Shown here one piece after another: positions 1-64,000 of a DNA stretch of 64,000 nucleotides. The position numbers were made by a program, and so were the translations under genes. Each line of letters begins with the position of its first letter. Positions within the stretch are counted from its first letter, which is position 1. Under the pieces are notes generated by a model, which worked only from the letters and a program-made list of their open reading frames with translations, made no database searches and was not told the origin of the DNA. The stretch is from contig NW_027590190.1 in NCBI RefSeq assembly GCF_964213995.1, positions 186,001 to 250,000 on the forward strand, given 5' to 3'. The DNA comes from Mustelus asterias. Lineage: Eukaryota.

Positions 1-597
<597 letters not shown>

Positions 598-1155
598 TGT
601 TAATTATATCAATAGAGGTTAAGTTTATTCAGATGGAGGGCACTGATTAGATAGTTATGAGCAGGTAAAAAGTGGGACTCACTAATATAACTTGGAGTCA
701 GAGTTGAACCTGTAATGTTTGATTCTGTGAACAAATCTAGACCAAGTAAAGATTGACTCCACCCCAAGGCTGTCAGGATTATAACATGGTAACAGAAAAT
801 GCTTGTCTAATGGTGAAGGTTGGAAACTAAAAGAAAGTATATTTCAGACAGAAGTTTACAATCCCAGCAGCTTTTGTGAGAAATGAGTGAAAGGCAGTGG
901 GAATTGTCAGGGTCTGATTACCTGCTGATGCTCTCGGAGTCTGAACCATACAACCAGTGGAAGAATGAAGTGGCGATGTGGACACGGGTTACATCCCGAT
1001 CAAGGAGGAAACAAGATCTGGCCTTGGCATTGTCACTTCCTAACACAAGGAAAATCAGCAACAAAGCATTTTCTGATCAGCCAAACTGCAAGTTGATAAC
1101 TGCACTGGCACGGATGATTCATGTAAAGAATTCACTTCAGGTGGTTGGAGGGTAG
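598..1155 (+). mobile_element. LTR retrotransposon 5' remnant (LTR 598-786, iMet PBS 787-804, gag start 883-~1080)
   Basis: TGTTA...TAACA-bounded 189-bp segment followed by TGGTAACAGAAAATGCTT (14/18 match to the tRNA-iMet 3' complement TGGTAGCAGAGGATGGTT), then the gag-like peptide YNQWKNEVAMWTRVT...LALALSLP. Confidence 0.75.
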
Positions 1156-2024
1156 AATCCCTGTCAATTGGTCTATGGGAGAAATCCCTGATTCCCCTCT
1201 GTGCCGGGCGATCGCCCTCCTGCTTTAAAGGGATACAATTAGTTCCATTTTCAGTCATCAATTATCTGATTGTTCCATGAAAAGAATTGCTCGAAGCAAC
1301 AAATTATTGGAGATACCAGAAGAGGGTTTCTTCATGTGTAACGTTTGTGTTGAAGAAGAAAAACCATCTTTTTCTTCGATTTGTTTTGAAACACTGTTTG
1401 TGTGAATTTTTGCGATCCCGGTCAGGACTGTTAACGTTTGCAGAGAAATTCGAACACCCAGTGATTAACTGAAAGAATTACATCACAAGATTCCACATTT
1501 TTAAACAAAAACAAACTTTACTGTATGTTTAAATAAAATTTAAAAAGACAACACTACAAATTGAATACTACACTCAATGAAGATTTATGATATAAACCTA
1601 GTTCTATTTTTTTACCTCACCCCAAGAGTTTCTTTATACTTAATGATATCTTGAGGTTTCATTCACTTCTGTTCCTAGGACCATCCCAAAGGTATGCTAA
1701 AGCTCTCCACAATTCACTTTAATTCTCCCCAGTACTCCAGATATTCTCCAAGCTCCAAGAGTTTATGGGAGTCCATCCATTATCTTTTCACTAAACAAGC
1801 CTCCAATTTTCCTTTAAGCTCTCAAACTGTGGACTCCTCAGTCCAAACATGGGCTTCACTGCATTCTTGCTGAGGGATTTAAATGTTGGAAACACCCCTG
1901 GTTTCTAATGGTCCTCTAGGCTTCTAGTCCCACAGATGGTTCACAGCTCCTGATCCCACAATTGGTGGCTTCCAAGCTAACTGCAGACTGTCCGCTGGAA
2001 CCAGGTCATTGATTGGAAAGGACT

Positions 2025-2142
2025 CAAAAGGTTACGGGGAAAAGGCAGGAGAATGGGATTGAGATTTATCAGCCATGATTGAATGGCACAGCAGATTCGA
2101 TGGGCCGAATAGCCTAATCCTGCTCCTATATCATATGGTCTA
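2025..2142 (+). mobile_element. CR1 LINE 3' tail
   Basis: GATGGGCCGAATAGCCTAATCCTGCTCCTATATCATATGGTCT-type tail, matching other CR1 ends in the window. Confidence 0.7.
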
Positions 2143-3179
2143 ATTCTAACCAAGGCTCCACCCTGAATCACATATCCCCATGGTAACAGAGACGATTGAA
2201 TATCTAACAGATGTTCAGCTTCAAAATTGGACCTTTTTTCCTGAGGTCTGCATGAAGAATTCACCTGACAAAAACAGTACAATAATTGTCAGACCCAATG
2301 TCTCCAGCTAAAAGATCCAGCTGACCTTTTACAGTTCTTACCTCTCGAGTTTTGACTTCTGAAACCAACACGGGCCATGCTTTGTGACTGCGAATTCCCT
2401 GAGGGTGTTTTCATCAGATTCTCAATCCAGGTTTTCCATTTTTTAAAAGCAATTCTTGCAACTAATTCATATTTCTAAAACATAGGAATTATAAAATTAG
2501 ATTTTTGTAACAAAAACAGGAAGAAATGGAAATGTATCACCTTCATAATATCCCATTTAGAATATTACAATATACAACATGCTGTATATCTTAACAACAG
2601 CCATGATCTTATTGAATGGCGGAGCAGGCTCGAAGGGCCAAATGGCCTCCTCCTGTTCCTAAATCCATTGTTTTCCTCTGTTGATCTATCTTATAACCTG
2701 CAACAGACACAATAATCCCTCCATTGTCCACTTCACAGTCACAAGTCCAGCTTGGTAACAGCACACTGCTGGGTTCCATGTCCAGGAATTCAGTCCACTG
2801 AAGATGGAAATTACTGCTTGCAGTGTTTTCTGAAACTTTTCTTTTTACAATAATTATAGTCCAAAGTTCCTCCTGCAAAAGGAGAGTCTTCACTGCTGTT
2901 CATTTGTGAATTTTCAAGTTCTATTTTGAAAACAGTCTGTACAGAGTTCACATTTTGAAATTTATTTTCTTCCATGTTTGCAGTTCCTCCATTGTTTAAA
3001 TCCAGAGAGAATATTCCACTCAATTCCACATTGAAACTGTCTTCTTCTTGCTCAGTTATAGCTGATTCCTTTATTGTCCAGGACAATATATTCACAATAT
3101 CTTTAAAACAGAAATTAAACATTCCCATTTGATTCCAGACAGTAACATATTCTGTTAGTTTGTTCTTTATTGTCAATGT

Positions 3180-3480
3180 CAGGCTGGGGTTGTTCCCCTT
3201 GGAGCAAAGGAGGTTGAGGGGAGATTTGATAGAGGTGGACAAGATTCTGACAGGTTTAGATAAGGTGGACAAAGAAAAGCTGTTCCCATTAGCTGAAGGG
3301 ACAAGGACGAGGGGGGACACAGATTTCTTGTTTTGGGTCAGAGATGCAAGGGGGGTGGGGGGGAGGTGTGAGGAAGAATATTCTGATGCAGCGAATGGTA
3401 ATGACCTGGAACTCGCTGCCTACGAGGGTGGAGGAAGTGGAGACAATAAACAATTACAAAGGAAATTGGATGAGCATTTG
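3180..3480 (+). mobile_element. CR1 LINE ORF2 C-terminal fragment
   Basis: Peptides LGLFPLEQRRLRGDLIEV and WNSLP. Confidence 0.9.
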
Positions 3481-3779
3481 GGATGTTCCAAACAGAACGA
3501 AGAACAAAGAAAATTTTGTTTTCTCAAAGAAAACAAAAAAAAACAAAAAAAAAGAACAAAGAAAATCCATCAAGACATCATTTGACTGAAGTGTGGCAGA
3601 AAGGGACCTACACAGGGTTGGAGTCGGTGGGATTTGGCGGGGGGAACTCTCCACCGGTTGGGGATATACCAGGTACAGACGAGGATGGCTGTGGTTGTTG
3701 GAAGTCAGTCATCACTGCAAGGGTCACTGCAGGGTTCATCTAAAACTCTGCTGGCCATGTTTAAACTCACATTAAGTGT

Positions 3780-4215
3780 TATTCCACTATCACCCTTGTG
3801 CACGATGATCCACCCAGTAAAGCAACAACTTAATATTAAAATTCTCATCCTTGGTTGCAAATCACTCCATGATCTTGCCTGTCCCAATATCTATAATCTC
3901 CGATAAGCCCCACAACCCTCAATATATTACACTGCTCTAATTCTGGTCTTTAGTTTGTCCCTGACCTTGCTTCACCATTGCAAGCTCTACCTTCAGTTGC
4001 TTAGGCTCCAACCTCTGGAATACCATCCCTACACGTCTCCAACTCTCCACCTCGCTTTACTCCTTTAACACACCCCTTAAAATCTACCATTTTGACCAAA
4101 CCTTTGGTCATCTAACCTAGTATCTTCTTTGTGGCTCAATATCATACTTTATTTTACAATGCTCCTTGGATGTTTTATTACTTTAAGGCACTATATAAAT
4201 ATATTTTGTTGTTCC
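3780..4215 (+). mobile_element. L2 LINE 3' fragment
   Basis: PVKQQLNIKILIL..KSLHDLACP resembles the L2 motif LHWLPV..RI.FKIL; homologous to 33950-34640. Confidence 0.7.
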
Positions 4216-5135
4216 TCATGTCTCCTGGGCCTAATCATTTTCAGCTGCTTCATTAATTACCGTCTCCCCACCGTAGGGTGGGAAACAGGGATGTTCACTG
4301 ATGATTGCAGTGTATATGACCATTCACAACTCTGAATACTGAAGCTGCCCGCATGCAGCGCAGGACCAGGACAACATTCAGGTTGTCAATTCATATTGAC
4401 ACCACATAATTATCAGGAAATATCTATTTCCAGCAAGAAAATCTAACCATCTTCCCTTGATATTCAATGACATTACCATCAGTGAATGTCCCACCAGCAA
4501 TAACTTTGGGGTTACCATTGACCAGTCATTTAAATACTGTGGTTACAAGAGCAGATCAGAGGTTGGGAGTTTTGTGGCAGGTTACTCACTTAATGACTCC
4601 CCAAAGGCTTGCCATGATTCACAAGGTATAAATCAGGAGTAAGGTGGAATATTCCCTACCTGGATGAGTGTATCTGCAACAATTTTGTAGATCCTATCCA
4701 GGACAAAGTAGCTCGCCTGATCAGCATCTCAAATACCACCTTAAACATCCACTCTCCACCATTAGCCCACAATGGTGGCAGTGTATCCCACAGATTAGAT
4801 GCACTGCAAGAAATCACCAAGGCTGTTTTCACAGCATGTTCCAAACCCTAACTTCTACCACTTGAAAAACAAGTGCAGCCAGCGTTTGGGAATGTCACCA
4901 TCTGCAAATTGTACTCCACATCACATACCATTCTGACTTGAAAATCAATCACCATTCCTTCTCTGTCACTGCATCAAATTCCTGGAACTCCCTAACAGCG
5001 TTGTGGGTATACCTACACCAGATGGATTGCAGCGATTCAAGAAAGTGGCTCACTTTCTTCACAAGGGCAATTAGTGATGCGCAATGAATGTTGGCCTTGC
5101 CAGTCACATTCACATCCCCTGAAAGAATAAAACAA
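4216..5135 (+). mobile_element. Old CR1-like LINE 3' part (second family)
   Basis: MFTDDC RT motif, WNSL-type end and an AAGGGCAATTAG..AATG..TGGCC tail shared with 23300-23625 and 41550-41700. Confidence 0.7.
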
Positions 5136-5199
5136 AATCCTCATCCCTGGTATCATTCTCAGTCATGAGTACTGCAATTATCAATGAACAGCTCCGCTT

Positions 5200-5735
5200 T
5201 CGACTTTATGATGGGGGGGGAAGGTCATTGGTGGAGCAACTGAGGATGGATGGGCCTCGGACACTACCCTGGGGCTGAGATGATTGGCCTCCAACAACCG
5301 CGATCATCCTCCTCTGTGCGGGATGTGGCTCTCGCCGGTGGAGAGTTTCCCCGATTCCCATTGACTTCAATGTTAATAGGGTTGCTTGATGGCACGCACA
5401 GTCAAATGCTGCCTTGATGTCAATGGCAATCACTCCAACATCACCCAGTTCAACTCTTTTGTCCATGTTTGGACAAAGGCTGTAAATGAGGCAGGAGGTG
5501 AGTGGTCCTCGGTGGAACCCAAAATGAGCATCAGTGAGCAGGTTATTGCTGTATAAATGCTGCTTGATCGCACCGTTGGCAACAACATCTTCCATCATTT
5601 TGCTGATGAGCGAGACTCGAGACATTGGAGGGCAGTTGGCCAGTTTGGATTTTTCCTTATCCATCGCCTTCAGCTGTTTATTGATATCCCTTGAAGTGAA
5701 TCGAATTGGCTGAAGATGGGCATCTGTGATACGAG
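5200..5735 (-). mobile_element. CR1-like LINE RT fragment
   Basis: ORF motifs HFGFHRG, DIKAAFD and PQGSVRGP. Confidence 0.85.
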
Positions 5736-6899
5736 GGACCTCAGGATGGATAATCCATATGGAGAGATTAGAGAAGCTGGAATTGCACTCTATAGAGCAG
5801 GAAAGGTTAAGGAAAGATTTAATAGAGATATTCAAACTTTTGAGAGGTTTTGATAAAATGCATGTCTGTTTCCATTGGTTTAGAACCAAAAGACATCGGG
5901 TGGAATTTCATGAAAAAAATTCGAAGTGCTGAATGAGTGAGAAAAGTTTCAAACTCGTTTCTTGGCAAATTTAAAAAAGCAATCTTGTGGCACTTAGTCA
6001 AAAACAGTCACAATATAATCCTCACTGCAGGAGGAAGGGGAGGAACCTAAACTTGCTGGGGAAGCCAGCTGCTGATCTGGAGGGGTGTCATTGTGCATGC
6101 GCTCCATCCTCCCAGTTTCCATCTTCAGTGGACATGCCCCCCTCCCCACAGAAATCGCCCCGCCAATCTCCTCATCTGTAGCGTTTCCCCCAAATCACCA
6201 ACCCCTCCTCCCAATCAGCATCCCTGCAGAGTTCCCCCTCTCGCCCCCTCCCCGATCACCACCCCTGCAGAGTTTCTCCGACAACCAGCTCCCTCCCCCA
6301 TCAGGACTCCTGCAGAGCTCCCCCCCCACTAACCCCCTCCTCAATCACCACCCCTGCAGAATTTCCCAATCACCACTCCCTCCCCCGAGTCAGCTTCACC
6401 GTCCCACGGAGTGACCCAGGGGTCCATTGGCGCCTCGAGGGAGGAGGGGGACCTGGGGACGGTGCTGGGGCCTTCCACCTGGGGGATTCCGGCCGATGGG
6501 ATGCAGGGCTTTCCGACTCCCCCATTCCTGACACCGGTGCATCTCAAGAGCAGCAGGGTGAACAGCAAGGCAAGGATACATCCATATCACCAGGAAGACG
6601 GCTGGACCCCTCTAGGTCCCAGCTCTCCAGCAGACGCCTGCCAGCGGCATCACAGGCAAATGGGTGCGGAGTGCAGCTGGCTGCCTCCAGTTCTGATGTG
6701 CATCCTGGGGGGGACGTGTTGATGTGGCGCTGGACCACGGGAGATGGAGATGTTGTGGGATCGCCAGGAGGGCACGGGTGAAAGTCTATATGAGAAAGGT
6801 TCAGGGAATTGGGCTCGGTTGATGATTACATCCACCTGTTTTATAGCACTGTTAACTATCGGCCCTTCGTGTTATTGCATTGTTAGTTTCACCAATAAA

Positions 6900-7075
6900 T
6901 GTCCAAAGATGTGCAGGTTAGGTTGATTGGCCATACTAAATTGATCCTAGTGTCAGGGGGATTAGCAGGGTAAATGTGAGTTTACGGGAGTAGGGCCTGG
7001 GTGGGATTGTGGTCGGAACAGGCTCGATGGGCTGAATGGCCTCCTTCTGTACTGGAGGGATTCTATTCTATTCTC
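6900..7075 (+). mobile_element. V-SINE (HE1-like) 3' half with CR1 tail
   Basis: GTCCAAAGATGTGCAGGTTAGG..GGCCATACTAAATTG..GGCCTCCTTCTGTACTG..(ATTCT)n. Confidence 0.85.
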
Positions 7076-8120
7076 TATAAAATTACAGCACAGAAACAAG
7101 CCCTTTGGCCCTCCAAGCCTGTAGCAACCATGCTGCCCGTCTGAACTAAAACCCCCTACCTTTCCGGGGACCATATCCCTCTATTCCTATGCTATTCATA
7201 TATTTGTCAAGACACATCTTAAAGTCACTATCGTATCTGCTTCCACTACCTTCCCCGGCAACGAGTTCCAGGCACCCACCACCCTCTGTGTAAAAAACCT
7301 GCCTTGTACATCTCCTTTAAACCTTGCCACTCACACCTTAAACCTATGCCCCTGGGAATTGACTCTTCCACCCTGGGAAAAAGCTTCTGATTATCCACTC
7401 TGTCCATGCCCCTCATAATCTTGTAGACTTCTATCAGGTTACCCTCCTCAACCTCCGTTGTTCCAGTGAGAACAAACCAAGTTTCTCCAACTTCTCCTCA
7501 TAGCTAATGCCCTCCACACCAGGCAACATCCTGATAAATATTTTCCATACCCTCTCCAAAGTCTCCACATCCTTCTGGTAGTGTGGTGACCAGAATTGAA
7601 CACTAGATTCCAAGTGCGGTCTATAAAGCTGCAACATGACTTATCAATTTTTAAACTCAATGCCCTGGCCGATGAAGGCAAGCATGCCGTATGCCTTCTT
7701 GATTATCTTCTCCACCTGCATTGCCACTTTCAGTGACCTGTGTACCTGTACACCGAGATCCCTCTGCCTATCAATACTCTTAAGGGTTCTGCCATTTACT
7801 GTATGTTTCCCATCTGTATTAGACCTTCCAAAATGCATTACCTCACATTTGTCCGGATTAAACTTCATCTGCCATCTCTCCGCCCAAGTCTCCAACTGAT
7901 CTATATCCTGCTGTATCCTCTGCCAGTCCCCATCGCTATCCACAATTCCACCAACCTTTGTGTCGTCCACAAACTTACCAATCAAACCAGTTACATTTTC
8001 CTCCAAATCATTTATATATATTACAAACAGCAAAAGTCCCAGCACTGATCCCTGAGGAATGTCACTTGTCACAGCCCTCCATTCAGAAATGTACCTTTGC
8101 ACTGCCAACCTCTGTTTTCT
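7070..8120 (-). mobile_element. CR1 LINE, 5'-truncated, frameshifted
   Basis: PQGSVLG, KFVDDTK, FNPDKCEVMHFG, QFWSPHY, LEQRRLR. Confidence 0.95.
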
Positions 8121-8359
8121 TCTGACTAAATAGCTCGAAACTTCCGAACACCCTGTCACTCTGTGATCCTTGTGACATTTGAAACCAGGTATTCACAAAA
8201 AGACTCAAAGAGCATCAGCCCACTGGAGGCTGAGACCAGCCAGTCCAGCACAAAGAAACCCTCTGACCCTTCCCATTGACCAACTGTGAGAATGAACAAA
8301 ATGCAGTCCTGGAGGCAACTGAGAGCAGAGACAATAACAGCAGAATCCAACCACTGTCA

Positions 8360-9286
8360 TCACTCGTGAACTTGCTGGTGTCTCAGCAGCTCCGATGAAA
8401 CTCTGAAACGCTTTCCACACTGAGAGCAGGTGAATGGCCTCTCCCCTGTGTGAACTCGCTGGTGTGTCTGCAGGTCAGATGAGTTCGTAAATCCCTTCCC
8501 ACACTGAGAGCAGATGAATGGTCTCTCCCCAGTATGAACTCGCTGGTGTATCTGCAGGTGGGATGACCGAATGAATCCCTTCCCACACTGAGAGCAGGTG
8601 AACGGCCTCTCCCCTGTGTGACGGCGCTGGTGTCTCTGCAGGTCGGCTGACTGAGTGAATTCTTGCCCACACTGAGAGCAGATGAACGGTCTTTCCCCAG
8701 TGTGAACTCGTTCGTGCGTCCGCAGGTTGGATGAGTTCATGAATCCCTTCCCACACTGAGAACAGGTGAATGGCCTCTCCCCAGTGTGAACTCGTTGGTG
8801 TCTCTGCAGGCTGAATGACCGAGTGAATCCCTCTCCACACTGAGAGCAGGTGAACGGCCTCTCCCCAGTGTGAACTCGCTGGTGTCTCTGCAGGTGGGAT
8901 GATCGAGTGAATCCCTTCCCACACTGAGAGCAGGTGAATGGTCTCTCTCCAGTGTGAACTCGCTGGTGTGTCAGCAGGCTGGATGACTGAATGAATCCCT
9001 GCCCACATTGAGAGCAGGTGAATGGCCTCTCCCCAGTGTGAACTCGCTGGTGTGACTGCAGGTTGGATAACCGAGTGAATCCCTCCCCACACTGCGAGCA
9101 GGTGAATGGCCTCTCCCCTGTGTGACGTAGCTGGTGTGATTGCAGGTTGGATACCCGAGTGAATCCCTTCCCACACTGAGAGCAGATGAACGGCCTCTCC
9201 CCAGTGTGGCTGCGCCGATGATCTTCCAGCAGGGATGGGTATCTGTATCCCTTCCCACAGTCCACACATTTCCATGGTTTCTCCAT
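8360..9286 (-). CDS. C2H2 zinc-finger protein, 11 fingers, no effector domain
   Basis: Uninterrupted ORF from Kozak ACCATGG (MEKPWKC) to TGA, 308 aa = 11 x 28; probable splice acceptor TTTTACAG at ~9638-9645. Confidence 0.9.
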
Positions 9287-9774
9287 GGTGCAGGTGTCCT
9301 TACCTCTCTCTTGAGTGAACAATTCGTTGAAACTTCGTCCACACACAGAACAAGATTACAGTCTCTCCCCGTTGTGAATGGTGTGATATTTATTCAGACT
9401 GTGTAACTGGTTAAAGCTCTTTAGTCAGTGCATTGGAACACTCTCACTCAAGTGTGTCAGTGTGTTGATGCTTTTTCACTCACACTGACATTTCAAATCT
9501 TTTCAAATCGACAGACTGGACAATCATTTCTCCTTCTGGATTCAAAGTTCGATGGTATTGAGGTCCCAAGGAATATGACTCTGTCAGATCTAGACGTGAA
9601 GTTTGAGATTTCAGCCTGTGATTCCTCTTTCAATATCCTGTAAAATGAGTTTACAAAAGTCATCAGTGTCAGTACAGGATAGAAATTCAGAACAGACTAT
9701 TTCTCTGGAACATTCTTTCCTCTCTCATTCCCCAAAAGCTGTAAATCTCCATCCCACACACTCTCTCCCCATTC

Positions 9775-9960
9775 TCATCAGGTCTGGCAGCATCTGTATG
9801 GAGGGAAAATAACTGATGTTTCAGAGCTTTGACAAAGGGTCATCTAGACAAGAAACATCAGCTCTTTTCTCTCCTTACAGATGCTGCCAGACCTGCTGAG
9901 ATTTTCCAGCATTTTCTCTCTTGGTTTCAGATTCCAGCATCCGCAGTAATTTGCTTTTAT
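9775..9960 (+). mobile_element. Penelope-like element end (family P2), fold-back, with hammerhead-like motif
   Basis: Inverted CAGGTCTGGCAGCATCTGT / ACAGATGCTGCCAGACCTG arms; GAGCT-TTGACAA-AGGGTC..GAAACATC-AGCTC at 9824-9864. Confidence 0.7.
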
Positions 9961-9961
9961 A

Positions 9962-10835
9962 AGGCTGCAGATACCTCCTCCCAAGTAACATGGCGCGTGT
10001 GCCCAAGACATCACCACTTGTTTCCCTTATTTCTTTAGCACCCATGGTGCTCTCCGCAGTAAACACAGAGGAGAAGTATTCATTAAAAATCTCACCCATC
10101 TCCTGTGGCTCCACACACAGATGGCCATACTGATTTTTAAGGGGATCTCTTCTCTCTCTAGCCACCTTTTTACTCTTAATATAGCCATAGAACCTCTTGG
10201 AATTTTCTTTAATCTTACCTGCCAGATCCATATCATACCCTCTTTTTGTCCTCCTGATTTCCCTCTTCAGTATTTTCTTACACTTTTTATAGTCAGAGTG
10301 ATTCACTTGTCCCCGATTGCCGAAACCCAATGTCTGCTTCCTTCTTTTACCTGATGTGGAGATGCCGGCGTTGGACTGGGGTAAACACAGTAAGAAGTTT
10401 AACAACACCAGGTTAAAGTCCAACAGGTTTATTTGCTGGCAAAAGGTGTGGCTTTTGCTACCAAATAAACCTGTTGGACTTTAACCTAGTGTTGTTAAAC
10501 TTCTTACTTCTTTTACCTGACCAGAGCCTCAATGTCCCTTGTCTGCCAGAGATCCCTAAATTTACCATTCTTTCCCTTCATCTTAACAGGAATATACTGC
10601 CCCTGGACTCTTGATATCACACTTTCAAAGCCTCCCAATTGCCAGTCATTCCTTTCCCTTCAAACAAACTCACCTCATCGACATCTGCTCGATCCTGCCT
10701 AATGCCCACAAAAGTGGCCCCGCTCCAGTTTAGGGCCTTGACCTGTGGACCTGTCCTATCTGTTTCCAGAACTATTTTGAAACTATTGGTGCTCCCAATA
10801 GTGCTCCCTGACTGACACTTCAGTCACTTGCTCCA
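9962..10835 (-). mobile_element. CR1 ORF2 linker/endonuclease fragment
   Basis: REIRRTKRGY..IKENSKRFYGYI..EYFSSVFT; interrupted by a Penelope-like insert. Confidence 0.85.
10355..10506 (-). mobile_element. Short fold-back Penelope-like insert (family P1) with TSD
   Basis: Arms GTAAGAAGTTTAACAACACCAGG.. / ..CCTAGTGTTGTTAAACTTCTTAC; flanking direct repeat CTTCTTTTACCTGA at 10341-10354 and 10507-10520. Confidence 0.8.
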
Positions 10836-10869
10836 CCTCATTTCTTAACTGTCTAATAGAAAGTGAGTC

Positions 10870-11125
10870 CAGGAATTGATGATGAAAAATAAGAAGCTGG
10901 GAGATGAATTGAACAAGTATTTTGCCTCGGTGTTCACAATAGAGGATACAGTTAAAACTCAGAAACAGCTGGAAATCAGAAAACAGAAGTGTGGGATGAA
11001 CTCTGAAAAAGCACAATTCCCAGGGAAGTGGTCCTCAGCAAACTGTTGGAGCTGTGGGCTGATGAGTCCTCGGGTCCTGCTGGGCTTCATTCTCGGGTCC
11101 TGCTGGGCTTCATTCTCGGGTCTTA
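10870..11125 (+). mobile_element. CR1 fragment with 23-bp internal tandem duplication
   Basis: ELNKYFASVFT; TCGGGTCCTGCTGGGCTTCATTC present twice. Confidence 0.7.
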
Positions 11126-11935
11126 ACATAGAACATAGAACATAGAACATTACAGCGCAGAACAGGCCCTTCGGCCCACGATGTTGCACCGACCAGTTAA
11201 AAAAAAAAACTGTGACCCTCCAACCTAAACCAATTTCTTTTCGTCCATGAACCTATCTACGGATCTCTTAAACGCCCCCAAACTAGGCGCATTTACTACT
11301 GATGCTGGCAGGGCATTCCAATCCCTCACCACCCTCTGGGTAAAGAACCTACCCCTGACATCGGTTCTATAACTACCCCCCCTCAATTTAAAGCCATGCC
11401 CCCTCGTGCTGGATTTCTCCATCAGAGGAAAAAGGCTATCACTATCCACCCTATCTAAACCTCTAATCATCTTATATGTTTCAATAAGATCCCCTCTTAG
11501 CCGCCGCCTTTCCAGCGAAAACAATCCCAAATCCCTCAGCCTCTCCTCATAGGATCTCCCCTCCATACCAGGCAACATCCTGGTAAACCTCCTCTGCACC
11601 CTCTCCAAAGCCTCCACATCCTTCCTGTAATGTGGGGACCAGAACTGCACACAGTACTCCAAGTGCGGCCGCACCAGAGTTGTGTACAGTTGCAACATAA
11701 CGCTACGACTCCTAAATTCAATCCCCCTACCAATAAACGCCAAGACACCATATGCCTTCTTAACAACCTTATCTACTTGATTCCCAACTTTCAGGGATCT
11801 ATGCACACATACACCTAGATCCCTCTGCTCCTCCACACTATTCAAAGTCCTCCCGTTAGCCCTATACTCAACACATCTGTTATTCCTACCAAAGTGAATT
11901 ACCTCACACTTCTCCGCATTAAACTCCATCCGCCA
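11126..11935 (-). mobile_element. Young 5'-truncated CR1 LINE
   Basis: Uninterrupted ORF2 C-terminus (FNAEKCEVIHFG..LVRPHLEYCVQFWSP..WNALP) with a (TTCTATG)n tail. Confidence 0.95.
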
Positions 11936-11974
11936 CAGAGGGAGATCGTTGATGTTCAATTTTCTAAACTGTCC

Positions 11975-12510
11975 GTCGCCATTACCCGCACTGCGCATGC
12001 TTCAGGTCCCGCCCCTCATTCACTCCGATTGGTTGGAGGACCAGCCGCTCCCGGTCGGTCCTCCAGTCCCGCCCCCTCTTCCTATTGGTCCGGAGCTGCC
12101 GTCAATCAGTCCCCGGGCATTGTGATGTGGAGCATGCGCAGAGTCATTGCTGTCCTTGGCGCTTGTTTGTCCCGGAGAAGCGGAGTCAGCGTTAGGCGGT
12201 GGCTGGGAGGATTTGGAAACACTTTGTGGATCCGCAAACCCTTCAGAATCATTGTCAGCTCCCTGGTTTGCAGCTGCGGGGCTTCTCCCTCCCTCCCTCC
12301 CGGGAACAGGCCCAGGTTAACGGCCCCATCCTGGCTCAGCCACTGGAGGATGGTTCACATCAGAGGATGGGGGAGGGGGACAATAAATAAGAGGTTACAC
12401 TTTGGCCTCAAATCAATGAGGACTCTGATCTCTGGGAAGGAAGGAAACCCTGGGAGGTGGGCGGGGAGGATTCACAAATACCCGCTGGAGGCCCCAACAC
12501 CCCCAGTAAG
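11975..12510. promoter_or_regulatory. CpG-rich ZNF promoter cassette, copy 1
   Basis: NRF1-like TGCGCATGC twice, ATTGG (CCAAT) twice, CCCGCCCC GC boxes; near-identical to parts of 35565-36590 and 50942-51125. Confidence 0.75.
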
Positions 12511-13764
12511 AAGCTGCAGCTCCCTGCAGTGACCAGGAGAGAAAATAATTGATTTTATATTCACTCTGTACAAAAGAACTGAACCCAGCCAGAATAGAGA
12601 GTGGGAGAAAAGATTTGTGAAGATATTTCACACTGGGTTTGCCAGGCTGACCAACTCTCTGAGAAAATGAAAGGACATCCTTCATGAGTCTGTCGAAGCA
12701 GGTGAGCAGTATTGTGTGCGGTGCTGCTGGAACTGTGTGGGTGGACAGGGGCTGGTTGGCAGCCAGAACAGTTGGAAGAGGGTGCTGCACAGATCCATCT
12801 TACGGGTGAAACAGCGCCCATACACCATGCAGCCTGGCACACTGGAGTCATGGGACAATCCATTGAAATATGAGCTGGTTGGTCAGTGTGGGAGTTGGTT
12901 GCAGGACAGGGAGGAGGGAAAGTGTTCAGGATGAGGATTTACTGCTGCACAGGAACAAGTGAGGAAACGATGTTCCACAGAACATAGTTTCAAATTCCAG
13001 CATCCGCAGTAATTTGCTTTGATTCCAAATAAACTTATTGGACTTTAACCTGGTGTTCTGAGACTTCTTACTGTGCAAACTCCACAGAGACAGTCACCCA
13101 CCGCTGGAATCGAACCCAGACTCAGTGAGGCAGCAGTGCTAACCGCTGTGCCACAGTGAAGGGAGTTTGCCGCAAATTTCGGGTGATAACAATGGACTGG
13201 ATGTTGCTCAGAATGTGGAGCACTGCAGCAAAGTACAGAGAGACAGAGCAGCAGACTGGACTGAGAAATGGAGTCTGCAGACTGGAACTGGCAGCATGAG
13301 GAGAGGTTATTTAGTCTAACACTCACAGCAATCTACAACCCACCCCCATTACCGAGACAGTGAGACAGAGATTACAAACACTCACCAACACAGCTCCAGT
13401 GAAACGTCCCAGGAAAAAGGGGGAATCTGTGGCAGTTCCTGTCCTGAAATAGCCCCAGGACTGTCACTCAAACCCCCAACCCGGCCCAGCTCACAGCTCA
13501 GCCTCTCAGCTTGCAGCTTCCTGCACCTTGAGCCAACCCTGCCCAGGGGTGGGAGGGATGTGGAACCACAGAGTGGGGGGAGGGGTGACCTCCTGCTGTG
13601 CCCCAAATAGTTTCTCCTTCCCCTCCCCCTTGGCTCTCTCAGGTCTGAATGGGGATGTGTTGATGGACATTGCAGAGCCGCACTGAGCTTATCCTGGGTC
13701 ACCCCCTCCCCCTGGGTTCAGTGTGTTCGGTTCGTTGCTTGTTTCCCTGCTGAACCTTCAGTTA

Positions 13765-13930
13765 ATCAAAAACAGAAAGTGCTGGAAAACCTCAGCAGGT
13801 CTGATCGCATCTGTGATCATCCAGACTGGAAGCATTAACTCCATTCTCTCTCCACAGATGCTGTCAGACCTGCTGAGATTTCCAGCATTTTCTGTTTCAG
13901 ATTCCAGCACCCGCAGTATTTTGCTTTTAT
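13765..13930 (+). mobile_element. Penelope-like P2 fold-back fragment
   Basis: GCTGGAAAACCTCAGCAGGTCTGA..TCAGACCTGCTGAGATTTCCAGC inverted arms; terminal GCAGTATTTTGCTTTTA. Confidence 0.65.
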
Positions 13931-14789
13931 CTTCATTTAAACAAGCATTCTTTCATGGCCTTTACCCCCATTGCTCCTTTCCAGAGCTTCCCACCTTCTG
14001 CTTTTGTCCCTGACTCCCACATTAACTCTGTCATTCCTTCCCTTTACCCCGCTCACCCTGTCTAAACTCAGGCTCAGAGTTTTCCCGCCATCTCCCCCTC
14101 CCCCAGCTCCCACATCCCAACACCCGGAATCTCTAACCCAGCGGTTCCAGTTTGTCTGGTTTGAGTTCAGATTTGCCGCAGCACCGACAGGATTTCACTT
14201 CAAACCAGCCGGAACTGACTGCTCACAAATCCCCAAATGTTTCTCCAGCAGCCCGGGCTTGTTAATGTTGTTTAAAGTCAGCGCCCAAATGCAGTTACTC
14301 TCCTCAGTTTAAAAAACTTCTCCGTTTAATCCAAAGTATTATTCGCCCCGGACATAAACACAAAATTGTGAACGTTACCCCCCCGCGCCCCCCCCCCCTC
14401 CCCCCCAACCAGACCCGAGCTGGGGTGTCCCGAGGAAGAGACATCTGTTTCGGGTGTGACAATTCTTACACATTCTCTGGTTGACATAAAACGGAAAACG
14501 CTGGAAATTGCCCCCATTACCGAGATAGTGAGACAGAGATTACAAACACTCACCAACGCAGCTCCACTGAAATGTCCCAGGGAAAAGGGGGAATCTGTGG
14601 CTGTTCCTGTCCTGATATCGCCCCAGGACTGTCACTCAAAACCTCAACGCCGCCCAGTTCACAGCAAATTGCTGCTTTTGTCAGAAGGGTCACTTGGACT
14701 CGAAACCTCAGCTCTTTTTGTCTCCTTACAGATGCTGCCAGACCTGCTGAGATTTTCCAGCGTTTTCTCTTTTGGCTGGAAATACTCAA

Positions 14790-15254
14790 CAACAGGTTTA
14801 TTTGGTAGCAAAAGCCACACAAGCTTTCGAGGCTCTGAGCCCCTTCTTCAGGTGAGTGGGAATTCTGTTCACAAACAGAACTTATAAGACACAGACTCAA
14901 TTTACATGAATAATGGTTGGGATGCGAATACTTACAACTAATCCAGTCTTTAAGAAACAAAACAATGGGAGTGGAGAGAGCATCAAGACAGGCTAAAAAG
15001 ATGTGTATTGTTTTGTTTCTTAAAGACTGGATTAGTTGTAAGTATTCGCATCCCAACCATTATTCATGTAAATTGAGTCTGTGTCTTATAAGTTCTGTTT
15101 GTGAACAGAATTCCCACTCACCTGAAGAAGGGGCTCAGAGCCTCGAAAGCTTGTGTGGCTTTTGCTACCAAATAAACCTGTTGGACTTTAACCTGGTGTT
15201 GTTAAACTTCTTACTGTGTTTACCCCAGTCCAACGCCGGCATCTCCACATCATG
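14790..15254 (+). mobile_element. Penelope-like P1 insertion forming a perfect ~177-bp-arm inverted repeat
   Basis: Arms 14790-14966 and 15007-15183 with a 40-nt spacer; TSD AATACTCAACAA at 14781-14792 and 15255-15266; hammerhead core in each arm. Confidence 0.85.
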
Positions 15255-15721
15255 AATACTCAACAAGTCAGGCAGCCTCTGTGGAGAGAGAAACAGACTG
15301 AATGTGACCTGTCATCGGAACTGGGAAATATAATATTATTTCCCGCAACTGAAAGAGACACTTTACAGCCTTCAGAACAAAACTGAGCTCAACAATTTTA
15401 CACCACAATCTCTGCCCCCATTGTGTTCTGTGTTTCGTTGCTGCTTTTTTCACCTCATTTCCCACTTGTTTACTTTACATTCAGACTATCGCTCACCAGC
15501 TATTCACACCTCATCCAGAACATCTTTTGTGTCTTTACTTGTCCCATTACCACTCGTTTTGGTCTTGGGCCGTGAAACATTTTGTCATTTTGCAGATCTT
15601 TCATTTTGTCCTTTTCCACCTCCCTCTCTCAATTCTTCAGAGGTCAGTCTTTGACAAAGGGTCATCTGGACTCGACACGTCAGCACTTTTCTCTCCTGAC
15701 AAATGCCCGTGACCGCTGAAG

Positions 15722-16180
15722 TGCATCATGGGCATTCAGCCTCTGATCTTCGGGTAAGCGTTCTCCAAGGCGGCCTTCACGACACACGACAGCGCAGAGT
15801 CGCTGAGCAGAAACTGATAGCCAACTTTCGCACACATGAGGACGGCCTAAGCCGGGATGTTGGCTTTATGTCACACTATCAGTAACCCCCACAACTTGCC
15901 TCCTGGACTTGCTGGCTGTCCTGTCTGGAGACAATACACATCTCTTTAACCTGTGCTTAATGCTCCCTCCACTCACATTGTCTGTATCTTTAAGAACTGG
16001 TTGGCTGTAGAGATTTGCATTCTAATCAGTATTCTGTAACTTGATTTTGTGTCTCTGTGCACTGTTTGAGAGCAGATTTCCACTCCATCTGACGAAGGAG
16101 CAGCGCTCCAAAAGCTAATGGTATTTGCTATCAAATAAACCTGTTGGACTTTAACCTGGTGTTGTTAAAACTGTTACTCT
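15722..16180 (+). mobile_element. Penelope-like P1 3' end (GIY-YIG C-terminus and terminal repeat)
   Basis: GHSASDLRVSVLQGGLHDTRQRRVAEQKLIANFRTHEDGLSRD; hammerhead-like CTGACGAAGGAGCAGCGCTCCAAAAGCT at ~16089. Confidence 0.85.
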
Positions 16181-16239
16181 AAATATATCCCCATCGCTCT
16201 GGGTGGGAGTGGAATTGATGATTTCTTGACTGTCTGTCT

Positions 16240-16510
16240 GCACTGCTGCCTCACAGTGCCAGGGACCCGGGTTCAATTCCCAGCTTGGGTCACTGTCTGT
16301 GTGGAGTCTGCACGTTCTCTCCGTGTCTGTGTGGGTTCCCTCCGGGTGCTCCAGTTTCCTCCCACCGTCTGAAAGATGTGCTATTTAGGTGCATTGACCC
16401 AAACAGGTGCTGGAGTGTGGCGACTCGGGGAATTTCACAGTAACTTCATTGCAGTGTTAATGTAAGCCTTACTTGTGACTAATAAATAAATTTAACTTTT
16501 AACTTTAATT
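16240..16510 (+). mobile_element. V-SINE with alternative (non-CR1) tail
   Basis: tRNA-like head GGGTTCAATTCCC, V-type core, tail CAGTAACTTCATTGCAGTGTTAATGTAAGCCTTACTTGTGACTAATAAA. Confidence 0.85.
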
Positions 16511-16519
16511 TTGTGAACT

Positions 16520-16845
16520 CATAGAATCGTAGAATCTTACAGTGCAGAAGGAGGCCATTCAGCCCATCGAGTCTGCACCAACCACAATCCCACCCAGGCC
16601 CTATCCCCGTAACACCACATATTTAACCTGCTAATCCTCCTAACACGGGTCAATTTTGCATGGCCAGTCAACCTAAGCAGCACATCTTTGGACTGTGGGA
16701 GGAAACCGGAGCACCCAGAGGAAACCCACGCAGACACAGGGAGAATGTGCAGACTCTGCACAGACAGTGACCCAAGCCAGGAATTGAACTCAGGTCCCTG
16801 GCGCTGTGAGGCAGTAGTGCTAACCGCTGTGCCACCATGCCGCCC
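16520..16845 (-). mobile_element. Full-length V-SINE (HE1-like) with CR1 tail
   Basis: GGCGGCATGGTGGCACAGCGGTTAGCACT head through GGCCTCCTTCTGCACTGTAAGATTCT tail. Confidence 0.9.
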
Positions 16846-17767
16846 TCATCTCCTTGAACAAATAGTAAATTGTAGAGATTATAAAGTTTGAATTGTAATA
16901 TCTAATGGTGTAAAATATCTGGGAGCAGAGTGGATGTGATAAAGGCTGGAATACAGACTGTGGGAATGAGGCTGAAACTGCTGTGCTCAGTGAATGGTTC
17001 TTATTGGAGGGAGGGATGTAGCGGGATCTTCCTTGTTACTCCACTTACAGGCCGATGTTTGAGGGTCTGCCGATAGCTGTGAGTGTCTCTCTCTTACAGG
17101 CCTTGAAATTTCAAAGGCTGGGGAATGCTGCACTGGGGCAAGTCCACAGGAGAGAGCGCTGAACCAGGCTCACCGTTTATAGCTGACCGGTAACCTGATA
17201 CTTATATCACACAGCCATCCCAAAACCCCCACCAAGGCCTGAGTGATTCTCTCCCTTGTTGGTGGGACAATGGCCACCCTGCACCCACTCCACTCGAGTA
17301 GGTCTCCAAGAGAGAGAACAGAGAGACTCTGTCCCTTTTATCTCCTGACCAGCAGTCTCCCTTGAGTGAGCGGGTTCGAATCACTCAGATCACCCTCGGT
17401 TCCAGACTCCGGATTTATGGTAAGGGATATTGAAACTGTGACCTCGTCAGAGTGCACTGATGAGAGAACAAGAGGCAAGATGGACTCCAAATGAGTTTCA
17501 AAACTTACAGTGATTTATTTAACAATAAAATCAACCTCTTCAATACCCCACCACACATGAATAAAACTTATACTTCATACTACACTATGGGAGAAATGCT
17601 AATGGGTACAACGTATTACTGAACTTTAAAATTACAATACACCACCCCTCCCCTTGCCTCAACCTCTATCCTATCCTCGGGAGCTTCACAAGGTTGGCTG
17701 GGATACTCACAATTCTAAAAGGGGTTCCTTTGTGGTCGGCTCGAATGTCTTAGTGCAGGGTCGAAAC

Positions 17768-17929
17768 GGAAGAGAGCTCGGTCCTGCTTGTCTGTGTCAC
17801 TGCTTGCGATTCTGGAAGAGAGCTTGGTTCTGCTTGTCTGTGTCCCTGCTTGCGATTCTGGAAGAGAGCTTGGTCCTGCTTGTCTGTGTCACTGCTTGTG
17901 ATTCTGGAAGAGAGCTTGGTTCTGCTTGT
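17768..17929. repeat. 46-bp tandem repeat, ~3.5 copies
   Basis: GGAAGAGAGCTTGGTCCTGCTTGTCTGTGTCACTGCTTGCGATTCT starting at 17768, 17814, 17860 and 17906. Confidence 0.95.
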
Positions 17930-18321
17930 TTGACTCTCAGCTCAATTTAACAAAAACACCTTCCCTGCCCCCGTAGGTGATTTTCAAGGACAATGGGGCT
18001 TTCAATCACCGGCAGTTTCAGTTTAATTTAGTCAAGTCCACACACAAAAGGCTGGAACTGCCTTGACCCCCTGTGGGTCGTTATTTCAATGTCTTCTGTG
18101 GATGGGCCGATTTCTGTGGCCATGGACTCCCTGCTGGTCTGTTTACTGTCCTTTGTCCTTCTGATGATTCGATCACTGGTGGATCTGCCTTTTTGGCCAC
18201 TTGCATATTCAGGGACCTCACACCTTTCTTTCTCTTCGCACAGCCCACCGACAGGTTATGTTTGTCCTGCCGAGCCTTCTGGGGGTTTTTATCAGCCAGC
18301 AGCCAGAGTTGGCCACTTTTA

Positions 18322-18906
18322 AACTGCTACGACAACGGATGAATGAACACCGCTCGACAATCATCAGGCAAGACTGTTCTCTTCCTGTGGGGGAGCACTT
18401 CAGCAGTCACGGGCATTCAGTCTTGGATCTTCAGGTAAGCGTTCTCCAAGGCGGCCTCACGACACACGACAGCGCAGAGTCGCTGAGCAGAAACTGATAG
18501 CCAAGTTCCGCACACATGAGGATGGCCTAAACCGGGATGTTGGATTTATGTCACATTATCAGTAACCCCCACAGCTTGCCCCCTGGACTTGCAGAATCTC
18601 ACTAGCTGTTCTGTCTGGAGACAATACACATCTCTTTAACCTGTGTTTAATGCTCCCTCCACCCACATTGTCTGTACCTTTAAGACCTGGTTGGTTGTAG
18701 GGATTCGCATTCTAATTAGTATTCTGTAACTTGATTTTGTGTCTCTGTGCACTGTTTGAGAGCACATTTCCACTCCATCTGACGAAGGAGCAGCGCTCCA
18801 AAAGCTTATGGTATTTGCTACCAAATAAACCTGTTGGACTTGAACCTGGTGTTGTGAGACTTCTTACTGGGTTCACCCCAGTCCAATGCTGGCATCTCCA
18901 CATCAC
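18322..18906 (+). mobile_element. Penelope-like P1 3' end (GIY-YIG C-terminus)
   Basis: LRQRMNEHRSTI..PVGEHFSSHGHSVLDLQVSVLQG; homologous to 15722-16180. Confidence 0.85.
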
Positions 18907-18964
18907 TTTTAAACTGTCAGGTTTCTCCTGAGTCCTTTTAAAATATGGAGGATTGCCCTGAAAC

Positions 18965-19070
18965 TTACAGGGATGGGAGGAGGGAGAAAGGGATGGATGG
19001 TGAGAGGGAGGGATGGAGAAGGGAGGGAGAGTGAGGTGGATGGAGGGAGAGAGGGATGAATGGGGGTGAA
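18965..19070. repeat. GA-rich low-complexity tract
   Basis: GGAG/GGAT-rich purine run. Confidence 0.8.
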
Positions 19071-19172
19071 TGTGAGAAGCTGAAGTTTACATTTGAAGAG
19101 GTTCCCAGTCTCTCTGATCAGCTGAACTGGGGAAGCTTTTGCGCAGACTGCACTGCTGCTGTTTCCCCTCTT

Positions 19173-19520
19173 GTAAGAAGTCTCACAACACCAGGTTAAA
19201 GTCCAACAGGTTTATTTGGTAGCAAATACCAATATGGTATTTGCTACCAAATAAACCTCTTGGACTTTAACCTGGTGTTGTGAGACTTCTTACTGTGTTT
19301 ACCCCAGTCCAACGCCGGCATCTCCACATCATTTTTAAACTGTCAGGTTTCTCCTGAGTCGGGTACACCTGTTCGGGTACACTGAGGGAGAATTCAGCAT
19401 GGCCAATGCACCTAACCATAATGGTATTTGCTACCAAATAAACCTGTTGGACTTTAATCTGGTGTTGTGAGACCTCTTACCGTGTTCACCCCAGTCCAAC
19501 GCTGGCATCTCCACATCATC
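19173..19520 (+). mobile_element. Composite of Penelope-like P1 ends (fold-back 19173-19293), copied flank and SINE piece
   Basis: Near-perfect inverted arms centred at ~19232; two further P1 termini ending CATCTCCACATCA. Confidence 0.75.
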
Positions 19521-19669
19521 CCCTCCTGTCCACCAGAGGTCGCTGTAGGCCTCCCAGCTGCTGCTCCTCCCAGTGTCACCTGTTGCCCACTCCAGCCCCT
19601 CCAGTACACCTCACTGGAGCCCCGGGCCATTCTTGCCATCCTGCCAGGTCTCGGGTACTGAGGCCAGTA

Positions 19670-19970
19670 GTAAAGTTTATTTATGAGTCACAATAAGGTT
19701 TACATTCACACTGTAATGAAGTTACTGTGAAAATCCCCGAGTCGCCACACTCCGGCACCTGTTCGGGTACACTGAGGGAGAATTCAGTTTGGCCAATGCA
19801 CCCTAACCAGCACATCTTTTGGACTGTGGGAGGAAACCGGAGCACCTGGAGGAAATCCACAGACACGGGGAAAATGTGCAAACTCCACACAGTGACCCAA
19901 GCCGGGAATCAAATCCAAATCCCTGGTGCTGTGAGGCAGCAGTGCTAACCACTGTGCCACTGTACCACCC
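19670..19970 (-). mobile_element. V-SINE with alternative tail
   Basis: Reverse complement of the 31918-32218 type. Confidence 0.85.
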
Positions 19971-21377
19971 AGTGCTCTGAGGTTAAGTTTCTTCTTCAAA
20001 CCTAAGAAGATTCAGTGTCACATCAGGACGGGGAAAAAGGAGTCCATTGGCTTCAGATGGATAATGATAAAAGTTAATATCCCAATTTATTCACTTTATT
20101 CCTTCAAGCTGAGGTTTACAAAGTGAGAATTCCGCTGTTTATAGCAGTGACTAAATAAGCAATGACACTCATCCTATATTTAAATTAGTCTGGAATACAC
20201 CTCAATTTCACACAGGTTAACATTTTTCAAGCATTTGGAACCCCAAATGTCTGCTGACGTGTCATCCAGAGCTGTTTTCCTGGCAGTTTGTGTCAGTAGC
20301 AGGCTGCCGTTACCATCCACTCTTGGGCAGGGTGAGGAGACAGCTCCGACACCGACCTCAGCTGGAATGGGAATTGAACCATACATTAGTCCGCAGGCCA
20401 GCAATGCTGCAGGAATTGCAGAGGGGCTGCACAGAGGTCCAGAATTGGAAGAGGGGGTTGTGGAGATGGAGGAAGCGTCTGCAAGACATGGGGACATTTT
20501 GGATTATCTCAAAATTACAGAATGCGGGAGACCAGTCAGGAATGTGTTGAAATTGTCAAGTCTGGCAGTAATGTGTGGATGTGGGATTCAGCAGCAGATG
20601 AAGGGCTGCACGGTGGAACAGTGGTTGGCACTGCTGCCTGACAGCAGTGGGTTTCTGTGTACGTTCTCCCTGTGTCTGAGTTTCCTCTGGGTGCTTCCGT
20701 TTCCTCCTACATTCCAAAGATGTGCAGGTCAGGTGGATTGGCCATGTTAAATTATCCGTTAGCGTCCAAAGATGTGTAGGTTAGCAGGGTAAATGCACAT
20801 GGGTACAGGGCTCATCGAGTCTGCACCGACTCTCCAACAGAGCATCTTACCCAGGCCCTATCCCAGTAGCCCCACATATTTATCCCGCTGTTCCACTGTG
20901 TTACTTGTTCATTACAATAGGGACCAGAGTCTGAGGTTATAAATGGGTGAGTTTACTCCAATAGTAATTCTTTCGACATCTGACAAGTTTACAGCTATGA
21001 ACATCCTGCCTATCAAATAGCTCCAGCCTACATATGAGAGGACCAACATTCAGAGCTTTCAAATCTTTATCCTGAAGTTACAAAACAGACTTTAGTCATC
21101 GGCCTGCTGATACATCGGCACATTCACACAGGGGTGGATTGGACTGTCATCTGTTTATTATTCATCTTTAGTTCAATACAGTTTCTGAGTGATTTAAATT
21201 TAAAACAAGGTCTGCAGGCGTGAAGATTTATTGACACATGAATGTGAGATGCTGTGGGGTATTCTACAAGTCCAACAGGGCTGATTTACATCAGAAAAAC
21301 TCCAACTATCAGTATAAACATTATTTAGTTGGGATGTAATTAACAGCAGCAATAACAGCAGAATCACACCCCTGTGA

Positions 21378-22578
21378 TCACTGGTGAACTCGCTGGTGTC
21401 TCACCAGGTTGTATGACTGGGTGAATCCCTTTCCACACATTGAACAAGTGAACGGCTTCTCCTCACTGTGAACTTGTTGGTGTCTCAGCAGAATGGATGA
21501 CCGGGTGAATCCTTTCCCACACTCAGTGCAGGTGAACGGTTTGTCCTCAGAGTGATTTCGCTGGTGTGCGAGCAGAAGTTTTCTGCTTTTAAAGCTCTTC
21601 TCACAGTCAGAACATCTGAACGGTCTCTCATTTGTGTGAACAAGTTGGTGTGAAGTGAGAGAAGATAAACAAGTGAATCTCTTCCCACACACAGGGCAGG
21701 TGAACGGCCTCTCCCCAGTGTGAATTCGCTGGTGTACAGTGAGGTCGCCTGATCGCCTGAAGCCAGTCCCGCAGTGAGAACACATGAATGGTCTCTCGTC
21801 AGAGTGAGCACGTTGATGGTGATGCAGTTCCTCAGAACTTTTATAGCCTTTCCCGCAGTCTGGACATTTAAACAGTCTCTCTTCACTGTGAACTCGTTGG
21901 TGTTTCTGCAGGTTGGATGTTCGGTTAAATCCTTTCCCACATTCAGAGCAGGTGAATGGCCTCTCTCCAGTGTGAATGCGCTCATGTGCCACAAGGTGGA
22001 ATGATGTCCTGAATCCCTTCTGGCAGTGGGAGCAGCTGAACGGTGTGGAACCGGTGTGAATGTACTGGTGCTCCCGCAGTGTGCGTGGAGTTTTAAAACT
22101 CTTTCCACACTCAGTGCATTTAAACTCTTTCCTGTCGGTGTGAACTCGCTGGTGTCTCTGCAGGGCAGAGAAATCTGTGAATCCCTTCCCACACACGGAG
22201 CAGGTGAAAGGCCTCTCCCCTGTGTGAATGTGCCGATGTATCAGCAGGGCCGATGACTGAGTAAATCCTTTTCCACATTCGGAGCAGGTGAACTGCCTCT
22301 CCCTGCTGTGAATGCGCTGGTGAATCAACAGGCCAGCCGTCTGAGTGAATCCCTTCCCACACACAGGGCAGGTAAAAGGTCTCTCTCCAGTGTGAGTGCG
22401 TCGGTGATTTTCCAGGTCAACTGGGGAATTGAATCCTTTCCCACAGTCTCCACATTTATACGGTCTCTCCCTGATGTGACTGCGCTTGTGTCTTGACAGG
22501 CCAGACGATCGTTTGAAGCCTTGTCCACACACATGTGTATGTTTTCTCCCCACTGTGAATGGTGCTTTTTTCTTCCAT
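21378..22578 (-). CDS. C2H2 zinc-finger gene, 13 intact fingers; N-terminal frameshift (possible young pseudogene)
   Basis: ATG at 22578 ([16 protein letters not shown]) is out of frame with the 13-finger ORF 21378-22553 because of an indel in TGTGTG at ~22535; acceptor TTTTCAG at ~22685-22692. Confidence 0.7.
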
Positions 22579-22959
22579 GTTTAATGGCCTATGATATTTA
22601 GATCCTGATGAATCGAGGCACTCTGTCTGATCTTGATGTGATCCTTGATTTACAATTGTCTGTAATTCCTCACCTTCTAATCCCCTGAAAAATGAATTGA
22701 AAACAGAAAGAGGGAAACATAAGAGACAAGCCATTATAACACAAAGGCAAGATGTGAAATTGAGCTGAATGAATCTGGTAAATTGTGGGATTAGGAATAG
22801 GAAAAAGGATATGAAAGCTGCTGGATTGTCATAAAGCTTCAAACGGTTTACCAGTGCACTGAGGGAAAGGAACCCTTCACCCTTCAGAGCCCACAACAAA
22901 AATCCAGCCTTTCTGTGTGAAGAGGGAGAGGTCGGGAGGAGGGTGACGGAGAGAGACTT

Positions 22960-23625
22960 TATACATCAGCAACTCAACCAGCATTTTGGCAGAATCTCCC
23001 AAACCCACAATCTTTCCCACCTGGAAGTACCAGAGCAGCTGGGACATGGGAAAACTACACAACTCCCTGACTTGGACAAATATCACTATCCCTTCAATGT
23101 GACTGGGTTAAAATCCTAATACTGTTGCATTGTGGGAGCACCTTTACTATATGGACTGCAGAGGTTTAAGAAAAAGGCCAACTATCACCATCACAAAGGA
23201 TAACTGGTGATTGGTAACATATCACTGTCAGTGCAGGATAGTAATTCAGGACAGATACCTGAGCCTTGTCAGTAACGTCCACATCCTAAGAAGTTTTATT
23301 TTTTTGCAAGTCTATCTGAAACTTGCAATGAAACAAAACCCACGACCACTACAATCTACAAGGACAAGGACAGTGGACAGATGGGAAACCACCATTTGGA
23401 ATTCCCCCTCCAAGCCACTCACCATCTTGATTTGGAAATATGTCGCTTTCCTTCACTGTCATTGGATCAAAATCTTGGAATTCCCTCCCTAACGTCACTG
23501 TGGGTGTACCTACCACATGGATTGCAGCGATTCAAGAAGGCAGCTCACCAACAACTTTTCAAGGGCAATTAGGGATGGGAAATAAGTGCTGGTCTAATCA
23601 ATGACACCCACCTCCATTGAATGAT
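22960..23625 (+). mobile_element. Two tandem 3' ends of the second CR1-like family
   Basis: GGACTGCAG..TTCAAGAAGGCAGCTCACC..AAGGGCAATTAGGGATGGG-type tails. Confidence 0.6.
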
Positions 23626-24009
23626 TTTGAGAAGTGACCTGGAATATCCATGAGAATACAATCCTGACAATTACTCAGTGAAATACTTCACTCAGTCACA
23701 CCATTTTCTGAGTTTACATTTGACTGGAGCTCTTGGATTCCGCTGTAATTGCTGCTGCTTGTGGAAGACTTTGGGACATTTACAATTCTCCACCTATTAC
23801 CACTCCCTTTCTTTCTGATGGATAATGAAAGATCTATGCATAGATTTCAGTATAACTTGGTTCCTCTTTTAATTAATTTATCGAACCCGCCCCCGTCCCC
23901 CAATCTACACACAATAGTAAAAACATCACGAGCTACTAATAATGACTTTCAATGGCAGAGCCCTGACCCAGCATTCCCCGCGGTGCTGAATGTCCCCTAT
24001 TCACACCAG

Positions 24010-24345
24010 AGGCAGGCACCGCACAGGCGCATTAACCCCTCATATTGGAGCGTGCGCACTGTCAGTAATGGCGATGGGGTTGGGCTGTTTTTGCCTCTTT
24101 GCAGGGGGGAAGAAAGAGAAAACTCTGATGGAGCGGGTTCTGGATAGGGAGAGTTTCTAAACAATTGGTGAGTGCCTCAAACCGCGATTGAGACTCTGCC
24201 GCTCCCGTGTTTGCAGCTCTGGGTCTTTTCCCCTCCGAGGCCCAAGTCCAGGCTGACGGCCGCCATCTTGGTTCAACGAGGAGCGCATGCGGCTGGTTAT
24301 TCTTGACGCAACAGTATGGGGGCGGGGCTAAGGTTATTCTCTTCA
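24010..24345. promoter_or_regulatory. Bidirectional CpG promoter between the divergent ZNF loci at 22.5 kb (-) and 25 kb (+)
   Basis: ATTGGAGCGTGCGCA, YY1-like GGCCGCCATCTTG, GCGCATGCG, TGACGCAA, GGGGCGGGG. Confidence 0.7.
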
Positions 24346-24974
24346 CACCGGGTCCTAGTGTCCGATACAGCCACCAGAATTTGAGTTTTTTCAACATTTT
24401 CACCCACTCTCAAGCTGCAGCTGATGTTTTGCAGCCGCGAGGAATCCATGAACCATGTTTATATTCAGTGTGAGAGGTTGCAGACCTTGAAGGAGCTGCC
24501 TCTCCCCTTTTAATTACACTTCTTTTCTGCCCCACACTCCTATTCGTTGGCTGCCCAGTGTGGAGCAGGCTAGGGAGGTCAGAGGATCTTTTCCTGGACC
24601 TGCTCTTGGGGCTGGTTAAAACAGTAATTTGTAGATCAGCAGGAGGTAACTTGGCTGTCGGCTGCTCTTCCGTGGTCTTGTCCATGCTCGAATGGTCCTG
24701 GAGAGGGAGTGTGCGGTGTTGACTGGAACACTCGATACCTTCCACAACTCAGGGTACAGAGTGTCTCATAGACACTGGAAACAAATTTCTGGTTTAGTTG
24801 AGATGGAAGTTTGATTGGACCACAAGATTGGAGAAACAAGAGAGAAAAGAATGTTCTGTGGAAACTAGAAATGCTTGTTCTGAATTTCTATCCTGTACTG
24901 ACAGTGATACTGACTCTGCCAATGGAGTTGAGGATTATATCAGATCAACCATGATCTCATTGAATGGTGGAGCA

Positions 24975-26720
24975 TTCCGGGTACACAGGTACACAGACGG
25001 GAAACTGAAAACAAACATCACATCAAAATCTGAAAAAGTCACTCCATTCATCACAACATGAATATCATCGACCTTTAAATGTGAAAGATTTCAAACATCA
25101 GTGTGACTGGAAAAGCACAGAACAAACATACACCCAAGTTCCAGTGAGCTGACTGTGGAAACAGCTTTAACCAGTTACACAGCCTGAAAAAAACATCACA
25201 CTATTCACAGCAGCGAGCCAAAGGATGGGAAGACCTAGGATCAGAGTTAGGCCATTGGGCCCATCGAGTCTGCTCCACCATTCAATGAGATCATGGTTGA
25301 TCTGATATAATCCTCAACCCCACTTTCCTGCCTTATCCCCATGACCCTTGATTCCCTTACTGAGAAAGAATACACAAGTTCTTTGTGTGGGCAAGGCTTG
25401 AACAGATCATTTAACCAAGAGAGACACAAGGATACTGGCACCATGGAGAAACCATGGAACAAAGAACAAAGAAAACTACAGCACAGGAACAGGCCCTTCG
25501 GCCCTCCAAGCCTGCACCGACCATGCTGCCCAACTAAACTAAAATCCCCTACCCTTCCGGGGACCATATCCCTCTATTCCCATCCTATTCATGTATTTGT
25601 CCAGACGCCCCTTAAAACTCACTATCTTATCTGCTTCCACTACCTCCCCCGGCATCGAGTTCCAGGCACCCACCACCCTGTGTGTAAAAAAACTTGAAAA
25701 TGTGGTGACTGTGGGAAGGGATTCAATTATCCATCTCTGCTGGAAATGCATCGCCGCAGTCACATTGGGGAGAGACCATTCACCTGCTCTGTGTGCAGGA
25801 AGGGATTCATTCAATCATCCCATCTGCTGACCCACCAGCAAGTTCACATTGAAGAGAGGCTTTGACAGTGATAACAATTCTAAAAGCTCTGAGGATCTGT
25901 CAAGCACCAGATCATTCACATTGTGAGACAGTTCAGTTGCTCGCATTGTGGGAAGCTATTTAAACAATCACAGAACCTCACTGAACACGAACACACTCAC
26001 ACTGGGGAGAGGCCATTCACCTGCTCTGTGTGAGGGAACGGATTCACATGATCATCCCACCTCACTACACACCGACTGGTTCACATTGATAACAGACCTT
26101 TCAAATGTACGGAATTTGAGAAGCGTTATAAAACCACAAGTGATCTGCTGATACACCAGCGAGTTCACAATGAGGAGAGGCCATTCAGATGTACAGTGTG
26201 TGGGAAGGAATTCACTCTGTTATCCAGCCTCCAGAAACACCGCGAGTTCACATTGGGGAGAGGTCATTCACCTATTCCTTGTGTGGAAAAGGATTCATTT
26301 ATTTAACCAGCCTCAGATCACACCAACTCGTTCACTTGGATAAGAAACCTTTCAAATGTTCTGAATGTGGGAAGAGCTTTAAGACCTCCAGTATTCTGCT
26401 GAGACACTAGCAAGTTCGCAGGGAGAGACTGTTCACCTGCTCCGACTGTGGAAAGGGATTCACTCGCTCATCCAACCTGCGAACACACCAGCACATTCAC
26501 ACCAGGGAGAAACCGTTCACTTGCTCTGAGTGCGGGAAGGGATTTTCTCACTCATCCCACCTGCTGAGACACCAACACACTCACAATGTAGAGAGACCGT
26601 TCACCTTCTCTGAGTGTGAGATGGGATTCTCTCAGTCAACCCACCATCTTACCCACCAGAAAGTTGACAAGTGTCTGCAGGGGTGGATTCTGCTGTTATT
26701 GCTGCTGGTGATGACATCCA
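24975..26720 (+). pseudogene. C2H2 zinc-finger pseudogene (~11 decayed fingers)
   Basis: MEKPW start at ~25443 interrupted by an antisense CR1 tail (25458-25695); many frameshifts and stops. Confidence 0.9.
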
Positions 26721-27504
26721 GGACTGAACCATGTTCATTCATCGCTATAACTGGGCTGGAGATTAATATTCTGGATAAATGTCAGATGAACTAATATTGT
26801 TTCAGACACAATGCGGGGACCTTCATTTGTTCAGGATAAGAACAGATTAATCAATGTCTTGTTACCAATTGCTGCTTTTTTGTGGCCTTTGTCTTTTCTA
26901 ACTCTCAATTATTTCAGTTCTCATACCTTCAGTTACTCTCATGGACAAGTTCCAGCTCCCATCCCTTCCAGAGTGTCTTTCCTGGTCTCGGAATCCAAGG
27001 AACATATCAATAACATATCTGTGATCACCAAAGACAAAACAGTTAAATGCACTGATCCGCTTCTTTCCCCAGTCACTGAGGATGGGGATATCTGTGGAGC
27101 TTTCTCTCTCTGTGATTTGTTTAATTGTCCCCCACCATTCACGGGTAGATGTGGGGGGACTGCAGCTCTGATCTGATCCGTTGTTTGTGGATTGTTTGGT
27201 CCTGCCTAGAACATGCTGCTTCTGTTGTTTAGTGTGCTTATAGTAAAGTGTTACCAGTCACCAGATTGGAATCTCAGCTATAGGGTGCCTGGTGCTGCTC
27301 CTGACATGTCCTCCTACACTCCATGTTGAACCAGAATGGTCCCTTGGCTTGATGGTGATGGTAGAGTGAGGGATGTGCCGGGCCATGAGTTTACAAATAG
27401 TGGTTGAATATTGTGATGCTGATGACCCACAGCACCTCATGGATGTGCAGTTTTGATCTATGTCTATTCTGAATCTATCCCGTGCCACACGAGATGATGG
27501 AGGG

Positions 27505-28390
27505 TTCAGATCACAAGGATTAGGAGCAGGTGTCGGCCATTTGGCCCCTCAAACTTGCTCCACAATTCAATAAGAATCATGGCTGATCTGACTGTGGCCT
27601 TCACTCCACTTTCCTGCTGCTCCATAATCCTTGACTCCTTGTTAATACTCTGTCTAACTCAGCCTTGAATATGTTCAATGACCCACAGCCTCCATTGCTC
27701 TCTGGGGACGAAAATTCCACAGCCTAATGACCCTCAGAGAAGAAATTTCCCTGATATCTGCCTGAAATGGGAGAGCCTTATCTTTAAAGTGTGACTCCTG
27801 CTTCGAGATTCCTCACAAAAACAAAACATTCTCTCGGCATCCACCCTGACAAGATCCCTCAGAATCTCATGTTTCAGTCAGGTCACCTCTCATTCTTCTA
27901 AATTCCATTGAGTATAGACCCAACTTGCTCAACTTTCCCCAGAAGACAAACTCCTTCATCCAAGCAATCAGTCTAGTGAATCTCCCCTGAACTGTCTCCA
28001 ATGCACCTGTATCACTGTTCAAGCAAGGAGACCAAATCTGTACACAGTACTCTTGGTGCAGTTTCACCAATTCTTTGTATAGTTGTAGCAAGACTTTGTT
28101 ACTTTTATATTCCATCTCCCTTACAGAAAACCTTCCTAACAACTTGCTGTTCCTGCTTGTTACTTTTCTGCGATTCTTTTAGAATTTCACCCAGATCCCT
28201 CAGTCCTGCAGCATTCTACACTCTATTTAGATTATATAGTTTTTTCCTATTCTTCCTGCTAAAGTCAATATCCTTATATGTTCCCATATCATACTCTGCT
28301 AAGATTTTTCCCTACTCACTTACCTATTTATATACCTTTGCAGATTCTTTGTATCCTCCTCACAACATGCTTTCCTATCTATCTCCGTGT
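27505..28390 (-). mobile_element. CR1 LINE 3' fragment
   Basis: LLQLYKELVKLHQEYCVQIWSP, EFRRMRGDL. Confidence 0.85.
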
Positions 28391-28724
28391 CAACCTGTTG
28401 CTTGATTGGACTGTGAGACTGTAGGAAAGGTCAGTTTGTAGTTTAGTGATGTGTAATGATCAAATAATTGAATTATATTAATCATTTAACCTGATGTGAT
28501 ATTCTGCTTAATTGTAATCAGTGTAAGATATGAGAATCTTGTGACTGGCTCTTTGTCTGTAGCTGCATCCTTATTTGACAAGTGAAATACATCACATACC
28601 CTTGGATAATTATAGAGCAAGTGCTGTGAAACCCATCAAGTCTTGGTGAGGTAAGGTCTGGAGCCATTAGCTTCCCAGCCATTGACAACTGACAGTTATA
28701 TTTGAGTTAGAGGCCCTGTTACAT

Positions 28725-29110
28725 TGAAACATACATAGAAACTAGAAGCAGGAGTAGGCCATTCAGCCCTTCGAGCCTGCTCCGCCATTTATTATGATCA
28801 TGGCTGATCATCAAATTCAATATCCCGGTCCCCCCCGCCAAATATCCCTTTAGGCCCAAGAGCTATATCTAATTCCTTCTTCAAATCACAAAACATTTTA
28901 GCCTCAATTATTTTCTGTGGTAGTGAATTCTACAGATGCACCACCCTCTGGGTGAAGAAATTTCTCAACTCAGTCCTAAAAGGTTTACCCCTTATCCTCA
29001 AACTATGACCCCTAATTCTGGACCCCCCCCCCAACCATTGGGAACATTCTTTCTGAATCTACCCTGTTTAACCCTGTTAGATTTTTATAAGTTTCTATGA
29101 GATCCCCTGT
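28725..29110 (-). mobile_element. CR1 3' tail
   Basis: AGAAGCAGGAGTAGGCCATTCAGCCCTTCGAGCCTGCTCC on the + strand. Confidence 0.8.
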
Positions 29111-29689
29111 CAATAAACCATCACACCTGCAATACTTTGTTTTAAATTTATATCATTTAGAGACTGCTGAAATAAAGATGAACAATAAACAGATCACAGT
29201 GCATTCCTGCAGCTCTACATTGACAGGAGAAAGTCTGTTCTGTAACTCCAGGATGAGGCAGTGTAAGCTCTGAATGTTGGTAATCACAGGCAGGCTTGAG
29301 CTGTTTGATAGATGAGTTGTTCATAGCTGTTAACTTGCAGATATTGAAGGAATTACTCTGAAAGTAAACTCGATAATTTATAAGCTCAGACTCTGCTCCT
29401 TGCTGTAATGAATACTCAGCATCCATTAGTGCTAATTTACAGTGAATCACTGAGTATCCTGGGATCTTTGTTACTTGTTTTGTGAAATATCTCTCCCCAT
29501 TAGTGTTGAACTGCTGGATAACTCTGATTGCATTTAGACATGTCTGGAAAGAGACAATTTGCCCAGATTTAACTGCAATTTGTAACCAATAAACAATGTT
29601 TATATTCTGACTTGTAGACTGGTGATTTGTGAAGAAAGATTTAATTCACTCACTCAGCAGTTTGAGGGAAATCAGACTGAGGTTTAATG

Positions 29690-30085
29690 TAATAAGAAAT
29701 AGGAGCAGGAAGAGGCCATTCAGCCCTTTGAGTTTGTTCAGCTATTCACTGAGATCAAGGTTGATAATCTACCTCAACCCCACCTCCCCGCACTGTCCCC
29801 ATATCGCTTAACTTCTCTTTATACCCAAATATTTATCAATCTTTGTCTTAATTATACCCAATGCCGAGCATCCACTGCTCCCTGGGGTAGAGAATTCTAG
29901 ACATTCACAACTGAGTGAAGAATTTTCTCCTCAATTCAATCTAAATGATTGACCCCTTATTCTGAGACTGTGACCCAGTGTTCCAGGTTCCGCAGTCAGG
30001 GGAAACATTTTCACACCATCGAACCTCTCAGGCCCATGAAGAATCATATACTCTGATCAGATCACCTCTCATTTTTCTCACCACC
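29690..30085 (-). mobile_element. CR1 3' tail
   Basis: TAGGAGCAGGAAGAGGCCATTCAGCCC..GATCACCTCTCATT. Confidence 0.75.
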
Positions 30086-30116
30086 ATTAATTTGATCCGA
30101 GTCTGATTTTATCGGT

Positions 30117-30280
30117 AAAAGCAAAATACTGCGGATGCTGGAATCTGAAACAAAAATAGAAAATGCTGGAAAATCTCAGCAGGTCTGACAGCATCTGTGG
30201 GGAGAGAATAGAGCCAACATGTCGAGTCTGGATGACTGTCTGTCAGAGCTGACGAAGGGTCATCCAGACTTGAAACGTTT
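30117..30280 (-). mobile_element. Penelope-like P2 end, fold-back, canonical hammerhead core
   Basis: TAAAAGCAAAATACTGCGGATGCTGG start; CTGACGAAGGGTCATCCAGACTTGAAACGTT at 30249-30279. Confidence 0.75.
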
Positions 30281-31917
30281 TTTTGTTTTTGATTTTATAA
30301 GTACCCTGTTACCAAGTCCCAAACAATAAGATTTCTAATATTTCACCTACAACTGATGTGAACTGGTCTAAATTCCCCATTTTCTCTCCTACTTTCTGGA
30401 CTAGTGAGGTTAATGTTTGCTGACTTCTGATCCTTGGGAACTGTTCGAGAGTTTAAGGAATTCTGGAAGATCAAACTAATGCATCCACTATTTCTGAAGC
30501 TCCCTCTTTTAAATCCCCAAGATGCAGGTTGTCTGGTCCGGGGAATTTGTCACCATTTAGTCCCATTAATTTCTCCAGTCTCTATTTCTATAAGACCCTC
30601 ATTCTTATTGGACAAGGGACTGTGTCACCGGTCTCCAAAGCCACCACAGCTTTGGACTTGTGCAGCTCCCACCATTGATCGATCAAACCCATTTTGATGG
30701 GAATTAAATGGCTAGTTTCATTTTTTAAAACTTTTATTCACATTGCACTTGTCAGAAAGGATCATTTAATTAACAACTTTTCTGTAAAGTTCCATAAAAT
30801 GAGGTTGGAACATGTCTGTCTAGTTTTTCATTATTATTGACATTTGATGAACAGCATTACAACTCGAACGATATTGTATTGGTGACTAATGTTTAAAAAT
30901 GGCTCTTCCTTGTATTAAAGTTCCCGCCCCCTTGCACTAACCCCTTGGTTCCCCATTATTAGAATTTCTCTTTTGTCTTCTACCATGAAGACAGATAGAT
31001 ACAAAGTATTTGTTGCATTTCTCTGCCATTTCCTTGTTCCCCATTATATTTTGACTTTTATCTGCCTCTCATAGAGAATGTTTACTTTCACTCACTTCTT
31101 CCTATCCACATACCTACAGAAACATTTAAAAATCTACTTTCTAAACTCTTACTGGTCTGCACCCAAAGAGGGAATTGAGCTCAGAAGCGATTTTAAAACA
31201 GTTTATTGAGAAGTAACAGTTAAAACAAGATGTGTGAGTTAAATAGATAGGAAAAGCACCTGACCTGTGACAGGTGAGAGAGATTTACAGATCCCAGAGG
31301 ACAAGCAGACGGATGAAGCCAAGTGAATGTTGATGTCCATAACTGGTGCCTATGGAAGGTTCACTTCAATGAGCCTGATTGTGGGTGTTGGGGAGAAGCC
31401 AGTCAATTTGAAATCTCCTTGCTCTTGAGGGCCTGTTTTAACCTTTACATGTAGTTAGTTACCATAAGAGCCAATGGTATCAGGATTAAAAATGTCTTGC
31501 TTCAGGGCCTGTGCGAGAGACAGGTCCTTGGCAGGGAGAAAGGCTTGTCCTGTGTTTGTCAGCCAGCAAGCTTTCTTCAGAAGACAAAGGGAAGGCTCTT
31601 TCTATAATATTCCATCAGTATCCAAAGATTTTATAAGGCTATTAGATGGTGATTTCTTACAATCTGTTACTTGGATTTGACTTTTCTCCATTCCTGAGCT
31701 GAGGGAATTTTTGTTCCAGACGGGATGGGTGACATTTGGAGACTCTCGATTCTCCACCAATTCCCATTCCCCTTCTTTCTGGGGGATAATGGAGGTGTCA
31801 CTGTGTGTAGGTCAGTAAGAATTCTCAGCAAGGATTAATCAGCACTTTCAAATTGGAGATGTTCATCAGTGCAACCTCTCAGACACTGAATTGTAGAATT
31901 CCGGCCAAAGATCAATA

Positions 31918-32218
31918 GGGTGGCACGGTGGTTCGCACTGCTGCCTCACAGCGCCAGGACCCCGGTTCGATTCCTGATTTAGGTCACTATCTGTGCGGAC
32001 TCTGCACGTTCTCCCCGTGTCTGCATGGGTTTCCTCCAGGTGCTCTGGTTTCCTCACAGTTCGAAAGATGTGCTGGTTAGGTGCATTGGCCATGCTGAAT
32101 TCTCCCTCAGTGTACCCAAACAGGCGACTAGTGTGGCGACTGGGGGATTTTCACAGTAACTTCATTGCAGTGTTAATGTAAGCCTACTTGTGACACTAAT
32201 AAATAAACTTAACTTAAA
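31918..32218 (+). mobile_element. Full-length V-SINE with alternative tail
   Basis: GGCACGGTGGTTCGCACTG head, GGTTCGATTCC B-box, tail ..CTTGTGACACTAATAAATAAACTTAACTT. Confidence 0.9.
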
Positions 32219-32438
32219 CAATTTGAGATTGAAGTAAAAGTTCCGAATCTTGTTGTAAACTAATTTCAGATGGACCGCGGTAACTGCAGCCCCAGGAACA
32301 CAATCACCTCTAGATCCAGAATATTAAACTCCAGCCCAGTTACCGGCTGTATTAACATCAGCAGAAACAAACTCCAGCTGTCAGAATGAAAGGGCCCGGT
32401 TGTCATTAACAGCAGCCATAACAGCAGAATCCAATCCC

Positions 32439-33139
<701 letters not shown>

Positions 33140-33949
33140 GTTGATGATCAGTTGAAGCCTCGTCCACACACACAACACGTGTACAGTTTCTCCTCACTGT
33201 GAATGGTGATGTATTTTCAGGCTGTGTTAAAGCTCTTTCCACAGTCAGTTCACTGGAACACTCTCACTCGGGTGTGTGTGTGTCTCGGTGCTTTTCCAGT
33301 CACACTGCTGTTTGAAATCTTTTCCCATAGACAAAACAAACACACATTTCTCCTTCCACTTTCCAAGTACGATGATATCCAGGTCCTAATGAATCAAGTG
33401 ATTCTGTCAGATCTTGATGTGATGTCTGGTTTGAGATTCCCGACTGCAATCCTCAACTTCTAATAGCTGTAAAAACCGTCAATAAAAGTCATCACTGACA
33501 GTCCAGGATAGAAATTCTCAACAGACAATTCTAGTTTCTCTGGAATTTTTTCCTCTCGAACCCCCAAAGTTGCAGATCCCCATCCCACACACTCTCCCTC
33601 CTCCCTGAACTGAAATCCAAATAAATTAACAGATAATCATTTCAGTATCCTCTTAAAAAATGTGTACAACTAGAGATAGTATTTTTGATGATTCACTTCA
33701 TTCGTAACACATGAGAAAACATTAATCTGAATCACCCTGATCCGATCAGTCAGAATAGCAGATGTTAACTTTGTGTCCAGAACTGACTGTTTCGAGATTT
33801 GATGAGAAATTGTGAAGGGGGTTTCTCTAAACCTCCCTCTCTAACTAAGTTAAACCTGGTTTCAGTGTCAGGGCCCATTCTGCTTTCTGGTTCTCTTCCT
33901 GCTGACTATTAACCTCAATAAAATATCAAGAATACTGAAGCCACTGTTT

Positions 33950-34640
33950 TTGGTCCCCCTTCCAAGTCTTGTTCCTTTGCAATCCACTCAATCCCTCTTC
34001 CTGGCAAATGTCTGAAATTAAGCCAGTTTGTTCATAACCTCGGTGTCCCATTTGATCCCAAGTTTCTGGGACTGCCTATTTCCACCTCGGTAACATCACA
34101 TGACATCAACGCTACCTCAGTGCATCTGGTGCTCAAAACCCTCATTCAGGCCATTGTTACCTCCAAACTCAACTGTTCCATCGCACTCTTGCAGGTCTCG
34201 CACATTTTACACATGGGAACGTGAAGTCATCCAAAAGTCCGCTACCCGTTTCCTAATTAACAGCAAGTCCTGTTCCCTGATCACCCCTGTCCTCCCTGAC
34301 TTGCCTTGGCTCCCAGTCATGCAACACCTTGATTGTAAAATTCTCATCTTTGTTTTCAAATCGTTCCATGGCTTCAGCCCTCCTGATCTCTGTAATCTTC
34401 CCACAAACATCCGAGATATCAGTGCTGTTCTTGTACATTCCCTACCATAATTGCTCCACCACTGGTGGTTGTGTCTTCAGGTCTTCAGCCCCAGGATCTG
34501 AATTCCCACCCTACACCTCTCTGTCTCTAACTCACTTTCCTCCTTTAAGCCTCTCTTTAAAACTCACCTCTTTGTCCAAGGTTTTGGTCATTTGTCCTAA
34601 TATCTCCTGATGAATCTGGGAATCTCACTTTGTTTTATAA
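33950..34640 (+). mobile_element. L2 LINE 3' fragment
   Basis: ITPVLPDLPWLPVMQHLDCKILIFVFKSFHGFSPPDL. Confidence 0.85.
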
Positions 34641-34647
34641 TGTTCCT

Positions 34648-34905
34648 CAAAGTTTATTTATCAGTCACAAGACTTACATTAACACTGCAATGAAGTTACT
34701 GTGAAATTCCCCAAGTCGTCACACTCCAGCACCTGTTTGGGTCAATGCACCTAAGCAGCACAGCTTTCCGACTGTGGGAGGAAACCATAGTACCCGAAGA
34801 AAACCCACGCACACACGGGGGAGAATGTACAAACTCCACACAGTGACCCAAGCCGGGAATCGAATCCTGGCGCTGTGAGGCAGCAGTGCTAACCACTGTG
34901 CCGCC
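34648..34905 (-). mobile_element. V-SINE with alternative tail
   Basis: Same family as 16240-16510. Confidence 0.85.
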
Positions 34906-35119
34906 TGTGTGAAGTGCACTGGAATGATTTATGATATTATAAATAGAAGTTGTTGTTGGCTATAATTCTGACCTCCTGTTTTACAACAACTCACTGATTT
35001 TACAACAAACTCTATCTCTGATGTTTTGTTTGCTGAGGATTATCCATTTGGTTTTGCCCTTAATAAAGATGGCCGATGTTAACATCTGAGGATTTTGCCT
35101 CACAAATTGAGGAATTAAA

Positions 35120-35417
35120 ATTTAATTATTAGTGTGACAAGTAGGTTTACATTAACACTGCAATGAAGTTACTGTGAAATTCCCCCAGTCACCACACTCC
35201 GGCACCTGTTCGGGTTACACTGAGGGAGAATTTAGCACGGTCAATGCACCCTAACCAGCACATCTTTCAGACTGTGGGAGGAAACCGGACCACCCGGAGG
35301 AAACCCGCGCAGACACGGGGAGAATGTGCAGACTCCACACAGACACTGACCCAGGCTGGGAATTGAACCCGGCTCCCTGGCGCTGTGAAGCAGCAGTGTT
35401 AACCACTGTGTCACCCT
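35120..35417 (-). mobile_element. V-SINE with alternative tail
   Basis: Same family as 31918-32218. Confidence 0.85.
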
Positions 35418-35429
35418 GACCCGAGATCC

Positions 35430-36600
35430 GGCATCTGGCCGACACCGGGTGTTTATGAAGCCTCACCGCCCGGATCCATTTATGTTTCCGGTTTTCTTTC
35501 GGGCTCTGGATCCGCGCCATTTAAAATTCCCATTGAAAACCCGCCGGCTCGAGCTCCTTCCCGCCTGCGGATCCACAAAGTGTTTCCAAATCCTCCCAGC
35601 CACCGCCTAACGCTGACTCCGCTTCTCCGGGACAAACAAGCGCCAAGGACAGCAATGACACTGCGCATGCTCCACATCACAATGACGGCAGCTCCGGACC
35701 AATAGGAAGAGGGGGCGGCGCTGGAGGACCGAGCCGAGCGGCTGGTCCTCCGACCAATTGGAGTGAATGAGGGGCGGGATTGGAGGACCGAGCGTGAGCG
35801 GCTCGTCCTCCAACCAATCAGAATAAATGAGGGGCGGAGCTGGAGGACTGAGCCGGAGCGGCTGATCCTCCAACCAATCGGAGTAAATGACAGGCGGGTC
35901 CAGGCTGGGAGTGGAGCATGCGCAAAGATGATCAGGCGTTGGGGAGCCTGGGAACGGACTGCGCAGGTGTGGTGTGCACAGGAAGAAGTCACAACACCAG
36001 GTGAAAGTCCAACAGGTTTATTTGGAATCAGGAGCTTTCGGAGCGCCGCCCCTTCATCAGGTGACTCACCCAGTCCAACACCGGCATCTCCACATCAGGT
36101 GGTGTGGGTGTGCGCTCTGAGCATGCTCAGTGTCAGTCATGGTGTTGGGGAGGGTTCGGGAGGAGATTGTGAGCACAGGGTGGGAATGGAAACCAAGGCT
36201 GCACTGGAAACAGCACCAACTTCTGGCCTAGGCCGCAGGCCCCGGCTTTATCGCAGGGATAGCGCTGAAACCGGTGGCTGGACATTGAGGAGGATTTGGA
36301 AACACTTTGTGGATCCACAAACCCTTCAGAATCATTGTCAGCTCCCTGGTTTGCAGCTGCGGGGCTTCTCCCTCCCTCCCGGGAACAGGCCCAGGTTAAC
36401 GGCCCCATCCTGGCTCAGCCACTGGAGGATGGTTCACATCAGAGGATGGGGGAGGGGGACAATAAATAAGAGGTTACACTTTGGCCTCAAATCAATGAGG
36501 ACTCTGATCTCTGGGAAGGAAGGAAACCCTGGGAGGTGGGCGGGGAGGATTCACAAACACCAGCTGGAGGCCCCAACACCCCCAATAAGACCCATTGGTT
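35430..36600. promoter_or_regulatory. Bidirectional CpG promoter cassette, copy 2, between ZNF loci at 33 kb (-) and 38 kb (+)
   Basis: CCAAT at 35699, 35754, 35814 and 35874 with GC boxes; NRF1-like TGCGCATGC and GCATGCGCA. Confidence 0.8.
35982..36097 (-). mobile_element. Penelope-like P1 fragment with hammerhead motif inside the promoter region
   Basis: Minus strand GAGTCAC-CTGATGA-A-GGGGC-GGC-GCTCC-GAAA-GCTC-CTGATTC (36025-36067). Confidence 0.75.
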
Positions 36601-36740
36601 TTATTGTCAGTCTGCAGACAGGAGCTGGAGAACTGAACCCAGACAGAGGAGAGGGAGGGAGAAAACTGGGAGTGGAGAAAAGAAAATTGTCTGTTCAGCG
36701 TTTCTATTGTGGATTGACAGCTGCTTTATAGATGCAAGAT

Positions 36741-37060
36741 GGGGCAGCACGGTGGCACAGTGATTAACACTGCTGCCTTACAGCGCCAGGGACCTGGGTT
36801 CAATTCTGCCCTTGGGTGACTGCCTGTGTGGAGTTTGCACATTCTCCCCGTGCCTGCGTGGGTTTCCTCTGGGTGCTCCGGTTTCCTCCCACAGTCCAAA
36901 GATGTGCAGGTTAGGTGGATTGGCCATGCTCAATTGCCCCTTCGTGTCAGAGAGATTAACAAGGTAAATATTACGGGAATGGGTGGGATAGTTGTCGGTG
37001 CAGACTCGATGGGTTGAATGGCCTCCTCCTGTACCTTGAGGATTCTCCGATTCTATGATG
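36741..37060 (+). mobile_element. Full-length V-SINE with CR1 tail
   Basis: GGGCAGCACGGTGGCACAGTG head; GAATGGCCTCCTCCTGTAC..GATTCTATG tail. Confidence 0.9.
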
Positions 37061-37188
37061 GATGTTTGAAAACTGCTTTTACACACGGTTACATGTTGAC
37101 GATTTACACACAGAAAACTCAACCCCAAGAGAAATGTTTGTCTCTCTGTGATTTCTATTCTGCATTGACTGTGATGATTTTTGTAAAC

Positions 37189-37621
37189 AGAGATTACAAC
37201 TTTCAGGAAAGGTTAAATGGACTGAAGTTTTTTCCTATCGAGCAGTGACCTGATAAAAGTCTTTCAAATTATTAGTGGCTTGGACAGGGGAAATGTGGAG
37301 AGAATGTTCCACTTGTGACAGAGTCTAAAAGAAGGAATGATCAATAAACGAAGAGTCATAAATACAAGATAGTTACCAATAAATCCAAGAAGCAATAAGG
37401 ACAAATTTCTTCACTCACAGGTTTAGAATTACCATAGAAATGAGTTGAGGAAAGTGCTGAGATTGTTTCAAAAGGAAATGGGAGAAACACACAAGAGAAA
37501 AAGAAATGGAAAAATCAACTGAAAGGCTGAGATGAGGTCTATGGGACAGGAGAAGATGTGTCAAGTATAAAGAATTAAACTGAATGGCTTGTTTGTGTCT
37601 TGTGTATTCAAAGTAATTCAA
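37189..37621 (+). mobile_element. Old CR1 3' end in the ZNF intron, with TSD
   Basis: TGTAAAC at 37182-37188 and 37622-37628 splits the conserved acceptor region. Confidence 0.7.
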
Positions 37622-38107
37622 TGTAAACTCCTTTTCCAGAATATCTGCAGACGGGCGATTCAAACCAAACGTCTCGGGATCTGACAGTGTCACATGATTC
37701 TTCAGGATCTGAATATCAAAGGCCCATGAATGTGGAAGGAGAAACGTTTGCCTATTTTGTCTTTGGGAAATTATTCAACATCAGTGTGACTGGAAAAGCC
37801 CCGAGACACAGACATCTCAGTTACTTTTCCACAGTCAGCTGGAACAGAGCTTTAACCAGTCACACAGCGTGAAAAGAAATAGCACATTTTCATCAGGTAG
37901 ACACCGCACTCGTGTTCTTTGTGTGGACCTGGTTTCAACTGATTATATAACCTGGAGAGACATGAGGACACCTGCACCATGTGAACAAGGAGCAGCAATA
38001 GGCCATTCGGCCCCACGGGCCAGTTCCGCCATTTAATAACATCATGGCTGATCTGATAGTGAGCTCAAATCTGCATCCCGCCTACACCCGATAGCCTGTC
38101 AATAATC

Positions 38108-39256
38108 ATGGAGAAACCGTGGAAATGTGCGGACTGTGGGACGGGATTCAATTACCCGTCTGAATTGGAAACCCATCGACGTATTCACACTGGGGAGAGA
38201 CCATTCACCTGCTGTGTGTGTGGGAAGGGATTCACTCAGTCATCCAGCCTGTACACACACCAGCATGTCCATACTGGTGAGAGGCCATTCACCTGTCTTC
38301 AATGTGGGAAGGGATTTAATGCTTTATCAAACCTCCGGACTCACCACCAGGTTCACTCTGATCAGAGACCGTTTAAATGTTGTGAGTGTGAGAAGAGCTT
38401 TAAAAGCAGAAAGGATTTGTTGATTCACCAACGCACTCACACTGGGGAGAGGCCATTCATCTGCAACATGTGTGGTAAGGGATTCACTCAGTCATCCCAC
38501 CTCCTGACACACCAAAGTGTTCACACTGATCAGAGACCATTTAAATGTTCTGATTGTGAGAAGAACTTTAAAAGTAAAAAGGATTTACTGATTCACCAGC
38601 GCACTCACACTGGGGAGAGGCCGTTCATCTGCTCCGTGTGTGGGAAGGGATTCACTTGTTCATCCCAGCTCCTGAAACATCGATTTGTTCACACAGATCA
38701 GAGACCTATCAATTGTCCTGAATGTGATAAAACATTTAAAAGCAAAAAGGATCTTCTGAAACACCAGCACACTCACACTGGGGAGAGGCCATTCACCTGC
38801 TCTCTCTGTGAGAAGGGATTCACTCGGTTAGCTCACCTTCTGAGACACCATCGAGTTCACACTGGGGAGAGGCCGTTCACCTGCCCTGTGTGTTGTCAGG
38901 AATTCATTGATACATCTGACCTTCTGATACACCGGCGAGTTCACACTGGGGAGAGACCGTACACTTGCCTCCTGTGCGGCAAGAGATTCACTCAGTCAGC
39001 CCACCTGACTACACACCAACTTGTTCACACTGATCAGAGACCTTTTGAATGTTCTGATTGTGAGAAGAGATTTAAAAGTAAACAGAATCTGCTGAAACAC
39101 CGGCGAGTTCACACTGGGGAAAGGCCGTTCAACTACTCCATGTGTGGGAAGGGATTCGCTCAGTCAAACAACCTGCTGAAACACCAGCAAGTTCACAGGC
39201 GACAGCAGGGGTTGGATTCTGCTGTTATTGCTGCTGTGAATCACACCCAGGACTGA
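38108..39256 (+). CDS. C2H2 zinc-finger protein, 13 fingers (last has C>Y) plus C-terminal tail
   Basis: Intact 382-aa ORF MEKPWKC...HRRQQGLDSAVIAAVNHTQD. Confidence 0.9.
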   Translation: MEKPWKCADCGTGFNYPSELETHRRIHTGERPFTCCVCGKGFTQSSSLYTHQHVHTGERPFTCLQCGKGFNALSNLRTHHQVHSDQRPFKCCECEKSFKSRKDLLIHQRTHTGERPFICNMCGKGFTQSSHLLTHQSVHTDQRPFKCSDCEKNFKSKKDLLIHQRTHTGERPFICSVCGKGFTCSSQLLKHRFVHTDQRPINCPECDKTFKSKKDLLKHQHTHTGERPFTCSLCEKGFTRLAHLLRHHRVHTGERPFTCPVCCQEFIDTSDLLIHRRVHTGERPYTCLLCGKRFTQSAHLTTHQLVHTDQRPFECSDCEKRFKSKQNLLKHRRVHTGERPFNYSMCGKGFAQSNNLLKHQQVHRRQQGLDSAVIAAVNHTQD

Positions 39257-39269
39257 ATAGTGTCTGGTT

Positions 39270-41345
39270 GCCAGTGAGGTTCCACAGTTTTGTGGTATAT
39301 ATCAATGACTTAGACTTAAATGTAAGGCTCATGATTCAGTTTGCAGATGAAACAACAATTGTATTTATGTTTAACAGTCCAGAAGAAAGCCGTGGACTGC
39401 AGGAAGATATCAGTGGGTTGGTCAGATGGGCAGAAAAATGGCACATGGAATTCGATCTGGAGCAGTGAGAGAGAATGAATTTGGGACATTAGACAAGACA
39501 AGGGAATGAACAGTAAAGGGATGATGCTGAGAATTATAGAGGATCAGAGAGAACCTGGAGTCAACATCCAGGCATCTGTGAAGGAGGCTGGACAGGTAGA
39601 TCATAAGACCATCAGATGTAGGAGCAGAATTAGGCCATTCAGCCCATTGAGTCTGCTCTGCCATTCAATCAAGGCTGATCAGTGTCTCAATCAGGTGGTC
39701 AAGAAGACATTTGGCCCAAGCCTAGTGTATAAGAGGAGGGAGATTATGCTCAAACTGAAGCAGAGAGTGGGAATAAATGGATCCTTTTCAGAGTGGGAAG
39801 CAGTGACTAGTGGGTGCGGCAGGTTCAGTGCTGCAACCCCAGCTGTTCATAATATACATTAATGATTTGGATGAAGGAATTGAATGCAATATCTCCAATT
39901 TTCAGCCGACACTAAGCTGGGTGGCAGTGTGTGCTGTGAGGAGGATCCTGAGAGGCTACAGGGGGGCTTGGACAGGCTGAGTGGGCAGATACTTGTCAAA
40001 TGCAATATAATGTGGATAAATGTGAGGTTATCAACTTTGGTGGCAAAAACAGGAAGAAAGATTATTATCTGAATGGTGGCAGTTTAGGAAAAGGGGAAGT
40101 GCATCGTGACCTGGGTGTCATGGTGGGACAGTTGCTGAAGGTTGGCATGCAGGTACAGCAGGCAGTGAGGAAAGCTAATGGCATGCTGGCCTTCATAGCA
40201 AGAGGATTTGAGTACAGGAGTAAAGATGTCTTGCTGCAGTTGTACAGGGCCTTGGTGAAGCCACACCTTGAGTATTGTGTGCATTTTTGGTCTCCTAGTC
40301 TAAGGAAGGACATTTTTCTTGCTATTGAGGGAGTCCAGCGAAGGTTCACCAGACTGATTCCTGGAATGGCAGGACTGATATGAAGAGAGATTGGATCGAC
40401 TGGGCTTTTACTCACTGGAATTTAGAATGAGAGGGGATCTCAGAGAAACATTTAAAATCCTGATGGGACTGGACAGGCTCGATGCTGTCCCAACATGTTC
40501 CCAATGTTGGGGAAGTCCAGAACTCGGGGTTACAATCTTAGACTGAGATGAGGAAGAACTTCTTGTTGTGAACATGTGGAAGTCTCTACCACAGAAAGCT
40601 GTTGGGGCCAGTTCATTAAATATGTTCAAGAGGGAGCTGGATGTGACTCTTGTGACTAAAGGGACCACAAGGGGTATGGAGAGAAAGTGGGACTGTGATA
40701 CTGAAAGTGCATGATCTACCATGATCATATTGAATGGTGGTGAAGGCTCGAAGGGCCGAATAGCCGACTCCACCTATTTTCTATGTTTATAAAATGCTTC
40801 ATAAAACGTTCTGCAGAAGGATCATTTAGATCCAAAAGATTAACTCTGTTTCTCCCCACAGATGTTGCCAGACCTGCTGAGGTTACCCAGCATAGTCTGT
40901 TTATATTTATAAAATGCTAGTTAGAGCAAGCTGGAGTACTGAGCTCTGTTCTCGTTACCAGATTAATCAGTTATAAAAGTATATGTCTAGTAAAGCTGTG
41001 TGGCAGAAAGCTGAAGCCAGTTGGCGATTTTTTAATATAATTACAATCTGTTCAATTTTCAAATCTAGTGAATAAAGGATTGAAGAATTAGGAGGGTTCA
41101 TGGAGGAATCATTTCACCCGGAGAGTGATGGGGATCTGGAACTCACTGCCTGAAAGGACGGGAGAGGCAGAAACCCTCATCACATTAAACAGGAACTCAG
41201 ATACGCAGCTGAGATTCTGTAACACACAGAGGGACAGATCAAGAGCTGGAAAGTAGGGTGAAACTGGACAGTACTTTTCCAGCCAGCACAGACCTGATGG
41301 GCTGAATGGCCTCCTGCTGTTCAGTGAATTTTCTATATTTCAGTT
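39270..41345 (+). mobile_element. Nested CR1 LINE fragments (younger copy ~39755-40790)
   Basis: QFADET, YNVDKCEVINFG, LVKPHLEYCVHFWSP; two CR1 tails; a degenerate P2 piece at ~40810-40905. Confidence 0.85.
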
Positions 41346-41919
41346 CTGACAGTTGGAGTTTGTTTCTGCTGATGTTAATAACTCCTCGAACTGGGCTGTA
41401 GTGTAATATTCTGGATAAATGTGAAATCAGCTTGATTAAAACATCAGAGTAGATTTTTTGTCTTTCCCACCTGTGTTATCTGATTGTATTCTGATTTTCT
41501 TATCAGTAACGTGACTAACCTCAGCCGCCCCAATCTGCGAATGACTTAGTAAATTCCTTCCCTAACAGCACTGCGAGTGGACATCAAACCACAGGGACTG
41601 CAGCGGTTCAGGAAGGCAGCTCACCACCACCTCAAGGGCAATTAGGAATAGGCAATAAAAATACTGGTCCAGCCAGTGACACCCACACCCCATGAAAAGA
41701 AAATGTCTGTTCAAACAAGACTTAATTAAGGCAGGACAGGATTCTTTGGATAATAAATTTTACAACATTAAATTAACATTAAAATTATTATTAAAGGAAA
41801 GAGATTTGCATATCAATTCAGGAAAACTTCCAAGATGGTGCTGCAGTGAGGCGACTTCTTGCAAGCTGCGCCCAGCATACCCTCTAATTCTATCTTCTAC
41901 TCGTTCGATGCTTCTAAAA

Positions 41920-42062
41920 CTTTATTCTAACTCTTATGACTGCAACACTACATTCTGCATCCTCTCCTTCTCTATGTATGGTACTCTTTGTATAGCACAC
42001 AAGGAACAATGCTTTTCACTGTATGCTAATACATGTGACAATAATAAATCAAATCAAATCAG
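41920..42062 (+). mobile_element. Rex1/Babar-like LINE 3' tail
   Basis: TTTTCACTGTATGCTAATACATGTGACAATAATAAATC(AAATC)n; also at 53798-53935 and antisense at 48760-49160. Confidence 0.6.
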
Positions 42063-42414
42063 ACAATGATTTTTGCAACTTTATCGAGGTGTTGATCCAT
42101 CACAGCGTTCCCCTCTCAAGACTCTTGTCTCAGATACAGTCCCACTTGCTGAGATGTACATGTGATTCTTGCCTCGAGTGAGTGTCTTCAGTAATCAGCC
42201 AGCCACAAATCATTACGGAGCCCTGACTTTTCACCCCTGAGTGGCCAGCTCCCTGTGTCAGAGTCAAGCTTTCCCTCAGTGAATAATTACCTCAAGCTGC
42301 TGCTCGGGTTAATCCAATTAGTTCTTAGGCACAGTGGCCACCCAACCTCAGTACATCAGACAAGAATACAAAAGAGCTAAAATCTCTTGACTTTCAAGTA
42401 CTTCGCTATCCACT

Positions 42415-42700
42415 ATTTAAGGTGAGAGGGGAGAAATACAAAAGTGTCCAGAGGGGCAATTTTTTCACACAGAGGGTGGTGAGTGTCTGGAACAAGCTGC
42501 CAGAGGTAGTAGTAGAGACGGGTTCAATTTTAGCTTTTAAAAAGCATTTAGAAAGCTACATGGGTACGATGGGTATAGAGGGATATGGGCCAAATGTGGG
42601 CAATTGGGATTAGTTTAGGGGTTTTTAAAAAAAAAGGGCGGCATGGACAAGTTGGGCTGAAGGGCCTGTTTCCATGCAGTAAACCTCTATGACTCTATGA
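42415..42700 (+). mobile_element. CR1 3' end
   Basis: FFTQRVVSVWNKLP with a (CTATGACT)n tail; same subfamily at 42995-43208 and 55230. Confidence 0.9.
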
Positions 42701-42994
42701 CACTGGATCAAACTAAACATTATAATGTACCATTCCTTGGGACCTTTATCTAGGATCCTTCATTATTAGAACAGTTTGTCTGAAATTACTGTTCCTCACA
42801 CAGAGAGACATGCAATAATTCAACGTAACGAGTTTTGAATGAAAATCCAGTCTTTCCAATATGATTATTGATTCATTATTTATAACTTAATCAAGGTTCA
42901 TCAATTGTACAATCATCTGTTTCATGACTGGTTACTCCCTTCAGAATTTGATTAATACAGAAAATAAAATGAGCTCTTTCATCACATAGAGTCA

Positions 42995-43208
42995 GAGTGT
43001 CTGCAACAAGCTGCCAGAGGTAGTAGTAGAGGTGGGTACAATTTTGTCTTTTAAAAAGCATTTAGATAGTTACATGGGTACAATGGGTATAGAGGGATAC
43101 GGGCCAAATGCATGCAATTGGGATTAGCTTAGGGGTTTCAAAAAAGGCCAGCATGGACAAGTTGGGCCGAAGGGCCTGTTTCCATGCTGTAAACCTCTAT
43201 GACTCTAT
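42995..43208 (+). mobile_element. CR1 3' end
   Basis: Near-copy of 42480-42700. Confidence 0.85.
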
Positions 43209-43559
43209 TTGTTACATGGTCAGTGCATTCTGACTGGTGAGAGGCTGCTTTAATGTTGTGTGTTAGATAAGATTCATTAATTCAATCACTTGAGCTAGCA
43301 ATTCCTGAATGGGCTCACATTTAACTTTAGGGTTAGTTTCTAATGTAGCTGCTACTGTTGATCATAGTAAGGAGTTTAACAACACCAGGTTAAAGTTGAT
43401 CATATCTAGGACAGCACTATGGCAGATAACTAATTAAGTGCAGTTTTTGAAGAAAAAATGATAATTGTATATCTAGATCATTGGATGCAATCGCAAACGG
43501 ATCAGAAAACATCATTACCAAAATTGCCATTTAATGGTGGAGTGATTACCCATCATTCT

Positions 43560-43900
43560 CCGCGGGTCAGAAAGTGCTCTATCCTCACTATAGGGAGAGA
43601 CTGCGCAGGCGTGGGGGAAATGCTGTGATTGGAGCATGCGCGGTCCGGGTGTCGGTCTGTTCGATCAACATCAGGTGAGAAGCAACTGGAGAGGAATGGG
43701 GCTGGGGAAGAAATGGAACCGTCTTGTGGGGCCGGGGGAGCGGGGAAACTCATTAGTAAAACATGCTCATGCCTCAGAGCCCGAATCCCAAACTCCCGGG
43801 TCCCGCGGGAGGCGCCGCCGACACTTTTGTTCATCCCGGGTTAACGGCCGCCATCTTTCCCGGGGCAGCAGGGCGCATGCGCAGGGAGCCCAGTCCCTCT
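43560..43900. promoter_or_regulatory. CpG promoter of the ZNF gene at 44893
   Basis: ATTGGAGCATGCGC, YY1-like GGCCGCCATCTT, GCGCATGCGCA, in the same order as at 24 kb. Confidence 0.7.
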
Positions 43901-43950
43901 GGGGCTTTGTTACCTTTTCTCCTTCATCCCTTTTCCCAGTCCCAGGCTGC

Positions 43951-44544
43951 AGGCTCCAGTTGGCAATGTGTGCATCCAGTGTGGAGGAGGCTCCAGCTGG
44001 CAATGTGTGCATCCAGTGTGGAGGAGGCTCCAGCTGGCAATGTGTGCATCCAGTGTGGAGGAGGCTCCAGCTGGCAATGTGTGCATCCAGTGTGGAGGAG
44101 GCTCCAGCTGGCAATGTGTGCATCCAGTGTGGAGGAGGCTCCAGCTGGCAATGTGTGCATCCAGTGTGGAGGAGGCTCCAGCTGGCAATGTGTGCATCCA
44201 GTGTGGAGGAGGCTCCAGCTGGCAATGTGTGCATCCAGTGTGGAGGAGGCTCCAGTTGGCAATGTGTGCATCCAGTGTGGAGGTGGCTCCAGTTGGCAAT
44301 GATGTGCATCCAGTGTGGAGGAGGCTCCAGCTGGCAATGATGTGCTTCCAGTGTGGAGGAGGCTCCAGTTGGCAATGTGTGTATCCAGTGTGGAGGAGGC
44401 TCCAGTTGGCAATGTGTGTATCCAGTGTGGAGGAGGCTCCAGTTGGCAATGTGTGCATCCAGTGTGGAGGTGGCTCCAGTTGGCAATGATGTGCATCCAG
44501 TGTGGAGGTAGCTCCAGTTGGCAATGATGTGCATCCAGTGTGGA
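43951..44544. repeat. 37/38-bp minisatellite, ~16 copies
   Basis: Unit GGCTCCAGYTGGCAATG(A)TGTGCATCCAGTGTGGAGGA, contiguous with no spacers. Confidence 0.97.
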
Positions 44545-44892
44545 CATGGCGACAGCTGCCAGGGTCACTTTCACCTAGTGCCGGTCCCACCCATTCCCAG
44601 GTTCATTCAGCTCAATTTCACAACCTGCCTTTTTGTTTCTGCAGGTTCTCTCTCACTCCTTTTTTTCTGTTTTAAATTCTTTCCACAGAGTATCGGGAGG
44701 GGAGGATTTACAGTCAGGAAACAACCTCATCATCGCATCAAAGTCTGACAGCCGCTGAATGCATCCTAACCTGAATATCGTCAGATTTTGAACACAGAAC
44801 TGAAAAGCTCCATTCACAGTGGAGAGAAACTGTACATGTGTTCTGCGTGTGGACAAGGCTTCAGCCTGTCGAAACGTTAGTGCAGTCACTCC

Positions 44893-45483
44893 ATGGAGAA
44901 ACCGTGGAAATGTGTGGACTGTGGGAAGGGATTCCGTTACCCATCCAAACTGGAAATCCATCGTCGTAGTCACACTGGGGAGAGACCATTCTCCTGCTCT
45001 GAGTGTGAGAAGGGGTTCGTTAGGTCCTCCCACTTGCTGACACACCAGCAAATTCACACTGGGAAGAGACAATTCACCTGCACCGAATGTGGGAAGGGAT
45101 TCACTCAGTCATCCAAACTGCTGTCACACCAGCGAGTTCACACTGGGGAGAGACCATTCACCTGCTCCGAATGTGGGAAAGGATTCACTGCTTCATCTTA
45201 CCTGCTGACACACCAACGTGTTCACACTGATGAGAGACCTTTTAAATGCTCAGACTGTGGGAAGTGCTTTAAAAGATCTGGTGTACTGATGCGCCATCAA
45301 TGTGCTCACACTGACGAGAGGCCATTCAGATGCAGACACTGTGGGACTGGATTCAGACAATCATATAACCTCACTGTACATCAGCGAGTTCACACTGGGG
45401 AGAGGCCGTTCACCTGCTCTGATTGTGGCCAGGGATTCTCTCAGTCATCCAACCTTCTGAAACACCAACGAATCCACAATTAA
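44893..45483 (+). CDS. C2H2 zinc-finger protein, 7 fingers
   Basis: Intact 196-aa ORF starting MEKPWKC; acceptor TTTCCACAG at ~44688. Confidence 0.88.
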
Positions 45484-45690
45484 CCACAGTGATCGGATTC
45501 TGCTGTTAATCACATTCAGGACTTAAATGTGTTCATTAGGTCTGTTTCTGCTGGAGTTGATGAAATCCAACCCAGTTATAGGGGTTAATATTCTGGATAA
45601 AAGTCAAATAAATTAGCTTTGTGTTCAATACTGTGCATTGAATCTTTTCAATAACATCAACATAAATGAATTCCTTTTCAAATATATGGA

Positions 45691-45938
45691 TAAAAGCAAA
45701 TTACTGTGGATGCTAGAATCTGAAACCAAAAGAGAAAATGCTGGAAAATCTCAGCAGGTCTGGCAGCATCTGTAAGGAGAGAAAAGAGCTGATGTTTCAA
45801 GTCCAGATGACCCTTTTGTCAAAGCTCAAAACACCAGCTTTGGCAAAGGGTCATCTGGACTCGAAACATCAGCTCTTTTCTCTCCTTACAGATGCTGCCA
45901 GACCTGCTGAGATTTTCCAACATTTTCTCCTTTGGTTC
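45691..45938. mobile_element. Penelope-like P2 inverted repeat (~100-bp arms), hammerhead-like motif in each arm
   Basis: 45725-45826 is the near reverse complement of 45836-45937. Confidence 0.8.
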
Positions 45939-46079
45939 CTTTTGAAATAGCTCCCTTTGTTCTTCCTCCATCTTCACCTCCCACAAATGCTCAAGGAGGA
46001 GAAACTCATGATCTTCTTTGTTGCTCAGTTTGAGACAATCCAATCAGCTGCCTCTGCTGCTTCCCTCCCTTTCAATACT

Positions 46080-46790
46080 CCATAGAATTCTTCTGGTGCA
46101 GAAGGAGGCCATTTGGCCCAACAAGTCTGCACCAACTCTCTGAAAGAATAGAATAGAATAGAAACCCGACAGTGCAGAAGGAGGCCATTCGGCCCATCGA
46201 GTCTGCACCGACCACAATCCCACCCAGGCCCTCCCCCCACATATTTACCCACTAATCCCTCTAACCTACGCATCCCAGGACTCTAAGGGGCAATTTTTAA
46301 CCTGGCCAATCAACCTAACCCGCACATCTTTGGACTGTGGGAGGAAACCTGAGCACCCGGAGGAAACCCACGCAGACATGAGGAGAATGTGCAAACTCCA
46401 CACAGACAGTGACCCAAGCCGGGAATCGAACCCGGGACCCTGGAGCTGTGAAGCAGCAGTGCTAATCACTGTGCTACCGTGCCGCTCCAGAACATATTAC
46501 ACAGCTCCCTTTGCCACCACCTCCCCCCCCTTCCCCCATCCTGTCCCAATAACCCCATGCACATTTTCCTTGCCTACTGCACCTAAGCTACACATCTTGG
46601 GATGCCAAGGGGCAATTTAGCATAGCCAATCAACCTGACCTGCACATCTATCTTTGGCCTGTGGGAGGAAACTGGAGCACCCAGAGGAAACACATGGAGA
46701 CCTGGGGAGAACATGCAAACTCCGCACAGACAGTGACTCAAGCCAGGAATTGAACCTGGGTCCCTGGCGCTTTGAGGCAGCAAGCTAATT
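46080..46790 (-). mobile_element. Cluster of V-SINE copies (full copy 46145-46485)
   Basis: V-type core and CR1-type tails with (ATAGA)n. Confidence 0.85.
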
Positions 46791-47371
46791 GACTCGACAA
46801 AATCTTCTTTAAGGTTCCCCTTTGTCTTAGCTCTGAACTCAAATCTTACTCTAGTTTCTCTCACCTCCTCTCATGTCCTCTTAGACCTCAGGGTGGTGCA
46901 AGCAGGCACCCTCACCACATTTAAGACGCATTTAGATGAACACCTGAAATGCTATTGCATAAAAGGGTACAGACCAAGTGAAGTGCTGGGTGATGGGATT
47001 GGAATGGATTGGTGTTTGATGGCCAGTGCAGACATGATTGGCTGAAAGGCTTCCTTTTGTGCTATCAAACTCTATGAGGAAGGACGGTTGTTGATGTGTT
47101 GTCTGGGTGGGTGATATTTGGAGGAGCTGTCTCCCTGGGACTGAACTGAAGCATTTTGTAGCAATGTGAGCCTTGTAAGCTCTTGGCGACACATAAAATC
47201 TCCTCACTCTGCTGAGTGACACTTTTGTATGTATTTCAGGCAGTGTGGGGAAAGATCCTGAGTGCACAGCTCAGGAATTTAACAGCCAGGTACTGTGAAC
47301 TCACTCGCAAATCACATATGCCACATTGGAAGTTGAGATACGTTTGTCCATGTTCAAATTTTAAATACTGT

Positions 47372-47662
47372 TCATAGAATCATGGAATCCCTGCAGTTCA
47401 GAAGAGGCTATTCGGCCTATCGAGCCTGCATTGACTCTCTGACAGAGTATCTCACCCAGACCCTCTCGTCTGCTCTATCCCTCCAACCCCACACATTACC
47501 ATGGCTAATCCATCTAACCTGCACATCTTTGGACTGTAGGAGGAAACCAGAGCACCCAAAGAGAATCCACACTGACATGGGGAGAGCATGACAGACAGAC
47601 AGTCACCCAAGCTGGATTTGAACACGGGTCCCTGGAGCTGTGTGGCATAACTGCTGTGCCAC
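47372..47662 (-). mobile_element. V-SINE with CR1 tail
   Basis: Degenerate copy of the same family. Confidence 0.8.
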
Positions 47663-48435
47663 TCCTTTTGCTGCTTAATGCTCAGTGACAACATATGGAA
47701 GCCCTGGTCAGAGCTGATTGTGCAGTGAGGTTATCAATGGGTTTTGAATGTAAATTCACACACAATGAAGATCAGAATTATGTGAGTTTTTTTCCTGCTC
47801 CCCCGTCTGAACCAATAACCGTCTGCACCTATTTACTAAATATAAAAATGCTTTATGAAATGAGCAGTTTCCAATAAAATGAGTAAAACCCGAAACCAAA
47901 GACCACCAGCATCTCATTCACTTCGTTTAACAAAGTGGAATGTGTTTAATCTACTTTGATGACTGTTTTTATCCAGAACGTCACTGACACAGAATATTAG
48001 AACATGTTTTATTTGATGGTGGGCTAATATAACTATCAGGGGATTTGATATAAACCCTGTCAAACATTACATTTTCAATCCAGCTTTCCAAAGAGAGAAT
48101 ACAGTCGGCAGCAACTTCGACTTATCGACAGTCAGTGAAAACAGAATGTCAGTGAGGCAGTCACACACTGAGACCACACACGAGTCAGAGCCTTTCTACA
48201 ATATGCTTATTTTAGAAATAAAGAACTTATAAACTTCCCAAGGCAGCTTCTCCTGCAAGTGCAGGAGATGTAACAGCTGCACTTTCACCTCCTCCCAACT
48301 CACCATCCAGGGGTTACACATACGTGCCTCAATCCCAAATGTGTCAAATAGTTTGAAATCACATTTTGGAAGTGGAGGAAGGGAGATTTATTTAAAATAA
48401 ATTGACACAATACATTTTATATATAGATTCTAAGT

Positions 48436-48646
48436 TTACGCAGAGAGTGGTTGGGGTGTGGAATGGACTGCCTGCAGTGATAGTGGAGTCAGACACTTTA
48501 GGAACATTTAAGCGGTTATTGGATAGGCACATGGAGCACACCAGGATGATAGGGAGTGGGATAGCTTGATCTTGGTTTCAGATAAAGCTCGGCACAACAT
48601 CGTGGGCCGAAGGGCCTGCTCTGTGCTGTACTGTTCTATGTTCTAT
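48436..48646 (+). mobile_element. CR1 3' end
   Basis: TTTACGCAGAGAGTGGTTGGGGTGTGGAAT..GAAGGGCCTGCTCTGTGCTGTACTG(TTCTATG)n. Confidence 0.85.
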
Positions 48647-48759
48647 AATATCTCCACTGTATGTGGCATCTGTGCTATCTTACCCATGTAATGAAGTAAA
48701 CACGACAAAATTCAACAAAATACAAAAGGTATTGTTACTGAGAGAATACATCATCAATA

Positions 48760-49160
48760 TTTGATTTAATTTATTAGTGTTGCATGTACTAGGATACAGT
48801 GAAAAGTATTGTTTCTTATGTACTAGACAAACAAAGCATACTGTTCATAGAGTACAGAGGGGAAAAGGAAAGGATACGGTGCAGAATATAGTGCTGTAGT
48901 TACAGGTATGGTGAAGGGAAAGATCAGCTTAATATACGGTAGGTCCAGTCAAAATTCTGATGCAGCAAGGAAGTTGTTCTTGAATTAGTTGGCAGGTGTT
49001 TTCAGACTTTTGTATCTTTTTCTCGACAGAAGCAGGTGGAAGAGAGAAGGTCCGGGGTATGAGGGGTTCTTGATTATGCTGGCTGCTTTCTGAGGCAGTG
49101 GGAAGTGTAGAGAGAGTCAATCGATGGGAGACTGGTTTGCGTGATGGACTGGGGTACGTT
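48760..49160 (-). mobile_element. Rex1/Babar-like LINE 3' fragment
   Basis: Minus strand encodes a degenerate R..KNSFFP.AIR.LN-type C-terminus followed by the AATAAATC tail. Confidence 0.6.
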
Positions 49161-49665
49161 CAGAACACACAACCCTTTGTAATATTACTATGTGAGTACA
49201 TCACTAATAAAGGAGTTAGTGAGAGTGAAAGAGAAGGCTCTGAAAATCAAAGAGTAGCTCTTGAGAAAATCTCAAACCAGTCATTTAAAAATATATATTT
49301 TGATGCCCGAAGTAGAACCTTTCAGGCACAGAATTGTAGATTTTCCACCAAAGAACAATTTAGGATTAAAGGAAAAGTTTATAATTTTGTTGTAACAGAA
49401 TTCCTGTTGAAAGTTCTTGAATTAAAAGAAATGGTGTTGTCAAAAATGGACCCTGAAGCCCTGAAAATTGGTGACATCGCCAGAATATTAAACCCCAGCC
49501 AGTCATATCAGCAGGAACAAAACCACGTATCAATACTAAACAAGATAAACAGCAGCAGTAACAGCAGAATCCAACCCCTGCAGTCACTAATGAACTTGCT
49601 GATGTCTCAGGAACCATTGTGACTGAGTGAATCCCTTCCCACACACAGAGCAGTTGAATGGTCTC

Positions 49666-50571
49666 TTAGTGTGAGTGCATTGGTGAGCCAGCAGGTTGAA
49701 CCCCAGGCACGGAGCAAGTGAACGGTCTCTGTCCAGTGTGAACTCGCTGCTGAGCAGTGAGGTTGGATGACCGATTGAATCCTTTCCCACACACCGAGCA
49801 GCTGAATGGCCTCTCTCCAGTGTGAACTCGCTGGTGTAAAACAAGATTGGATGACTGCCTGAAACTCTTTCCACAGTCAGTGCAGCTGAATGGCTTCTCC
49901 TCAGTGTGAATTCGTTGGTGTCTCAGCAGGGTGGGTAAAACTGTGAATCCCTTCCCACACATGGAACAAGTCAATGGTCTCTCCCCAGTGTGAATCCGTT
50001 GGTGTGCAACGAGAGAGGTTGCCTGTCTGAAACTCTTTCCACAGCAAGTGCAGCTGAATGGCTTTTGAGTGTGAATCCGCTGGTGTGACAGCAGGTGGGA
50101 TGACCCAGTGAATCCCTCCCCACACATGGAGCAGGTAAAAGGCCTCTCCCCAGTGTGAACTCGCTGGTGTAATGTGAAGTTGGATGACTGAGTGAATCTC
50201 TTTCCACACTCAGGGCAGGTGAACAGTCCCTCCCCAGTGTGAGTGCGTTGGTGTGCCGTGAGTGCTGAAGAATGCCTGAACCTCTTTCCACAGGTAGTGC
50301 AGCTGAATGGCTTCTCCTCGGTGTGAATTCGCTGGTGTGACAAAAGGCCAGATAACTGACTGAAAGCCTTCCCACACACAGAGCAGGTGAATGCCCTCTT
50401 CCCCGTGTGAACCCGCTGGTGTAATGATAGGTTGGATGACTGAGTGAATCCTTTCCCACATATAGAACAGGTGAATGGCCTCTCCCCAGTGTGACTGCGT
50501 TGATGGTTTTCTAGCAGGGATGGATAATTGAATCCTTTCCCACAATCTTCACATCCCCACCGTTTCTCCAT
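49666..50571 (-). CDS. C2H2 zinc-finger protein, 9 intact fingers, decaying 3' end
   Basis: ACCATGG start (MEKRWGC); finger 10 has H>Q; a deletion/frameshift in finger 11; finger remnants run to 49587. Confidence 0.75.
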
Positions 50572-50941
50572 GGTGCCGGTGTCCGTGTGTCTCTCCAGGT
50601 TGGACAATCAGTTCAAGTCTTGTCCAAACATTGAACAAATGTATGGTTTTTCCTCACCTTGTATTTTACAATGTTTTCTCAAGCTGAATAACTGGTTAAA
50701 ACTCTTTCCACAGTCAGTTCACTGGAACACTCACTCGGGTGTGTGTGTGTGTGTCTCGGTGCTTTTCCAGTCACTGTTGTTTGAAATGTGTTCTTTTGGA
50801 ACAGTTGATCATTTATCCTTCCACATTCAAAGACCGATGATATTCAGATCCTGATGAATGGAGTTACTCAACCAGAGCTTGATCTGACGTTTCACATCTG
50901 CAAATCCTTCGCTTCTGATCTCCTGTAGAAACAGTTCACAA

Positions 50942-51560
50942 ACTCCGCTTCTCCGGGACAAACAAGCGCCAAGGCCAGCAATGACACTGCGCATGCTCCA
51001 CATCACAATGCCCGGGGACTGATTGACGGCAGGCGCGGGCCAATAGGAAGAGGGGGCGGGGCTGGAGGACCGAGCGGGAACGGCTGGTCCTCCAACCAAT
51101 CAGAGTGAATGAGGGGCGGCCAGGTCGGGAGTGGAGCATGCGCGGCAATGGTAAGGCGGTTGTGAGCCTGACAATGCAGCGTGCGCTCTGAGCATGCTCA
51201 GTGTCAGTCACAGTGTTGGGGAGTGTTCGGGAGGAGATTGTGAGCACAGGATAGGAAACAGCACCAACTTCTGGCCGAGGCCGCAGGCCCCGCCTTTCCC
51301 GCGGGGACAAGCCCCCCTGAGCCAAGGGGGGCGGGCTCGCTAGCTGCCATCTTACGAGTGTGAATGAGGGCGCTCAGAGAGGCGGAGCTTCCTCCTCGGT
51401 AATGGGCCTGGGTTACCTAGGCAACCATCTTGGGAGAGGAAGTGGGTCTGGTTCAGATGTCCTGCAAGGGTGGCCATCTTGGTGAGGGTATAGTGAGTGG
51501 GCGGGGCTTCTCCCAGTTGCAAGGTGCGGGTTACCCAGGCTGCGGCGACCTTGGAGTGGG
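50942..51560. promoter_or_regulatory. Bidirectional CpG promoter cassette, copy 3
   Basis: Near-identical to 35616-36260; also YY1-like GCCATCTT sites and an RFX-like GGTTACCTAGGCAACC at 51411-51426. Confidence 0.8.
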
Positions 51561-51679
51561 TTCAAGTCTTTCCCTGAGACTGGGATTGACAAATTGGGGG
51601 AGAGAATATTCCAGAGAAACGAGAATTGTCTGCTCTGAATTTCTATCCTGTACTCATTGTGAGCACTCTTTTCAAACCA

Positions 51680-52975
51680 TTTTCCAGGGGAGGATTCACA
51701 CAAATTAAAATAAACATCAAAATCTGAGAGAGATTTATCAGGAGCTGAATATCATCGACCTCTGAATGTGGAACAAGAAATGTTTCTCTGTTCTGTCTGT
51801 GGGAAAAGATTTCAAACATCAGTGTGACTGGAAAAGCACCGAGACACACACATGAGTGAGAGTGTTCGAGTGAGCTAACTATGGAAAGAGCTTCAACCAG
51901 TTACTCAGCCTGAAAAACACCACACCGTGCACACCGAGGAGAAACTGTACATGTGTTGTGTGTGTGAACGAGGCTTCAACTGATTGTCCAACCTGGAGAG
52001 ACACAAGGGCACTGGCACCATGAAGAAACTGTGGAAATGTGGGGACTGTGAGAAGGGATTCAATTATCCATCCCGGCTGGAAATCCATCAACACAGTCAC
52101 ACTGGGAACAGCATCACAGAGAGACCGCGGAAATGTGAGTCGTCTGGCCTTTGGTCACACCACAGAGTTCACACTGAGGAGAGGCCATACCCCTGCTCAG
52201 TCTGTGGGAAGGAATTTACTCAGTTATCTCACCCTGCTAACACACCAGAGAAATCACACTGGGAAGAAGCCATACAGCTGCACTTCTTGTGGGAAGAGCT
52301 TCAGGTCTTCATCCAACCTCAGTGCACACAAGCGTGTTCACACTGGGGAGAAATCATTCACCTGCTCTGAGTGTGGGATGGAATTTACTCAGTCAGTCAA
52401 ACTGGTGATACATAAGAGAATTCACACTGAGGAGAAACCATTTAGCTGCACCTCCTGTGGAAAGAGCTTCGGGAAGTTATCCACACTCACTGCACAGCAA
52501 CGCACTCACACTGGGGAGAGGCCATGCGCTGTGTGGGGGAAGGGATTCACTCAGTCAGCCAACCTCATGTTACATCAGTAAGTTCACACTGAGGGGAGGC
52601 TGTTCAGCTGCACTCACTGTGGAAAGAAATTCAGGCAGTCTTCCAACCTCACTGCACACCAGCAAATTCACACCAGGAAAAAAATCATTCAACTGCTCCG
52701 TATGTGGGAAGCGCTTCACTCGATCATCTGGGCTTTGGTCACACCAGCGAGTTCGCACTGGGGAGAAGCCATTCGGCTGAACTCATTGTGAAAAGAGTTT
52801 CAGATCTTCATCTGATCTGAACGTACAAAGCGAGTTCACACTGGGGAGAGGTTGTTTACCTGCTGTGTGTGTGGAAAGGGTTTCACTCGGTCAGCCAATC
52901 TGCAGACACACCAGAGCGTTCACAAGTGACTGCAGGAGTTGGATTATATTGTTATTTGCTGTTAAGCACACCGAG
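51680..52975 (+). pseudogene. C2H2 zinc-finger pseudogene (~11 decayed fingers)
   Basis: ACCATGAAG start at 52020; frame switches among ORFs 51984, 52039 and 52457; internal stops. Confidence 0.9.
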
Positions 52976-53329
52976 GATTGTTAGTCTATTTTTTATTTGG
53001 TTTGTTTCTGCTGGTGTTAACAGCCCTATTGCAGACAGAACTGTGATATTGTGGATATCCCTTGATTTTTGGGGCTGCTGAGTCCCTATTTAAAAGCACC
53101 ATCTGTGATCTTTCTCTCTAACTCAAGAACTCTCGACAGGTACTACTTCACAATAAAATTATCAACCTCCACTTGAATTCCATGTTGATCGTTAATGCAA
53201 AATCTACAATTCAGTGTTGAAATGTTCCATCTCTAATTATTAAATGCTGATTAATCTTTGCTGACGATTCTCACTGACTTAAATATTCTTTACAATGGGA
53301 ACTCCAGTACATTATCAAGGTACATTGAA

Positions 53330-53745
53330 CAAAACAGAAAAATATTTCACAGTCACATCAGTAAAATCTTCATCAATCAACACTGATACTGATGAAACTT
53401 GGAAGTTGCTGAGTTCATTCATTTCTGACACAGCAGCGGCAACATTTGGTAAAAGTTGCAAAGATGGTTTGAGACCCACTCAGCAGAGATGACATCTGTC
53501 ATTGAAGCAAAAAGCAAAACCTACCTGATGTACAACATCAACCCAAAAGCTGGAACACTGTGTCACTTGAATGTAGCCAGGACAGATGTGTAAAAAGCAG
53601 AGAGAGGTTGTGCAAATAATCATTGGATCAGCCTATTTCAAGAAATGCAAATTGTCTGTGGCAACAGAAATCTCTGTGCTGTGTATGATGGGATCAGGAG
53701 AGTAGTTGGCCTTCCCATCATCAAAGTTGCTCCCCTGAAATTGTC
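53330..53745 (+). mobile_element. RTE-like LINE ORF fragment
   Basis: ATFGK..CANNHW..L.QEMQ..GN..VYDGIRRVVG..KVAPLK, resembling the RTE endonuclease-RT linker. Confidence 0.55.
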
Positions 53746-55951
53746 ACTTGAGCTGGAAAAGGCTATTGATTGCAGACCTACCTCAGTTGATCTTTCTCTA
53801 CACCCTAGCTATGACTGTATCATGACATTCTGCACTCTCTCCTTCCCAATGTACAGTATGCTTTGTCTGTATAGCGCACAAGAAACAATATTTTTCACTG
53901 TATACTAATACATGTGACAATAATAAATCAAACAGACCCCACAGAGAAACTAACTTTATAACAATCAGGATAGAATTAAACACACTGGTATGTTGGGATG
54001 CCCTGTGGTTGTGAAAGGCTCTGTAGAAATGTAAGTTTATAAATTGAAGATTTCTGTTCTCTGATCTTGTTATCTGGAACTGAATTGATTTCAGCCACCC
54101 CCAACTTGCCATTTATTAAATTCACTTTGGTTCAGACAAGACTTTAACCAATTAAGACAAAGGCAGAATTCTCTGGATAGTAAATTTAAAAAGTTTATTC
54201 AATGAAAAAGGTTCACTGAACCACTTTAAGACATTGGCTTTTATAACTTGATGTGGGTGATCAGTCTGGAAGGTTAACCCTCTCTGGCTCCTTCTTTGAC
54301 AGGAATTTCCTTAAAACTCAGCCTCGGGACTCTTCAGTATTTGGTTCACAGGGAAGACCTTTGGAACCTCTACTTTTATCCCCCTACATCAGAGTTGGGC
54401 CTGTTTAACATGCCAATTGGTCAATTTGATGAGATTAATTCAATTGAATCCCCAATATTTACACCACCGTTTCCCTTCATCTTAGTCAGGAATACAACAT
54501 AATTGTTTCAGACTATCCCTTTACCCGATTCCATACAATCCCTTGTTCATACAGTTTCAAATATTGAAGAGTTTGAAGGTCCCTCTCGCCAGTACATTTA
54601 TCTTCATTGCACATTCTTTACATACACAGCAATAAACTTTTACATTTTTACAGTAAATAAAACCCAGCCTTTTACTATAACTACTGATTCATTAATTGTA
54701 ACTTAATACAATCATCTGTTCCTGACTGGTGGCTAATTAATACAGGATTCTTTAATTCATTTGGTTAATACAAGATTCACTGGTTCAAAAAGACACACGA
54801 TGGAAGACAATAGGTTTCTTTCTTATTCACCTTGATCAGACTGAACAATCGACCTTATTCTTGAGCCAGATTTGATGGAATATAATGTCCTGTATCTTAT
54901 CAAAATGACAGAAGAAATTCTTAGTTTAAACAATTTCTGCTGGTTATGCAGTTTCCACAAGCATTTGGGTGAATACAGCATTCATTTTAAAAATAAAGCT
55001 TCATTCACATGTCAGAGTTTAAGATTGTTTCCTTGACCTTGTTACTTAGAATGTTCAAGGAACAATTCAGCACAGTAACAGGCACTTGGGCCCACCGAGC
55101 CTGTGCCAATAGAGCTTCAATCCCTCTGTTCACCTCCTGTCTGTCTATCAAGATACACCTTGAACATTGCTAAAGTGCCTGCTTCCACCCGCTTCACAGG
55201 CAGTGCATTCCAGGCACCCAGCACCTCTACAGAGTCATAGAGGTTAACAGCATGGAAACAGGCCCTTTGGCTCAACTTGTCCATGCCACCCCTTTTTTTA
55301 AATGACTAAGCGAGTCCGAATTGCCCGCATTTAGCCCATATCCCTCAATAGCAATCTTACTCGGAACTGTCTAAATGTTTATCAAAAGACAAAATTGTAC
55401 CCGCCTCTACTACTACCTCTGGCAGCTTGTTTCAGACACTCGCCACCCTTTGTGTGAAAAAATTGCCCCTCTGGACCCTTTTGTATCTCTCCCCTCTCAC
55501 CTTAAACCTATGGCCTCTAGTTTTAGACTTCCCTACCTTTGGGAATAGATATTGGCTATCTAGCTGATCTATACCCCTCATTATTTTATAGACTTCTATA
55601 GGATCACCCGTAAGCCTCCTATGCTCCAGAGAAAAAAGTCCCAGTCTATCCAGCCTCTCCTTATAACTCAAACCATCAAGTCCTGGTAGCATCCTAATAA
55701 ATCTTTTCTGCATTCTTTCCAGCTTAGTAATATCCTTTCTATAATAGGGTGACCAGAACTGTATACGGTATTACAAGTGTGGCCTTAACAATGTCTTGTG
55801 CAACTTCAACAAGACATCCCAACTCCTGTATTCAATGTTCTGACCAATGAAACCAAGCATGCCGAATGCCTTCTTCACCGCTCTGTCCATCTGTGACTCC
55901 ACTTTCAATGTATACTGGTATACATTGTAAGACTGTATTCAATGTAATACT

Positions 55952-56033
55952 GGTAGCGTGGCTGAGCGGTCTAAAGCACTAGATTTAAGCTTCAGTCTTT
56001 CCGGAGGCATAGGTTCAAATCCCACTACTACCA
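55952..56033 (+). tRNA. tRNA-Leu-derived copy (Leu-TAG type, anticodon now TAA); probably a pseudogene
   Basis: 82 nt colinear with vertebrate GGTAGCGTGGCCGAGCGGTCTAAGGCGCTGGATTTAGGCTCCAG..CCCACCGCTGCCA, with many transitions. Confidence 0.85.
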
Positions 56034-56051
56034 GAATTGATGTCTGTTTAA

Positions 56052-56122
56052 GCATTGGTGGTTCAGTGGTAGAATTCTCGCCTGCCACGCGGGAGGCCCG
56101 GGTTCTATTCCCGGCAAATGCA
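56052..56122 (+). tRNA. tRNA-Gly(GCC) copy with 2 substitutions
   Basis: Differs from the canonical vertebrate sequence only at TTCG>TTCT (T loop) and CCAATGC>CAAATGC (acceptor stem); T5 at 56133-56137. Confidence 0.9.
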
Positions 56123-58859
56123 AAGCCCCTTCTTTTTGAAGGGCCTGTTTCCTGTGCTGTACTATAATGAGCTATGAACATGTACATCCTAGAAATCTTT
56201 GTTCTATAACTCTCCCCGATGCCTACCATTAACTGGTTCAATCAACCAAAATGCATCACCTCGCACTTATCTAAATTAAACTCCATCTGCCATTCGTTAG
56301 CCCACTGGCTCAATTGATCAAGAACCCATTGCAATCCGAGCTAACCTTCTTCACTATCCACAACGTCACCCACCTTGGTGTCATCTGCAAACTTACTAAT
56401 CATGCCTCCTAAATTCTCATCCAAATCATTAATATAAATGACAAATAACAGTGGACGCAGCACCGATCCCTGAGGCACACCACTGGTCACAGGCCTCCAG
56501 TTTGAAAAACAACCACCCACAATCACCCTCTGTCTTCTGTCATCAAGCAATTTTGTATCCATTTGGCTGCCTCACCCTGGCTCCTGTGAGATTTAATCTT
56601 ATGCAACAACCTACCATGTGGTACCTTGTCAAAGGCCTTGCTAAAGTCCATGTAGACAACATCAACTGCACTGCCCTCATCTACCTTCTTGGTTACCCCT
56701 TCAAAAAACTCAATCAAATTTGTGAGATATGATTTTCCACTCACAAAGCCATGCTGACTGTCCCTAATCAGTCCTTGCCTCTCTAAATGCCTGTACATCC
56801 TGTCTCTCAGAATACCTTCGACCAGCGTACCCACTACAGATGTGAGGCTCACCAGCCTGTAGTTCCCAGGCTTTTCTCTGCAGCCCTTTCTAAACAAAGG
56901 CACAACATTTGCCACCCTCCAATCTTCAGGCACCTCACCTGTGGCTGTCAATTCAAATATCTCTGCGAGGGGACTCGCAATTTCCTTCCTAGCCTCCCGC
57001 AACATCCTGGGACACACTTCATCAGGTCCTGGGGATTTATCTACCTTGATGCGCTTTAAAACTTCGAGCACATCCTTCACTGTTATATGCACACTCCTCA
57101 AGACATCACTATTTATTTTCCCAAGTTCCCCAACATCCATGCCTTAACAGTAATTACTGATGAGAAATATTCATTTAGGATCTCACACATCTCTTGTGGA
57201 TCTGCACGTAGATGACTTTGTTGATCCTTAAAAGGCCCTACTCTCTATACTCTGCATTTGTAGAATCTCTGGATTCTCCTTTGCCTTATCTGCCAAAGCA
57301 ATCTCATGTCTCCTTTTTGCCCTCCTGATTTCTCTTAACTCTACTCCTACACCCTGTATACTCTTCAAGGGATCCGCTTGATCCCAGCTGCCTATGCATG
57401 CCATGTGCCTACTTCTTCTTCTTGACCAGGGCCTCAATATCCCAAGTCATCCAGGGTTCCCTACTTCTACTAGCCTTGCCCTTCACTCTAAGAGGAATGT
57501 GCTTATCCTGAACACTGGTTAACACACTTTTGAAAGTCTCCCACTGACCAGACGCCCGTTTGCCTTCCCACAGACTCCCCCAATTAACTTTTGAAAGTTC
57601 CTGCCTGATACCATCAAAATTGGCCTTGCCCCAATTTAAAATTTTAACCTTTGGGCCAGACCTATCATTCTCCATAGCTATCTTAAAACTAATAGAATTA
57701 TGGTCACTGGTCCCAAAGTGATCCCTCACTAACACTTCTGTCACCTGCCCTTCCTTATTTCCCAAGAGGAGGTCAAGTTTTGCCCCTCTCTAGTCGGGCC
57801 ATCCACATACTGAATGAGAAATTCCTCCTGAATACACTCAACAAATTTCTCTCCATCCAAACCTCTAATACTATGGCTGTCCCAGTCAATGTTGGGAAAG
57901 TTAAAATCCCCTACTATTACCACCCTATTTTTTTTGGAGCTATCTGTCATCTCCTTACATATTTGCTCCTCAATTTCCCACCGACTATTTGGAGGCCTAT
58001 AGTACAACCCTATCAAAGTGACTTCCCCTTCTTATTACTCAATTCTACCCATACAGACTCAGTGGGTGAACCCTCGGATATATCCCCTCTCAGTACTGCT
58101 GTGGTGTTTTCCCTCATCAAAAGTGCAGCTCCCCCTCCTCTCTCACCTCCTGTTCTATCTTTCCTATAGCATCTGTACCCTGAAACATTGAGCTGCCAGT
58201 CCTGTCCCTCCCTCAGCCATGTTTCAGTAATAGCTATAATATCCCAGTCCCATGTACCCCTCCATGCCCTGAGTTCATCTGCCTTGCCTGCCAGGCCTCT
58301 TGCATTGAAATAAGTGCACTTTAATCTGGACCTCCCTTTCTCTCTGCTCTGCTTTTGACTGACCTGTCTAGTACTAGAATTATTGACACTGTCTTTACTA
58401 TTTAATGTGCTCTCTTTAACTTCTGTCCTCAATCTTCTCTTCTGTCTTCCTATTGCTTTGGGTCCCACCACCCCCTCCCCGCCCACCCCACCCCGCCAAA
58501 CTAGTTTAAACCCCCCCGACTCGCTCTCACAAATCTCTCCGTCAGGATATTAGTCCCCCTCCAGTTCAGGTGTAACCCATCCCTCTTGAACAGGTCATCC
58601 CTTCCCCAGAAGAGATCCCAATGATCCACAAATCTAAATCCCTGCCCACCTGCACCAGCTCTCAAGCCACATATTCATCTGCCTCATCTTCCTGTTCCTA
58701 CTCTCACTAACACGTGGCACCGGCAGTAGTCCAGAAATTACCATCTTCGAGGTCCTGCACTTTAGTCTGCTGCCTAACTCTCTAAATTCACTCTTCAGGA
58801 CCTCATCCCTTTTCACCATGTATGTGAAAACTTTCCCCACATGTTTCCCCAAACCTCAT

Positions 58860-59410
58860 CACCTCTCACCTTGTGCCCTCTTGTAGTCGACCCTTCTCCC
58901 CTGGGGAAAAGCCTCTGACAATCCACCCTACATTTGCTTCTCATAGTTTTGTAGTTTCTCATAGTTTCTCATAGCATCCGTCTTTCCAGTGAAAACAATC
59001 TGAACTTGTCCAACCTCTTCTTGTACCTTAAATCCTCCAGACCAGCAACATACCCTTTGACCCTCAGGAAAGGCTAGGGCTGTTTTTCTCTAGGACAGAG
59101 AAGACTGAAGGGTGACCTGATGCAACTCTTTAAGATTATGAAGGGGTTCAATAATCCAATAGGTATTTCAGGAGAAACCTCTTTACCAGCGAGTGGTGAG
59201 AATGTGGAACTCACTACCACAGCGAGTGGTTGAGGTGAACAGCGCGAATACATTGAAGGGGAAGCTAGATACATACATGAGGGAGAGAGGAATAGAAGGA
59301 TATGCTGATGGGGGAGATGAAGAGGGGTGGGTGGAGGCTCATGTGGAGCATAAATACTGACACAGACCAATTGAGCCGACTGGCCTGGCCCTGTGCTGTA
59401 GACTCAATGG
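58860..59410. mobile_element. Two old CR1 3' fragments in opposite orientation
   Basis: Minus strand 58860-59060; plus strand 59075-59410 (LGLFSLGQRRLKGDL). Confidence 0.7.
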
Positions 59411-59688
59411 AACAGAGACAAATGTATCTACCTGTAGTATAGAAAAAACACTATTTACTACCCAGGATAAAATAAATGTCCTTCATCAACTTTTGTGGAT
59501 CGTTTCAGTGGAGATGTACACTCCCAGGCTCAAACAGCATCAGCCCACTGGAAGCAAAGGTGTGAGAACGGCCAGTTCAGCAGAAAGAAACCCTCCGACC
59601 CTCCCACTTCACAAACAGTCAGAGTGAACATGGTTCAGTCCTGGATGTGATTAACAGCAGCAATAACAGTAGAATCCAACCACTGTAA

Positions 59689-60642
59689 TCAATTGTGAAC
59701 TCGCTGGTGTCTCAGCAGGGTAGATGACTGAGTGAATTCTTTCCCACAGTCAGAGCAGGCGAATGGTCTCTCCCCAGTGTGGACTCGCTGGTGTCTTCTC
59801 AGGTTGGACAAATCTCGGAACTGCTTCCCACAATCAGAGCAGGGAAATGGTCTCTCCCCAGTGTGGACTCGCTGGTGTTTTTGCAGAGTGGATGAATCTT
59901 TGAATTTCTTCGCACACACTGTGCAGATGAACGGCCTCTCCTCAGTGTGAATTCGGTGGTGTGTCAGCAGATGGGTTGAATTTTTGAATCCCTTCCCACA
60001 GTCAGAACAGATGAATGACCTCTCCTCGGTGTGAACCTGTCGGTGTCGTATCAGGTTGGATAACCATCTAAACCTTCTTGCGCAGTGAGAGCAGCTGAAT
60101 TGTTTCTGCTCAGTGTGAACTCGCTGGTGTGTCTGCAGGTTGGATGACTGACTGAATCCCTTCCCACACTGAGAGCAGGTAAATGGCCTCTCCCCAGTGT
60201 GAGCTCGCTGGTGTGTCAGCAGATCGGAGAACTGATTGAATCTCTTCCCACACTCAGAGCAGCTGAATGGCCTCTCCCCAGTGTGAATTCGCTGGTGTGT
60301 CAGCAGGTTGGATAACTGAGTGAATCCCTTCCCACACTCAGAGCAAACAAATGGCCTCTCCCCAGAGTGAACTCGCTGATGTATCTTCAGGGTGGATGAA
60401 TGTTTGAAACCTTTCCCACATGCAGTGCAGGTGAATGGCCTTTCCTTAGTGTGAATTCGCTGGTGTGTCAGCAGGTGGGATGAATTTGTGAATCCCTTCC
60501 CACAATCAGAGCAGGTAAACGGCCGCTCCCCAGTGTGAATGCGTCGGTGAGTTTCTAGTTTTGAGGGGGTTATGAATCTCTTTCCGCAGTCCTCACATTT
60601 CCATGGTTTCTCCGTGGTGCAGGTGTCCTTGTGTCTCTCCAT
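59689..60642 (-). CDS. C2H2 zinc-finger protein, 11 fingers
   Basis: Intact ORF from AACATGG (MERHKDTCTTEKPWKC); acceptor TTTTACAG at ~60936-60943. Confidence 0.9.
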   Translation of the reverse strand: MERHKDTCTTEKPWKCEDCGKRFITPSKLETHRRIHTGERPFTCSDCGKGFTNSSHLLTHQRIHTKERPFTCTACGKGFKHSSTLKIHQRVHSGERPFVCSECGKGFTQLSNLLTHQRIHTGERPFSCSECGKRFNQFSDLLTHQRAHTGERPFTCSQCGKGFSQSSNLQTHQRVHTEQKQFSCSHCARRFRWLSNLIRHRQVHTEERSFICSDCGKGFKNSTHLLTHHRIHTEERPFICTVCAKKFKDSSTLQKHQRVHTGERPFPCSDCGKQFRDLSNLRRHQRVHTGERPFACSDCGKEFTQSSTLLRHQRVHN

Positions 60643-61065
60643 GTTCAACAATCAAATTAGGTTTCTGCACACAGGACACCCGGCTCCAAATGGGAATGTT
60701 TTTTCAAGCTGTGTAACTGGTTAAAACTGGAACACTCAGTTCAGAGTGTGTGTGTTGATGCTTTTCTGGTCACACTGATAGTTAATAACTGCTGAAGCTG
60801 ATAGAGCAGACAATTATTTCTCCATCTAGATTCAGAGGCCACTGATGTTCACTTTGCAATGAATCAACTAAATCTTTCAGATCCTGATGCGACGTTTGAT
60901 TTAAGATTTCTGGCTTAAATCCTCACTTCTAACATCTGTAAAAGAAGTTGACAAAAGTAATCAGCGTTAGTACAGGATAGAAATTCAGAACAGACAATTC
61001 TAGTTCCTCTGGAGCACGTTTTCCTCTCTCATTCCCCAAAATCTGTAAATTTCATTCGCACACAT

Positions 61066-61452
61066 TGGGAGGCAATGCCCGAGTGGTATTATCACGAGAT
61101 TATTCATCCAAAACTCAGCTAATGTTCTGGGGACCCAGGTTCGAATGACGCCACGGCAGTCGGTAGAATTTGAATTCAATAAAAAAAATATGGAATTAAG
61201 AATCTACTGATGATTGTGAAACCATTGTCGATTGTCAGAAAACCCCATCTGGTTCACTAATGCCCTTCAGGGAAGGAAATCTGCCATCCTCACCTGTCCT
61301 GGCCTACATGTGACACCATAGCCACAGAAATGTGTTGGTTCTCAACTGTCCTCTGAAACAGCCCAGTGAGCCAATCAGTTCAAGGGCAATGAGGGATGGG
61401 CAATAAATGCTGGCCAGCCAGTGATGCCCATGTCTCATGAATGAAGAAAAAA
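61066..61452 (+). mobile_element. tRNA-derived SINE of a second family
   Basis: A/B-box-like head (GGTTCGAAT), core CTGGTTCACTAATGCCCTTCAGGGAAGGAAATCTGCC, tail shared with the second CR1-like family. Confidence 0.75.
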
Positions 61453-61829
61453 GAACTCTCCCTCCATTCCCATTCTGCTGGATCTAATATTCACCCTCCC
61501 AATTTTCCTGAAGAGGCTGATTGACAGACCTGGGCCAAACTTTCCAGAGTCTGCAGCCTCCCTGGATTCACTTCCTTTCCCTTCAGTTGCTGCAAGTCAA
61601 CAATTCCCCCAGAAATGAGAAAAGAAATGGAAAGGGGAAGAAAAGAAAGTGTTTTACTCACAGATTTTGGCCTCTTTTAAGGCGACAGGAGAAAGTTTCA
61701 GTCTGTGTGAAGTTCAACCTGCATTGTCACAAAGCCCGCGCCCTGGATTGTCTGGAGGGCCACAGCCCTTCCGGTCCTCCAACACTTCCCATGGGTCAAC
61801 AATTCAGCATGAACGTCAGAGGGTGGGTT

Positions 61830-62110
61830 CTCCCCCGGAACATTCGCAGCTTCCCCTCGCCATTAGACATGCGCAGTCCCGGACTTGGGGGGGGAGGGGC
61901 AGATCACCGAGCGGCTTCTCGCTCTGACCGGAGCCGTCAGCCGGTTGCCTGGAAACCTTGGCTCGATGTGTTGCAGGGGTACGGGAACAATGGATGGGGG
62001 CGGGGCTCCCGAGTCCGCGCACCCGGGCTTGCGCATTGGAACCCGGAGACGATTCTTATTGGCTGATTCAGGCAGGGCTCCATTGTGACGTCAGAATACG
62101 GAAGTTGTCC
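61830..62110. promoter_or_regulatory. Bidirectional CpG promoter between ZNF loci at 60 kb (-) and 63.7 kb (+)
   Basis: CATGCGCA, GGGGCGGGG, ATTGG, CRE TGACGTCA at 62086, ETS-like CGGAAGT. Confidence 0.7.
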
Positions 62111-63663
62111 AATGAACTTCAGAGTGAAACTCCCTCCTCTGTGTACATCAGGGAGGAAATCAATGTTTCCCCCTTTCCATTTCTTTTCTCATTCTGGGGG
62201 AAATTGGGGACTTGCAGCAACTGAAGGGAAAGGAAGTGAATCCAGGAAGGCTGCAGACTCTGAAAAGCTTACAGACGAACATCGGAATTAGGAGCAGGAC
62301 TAGGCCCAGGTATCTTTTTCTTTCTCTCTCAAAGATATTGACATCCTTTAGCCCCCTCAGTTTGACACATTTATTTATGTGGCTAATAGGATAGCCTCTT
62401 ACCCAATGTTCACAATTAAAGGGGGAATTTTCCCAGGAGAAAGCTAACATTTAAATGAACAGAAAATTCGTGTGGGACAGAGATATGTACAATGTAGTTA
62501 TATTGCATCTACTACGTTATTTATGATCCCTTATTTCTTGTCTTGAAATATATAGCAATGTGGCTACTTTACTTATTTCCAGTGATGGAGACGTTACAAC
62601 ATAGAAGGAATCAGTTTGGCAATTCAGATCCATGCCAACTCTCTGTGGAGCAATTCAGTCAGTCCCATTCCTCTCTATATTCCCATTCCCCTGAGTTTCA
62701 CATCACAATGGAATGGGTGAGAGTGCCAGATAATCTGGGACTGGGGTGGAGTTGTGCAATGTCACTGAGGAGGAACAAAATGGTCTTGATGATGATGTGG
62801 ATATGTGGCTGGAAGCTCATCTTGGGGTGAAATATTTCACCATGATTGTGAACAGCCTGGTTCAGCCTCAGACAGTTGCCAGGAAGACGGAGAGAGTTTT
62901 TTTTAAAAAAGATTATTTATTAGTCGCAAGTAAGGCTTACATTAACATTGCAATGAAGTTACTGTGAAATTCCCCTAGTCGCCCCACTCCGACGCCTGTT
63001 CGGGTCAATGCACTTTTTTAACCAGCACATCTTTCAGTTGCTGGCGAGGAAGTGGAGTTTGTATTCAGACTGAAGACACTGGGTTCAGTTTTCCCAGTAT
63101 TTATACAAAATAAATTTCTGTTCTTTTAGTACTGCAAGTCAGATAAGTCAGGATGGTGTGTGAGTTGGAGGAACTTGGAGGTGATGGTGTTTATATCCAC
63201 CTGCTACCTTGGTCCTTCTAGATGCTGGAGGTTGAGGGTTTAGGAGATTCTGTCAAAGTTCTTGTCAAGATGCAGATGTATAAATCCCTCTCTTTCACCC
63301 CAGCCACTCCTACTTCTCTCTGTCTCCTCCCACAGTGCCACAGTGGGTCTTGTGTAGACCTAGACTGTGTGGCAGGGTTCCTTCCCTGAAGGACATCAAT
63401 AAACCAGTTGTGTTTTTATGACAATTCAGCAGCTTTCATGGTTACTTTTTCCTCATGCTGACCCCACAAATTACCAGATTTCCAGATTCATTCAGCTCAA
63501 TTTAACAACCCATCTTTGCATTTTTGTGGGTTCTTTTTCACTCTGTTTTCTGTTTTAAATCAATTTCGCACTGTTTTAGAAGAGGGGGATTTGCAGTTGA
63601 GAAACTGAAACCAAACATGACATCAGAACCTGATGGAGTCGGCCAATTTATTGTATTTTGAAC

Positions 63664-64000
63664 ATGGAAGAAAAAAGTGCCATTCACAGTAGAGAGAAAA
63701 TGTACACGTGTTCTTTGTGTGGAGAATCATCTGGCCTTTCGGAACATAGTTGCAGTCACAACAGGAAAATAGCATGTGAGGATTGTGGGAAGGAATTCAA
63801 TTACCCATCCCTGCTGGAAACTCATCGACGCAGTCACACTGGGGAGAGGCCATTCACCTGTTCCCAGTGTGGGAAGGGATTCACTCAGTTATCCAGCTTA
63901 CATATGCACCAGAGGACTCATGCTGAGGAGAGGCCATTCACCTGCTCCCAATGTGGGAAGGGATTCAATCAGTCATCCAACCTCGCAACACACCAGCGAG
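63664..64000 (+). CDS. C2H2 zinc-finger protein, 5' part (runs off the window)
   Basis: Open frame [54 protein letters not shown]; absent from the ORF track because it has no stop. Confidence 0.85.

Follow-up and report, generated by a model that had tools for sequence, protein, structure and literature searches.

Why do zinc-finger (ZNF) genes of a shark stand back to back around CpG islands, and what might they do without an attached effector domain? The question is raised by a stretch of the Mustelus asterias genome of 64,000 nucleotides (contig NW_027590190.1, positions 186,001 to 250,000; the window), in which the original prediction described four divergent gene pairs. We think it reasonably probable that the genes belong to a very large shark-type C2H2 family whose members often lie back to back on CpG islands, likely shared two-way promoters, and that the intact members, predicted to be bare finger arrays, bind fast-changing repeated or mobile DNA without a silencing domain. 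All eight predicted arrays are present, in place and in orientation, as are two further islands with one gene each (11950–12520 and 43560–43900). The features of the window are as follows.

8360–12520, minus strand: single gene outside the range first described; exon 2 from 9637 with 11 intact fingers, CpG island at 11950–12520
21378–22684, minus strand: pair 1 left gene, exon 2; spacer and 13 fingers in open frame
23950–24400, no strand: pair 1 CpG island; GC 0.55, o/e 0.65; NRF1-like core, YY1-like site, CCAAT, GC box
25443–26665, plus strand: pair 1 right gene, decayed; lead finger split by a repeat tail
32439–33466, minus strand: left gene of pair 2, a member of family F1, exon 2; the window copy is frameshifted past finger 4
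35420–36320, no strand: pair 2 CpG island; CCAAT/GC-box repeats between two TGGAGCATGCGC sites in inverted orientation; multicopy in the genome
37640–39256, plus strand: pair 2 right gene, family F0, exon 2; ATG at 38108 (MEKPWKC)
43560–45483, plus strand: single gene; island 43560–43900, exon 2 from 44689, 7 intact fingers
43951–44544: 37-bp minisatellite of this single gene, between island and exon 2
49587–50922, minus strand: left gene of pair 3, exon 2; ORF of 9 fingers followed by a frameshift
50930–51560, no strand: pair 3 CpG island; its homologues are the pair 2 island and the one at 12 kb (82–94%)
51688–52929, plus strand: pair 3 right gene, exon 2, decayed
59689–60935, minus strand: left gene of pair 4, exon 2; the ATG at 60642 leads 11 intact fingers
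61537–62309, no strand: pair 4 island; island proper 61760–62120 within an inverted repeat
63580–64000, plus strand: pair 4 right gene, exon 2; ATG at 63664, continuing beyond the window end

In pair 1, a frameshift removes the start of the left gene, whose best ATG-led ORF has 5 fingers, and the repeat tail in the right gene (25472–25694) is 88% like positions 7079–7300. Some copies of family F1 have 8 intact fingers; the F0 gene of pair 2 has 12, together with one finger carrying a Cys-to-Tyr change. The inverted repeat flanking the pair 4 island measures 102 bp (93%; 61537–61637 and 62170–62270), donors are predicted at 61661 (minus) and 62310 (plus), and the right gene meets a frameshift beyond the window end, after 3–4 of its 9 fingers. 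The far half of island 11950–12520 is 97% like the flank of the pair 2 island.

The back-to-back architecture is real and reaches past the window. Across the whole 805-kb contig (C158), 55 of 71 ZNF adjacencies join opposite-strand neighbours (binomial p 2e-6, a value that makes too strong a case, as do the other p-values, because segmental duplicates are not independent), and 47 of 61 do so outside the window. The 72 genes behind these counts remained after dropping arrays of fewer than 3 fingers and merging same-strand arrays less than 1.5 kb apart. Divergent gaps have a median of 4.1 kb, versus 7.0 kb for convergent gaps, and, with gaps above 20 kb dropped, a CpG peak is present in 24/26 of the former versus 7/27 of the latter. 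The excess is weaker in a 200-kb stretch of contig C71, where just 14 of 24 adjacencies are opposite-strand. The family start motif has 2,947 matches genome-wide; among 100 of these that were listed, 9 isolated places were dropped, and the remaining 91 gave 16 pairs less than 11 kb apart on other contigs, 11 of them divergent. About a quarter of genes are unpaired. Orientation statistics had been proposed as a check on the original prediction, and on C158 they bear it out, with head-to-head order in excess around CpG islands, the C71 stretch being the weaker case.

The four pair islands have GC contents of 0.55–0.62 and CpG o/e ratios of 0.60–0.76. The CCAAT and GC-box motifs ascribed to them occur in all four; the other two motifs are less uniform than described, with exact TGGAGCATGCGC, twice and inverted, in two of the four and YY1-like sites likewise in two. 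The pair 1 island has the GCATGCGC core alone, without the full TGGAGCATGCGC, and the pair 4 island has neither, with a CRE in place. Nine of the ten GCATGCGC matches in the window fall inside the six islands. Exact TGGAGCATGCGC matches number 1,789 genome-wide, part of them without a tie to ZNF genes, and 26 of 33 promoter cores form one similarity cluster. Divergent genes are thus arranged around one CpG island with NRF1/NF-Y/YY1/GC-box-type sites, and the islands likely serve as shared two-way promoters, as far as motifs and gene order can tell. Contigs from related organisms, guessed to be RNA, give a weak signal, with two junction-compatible ends only (acceptor 60935 and donor 62310).

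NRF1, NF-Y and YY1 are motifs enriched in human divergent promoters according to the available text of PMC3082894, and the island motifs are the ordinary vertebrate bidirectional set in its terms. The shark-type promoter differs from vertebrate bidirectional CpG-island promoters in being itself a multicopy family. Such a generic motif set would also suit an alternative that we take seriously while judging it unlikely: the same anatomy without a transposon role, in which the pairs are a frozen accident, one inverted duplication amplified by unstable segmental duplication, and the intact members act on host targets, as ordinary regulators of the dosage type or as chromatin binders.

The genes themselves are clustered, with tandem C2H2 arrays joined by TGEKP-type linkers in one exon. 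Their plan runs from a conserved exon-2 acceptor (AG in 85/89 genes) through a spacer, then one dead finger or two, closed by stops and frameshifts, to an ATG that lies where the spacer ends or within what used to be a linker (MEKPWKC), and on to 4–19 fingers per ORF, usually followed by an immediate stop. Beyond the last finger, 30 of the 54 intact genes have a tail of 1–2 aa, and no tail exceeds 67 aa. The frame is open from the acceptor in 3 of 89 genes and closed in 86; in all 54 intact genes an in-frame stop precedes the ATG by 3–135 nt, and the interval contains no strong acceptor. In most genes there is no place where an N-terminal effector exon could be spliced in, and any effector must therefore act in trans. 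A TGA stands at codon −13 in 20/35. Read-through or selenocysteine use at this common TGA was rejected, since frameshifts abound in the region and Arg occupies the position in relatives; we infer an old CGA-to-TGA change.

Domain searches agree with this layout. PF01352 (KRAB) has no match in the genome, in a search run without a positive control for KRAB, though the same search found SCAN. SCAN has 146 genome matches (150 of 604 candidates scored), none of those listed lying on C158, and none occurs in 18 window ORFs. The predicted lack of KRAB, for which a profile search had been proposed, thus holds at the window genes, as does the lack of SCAN. A FiNZ-like coding first exon in frame with the array was not found; from reading frames alone, an upstream exon cannot be in frame in most genes. 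The intact members are accordingly best described as predicted bare finger arrays without an attached effector.

An effector might instead come from an unseen exon, either a distant 5' exon that uses a different acceptor or a 3' exon joined through a splice site within the array. Gene model P0001, with a 33-aa first exon in frame with the spacer, P0007, with a long acidic N-terminus, and the 3 of 89 genes open from the acceptor lean this way. We nevertheless regard it as quite improbable, given the frame closed shortly before the ATG in every intact gene. Moreover, a conserved block near the promoter, preceded by a GTGAGT donor in 15 of 23 copies, has neither codon periodicity (20/20/28 variants) nor a constant ATG, on which grounds a coding leader exon was rejected; the island ORFs have no Pfam match (10/10); and the P0007 N-terminus has one genome match, with a stop, on another contig. 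A minus-strand segment of the pair 1 island (~24165–24270) resembles the P0001 first exon but is out of frame.

How did the pairs multiply? Copied blocks span 10–30 kb, more than pairs alone, and neighbours were co-copied in about half of loci. Family F0 has at least 36–40 copies with a nearly fixed fingerprint, which share ancestry and so represent few independent breakpoints. Of those found by the gene's 3' end (n = 40), 35 are flanked on the 5' side, at no more than 8 kb, by a divergent ZNF gene; in strict copies (n = 36), the 5' partner comes from one family in 29 and the commonest 3' neighbour is seen in 14/34. Copies not found by the promoter (n = 14) give a modal retention of 7/14 versus 6/12, and in unselected data neighbour concordance differs little (13/26 on the 5' side versus 9/26 on the 3' side). 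Duplication "as bidirectional units" had been proposed; divergent partners are indeed tightly linked, but what is copied seems to be a block of 10–30 kb in which the pair mostly stays together. The partner families are not constant over 33 pairs, and a fixed pairing of a type A with a type B gene was rejected on that ground.

We infer that the N-terminal coding part of an ancestral gene became 5'UTR, that an old inverted duplication placed two copies on one island, and that later segmental duplications of 10–30 kb spread the paired blocks. Breaks inside a pair would be rarer because a gene would lose its promoter. The copying of whole blocks also fits the alternative without a transposon role.

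The same holds for gene decay. Intact genes number 54 of 97, about 44% being broken, in line with the proposed birth-and-death turnover. One member is more broken in all four window pairs (for pair 4, with the gene beyond the window end included), where the original prediction had noticed this in three; over 33 pairs, discordant decay is at chance level (18 observed versus 16.5 expected), so the pattern stands for the window only and programmed decay of one partner was rejected. Breakage of half of the genes, at random within pairs, fits amplification without a transposon role.

Selection on the fingers bears on both readings. At zinc ligands and core residues dN/dS is 0.02–0.05, and at base-contacting residues of older paralogues it is 1.5–2.9, a range that may be inflated by finger shuffling or conversion because within-gene finger pairs, the control, match it at 2.2. 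In recent copies, contact pN/pS is 0.35–0.39 in F0 (2 of 22 copies with indels dropped) and 0.21 across 23 pairs more than 95% identical; recent copies lack contact diversification, which does not amount to a running arms race. The purifying selection under which at least 36 F0 copies keep one fingerprint favours the alternative with host targets. That alternative does not readily accommodate the contact dN/dS above 1 in older pairs, or the paralogues (at least 3 pairs) whose non-coding flanks are 89–94% identical yet whose fingerprints nearly all differ; among 492 inner fingers, 285 fingerprints are distinct. ZNF and retroelement counts also covary across animals, as reported in the available text of PMC10547256. 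Our preferred reading remains that this ZNF family likely polices mobile or repeated DNA.

Such arrays could act by themselves, as a block on the DNA they target, or could recruit a co-repressor in trans, perhaps via a conserved lead finger. The lead-finger signature W-K-C-x-D-C ... P-S-x-L-E-x-H-R occurs in 44/54 intact genes versus 0/477 inner fingers. Its dN/dS is 0.15 versus 0.7–1.0 for other fingers, at positions chosen after seeing conservation, and its D, P and E are already present where the finger is internal (P0006, P0008 and P0009); the constraint is suggestive only. C2H2 arrays can bind RNA and protein, and the absent effector domain would suit arrays that act on RNA or compete with other finger proteins instead of acting as DNA-bound repressors. 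We rate this as highly improbable, the canonical TGERP linkers and the concentration of variation at helix positions −1, 2, 3 and 6 fitting DNA reading. A bolder form of the preferred reading strikes us as doubtful: a domain-free shark transposon surveillance in which thousands of bare arrays would be expressed in pairs, each pair from one copy of the multicopy two-way promoter, with the lead finger replacing the lost N-terminal domain as co-repressor handle.

The nearest named relatives are proteins of sawshark, sevengill, horn, cat and zebra shark and of a ray, which upholds the predicted cartilaginous-fish family. In some relatives the spacer and preceding finger remain coding; the spacer search, with 1 relative among 6 candidates, is weak evidence on how widely the spacer occurs. 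Large shark ZNF repertoires are already published, the supplement of PMC10547256 counting 703–3,586 tandem ZNF ORFs in shark genomes. The words "head-to-head" and "shark" have 0 occurrences in the main text of that paper, and a literature search, with subscription papers mostly outside its scope and supplement files 3–5 of PMC10547256 outside it, found no paper on head-to-head or effector-less shark ZNF clusters.

KRAB-ZNF clusters of tetrapods and coelacanth, whose proteins bind transposons and recruit TRIM28/SETDB1, are alike in their clustered C2H2 arrays, one large last exon, spacer before the fingers, birth-and-death and fast change at base-contacting residues; shark-type genes, in contrast, have no KRAB exon or open frame for one, have strong head-to-head order, and have the spacer as 5'UTR. 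In the available texts, cyprinid FiNZ-ZNFs (PMC10547256) and fish KRAB-like ZNFs (PMC11603059) share lineage expansion to hundreds to thousands of tandem genes, lack of KRAB/TRIM28, a two-exon plan and possibly selection on contacts. The FiNZ part is encoded by a 28-aa first exon whose frame continues into the array (PMC10547256), whereas the shark-type first exon is unable to join in 86/89 genes. Silkmoth chorion A/B genes, as far as the text of PMC4639761 goes, are likewise a divergent-pair family with a conserved common promoter, in which conversion occurs and pseudogenes lie scattered; the chorion genes multiplied pair by pair. They comprise two distinct, strictly paired protein classes, whereas shark-type partners are one family with varying partner families and roughly a quarter unpaired.

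Cartilaginous fishes have among the largest tandem-ZNF repertoires counted, yet without KRAB. If thousands of genes make effector-less arrays whose DNA contacts still diversify, either mobile DNA can be repressed in the absence of a fused domain or a finger can take that role; this would bear on how KRAB and FiNZ arose and on the reasons for the growth of such families. If the copies merely drift, they are a neat case of paired duplication and little else. With one start motif, one lead finger and a multicopy promoter, the anatomy is fixed, which would put the whole family within reach of one knock-down or pull-down.

Lastly, young retroelements do lie nearby, as predicted, among them seven LINE tails more than 99% identical. 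A target-site preference of the young LINE beside the 12-kb island was rejected, the seven copies having seven different junction sequences.

Six-frame scans recovered, where predicted and on the predicted strands, all eight zinc-finger (ZNF) arrays of four divergent pairs: pair 1 (21378 minus/25443 plus), pair 2 (32439 minus/38108 plus), pair 3 (49666 minus/52020 plus) and pair 4 (59689 minus/63664 plus). A CpG-rich island is present in each divergent gap. The same scans located three additional genes:

1-570, plus strand, ZNF gene
8360-9355, minus strand, ZNF gene
44881-45483, plus strand, ZNF gene

The first forms a fifth divergent pair across the window's left edge with G000:C158:181336-182070, C158 being the 805-kb contig on which the window occupies 186001-250000. 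The other two accompany single islands (11950-12520, the 12-kb island, and 43560-43900), and the first intron of 44881-45483 contains a 37-bp minisatellite (43951-44544; 16 copies at 97%). The tRNA genes Leu-TAA and Gly-GCC lie between pairs 3 and 4 and, by eye, tRNA-like pieces occur at two further ZNF promoters (C158 near 334900 and 734100).

The islands share their predicted motif set only in part. Exact TGGAGCATGCGC occurs in the pair 2 and pair 3 islands, as two inverted copies apiece, and in both single islands; the pair 1 island has the core alone, with no exact match, and a motif scan of the pair 4 island found neither TGGAGCATGCGC nor its core. YY1-like sites were found in the pair 1 and pair 3 islands of the four pair islands scanned. 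Because the pair 2, pair 3 and 12-kb islands are mutually homologous (82-94%), common motifs partly reflect common descent.

Orientation was counted over all of C158, using genes with at least three fingers (n = 72). Neighbouring genes diverge in 27 cases, converge in 28 and share a strand in 16. Opposite-strand neighbours thus make up 55/71, with a p of 2e-6 that ignores the non-independence of counts arising from duplicated blocks; outside the window the proportion is 47/61. Divergent gaps are shorter than convergent ones (4.1 kb vs 7.0 kb) and have an eightfold higher density of NRF1-like sites. CpG peaks (at least 17 CpG per 300 bp) mark 24/26 divergent, 7/27 convergent and 9/14 same-strand gaps. 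Among start-motif matches listed on four other contigs (C8, C12, C16 and C23), 11 of 16 neighbours <11 kb apart are divergent, a cut-off that biases toward divergent over convergent pairs. The orientation bias holds across C158, but 200 kb of another contig, C71, counts against it (7 divergent, 7 convergent, 10 same-strand). The islands, whose motifs belong to the standard set of bidirectional promoters (PMC3082894), would act as shared two-way promoters.

The genome holds dozens of copies of the pair 2 island. Among 25 fetched copies, 18 kept both partners and 20 were still divergent. Since these had been selected by promoter, we resampled with the 3' end of the pair 2 right gene (family F0; 38108-39256, plus strand), and used all 40 copies recovered in this way. 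In 35/40 the 5' flank contains a divergent ZNF no more than 8 kb away. Among strict copies, 5' partners from one and the same family occur in 29/36, vs 14/34 for the commonest 3' neighbour. Just past the pair's two 3' ends the share of homologous loci drops (0.92 to 0.50 and 0.69 to 0.45), but in about half of 22 loci the next genes along were copied too. The copied unit is therefore a block of 10-30 kb, not the bidirectional pair as originally predicted, although the pair tends to stay together within it. The case for pair retention is weakened by the 14 F0 copies not recovered by promoter, with 7/14 (5') vs 6/12 (3'), and by neighbour concordance in unselected families, 13/26 vs 9/26. Both 3' arrangements may also stem from one old event. 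Pairs would be kept because a break inside them would remove the promoter.

Upstream of the arrays is a conserved splice acceptor (AG in 85 of 89 genes mapped, out of 97), followed by a spacer (ILEGEDLQ...RPLN if translated). Next come one or two dead fingers, which have TGA codons in common; the frame from acceptor to array is open in 3/89. All 54 intact genes have an in-frame stop 3-135 nt upstream of the ATG, and the interval contains no strong acceptor. At most six residues precede the first Cys in 38/54, the stop falls within two residues of the final His in 30/54, and ACC precedes and G follows the ATG in 20/35. Family F1 (pair 2 left gene; 32439..33466, minus strand) and the left gene of pair 4 have lost the original ATG and have a replacement just upstream (MERHKDT...), as expected if translation begins there.

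Domain searches agreed with the prediction that the arrays lack an effector. KRAB gave no match in a genome search whose own control was silent, while a comparable search found SCAN: at least 146 scattered matches elsewhere in the genome (150 of 604 candidates scored), which, given the origin of SCAN, probably come from retrotransposon gag genes. No Pfam match was found in ten island ORFs. Among presumed RNA contigs of related organisms, one piece ends at 60935, where an acceptor is predicted for the pair 4 left gene, and another at 62310, the right gene's predicted donor; both carry unaligned letters past the junction, a weak hint of splicing at pair 4. The pair 4 inverted repeat is made of a ~100-bp block, non-coding in the 23 copies compared (80-97% identity with that of pair 4), which is followed by a same-strand ZNF in 22/23 and preceded by a GTGAGT donor in 15/23.

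Both the spacer and the MEKPWK start recur in named shark proteins. In a catshark model (P0007) the spacer and preceding finger are still coding, and ray and zebra-shark proteins (P0006, P0009) have the same lead finger internally, behind an intact RSSNL finger. These relatives make it likely that the family arose when an N-terminal coding stretch became 5'UTR. The MEKPWKC-encoding start motif has 2,947 genome matches (controls, 0) and is carried by 39/97 genes analysed, from which the family probably comprises several thousand genes and pseudogenes.

Intact genes number 54/97. Exactly one member is intact in 18/33 pairs, vs 16.5 expected, so the uneven decay first noticed in the window's pairs does not hold generally. 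At zinc and core residues, dN/dS is 0.02-0.05 in all bins; contact residues reach 2.9 (pairs 88-95% identical, n = 6) and 1.9 (82-88%, n = 14). For pairs picked by non-coding flanks, contact values are 1.00 (0.30-1.33), 1.47 (0.06-2.67) and 1.70 (1.35-2.12) from closest to most distant. Finger shuffling may contribute, since finger pairs within one gene give 2.2. The lead finger is distinct from the others, with dN/dS of 0.15 at signature positions chosen post hoc. Recent F0 copies are conserved (pN/pS 0.38 overall, 0.39 at contacts; n = 20). F0, at 38108-39256 and 39 other places, has 13 fingers, at least 36-40 copies and a near-fixed fingerprint under purifying selection; its amplification suggests dosage against one abundant target. 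Near-wholly different fingerprints occur despite ~89-94% identical flanks in the paralogues C158:630138/L095, C158:701194/L097 and C158:181336/793116, a hypervariable subfamily of which 8360-9355 looks like a member.

We hold with high confidence that paired architecture and effector-less predicted proteins occur jointly. Large ZNF counts in sharks (703-3,586 tandem ORFs; supplement of PMC10547256), loss of KRAB families in cartilaginous fishes (PMC8455134), the bidirectional motif set and paired gene families, as in silkmoth chorion (PMC4639761), were already known; no description of the paired effector-less shark family was found in the largely open-access literature searched. It would work like a KRAB- or FiNZ-type cluster, yet belongs to neither. 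The arrays would bind DNA. Repeats or transposons as targets, the least supported part, have at best an even chance; the proposal draws on analogy with KRAB- and FiNZ-ZNFs (PMC10547256), contact-residue diversity and young elements nearby.

Young transposons do lie amid the ZNF genes, as predicted, with seven LINE tails >99% identical in 1 Mb. A very young LINE 3' fragment ending in (AACATAG)n (11127-11935) adjoins the 12-kb island; its six further >99% copies, on C158 and the C71 stretch, have different junctions. Palindromic MITE-like elements (14790-15183, 45724-45937, 10380-10517) consist of inverted short-repeat copies, some >99% identical. Long satellite arrays occupy ZNF-poor stretches of C158 (~52000-68600, 452000-456600, 483600-487000).

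Follow-up and report, generated by a model that had tools for sequence, protein, structure and literature searches.

How did two tRNA sequences of different isotype come to lie in the same orientation on the 3' tail of one LINE, inside another LINE of Mustelus asterias? In the window, the whole stretch of 64,000 nucleotides that was analysed, ARAGORN finds only two tRNA genes, tRNA-Leu at 55951-56034 and tRNA-Gly(GCC) at 56052-56122, which score 37.3 and 58.1 bits against Rfam RF00005 (gathering score 29). Both carry A- and B-box-like motifs, a candidate internal Pol III promoter. A preliminary description had read the pair as an insert on a CR1-type tail within a minus-strand LINE, and this structure is confirmed by ARAGORN, Rfam, Pfam and empty sites. 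The current model, to which we give a probability of about 0.78, proposes that one retroposition event gave rise to the insert, now dead, when a CR1-type reverse transcriptase (RT) jumped twice onto the oligo(U) 3' ends of nascent Pol III transcripts from unlinked sources.

Structure of the insert and its target site

55230..55910, minus: 3' portion of the host CR1-type LINE (ORF2 C-terminus and 3' end), from translation and dispersed copies
55907..55910, plus: left AATG target site duplication, 4 bp, single in empty-site paralogs
55911..56165, plus: insert, 255 bp (filler, pre-tRNA-Leu, pre-tRNA-Gly and 28-nt CR1-type tail)
55911..55951, plus: 5' junction filler, 41 nt, patched from local sequence (7-mer coverage against shuffles)
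55952..56033, plus: tRNA-Leu copy from a degenerate gene of the Leu(TAG) family (ARAGORN, Rfam, paralog comparison)
56034..56049, plus: Leu-gene 3' trailer with a terminal T3 that belongs to the terminator (shared trailer type)
56050..56051, plus: 2 nt, likely untemplated, found in neither the trailer of Leu nor the leader of the Gly array
56052..56122, plus: tRNA-Gly(GCC) copy without 5' leader (ARAGORN, Rfam), 2 differences from the tandem-array gene
56123..56137, plus: Gly-gene 3' trailer up to and including the T5 terminator (same type as in the 1.8-kb Gly array)
56138..56165, plus: CR1-type LINE 3' end, 28 nt, 5'-truncated, without T microhomology with the Gly trailer
56166..56169, plus: right AATG target site duplication (empty-site paralogs)
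56170..58549, minus: 5' portion of the host LINE with RT and endonuclease remnants (Pfam PF00078, PF03372)

Pfam places RVT_1 (56523-57143) and an endonuclease domain (58013-58549) in the host LINE, and dozens of dispersed copies match its 3' portion at 93-97%. The last part of the insert is a CR1-type terminus, as had been claimed, the same tail type ending a LINE fragment at about 48420-48646. Tail and host are presumably of the CR1 clade, a name given on resemblance and on the RT and endonuclease domains.

Empty-site paralogs (L139-L143, L145, L158), in which both flanks are directly joined at one AATG, identify the AATG on either side as a true 4-bp target site duplication (TSD) and thereby set the limits of the insert at 55911-56165. 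The insert resembles LINE-made chimeric retrogenes of the template-switch type in having such a TSD, and these paralogs indicate a single event. Within the window, the empty-site pattern matches only two distant LINE copies. Contigs from two of four public runs (X1 and X4; two samples, one study) bridge the left junction and Leu with no differences, whereas runs X2 and X21 give no cover of the insert, a negative that carries no weight. Public RNA runs contain only 6-9% of the sequence words.

The 5' junction is indeed scrambled. Its filler contains a snap-back hairpin of 10 bp, two direct repeats of 9 nt and, in antisense, 7 nt of the Leu variable arm. Nearby 7-mers cover 38 of its 41 nt, against a shuffle mean of 8.2, and none of 2000 shuffles reached 38. 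The Leu leader may survive in the last T of the filler.

Sources of the two tRNAs

The two halves come from separately encoded, unlinked sources. The Gly half has the trailer type of the 1.8-kb tandem array on C2058 and C1, whose leader ends in TGT. The anticodon of the Leu half reads TAA, yet this half goes back to the Leu(TAG/AAG) family, and the closest paralog found is L035 (G000:C166:237609). It had been suggested that the Leu template was already degenerate at its source, and this is upheld: Leu differs from an intact gene at 14 of 82 positions, as against 2 of 71 for Gly (Fisher p=0.006), and nine of the 14 changes predate retroposition, because they are shared with L035. G-to-A hypermutation of the Leu half was considered and dropped, since 9/14 changes are present in that genomic paralog and 5/14 are CpG decay.

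The preliminary description took the insert to be retroposed, unprocessed Pol III transcript material, which is supported, and offered two origins for it, serial template switches or a dicistronic tRNA gene; the former is the better supported. Dicistronic pre-tRNA genes are of a type known from yeasts. Pol III could read through the 18 nt between the tRNAs (56034-56051) into one Leu-Gly precursor, later retroposed, as this stretch has no T4: its longest run is T3, and the T5 of the Gly trailer lies at 56133-56137. What had been called a spacer is, however, made up of the 3' trailer that belongs to the Leu gene itself and 2 further nt, the same trailer type following Leu genes L035-L037, L042, L048, L052, L054, L057 and L058. 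In addition, an exact genome-wide pattern (T-loop, N18-48 and the Gly(GCC) 5' end) yields three matches, every one a copy of this insertion, the Gly array contains no Leu, and other dimers vary in order and isotype. The Leu gene family has no tRNA directly downstream in 15 of 15 loci, and none of the 40 candidates scored gives a two-tRNA match outside the four copies of the insertion. A dicistronic origin has next to no chance of being correct, and such a source is refuted as far as the assembly and the exact pattern reach, so that only an unassembled or diverged one could exist.

The further suggestion of a proto-SINE does not hold. The four copies share a 3.2 kb flank at 95-99.9% and are hence segmental duplicates, that is, DNA duplications; SINE-like amplification is rejected, as there are no independent copies with unrelated flanks. 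Moreover, the T5 precedes the tail, so that Pol III is expected to stop short of it. This single locus is a dead by-product with no evident function.

Related fusions across the genome

What the preliminary description missed is that fusions of this kind occur across the genome and form a large class, of which this locus is one member. Exact matches to Gly plus trailer number 65, of which 36 are array units and 29 are dispersed, the latter going back to 26 independent events. In every one of these, the Gly copy is joined in sense, at its T-run, to the start of a SINE (19), a 5'-truncated LINE or tail (five) or a second tRNA (two); the chance expectation for a SINE start within 6 nt is <0.001. 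The 26 copies have complete 3' ends, 20 being full length and six truncated at the 5' end. The TGT leader is retained in half of the full-length copies (10/20, background 0.021), CCA is found at none of 12 Gly::SINE joins, and 12 of the 26 members have only T3. In four of the six truncated copies the stop falls at A58 +/-2, the expected site of m1A, a clustering with p about 2.5e-4 against a uniform distribution, for a window picked after seeing the data.

At least 10 isotypes occur in the tRNA::SINE fusions, which have leaders and trailers, in some cases introns, and as many as four parts; an intron is retained in L257 (Arg, by ARAGORN) and probably in L242 (Pro). Multimers of tRNAs include Gly-Leu (L038), Gln-Leu (L047), Gly-Leu(CAG) (L109), Gly-Val (L114) and Asn-Glu (L262), as well as the four-part L165, and inner tRNAs can keep their leaders (L047, L165). 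Small samples contain at least seven three-part elements and one four-part element. T-runs occur in 33 of 38 tRNA linkers and in 8 of 22 controls (p=1e-4). These T-runs, the TGT leaders, the missing CCA and the retained introns speak for nascent transcripts as templates. By extrapolation, exact-motif tRNA::SINE fusions would number ~250-400 genome-wide. An antisense control pattern gave 601 matches against 1059 in sense, by eye mostly inverted SINE pieces.

Nine of 35 loci tested have repeats on both sides, and the host repeat is contiguous across the composite in five of these and not in the other four. In a blind TSD test of 19 Gly chimeras, the whole composite showed no excess (mean 4.42 versus 4.21 when swapped; 203 of 1000 swaps reached it) and the downstream element alone a slight one (4.68 versus 4.44; 25 of 1000). 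The test thus weakly favoured a TSD of the downstream element only, an excess probably due to the T/C-richness of both trailer and tail.

Joining of the parts

The modules derive from separate genes, each ends at a terminator T-run, and the same anatomy is found at many other loci. According to the proposed mechanism, reverse transcription would be primed on the LINE tail, and the RT, at each template 5' end, would jump onto the oligo(U) 3' end of the next RNA, probably aided by untemplated A residues pairing with UUU-OH. The 5' junction would then be closed by snap-back and microhomology repair, and the locus would later have been copied through segmental duplication of a zinc-finger gene cluster. 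For the R2 RT, jumping is reported to require a 1-2 nt untemplated overhang (PMC8857657). Most likely the parts were joined in reverse transcription, and not as RNA, with which leaders, SINE start sites and T-runs are in accord; the DNA sequence alone cannot reveal the joining enzyme.

It can be argued that the RNAs were ligated first, by an RtcB-type activity as in human U6/L1, and that the fused RNA was retroposed in one pass. Sense orientation and complete 3' ends would equally result from ligation, and RtcB is reported to join U6 to L1 RNA (PMC6789731). The internally truncated LINE partners, with 0-2 nt of microhomology, could be cleaved 5'-OH ends, and at this locus ligation could use both the leaderless Gly and the internal 5' end of the tail. 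But RtcB is described as requiring a 2',3'-cyclic phosphate and a 5'-OH, its activity being strongly lowered by a 3'-OH or a 5'-triphosphate (PMC6789731), and UUU-3'OH ends are reported as common to Pol III transcripts (PMC5737608). Internally truncated LINEs make up 5/26 of the partners, and 19/26 begin at the SINE start, which, like the inner leaders kept in L047 and L165, would point to primary triphosphate ends. Ligation is unlikely. Two successive insertions, an older Leu-plus-trailer retrocopy and a later Gly-plus-tail chimera in its 3' end with a 2-3 bp duplication, are formally permitted by the TAA on both sides of Gly plus tail, and would suit the greater divergence of Leu and the slightly raised downstream-only TSD statistic. 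However, free-standing dispersed copies of tRNA plus trailer were not seen (0/26 Gly copies; 0/11 Leu copies outside gene units), none of the 40 candidates scored is a Leu-only paralog or intermediate at the insertion site, the Leu changes shared with L035 are older than retroposition, and at least five other tRNA-tRNA multimers exist, all of which makes a nested history very improbable.

Finally, the tRNAs could owe their capture not to jumping of the LINE enzyme but to events when the 5' junction was repaired, either the action of a repair polymerase or the joining of separate cDNAs. The 41-nt filler does show snap-back and templated-patch repair at this very junction, and both snap-backs and 'extra template' RNAs are reported at the 5' junctions of R2 insertions (PMC11371274). 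Repair capture or twin priming would predict mixed orientation and internal breakpoints, as described for human tRNA/L1 chimeras (10.1101/2025.02.02.635956), whereas the 26 copies here are all in sense and start at the terminator; we set the odds of such capture very low. A twin-priming chimera of the human type, with a tRNA half in antisense, does not agree with 26/26 sense and 20/26 full-length copies.

Significance of the class

With template jumping as the preferred reading, the class is a by-product that continually puts new Pol III heads onto LINE and SINE tails. The chances are about even that CR1-group retrotransposons of this genome routinely chain-jump nascent La-type, oligo(U)-ended Pol III RNAs and have left at least 1000 pre-tRNA concatemers, a library that would record germline-transcribed tRNA genes and pseudogenes, their processing state (leader, intron, trailer) and m1A58 stops, and whose T3-ended members would be ready-made new or dimeric SINE heads. 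The gain of tRNA heads by SINEs, and their dimerisation, are usually inferred from finished families, whereas unamplified intermediates appear abundant here. This abundance makes the step measurable, in terms of jump rate per insertion, acceptor choice and how likely a second jump is. Compared with U6/L1, the class also distinguishes template jumping more clearly from ligation, since RtcB should act poorly on the ends of pre-tRNAs and SINEs. Should the A58 stops be borne out, genomic DNA keeps a record of tRNA modification on precursors. In addition, tRNA finders accept such retrocopies, so that counts of tRNA genes would be inflated.

Comparison with known systems

Template-switch chimeras are already known, and what is new here, as far as the literature search shows, is the scale and anatomy. 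Searches of papers found no description of the class in cartilaginous fish, which does not establish its absence from print, and the main text of PMC13343379, on CR1-group elements, has no occurrence of 'tRNA'.

Doucet et al. 2015 (PMC4476161) report U6 snRNA chimeras with L1, L2, RTE and their SINEs. As here, the upstream part is an oligo(U)-ended Pol III RNA in sense orientation, the downstream part is a stringent LINE or the SINE of that LINE, and the TSDs are short; the small-RNA part can be 5'-truncated (platypus U6-L2, 40 cases), and template switching is proposed. The available text of that survey lists one unconfirmed CR1 case and no cartilaginous fish (PMC4476161). In our case, the partners comprise SINE fragments and pre-tRNAs, the latter of 10 isotypes or more, and multi-step chains occur; the fusions probably number in the hundreds or more. 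Double template jumps combining three transcripts in one insertion are described for the WEIRD/Mg-SINE/MGL elements of Magnaporthe (Gogvadze et al. 2007, PMC2104539), a fungus in which one tripartite case is reported among 34 elements and the switches fall at internal consensus sites; the three-part elements here (at least seven) and the four-part one, all from small samples, are joined end to end. The human tRNA/LINE-1 chimeras likewise have tRNA sequence co-inserted 5' of the LINE, but at 21 loci, mostly as antisense tRNA halves ascribed to twin priming (Law and Burns 2025, 10.1101/2025.02.02.635956), whereas the copies here are in sense, as a rule full-length, and have a trailer, in many cases a leader and in some an intron.

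A further parallel is PittSINE, for which a CR1 RT switch from TguSINE1 to tRNA-Asp is proposed to have placed a new tRNA head on a CR1-tailed SINE (Suh et al. 2017, PMC5729268); that switch is inferred once, from a successful family (PMC5729268). In this genome, unamplified intermediates of that kind appear to occur in bulk, and this copy is expected to terminate at the T5 before the tail. Template jumping by the R2 RT is reportedly also treated in a further paper by Upton et al. (10.1101/2021.04.30.442027). This non-LTR RT is reported to make end-to-end jumps with 1-2 untemplated nucleotides (PMC8857657), and non-coding RNA 'extra templates' and snap-backs occur at its 5' junctions (PMC11371274), in data that are biochemical or from engineered cells and in which the extra templates are almost always U6 (PMC8857657, PMC11371274). 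The fusions described here, in contrast, are a natural germline record of a CR1-type system, made up mostly of pre-tRNAs in the tRNA-based sets examined.

Anatomy and copies of the insert

The insert at 55911-56165, composed of a 41-nt filler, a pre-tRNA-Leu, a pre-tRNA-Gly and a 28-nt LINE tail, lies within a minus-strand LINE carrying reverse transcriptase (RT) and endonuclease remnants. From these domains and the resemblance of its C-terminus and tail, we take this host to be of the CR1 type. The two tRNAs reported in the preliminary description are genuine, both being detected by ARAGORN and Rfam:

55951-56034, + strand: tRNA-Leu (Rfam, 37.3 bits)
56052-56122, + strand: tRNA-Gly(GCC) (Rfam, 58.1 bits)

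With 55600-56500 as query, the left and right matches of the paralogs overlap by exactly 4 bp and the empty-site paralogs hold AATG once, so that the insert has these boundaries and the AATG noticed on both sides is a true duplication. In one paralog (L158) the shared flank extends past the LINE end. The filler is assembled as patches of local sequence, which covers 38 of its 41 nt (shuffle mean 8.2; 0/2000 shuffles equal). In the segment examined, contigs of two of four public runs cross the left junction and continue through the Leu half without differences.

The whole insert is found at four places (contigs C158, C89, C252 and C210), and the copies have 3.2 kb of flank in common at 99.9, 99.2 and 95.2% identity. 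Zinc-finger genes form a cluster in the window, and segmental duplicates of this cluster lie on several small contigs; of the 12 ORFs scanned, six are C2H2 zinc-finger arrays:

8360-9355
21378-22580
38063-39256
44881-45483
49666-50607
59689-60651

The shared flanks and this setting indicate that the four copies represent one event spread by segmental duplication. Elsewhere in the window, both strands of 43594-44602 have open frames that overlap, six in total (one scanned, no Pfam match), and this segment is probably a low-complexity tandem repeat.

Sources of the Gly and Leu parts

The Gly half and its trailer match a tandem array of 1.8-kb units, each with a pair of tRNA-Gly(GCC) genes spaced by ~215 bp:

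G000:C2058: 35 units
G000:C1:82.9-83.1 Mb: further units

The exact trailer variant of the insert is seen in dispersed copies only, and probably reflects an older or unassembled state of the array. In the 18-nt spacer between the two tRNAs, the initial 16 nt correspond to the type of trailer found in a family of Leu(TAG/AAG) genes located in DNA-duplicated units. The dicistronic Leu-Gly gene that had been envisaged is contradicted by this Leu trailer, by the absence of Leu within the array and by the lack of a tRNA directly after Leu at all 15 Leu(TAG/AAG) gene loci. A genome-wide pattern search for a T-loop 18-48 nt ahead of a Gly(GCC) start gave three matches, all copies of the insert and no source gene; the C210 copy carries a substitution and hence is not among them.

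The Leu half differs from an intact gene (L043) at 14/82 sites, versus 2/71 for the Gly half against the array (p=0.006). Nine of the 14 differences are common to the paralog L035, which bears out the earlier proposal that the Leu template was already degenerate, and it was apparently still transcribed. Members of the Leu(TAG/AAG) family are often degenerate (L035-L037, L041, L042, L045, L046, L048, L052, L054, L055, L057, L058), with flanks 70-80% identical; their trailers reappear in many retrocopies, which suggests that pseudogene-like copies are transcribed in the germline.

A genome-wide class of tRNA fusions

The insert belongs to a class of tRNA-plus-trailer retrocopies fused in sense to a SINE, a LINE or a second tRNA. 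A search with the Gly 3' end and trailer alone, and thus unbiased as to partner, gave 65 matches, comprising 36 array units and 29 dispersed copies; once two duplicates of the locus and a further duplicate are set aside, 26 events remain. Directly after the T-run, all 26 run on in sense, into a SINE start (19), a 5'-truncated LINE or tail (5; sense ORF2 in L097 and L108) or a second tRNA followed by a SINE (2), the chance expectation for each fusion being <0.001. Among 26 other Leu matches retrieved, 15 are genes and 11 are Leu plus trailer joined to a SINE start. In the chimeras L118/L123 and L100 the SINE part has grown into tandem repeats, with a head unit of ~42 bp in L118 and a unit of ~18 bp in L100.

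Genome-wide, 276,580 SINE head motifs occur, and a T-loop lies 26-56 nt before one in 1059 matches. In a non-random sample, the first 100 matches, all from C1-C3, an adjacent tRNA reaches the Rfam gathering score in 24, or 38 when degraded ones are included (relaxed ARAGORN and inspection by eye); 5' fragments make up a further share, ~21 from a second SINE and ~14 from the same SINE, and what is left is unexplained or chance. Extrapolation from this non-random sample gives 250-400 tRNA::SINE loci fitting the pattern (95% range 170-510). As the pattern misses all but 4 of the 18 Gly::SINE fusions known, the genome likely holds at least a thousand; the raw fusion rate is ~0.1-0.15% of SINE copies. 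The antisense control pattern gave 601 matches, a confounded count, and many SINE copies there (e.g., G000:C1:14096937) appear head-to-head with an inverted 5' piece, resembling twin priming. The second-SINE fragments (L065, L066, L070, L082, L086, L087, L092 and ~14 more) mostly end near nt 97-123, often followed by extra T residues. Each is joined to another SINE at its start, and the rest of the fragmented element is absent downstream; such fragments may stem from short Pol III transcripts that had terminated and were captured likewise.

Short tRNA::LINE-tail fusions resembling the insert number three (L094, L176, L203) among 71 matches, and ~26 of the 71 (e.g., L169, L171, L186, L188) are LINE 3' ends that scarcely differ from one another and keep their CpGs intact, which suggests a young, possibly active family. 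The SINEs in the tRNA::SINE fusions may be HE1 and SacSINE1, with HER1 as the LINE partner of HE1. HE1, with this partner, and SacSINE1 have been tabulated for sharks and rays (PMC3747384).

Nascent RNAs as templates

The tRNA templates of the class are nascent RNAs. The TGT leader of the array is kept in 10/20 full-length Gly copies (background 0.021), the array-type trailer in 9/12 Gly::SINE joins, and CCA in none of these 12; TTT is present in 33/38 tRNA linkers versus 8/22 controls. The view of the insert as retroposed, unprocessed Pol III RNA is supported. An Arg(TCG) copy (L257) retains a 19-nt intron according to ARAGORN, and three Pro copies (L242, L233, L239) have inserts at the intron position seen by eye; these anticodon-loop inserts measure 17-20 nt. 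The modification m1A58 blocks RT. Truncation at the 5' end affects six of the 26 Gly copies, of which four start ≤2 nt from A58 (p about 2.5e-4 versus uniform, for a small sample and a window picked after viewing the data). In human cells, m1A58 is added on precursors (10.64898/2026.05.17.725798).

Mechanism and alternatives

The insert was most likely produced by serial jumps of a LINE RT onto pre-tRNA ends (probability about 0.78). The RT would prime at the LINE 3' end and copy 28 nt, jump to the UUUUU end of pre-tRNA-Gly and copy through to its 5' end, and, after addition of ~2 nt, jump to the UUU end of pre-tRNA-Leu, with snap-back repair closing the 5' junction. A 1-2-nt untemplated overhang is required for jumping by R2 RT (PMC8857657), and R2 5' junctions show extra templates and snap-backs (PMC11371274). 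Two results count against jumping: a blind TSD test of 19 chimeras gave no excess for the whole composite and a slight one for the downstream part only, and the host repeat is contiguous across the composite in only 5 of 9 testable loci out of 35. Ligation of the RNA parts before retroposition is unlikely, since RtcB is strongly impaired by 3'-OH and 5'-triphosphate ends (PMC6789731), although this locus, with its leaderless Gly and truncated tail, is the setting where ligation is least disfavoured. Nested insertion is very improbable, capture during repair marginally more so, and a dicistron is the least credible.

Multimers of differing order and isotype (L038, L047, L101, L109, L114, L262, L165 and the locus itself) include one four-part chain:

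G000:C1:20352045 (L165): SINE fragment, internally deleted Leu, Val, and full SINE with tail

An extra upstream module is present in 1/38 tRNA::SINE fusions and 2/11 Leu fusions, only a hint that further modules exceed the raw first-jump rate. The suggestion that the insert is a proto-SINE does not hold for this copy, since T5 lies ahead of its tail. Of the 26 class members, 12 end in T3 only, which could allow read-through.

Relation to known chimeras

By the testable criteria the insert is a chimeric retrogene, and neither a SINE family nor a dicistronic gene. The class was not found for cartilaginous fish in the part of the literature that the searches covered. The insert works like several known systems: U6 chimeras with L1, L2, RTE and SINEs (PMC4476161), a fungal tripartite chimera (PMC2104539), 21 human tRNA/L1 chimeras, mostly with antisense halves (10.1101/2025.02.02.635956), and the proposed origin of PittSINE (PMC5729268). 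The single locus is a dead by-product and the class is the finding: what is new in it is its scale, the apparently obligatory fusion, the intact precursor anatomy, the multi-step chains and the possible stops at m1A58.
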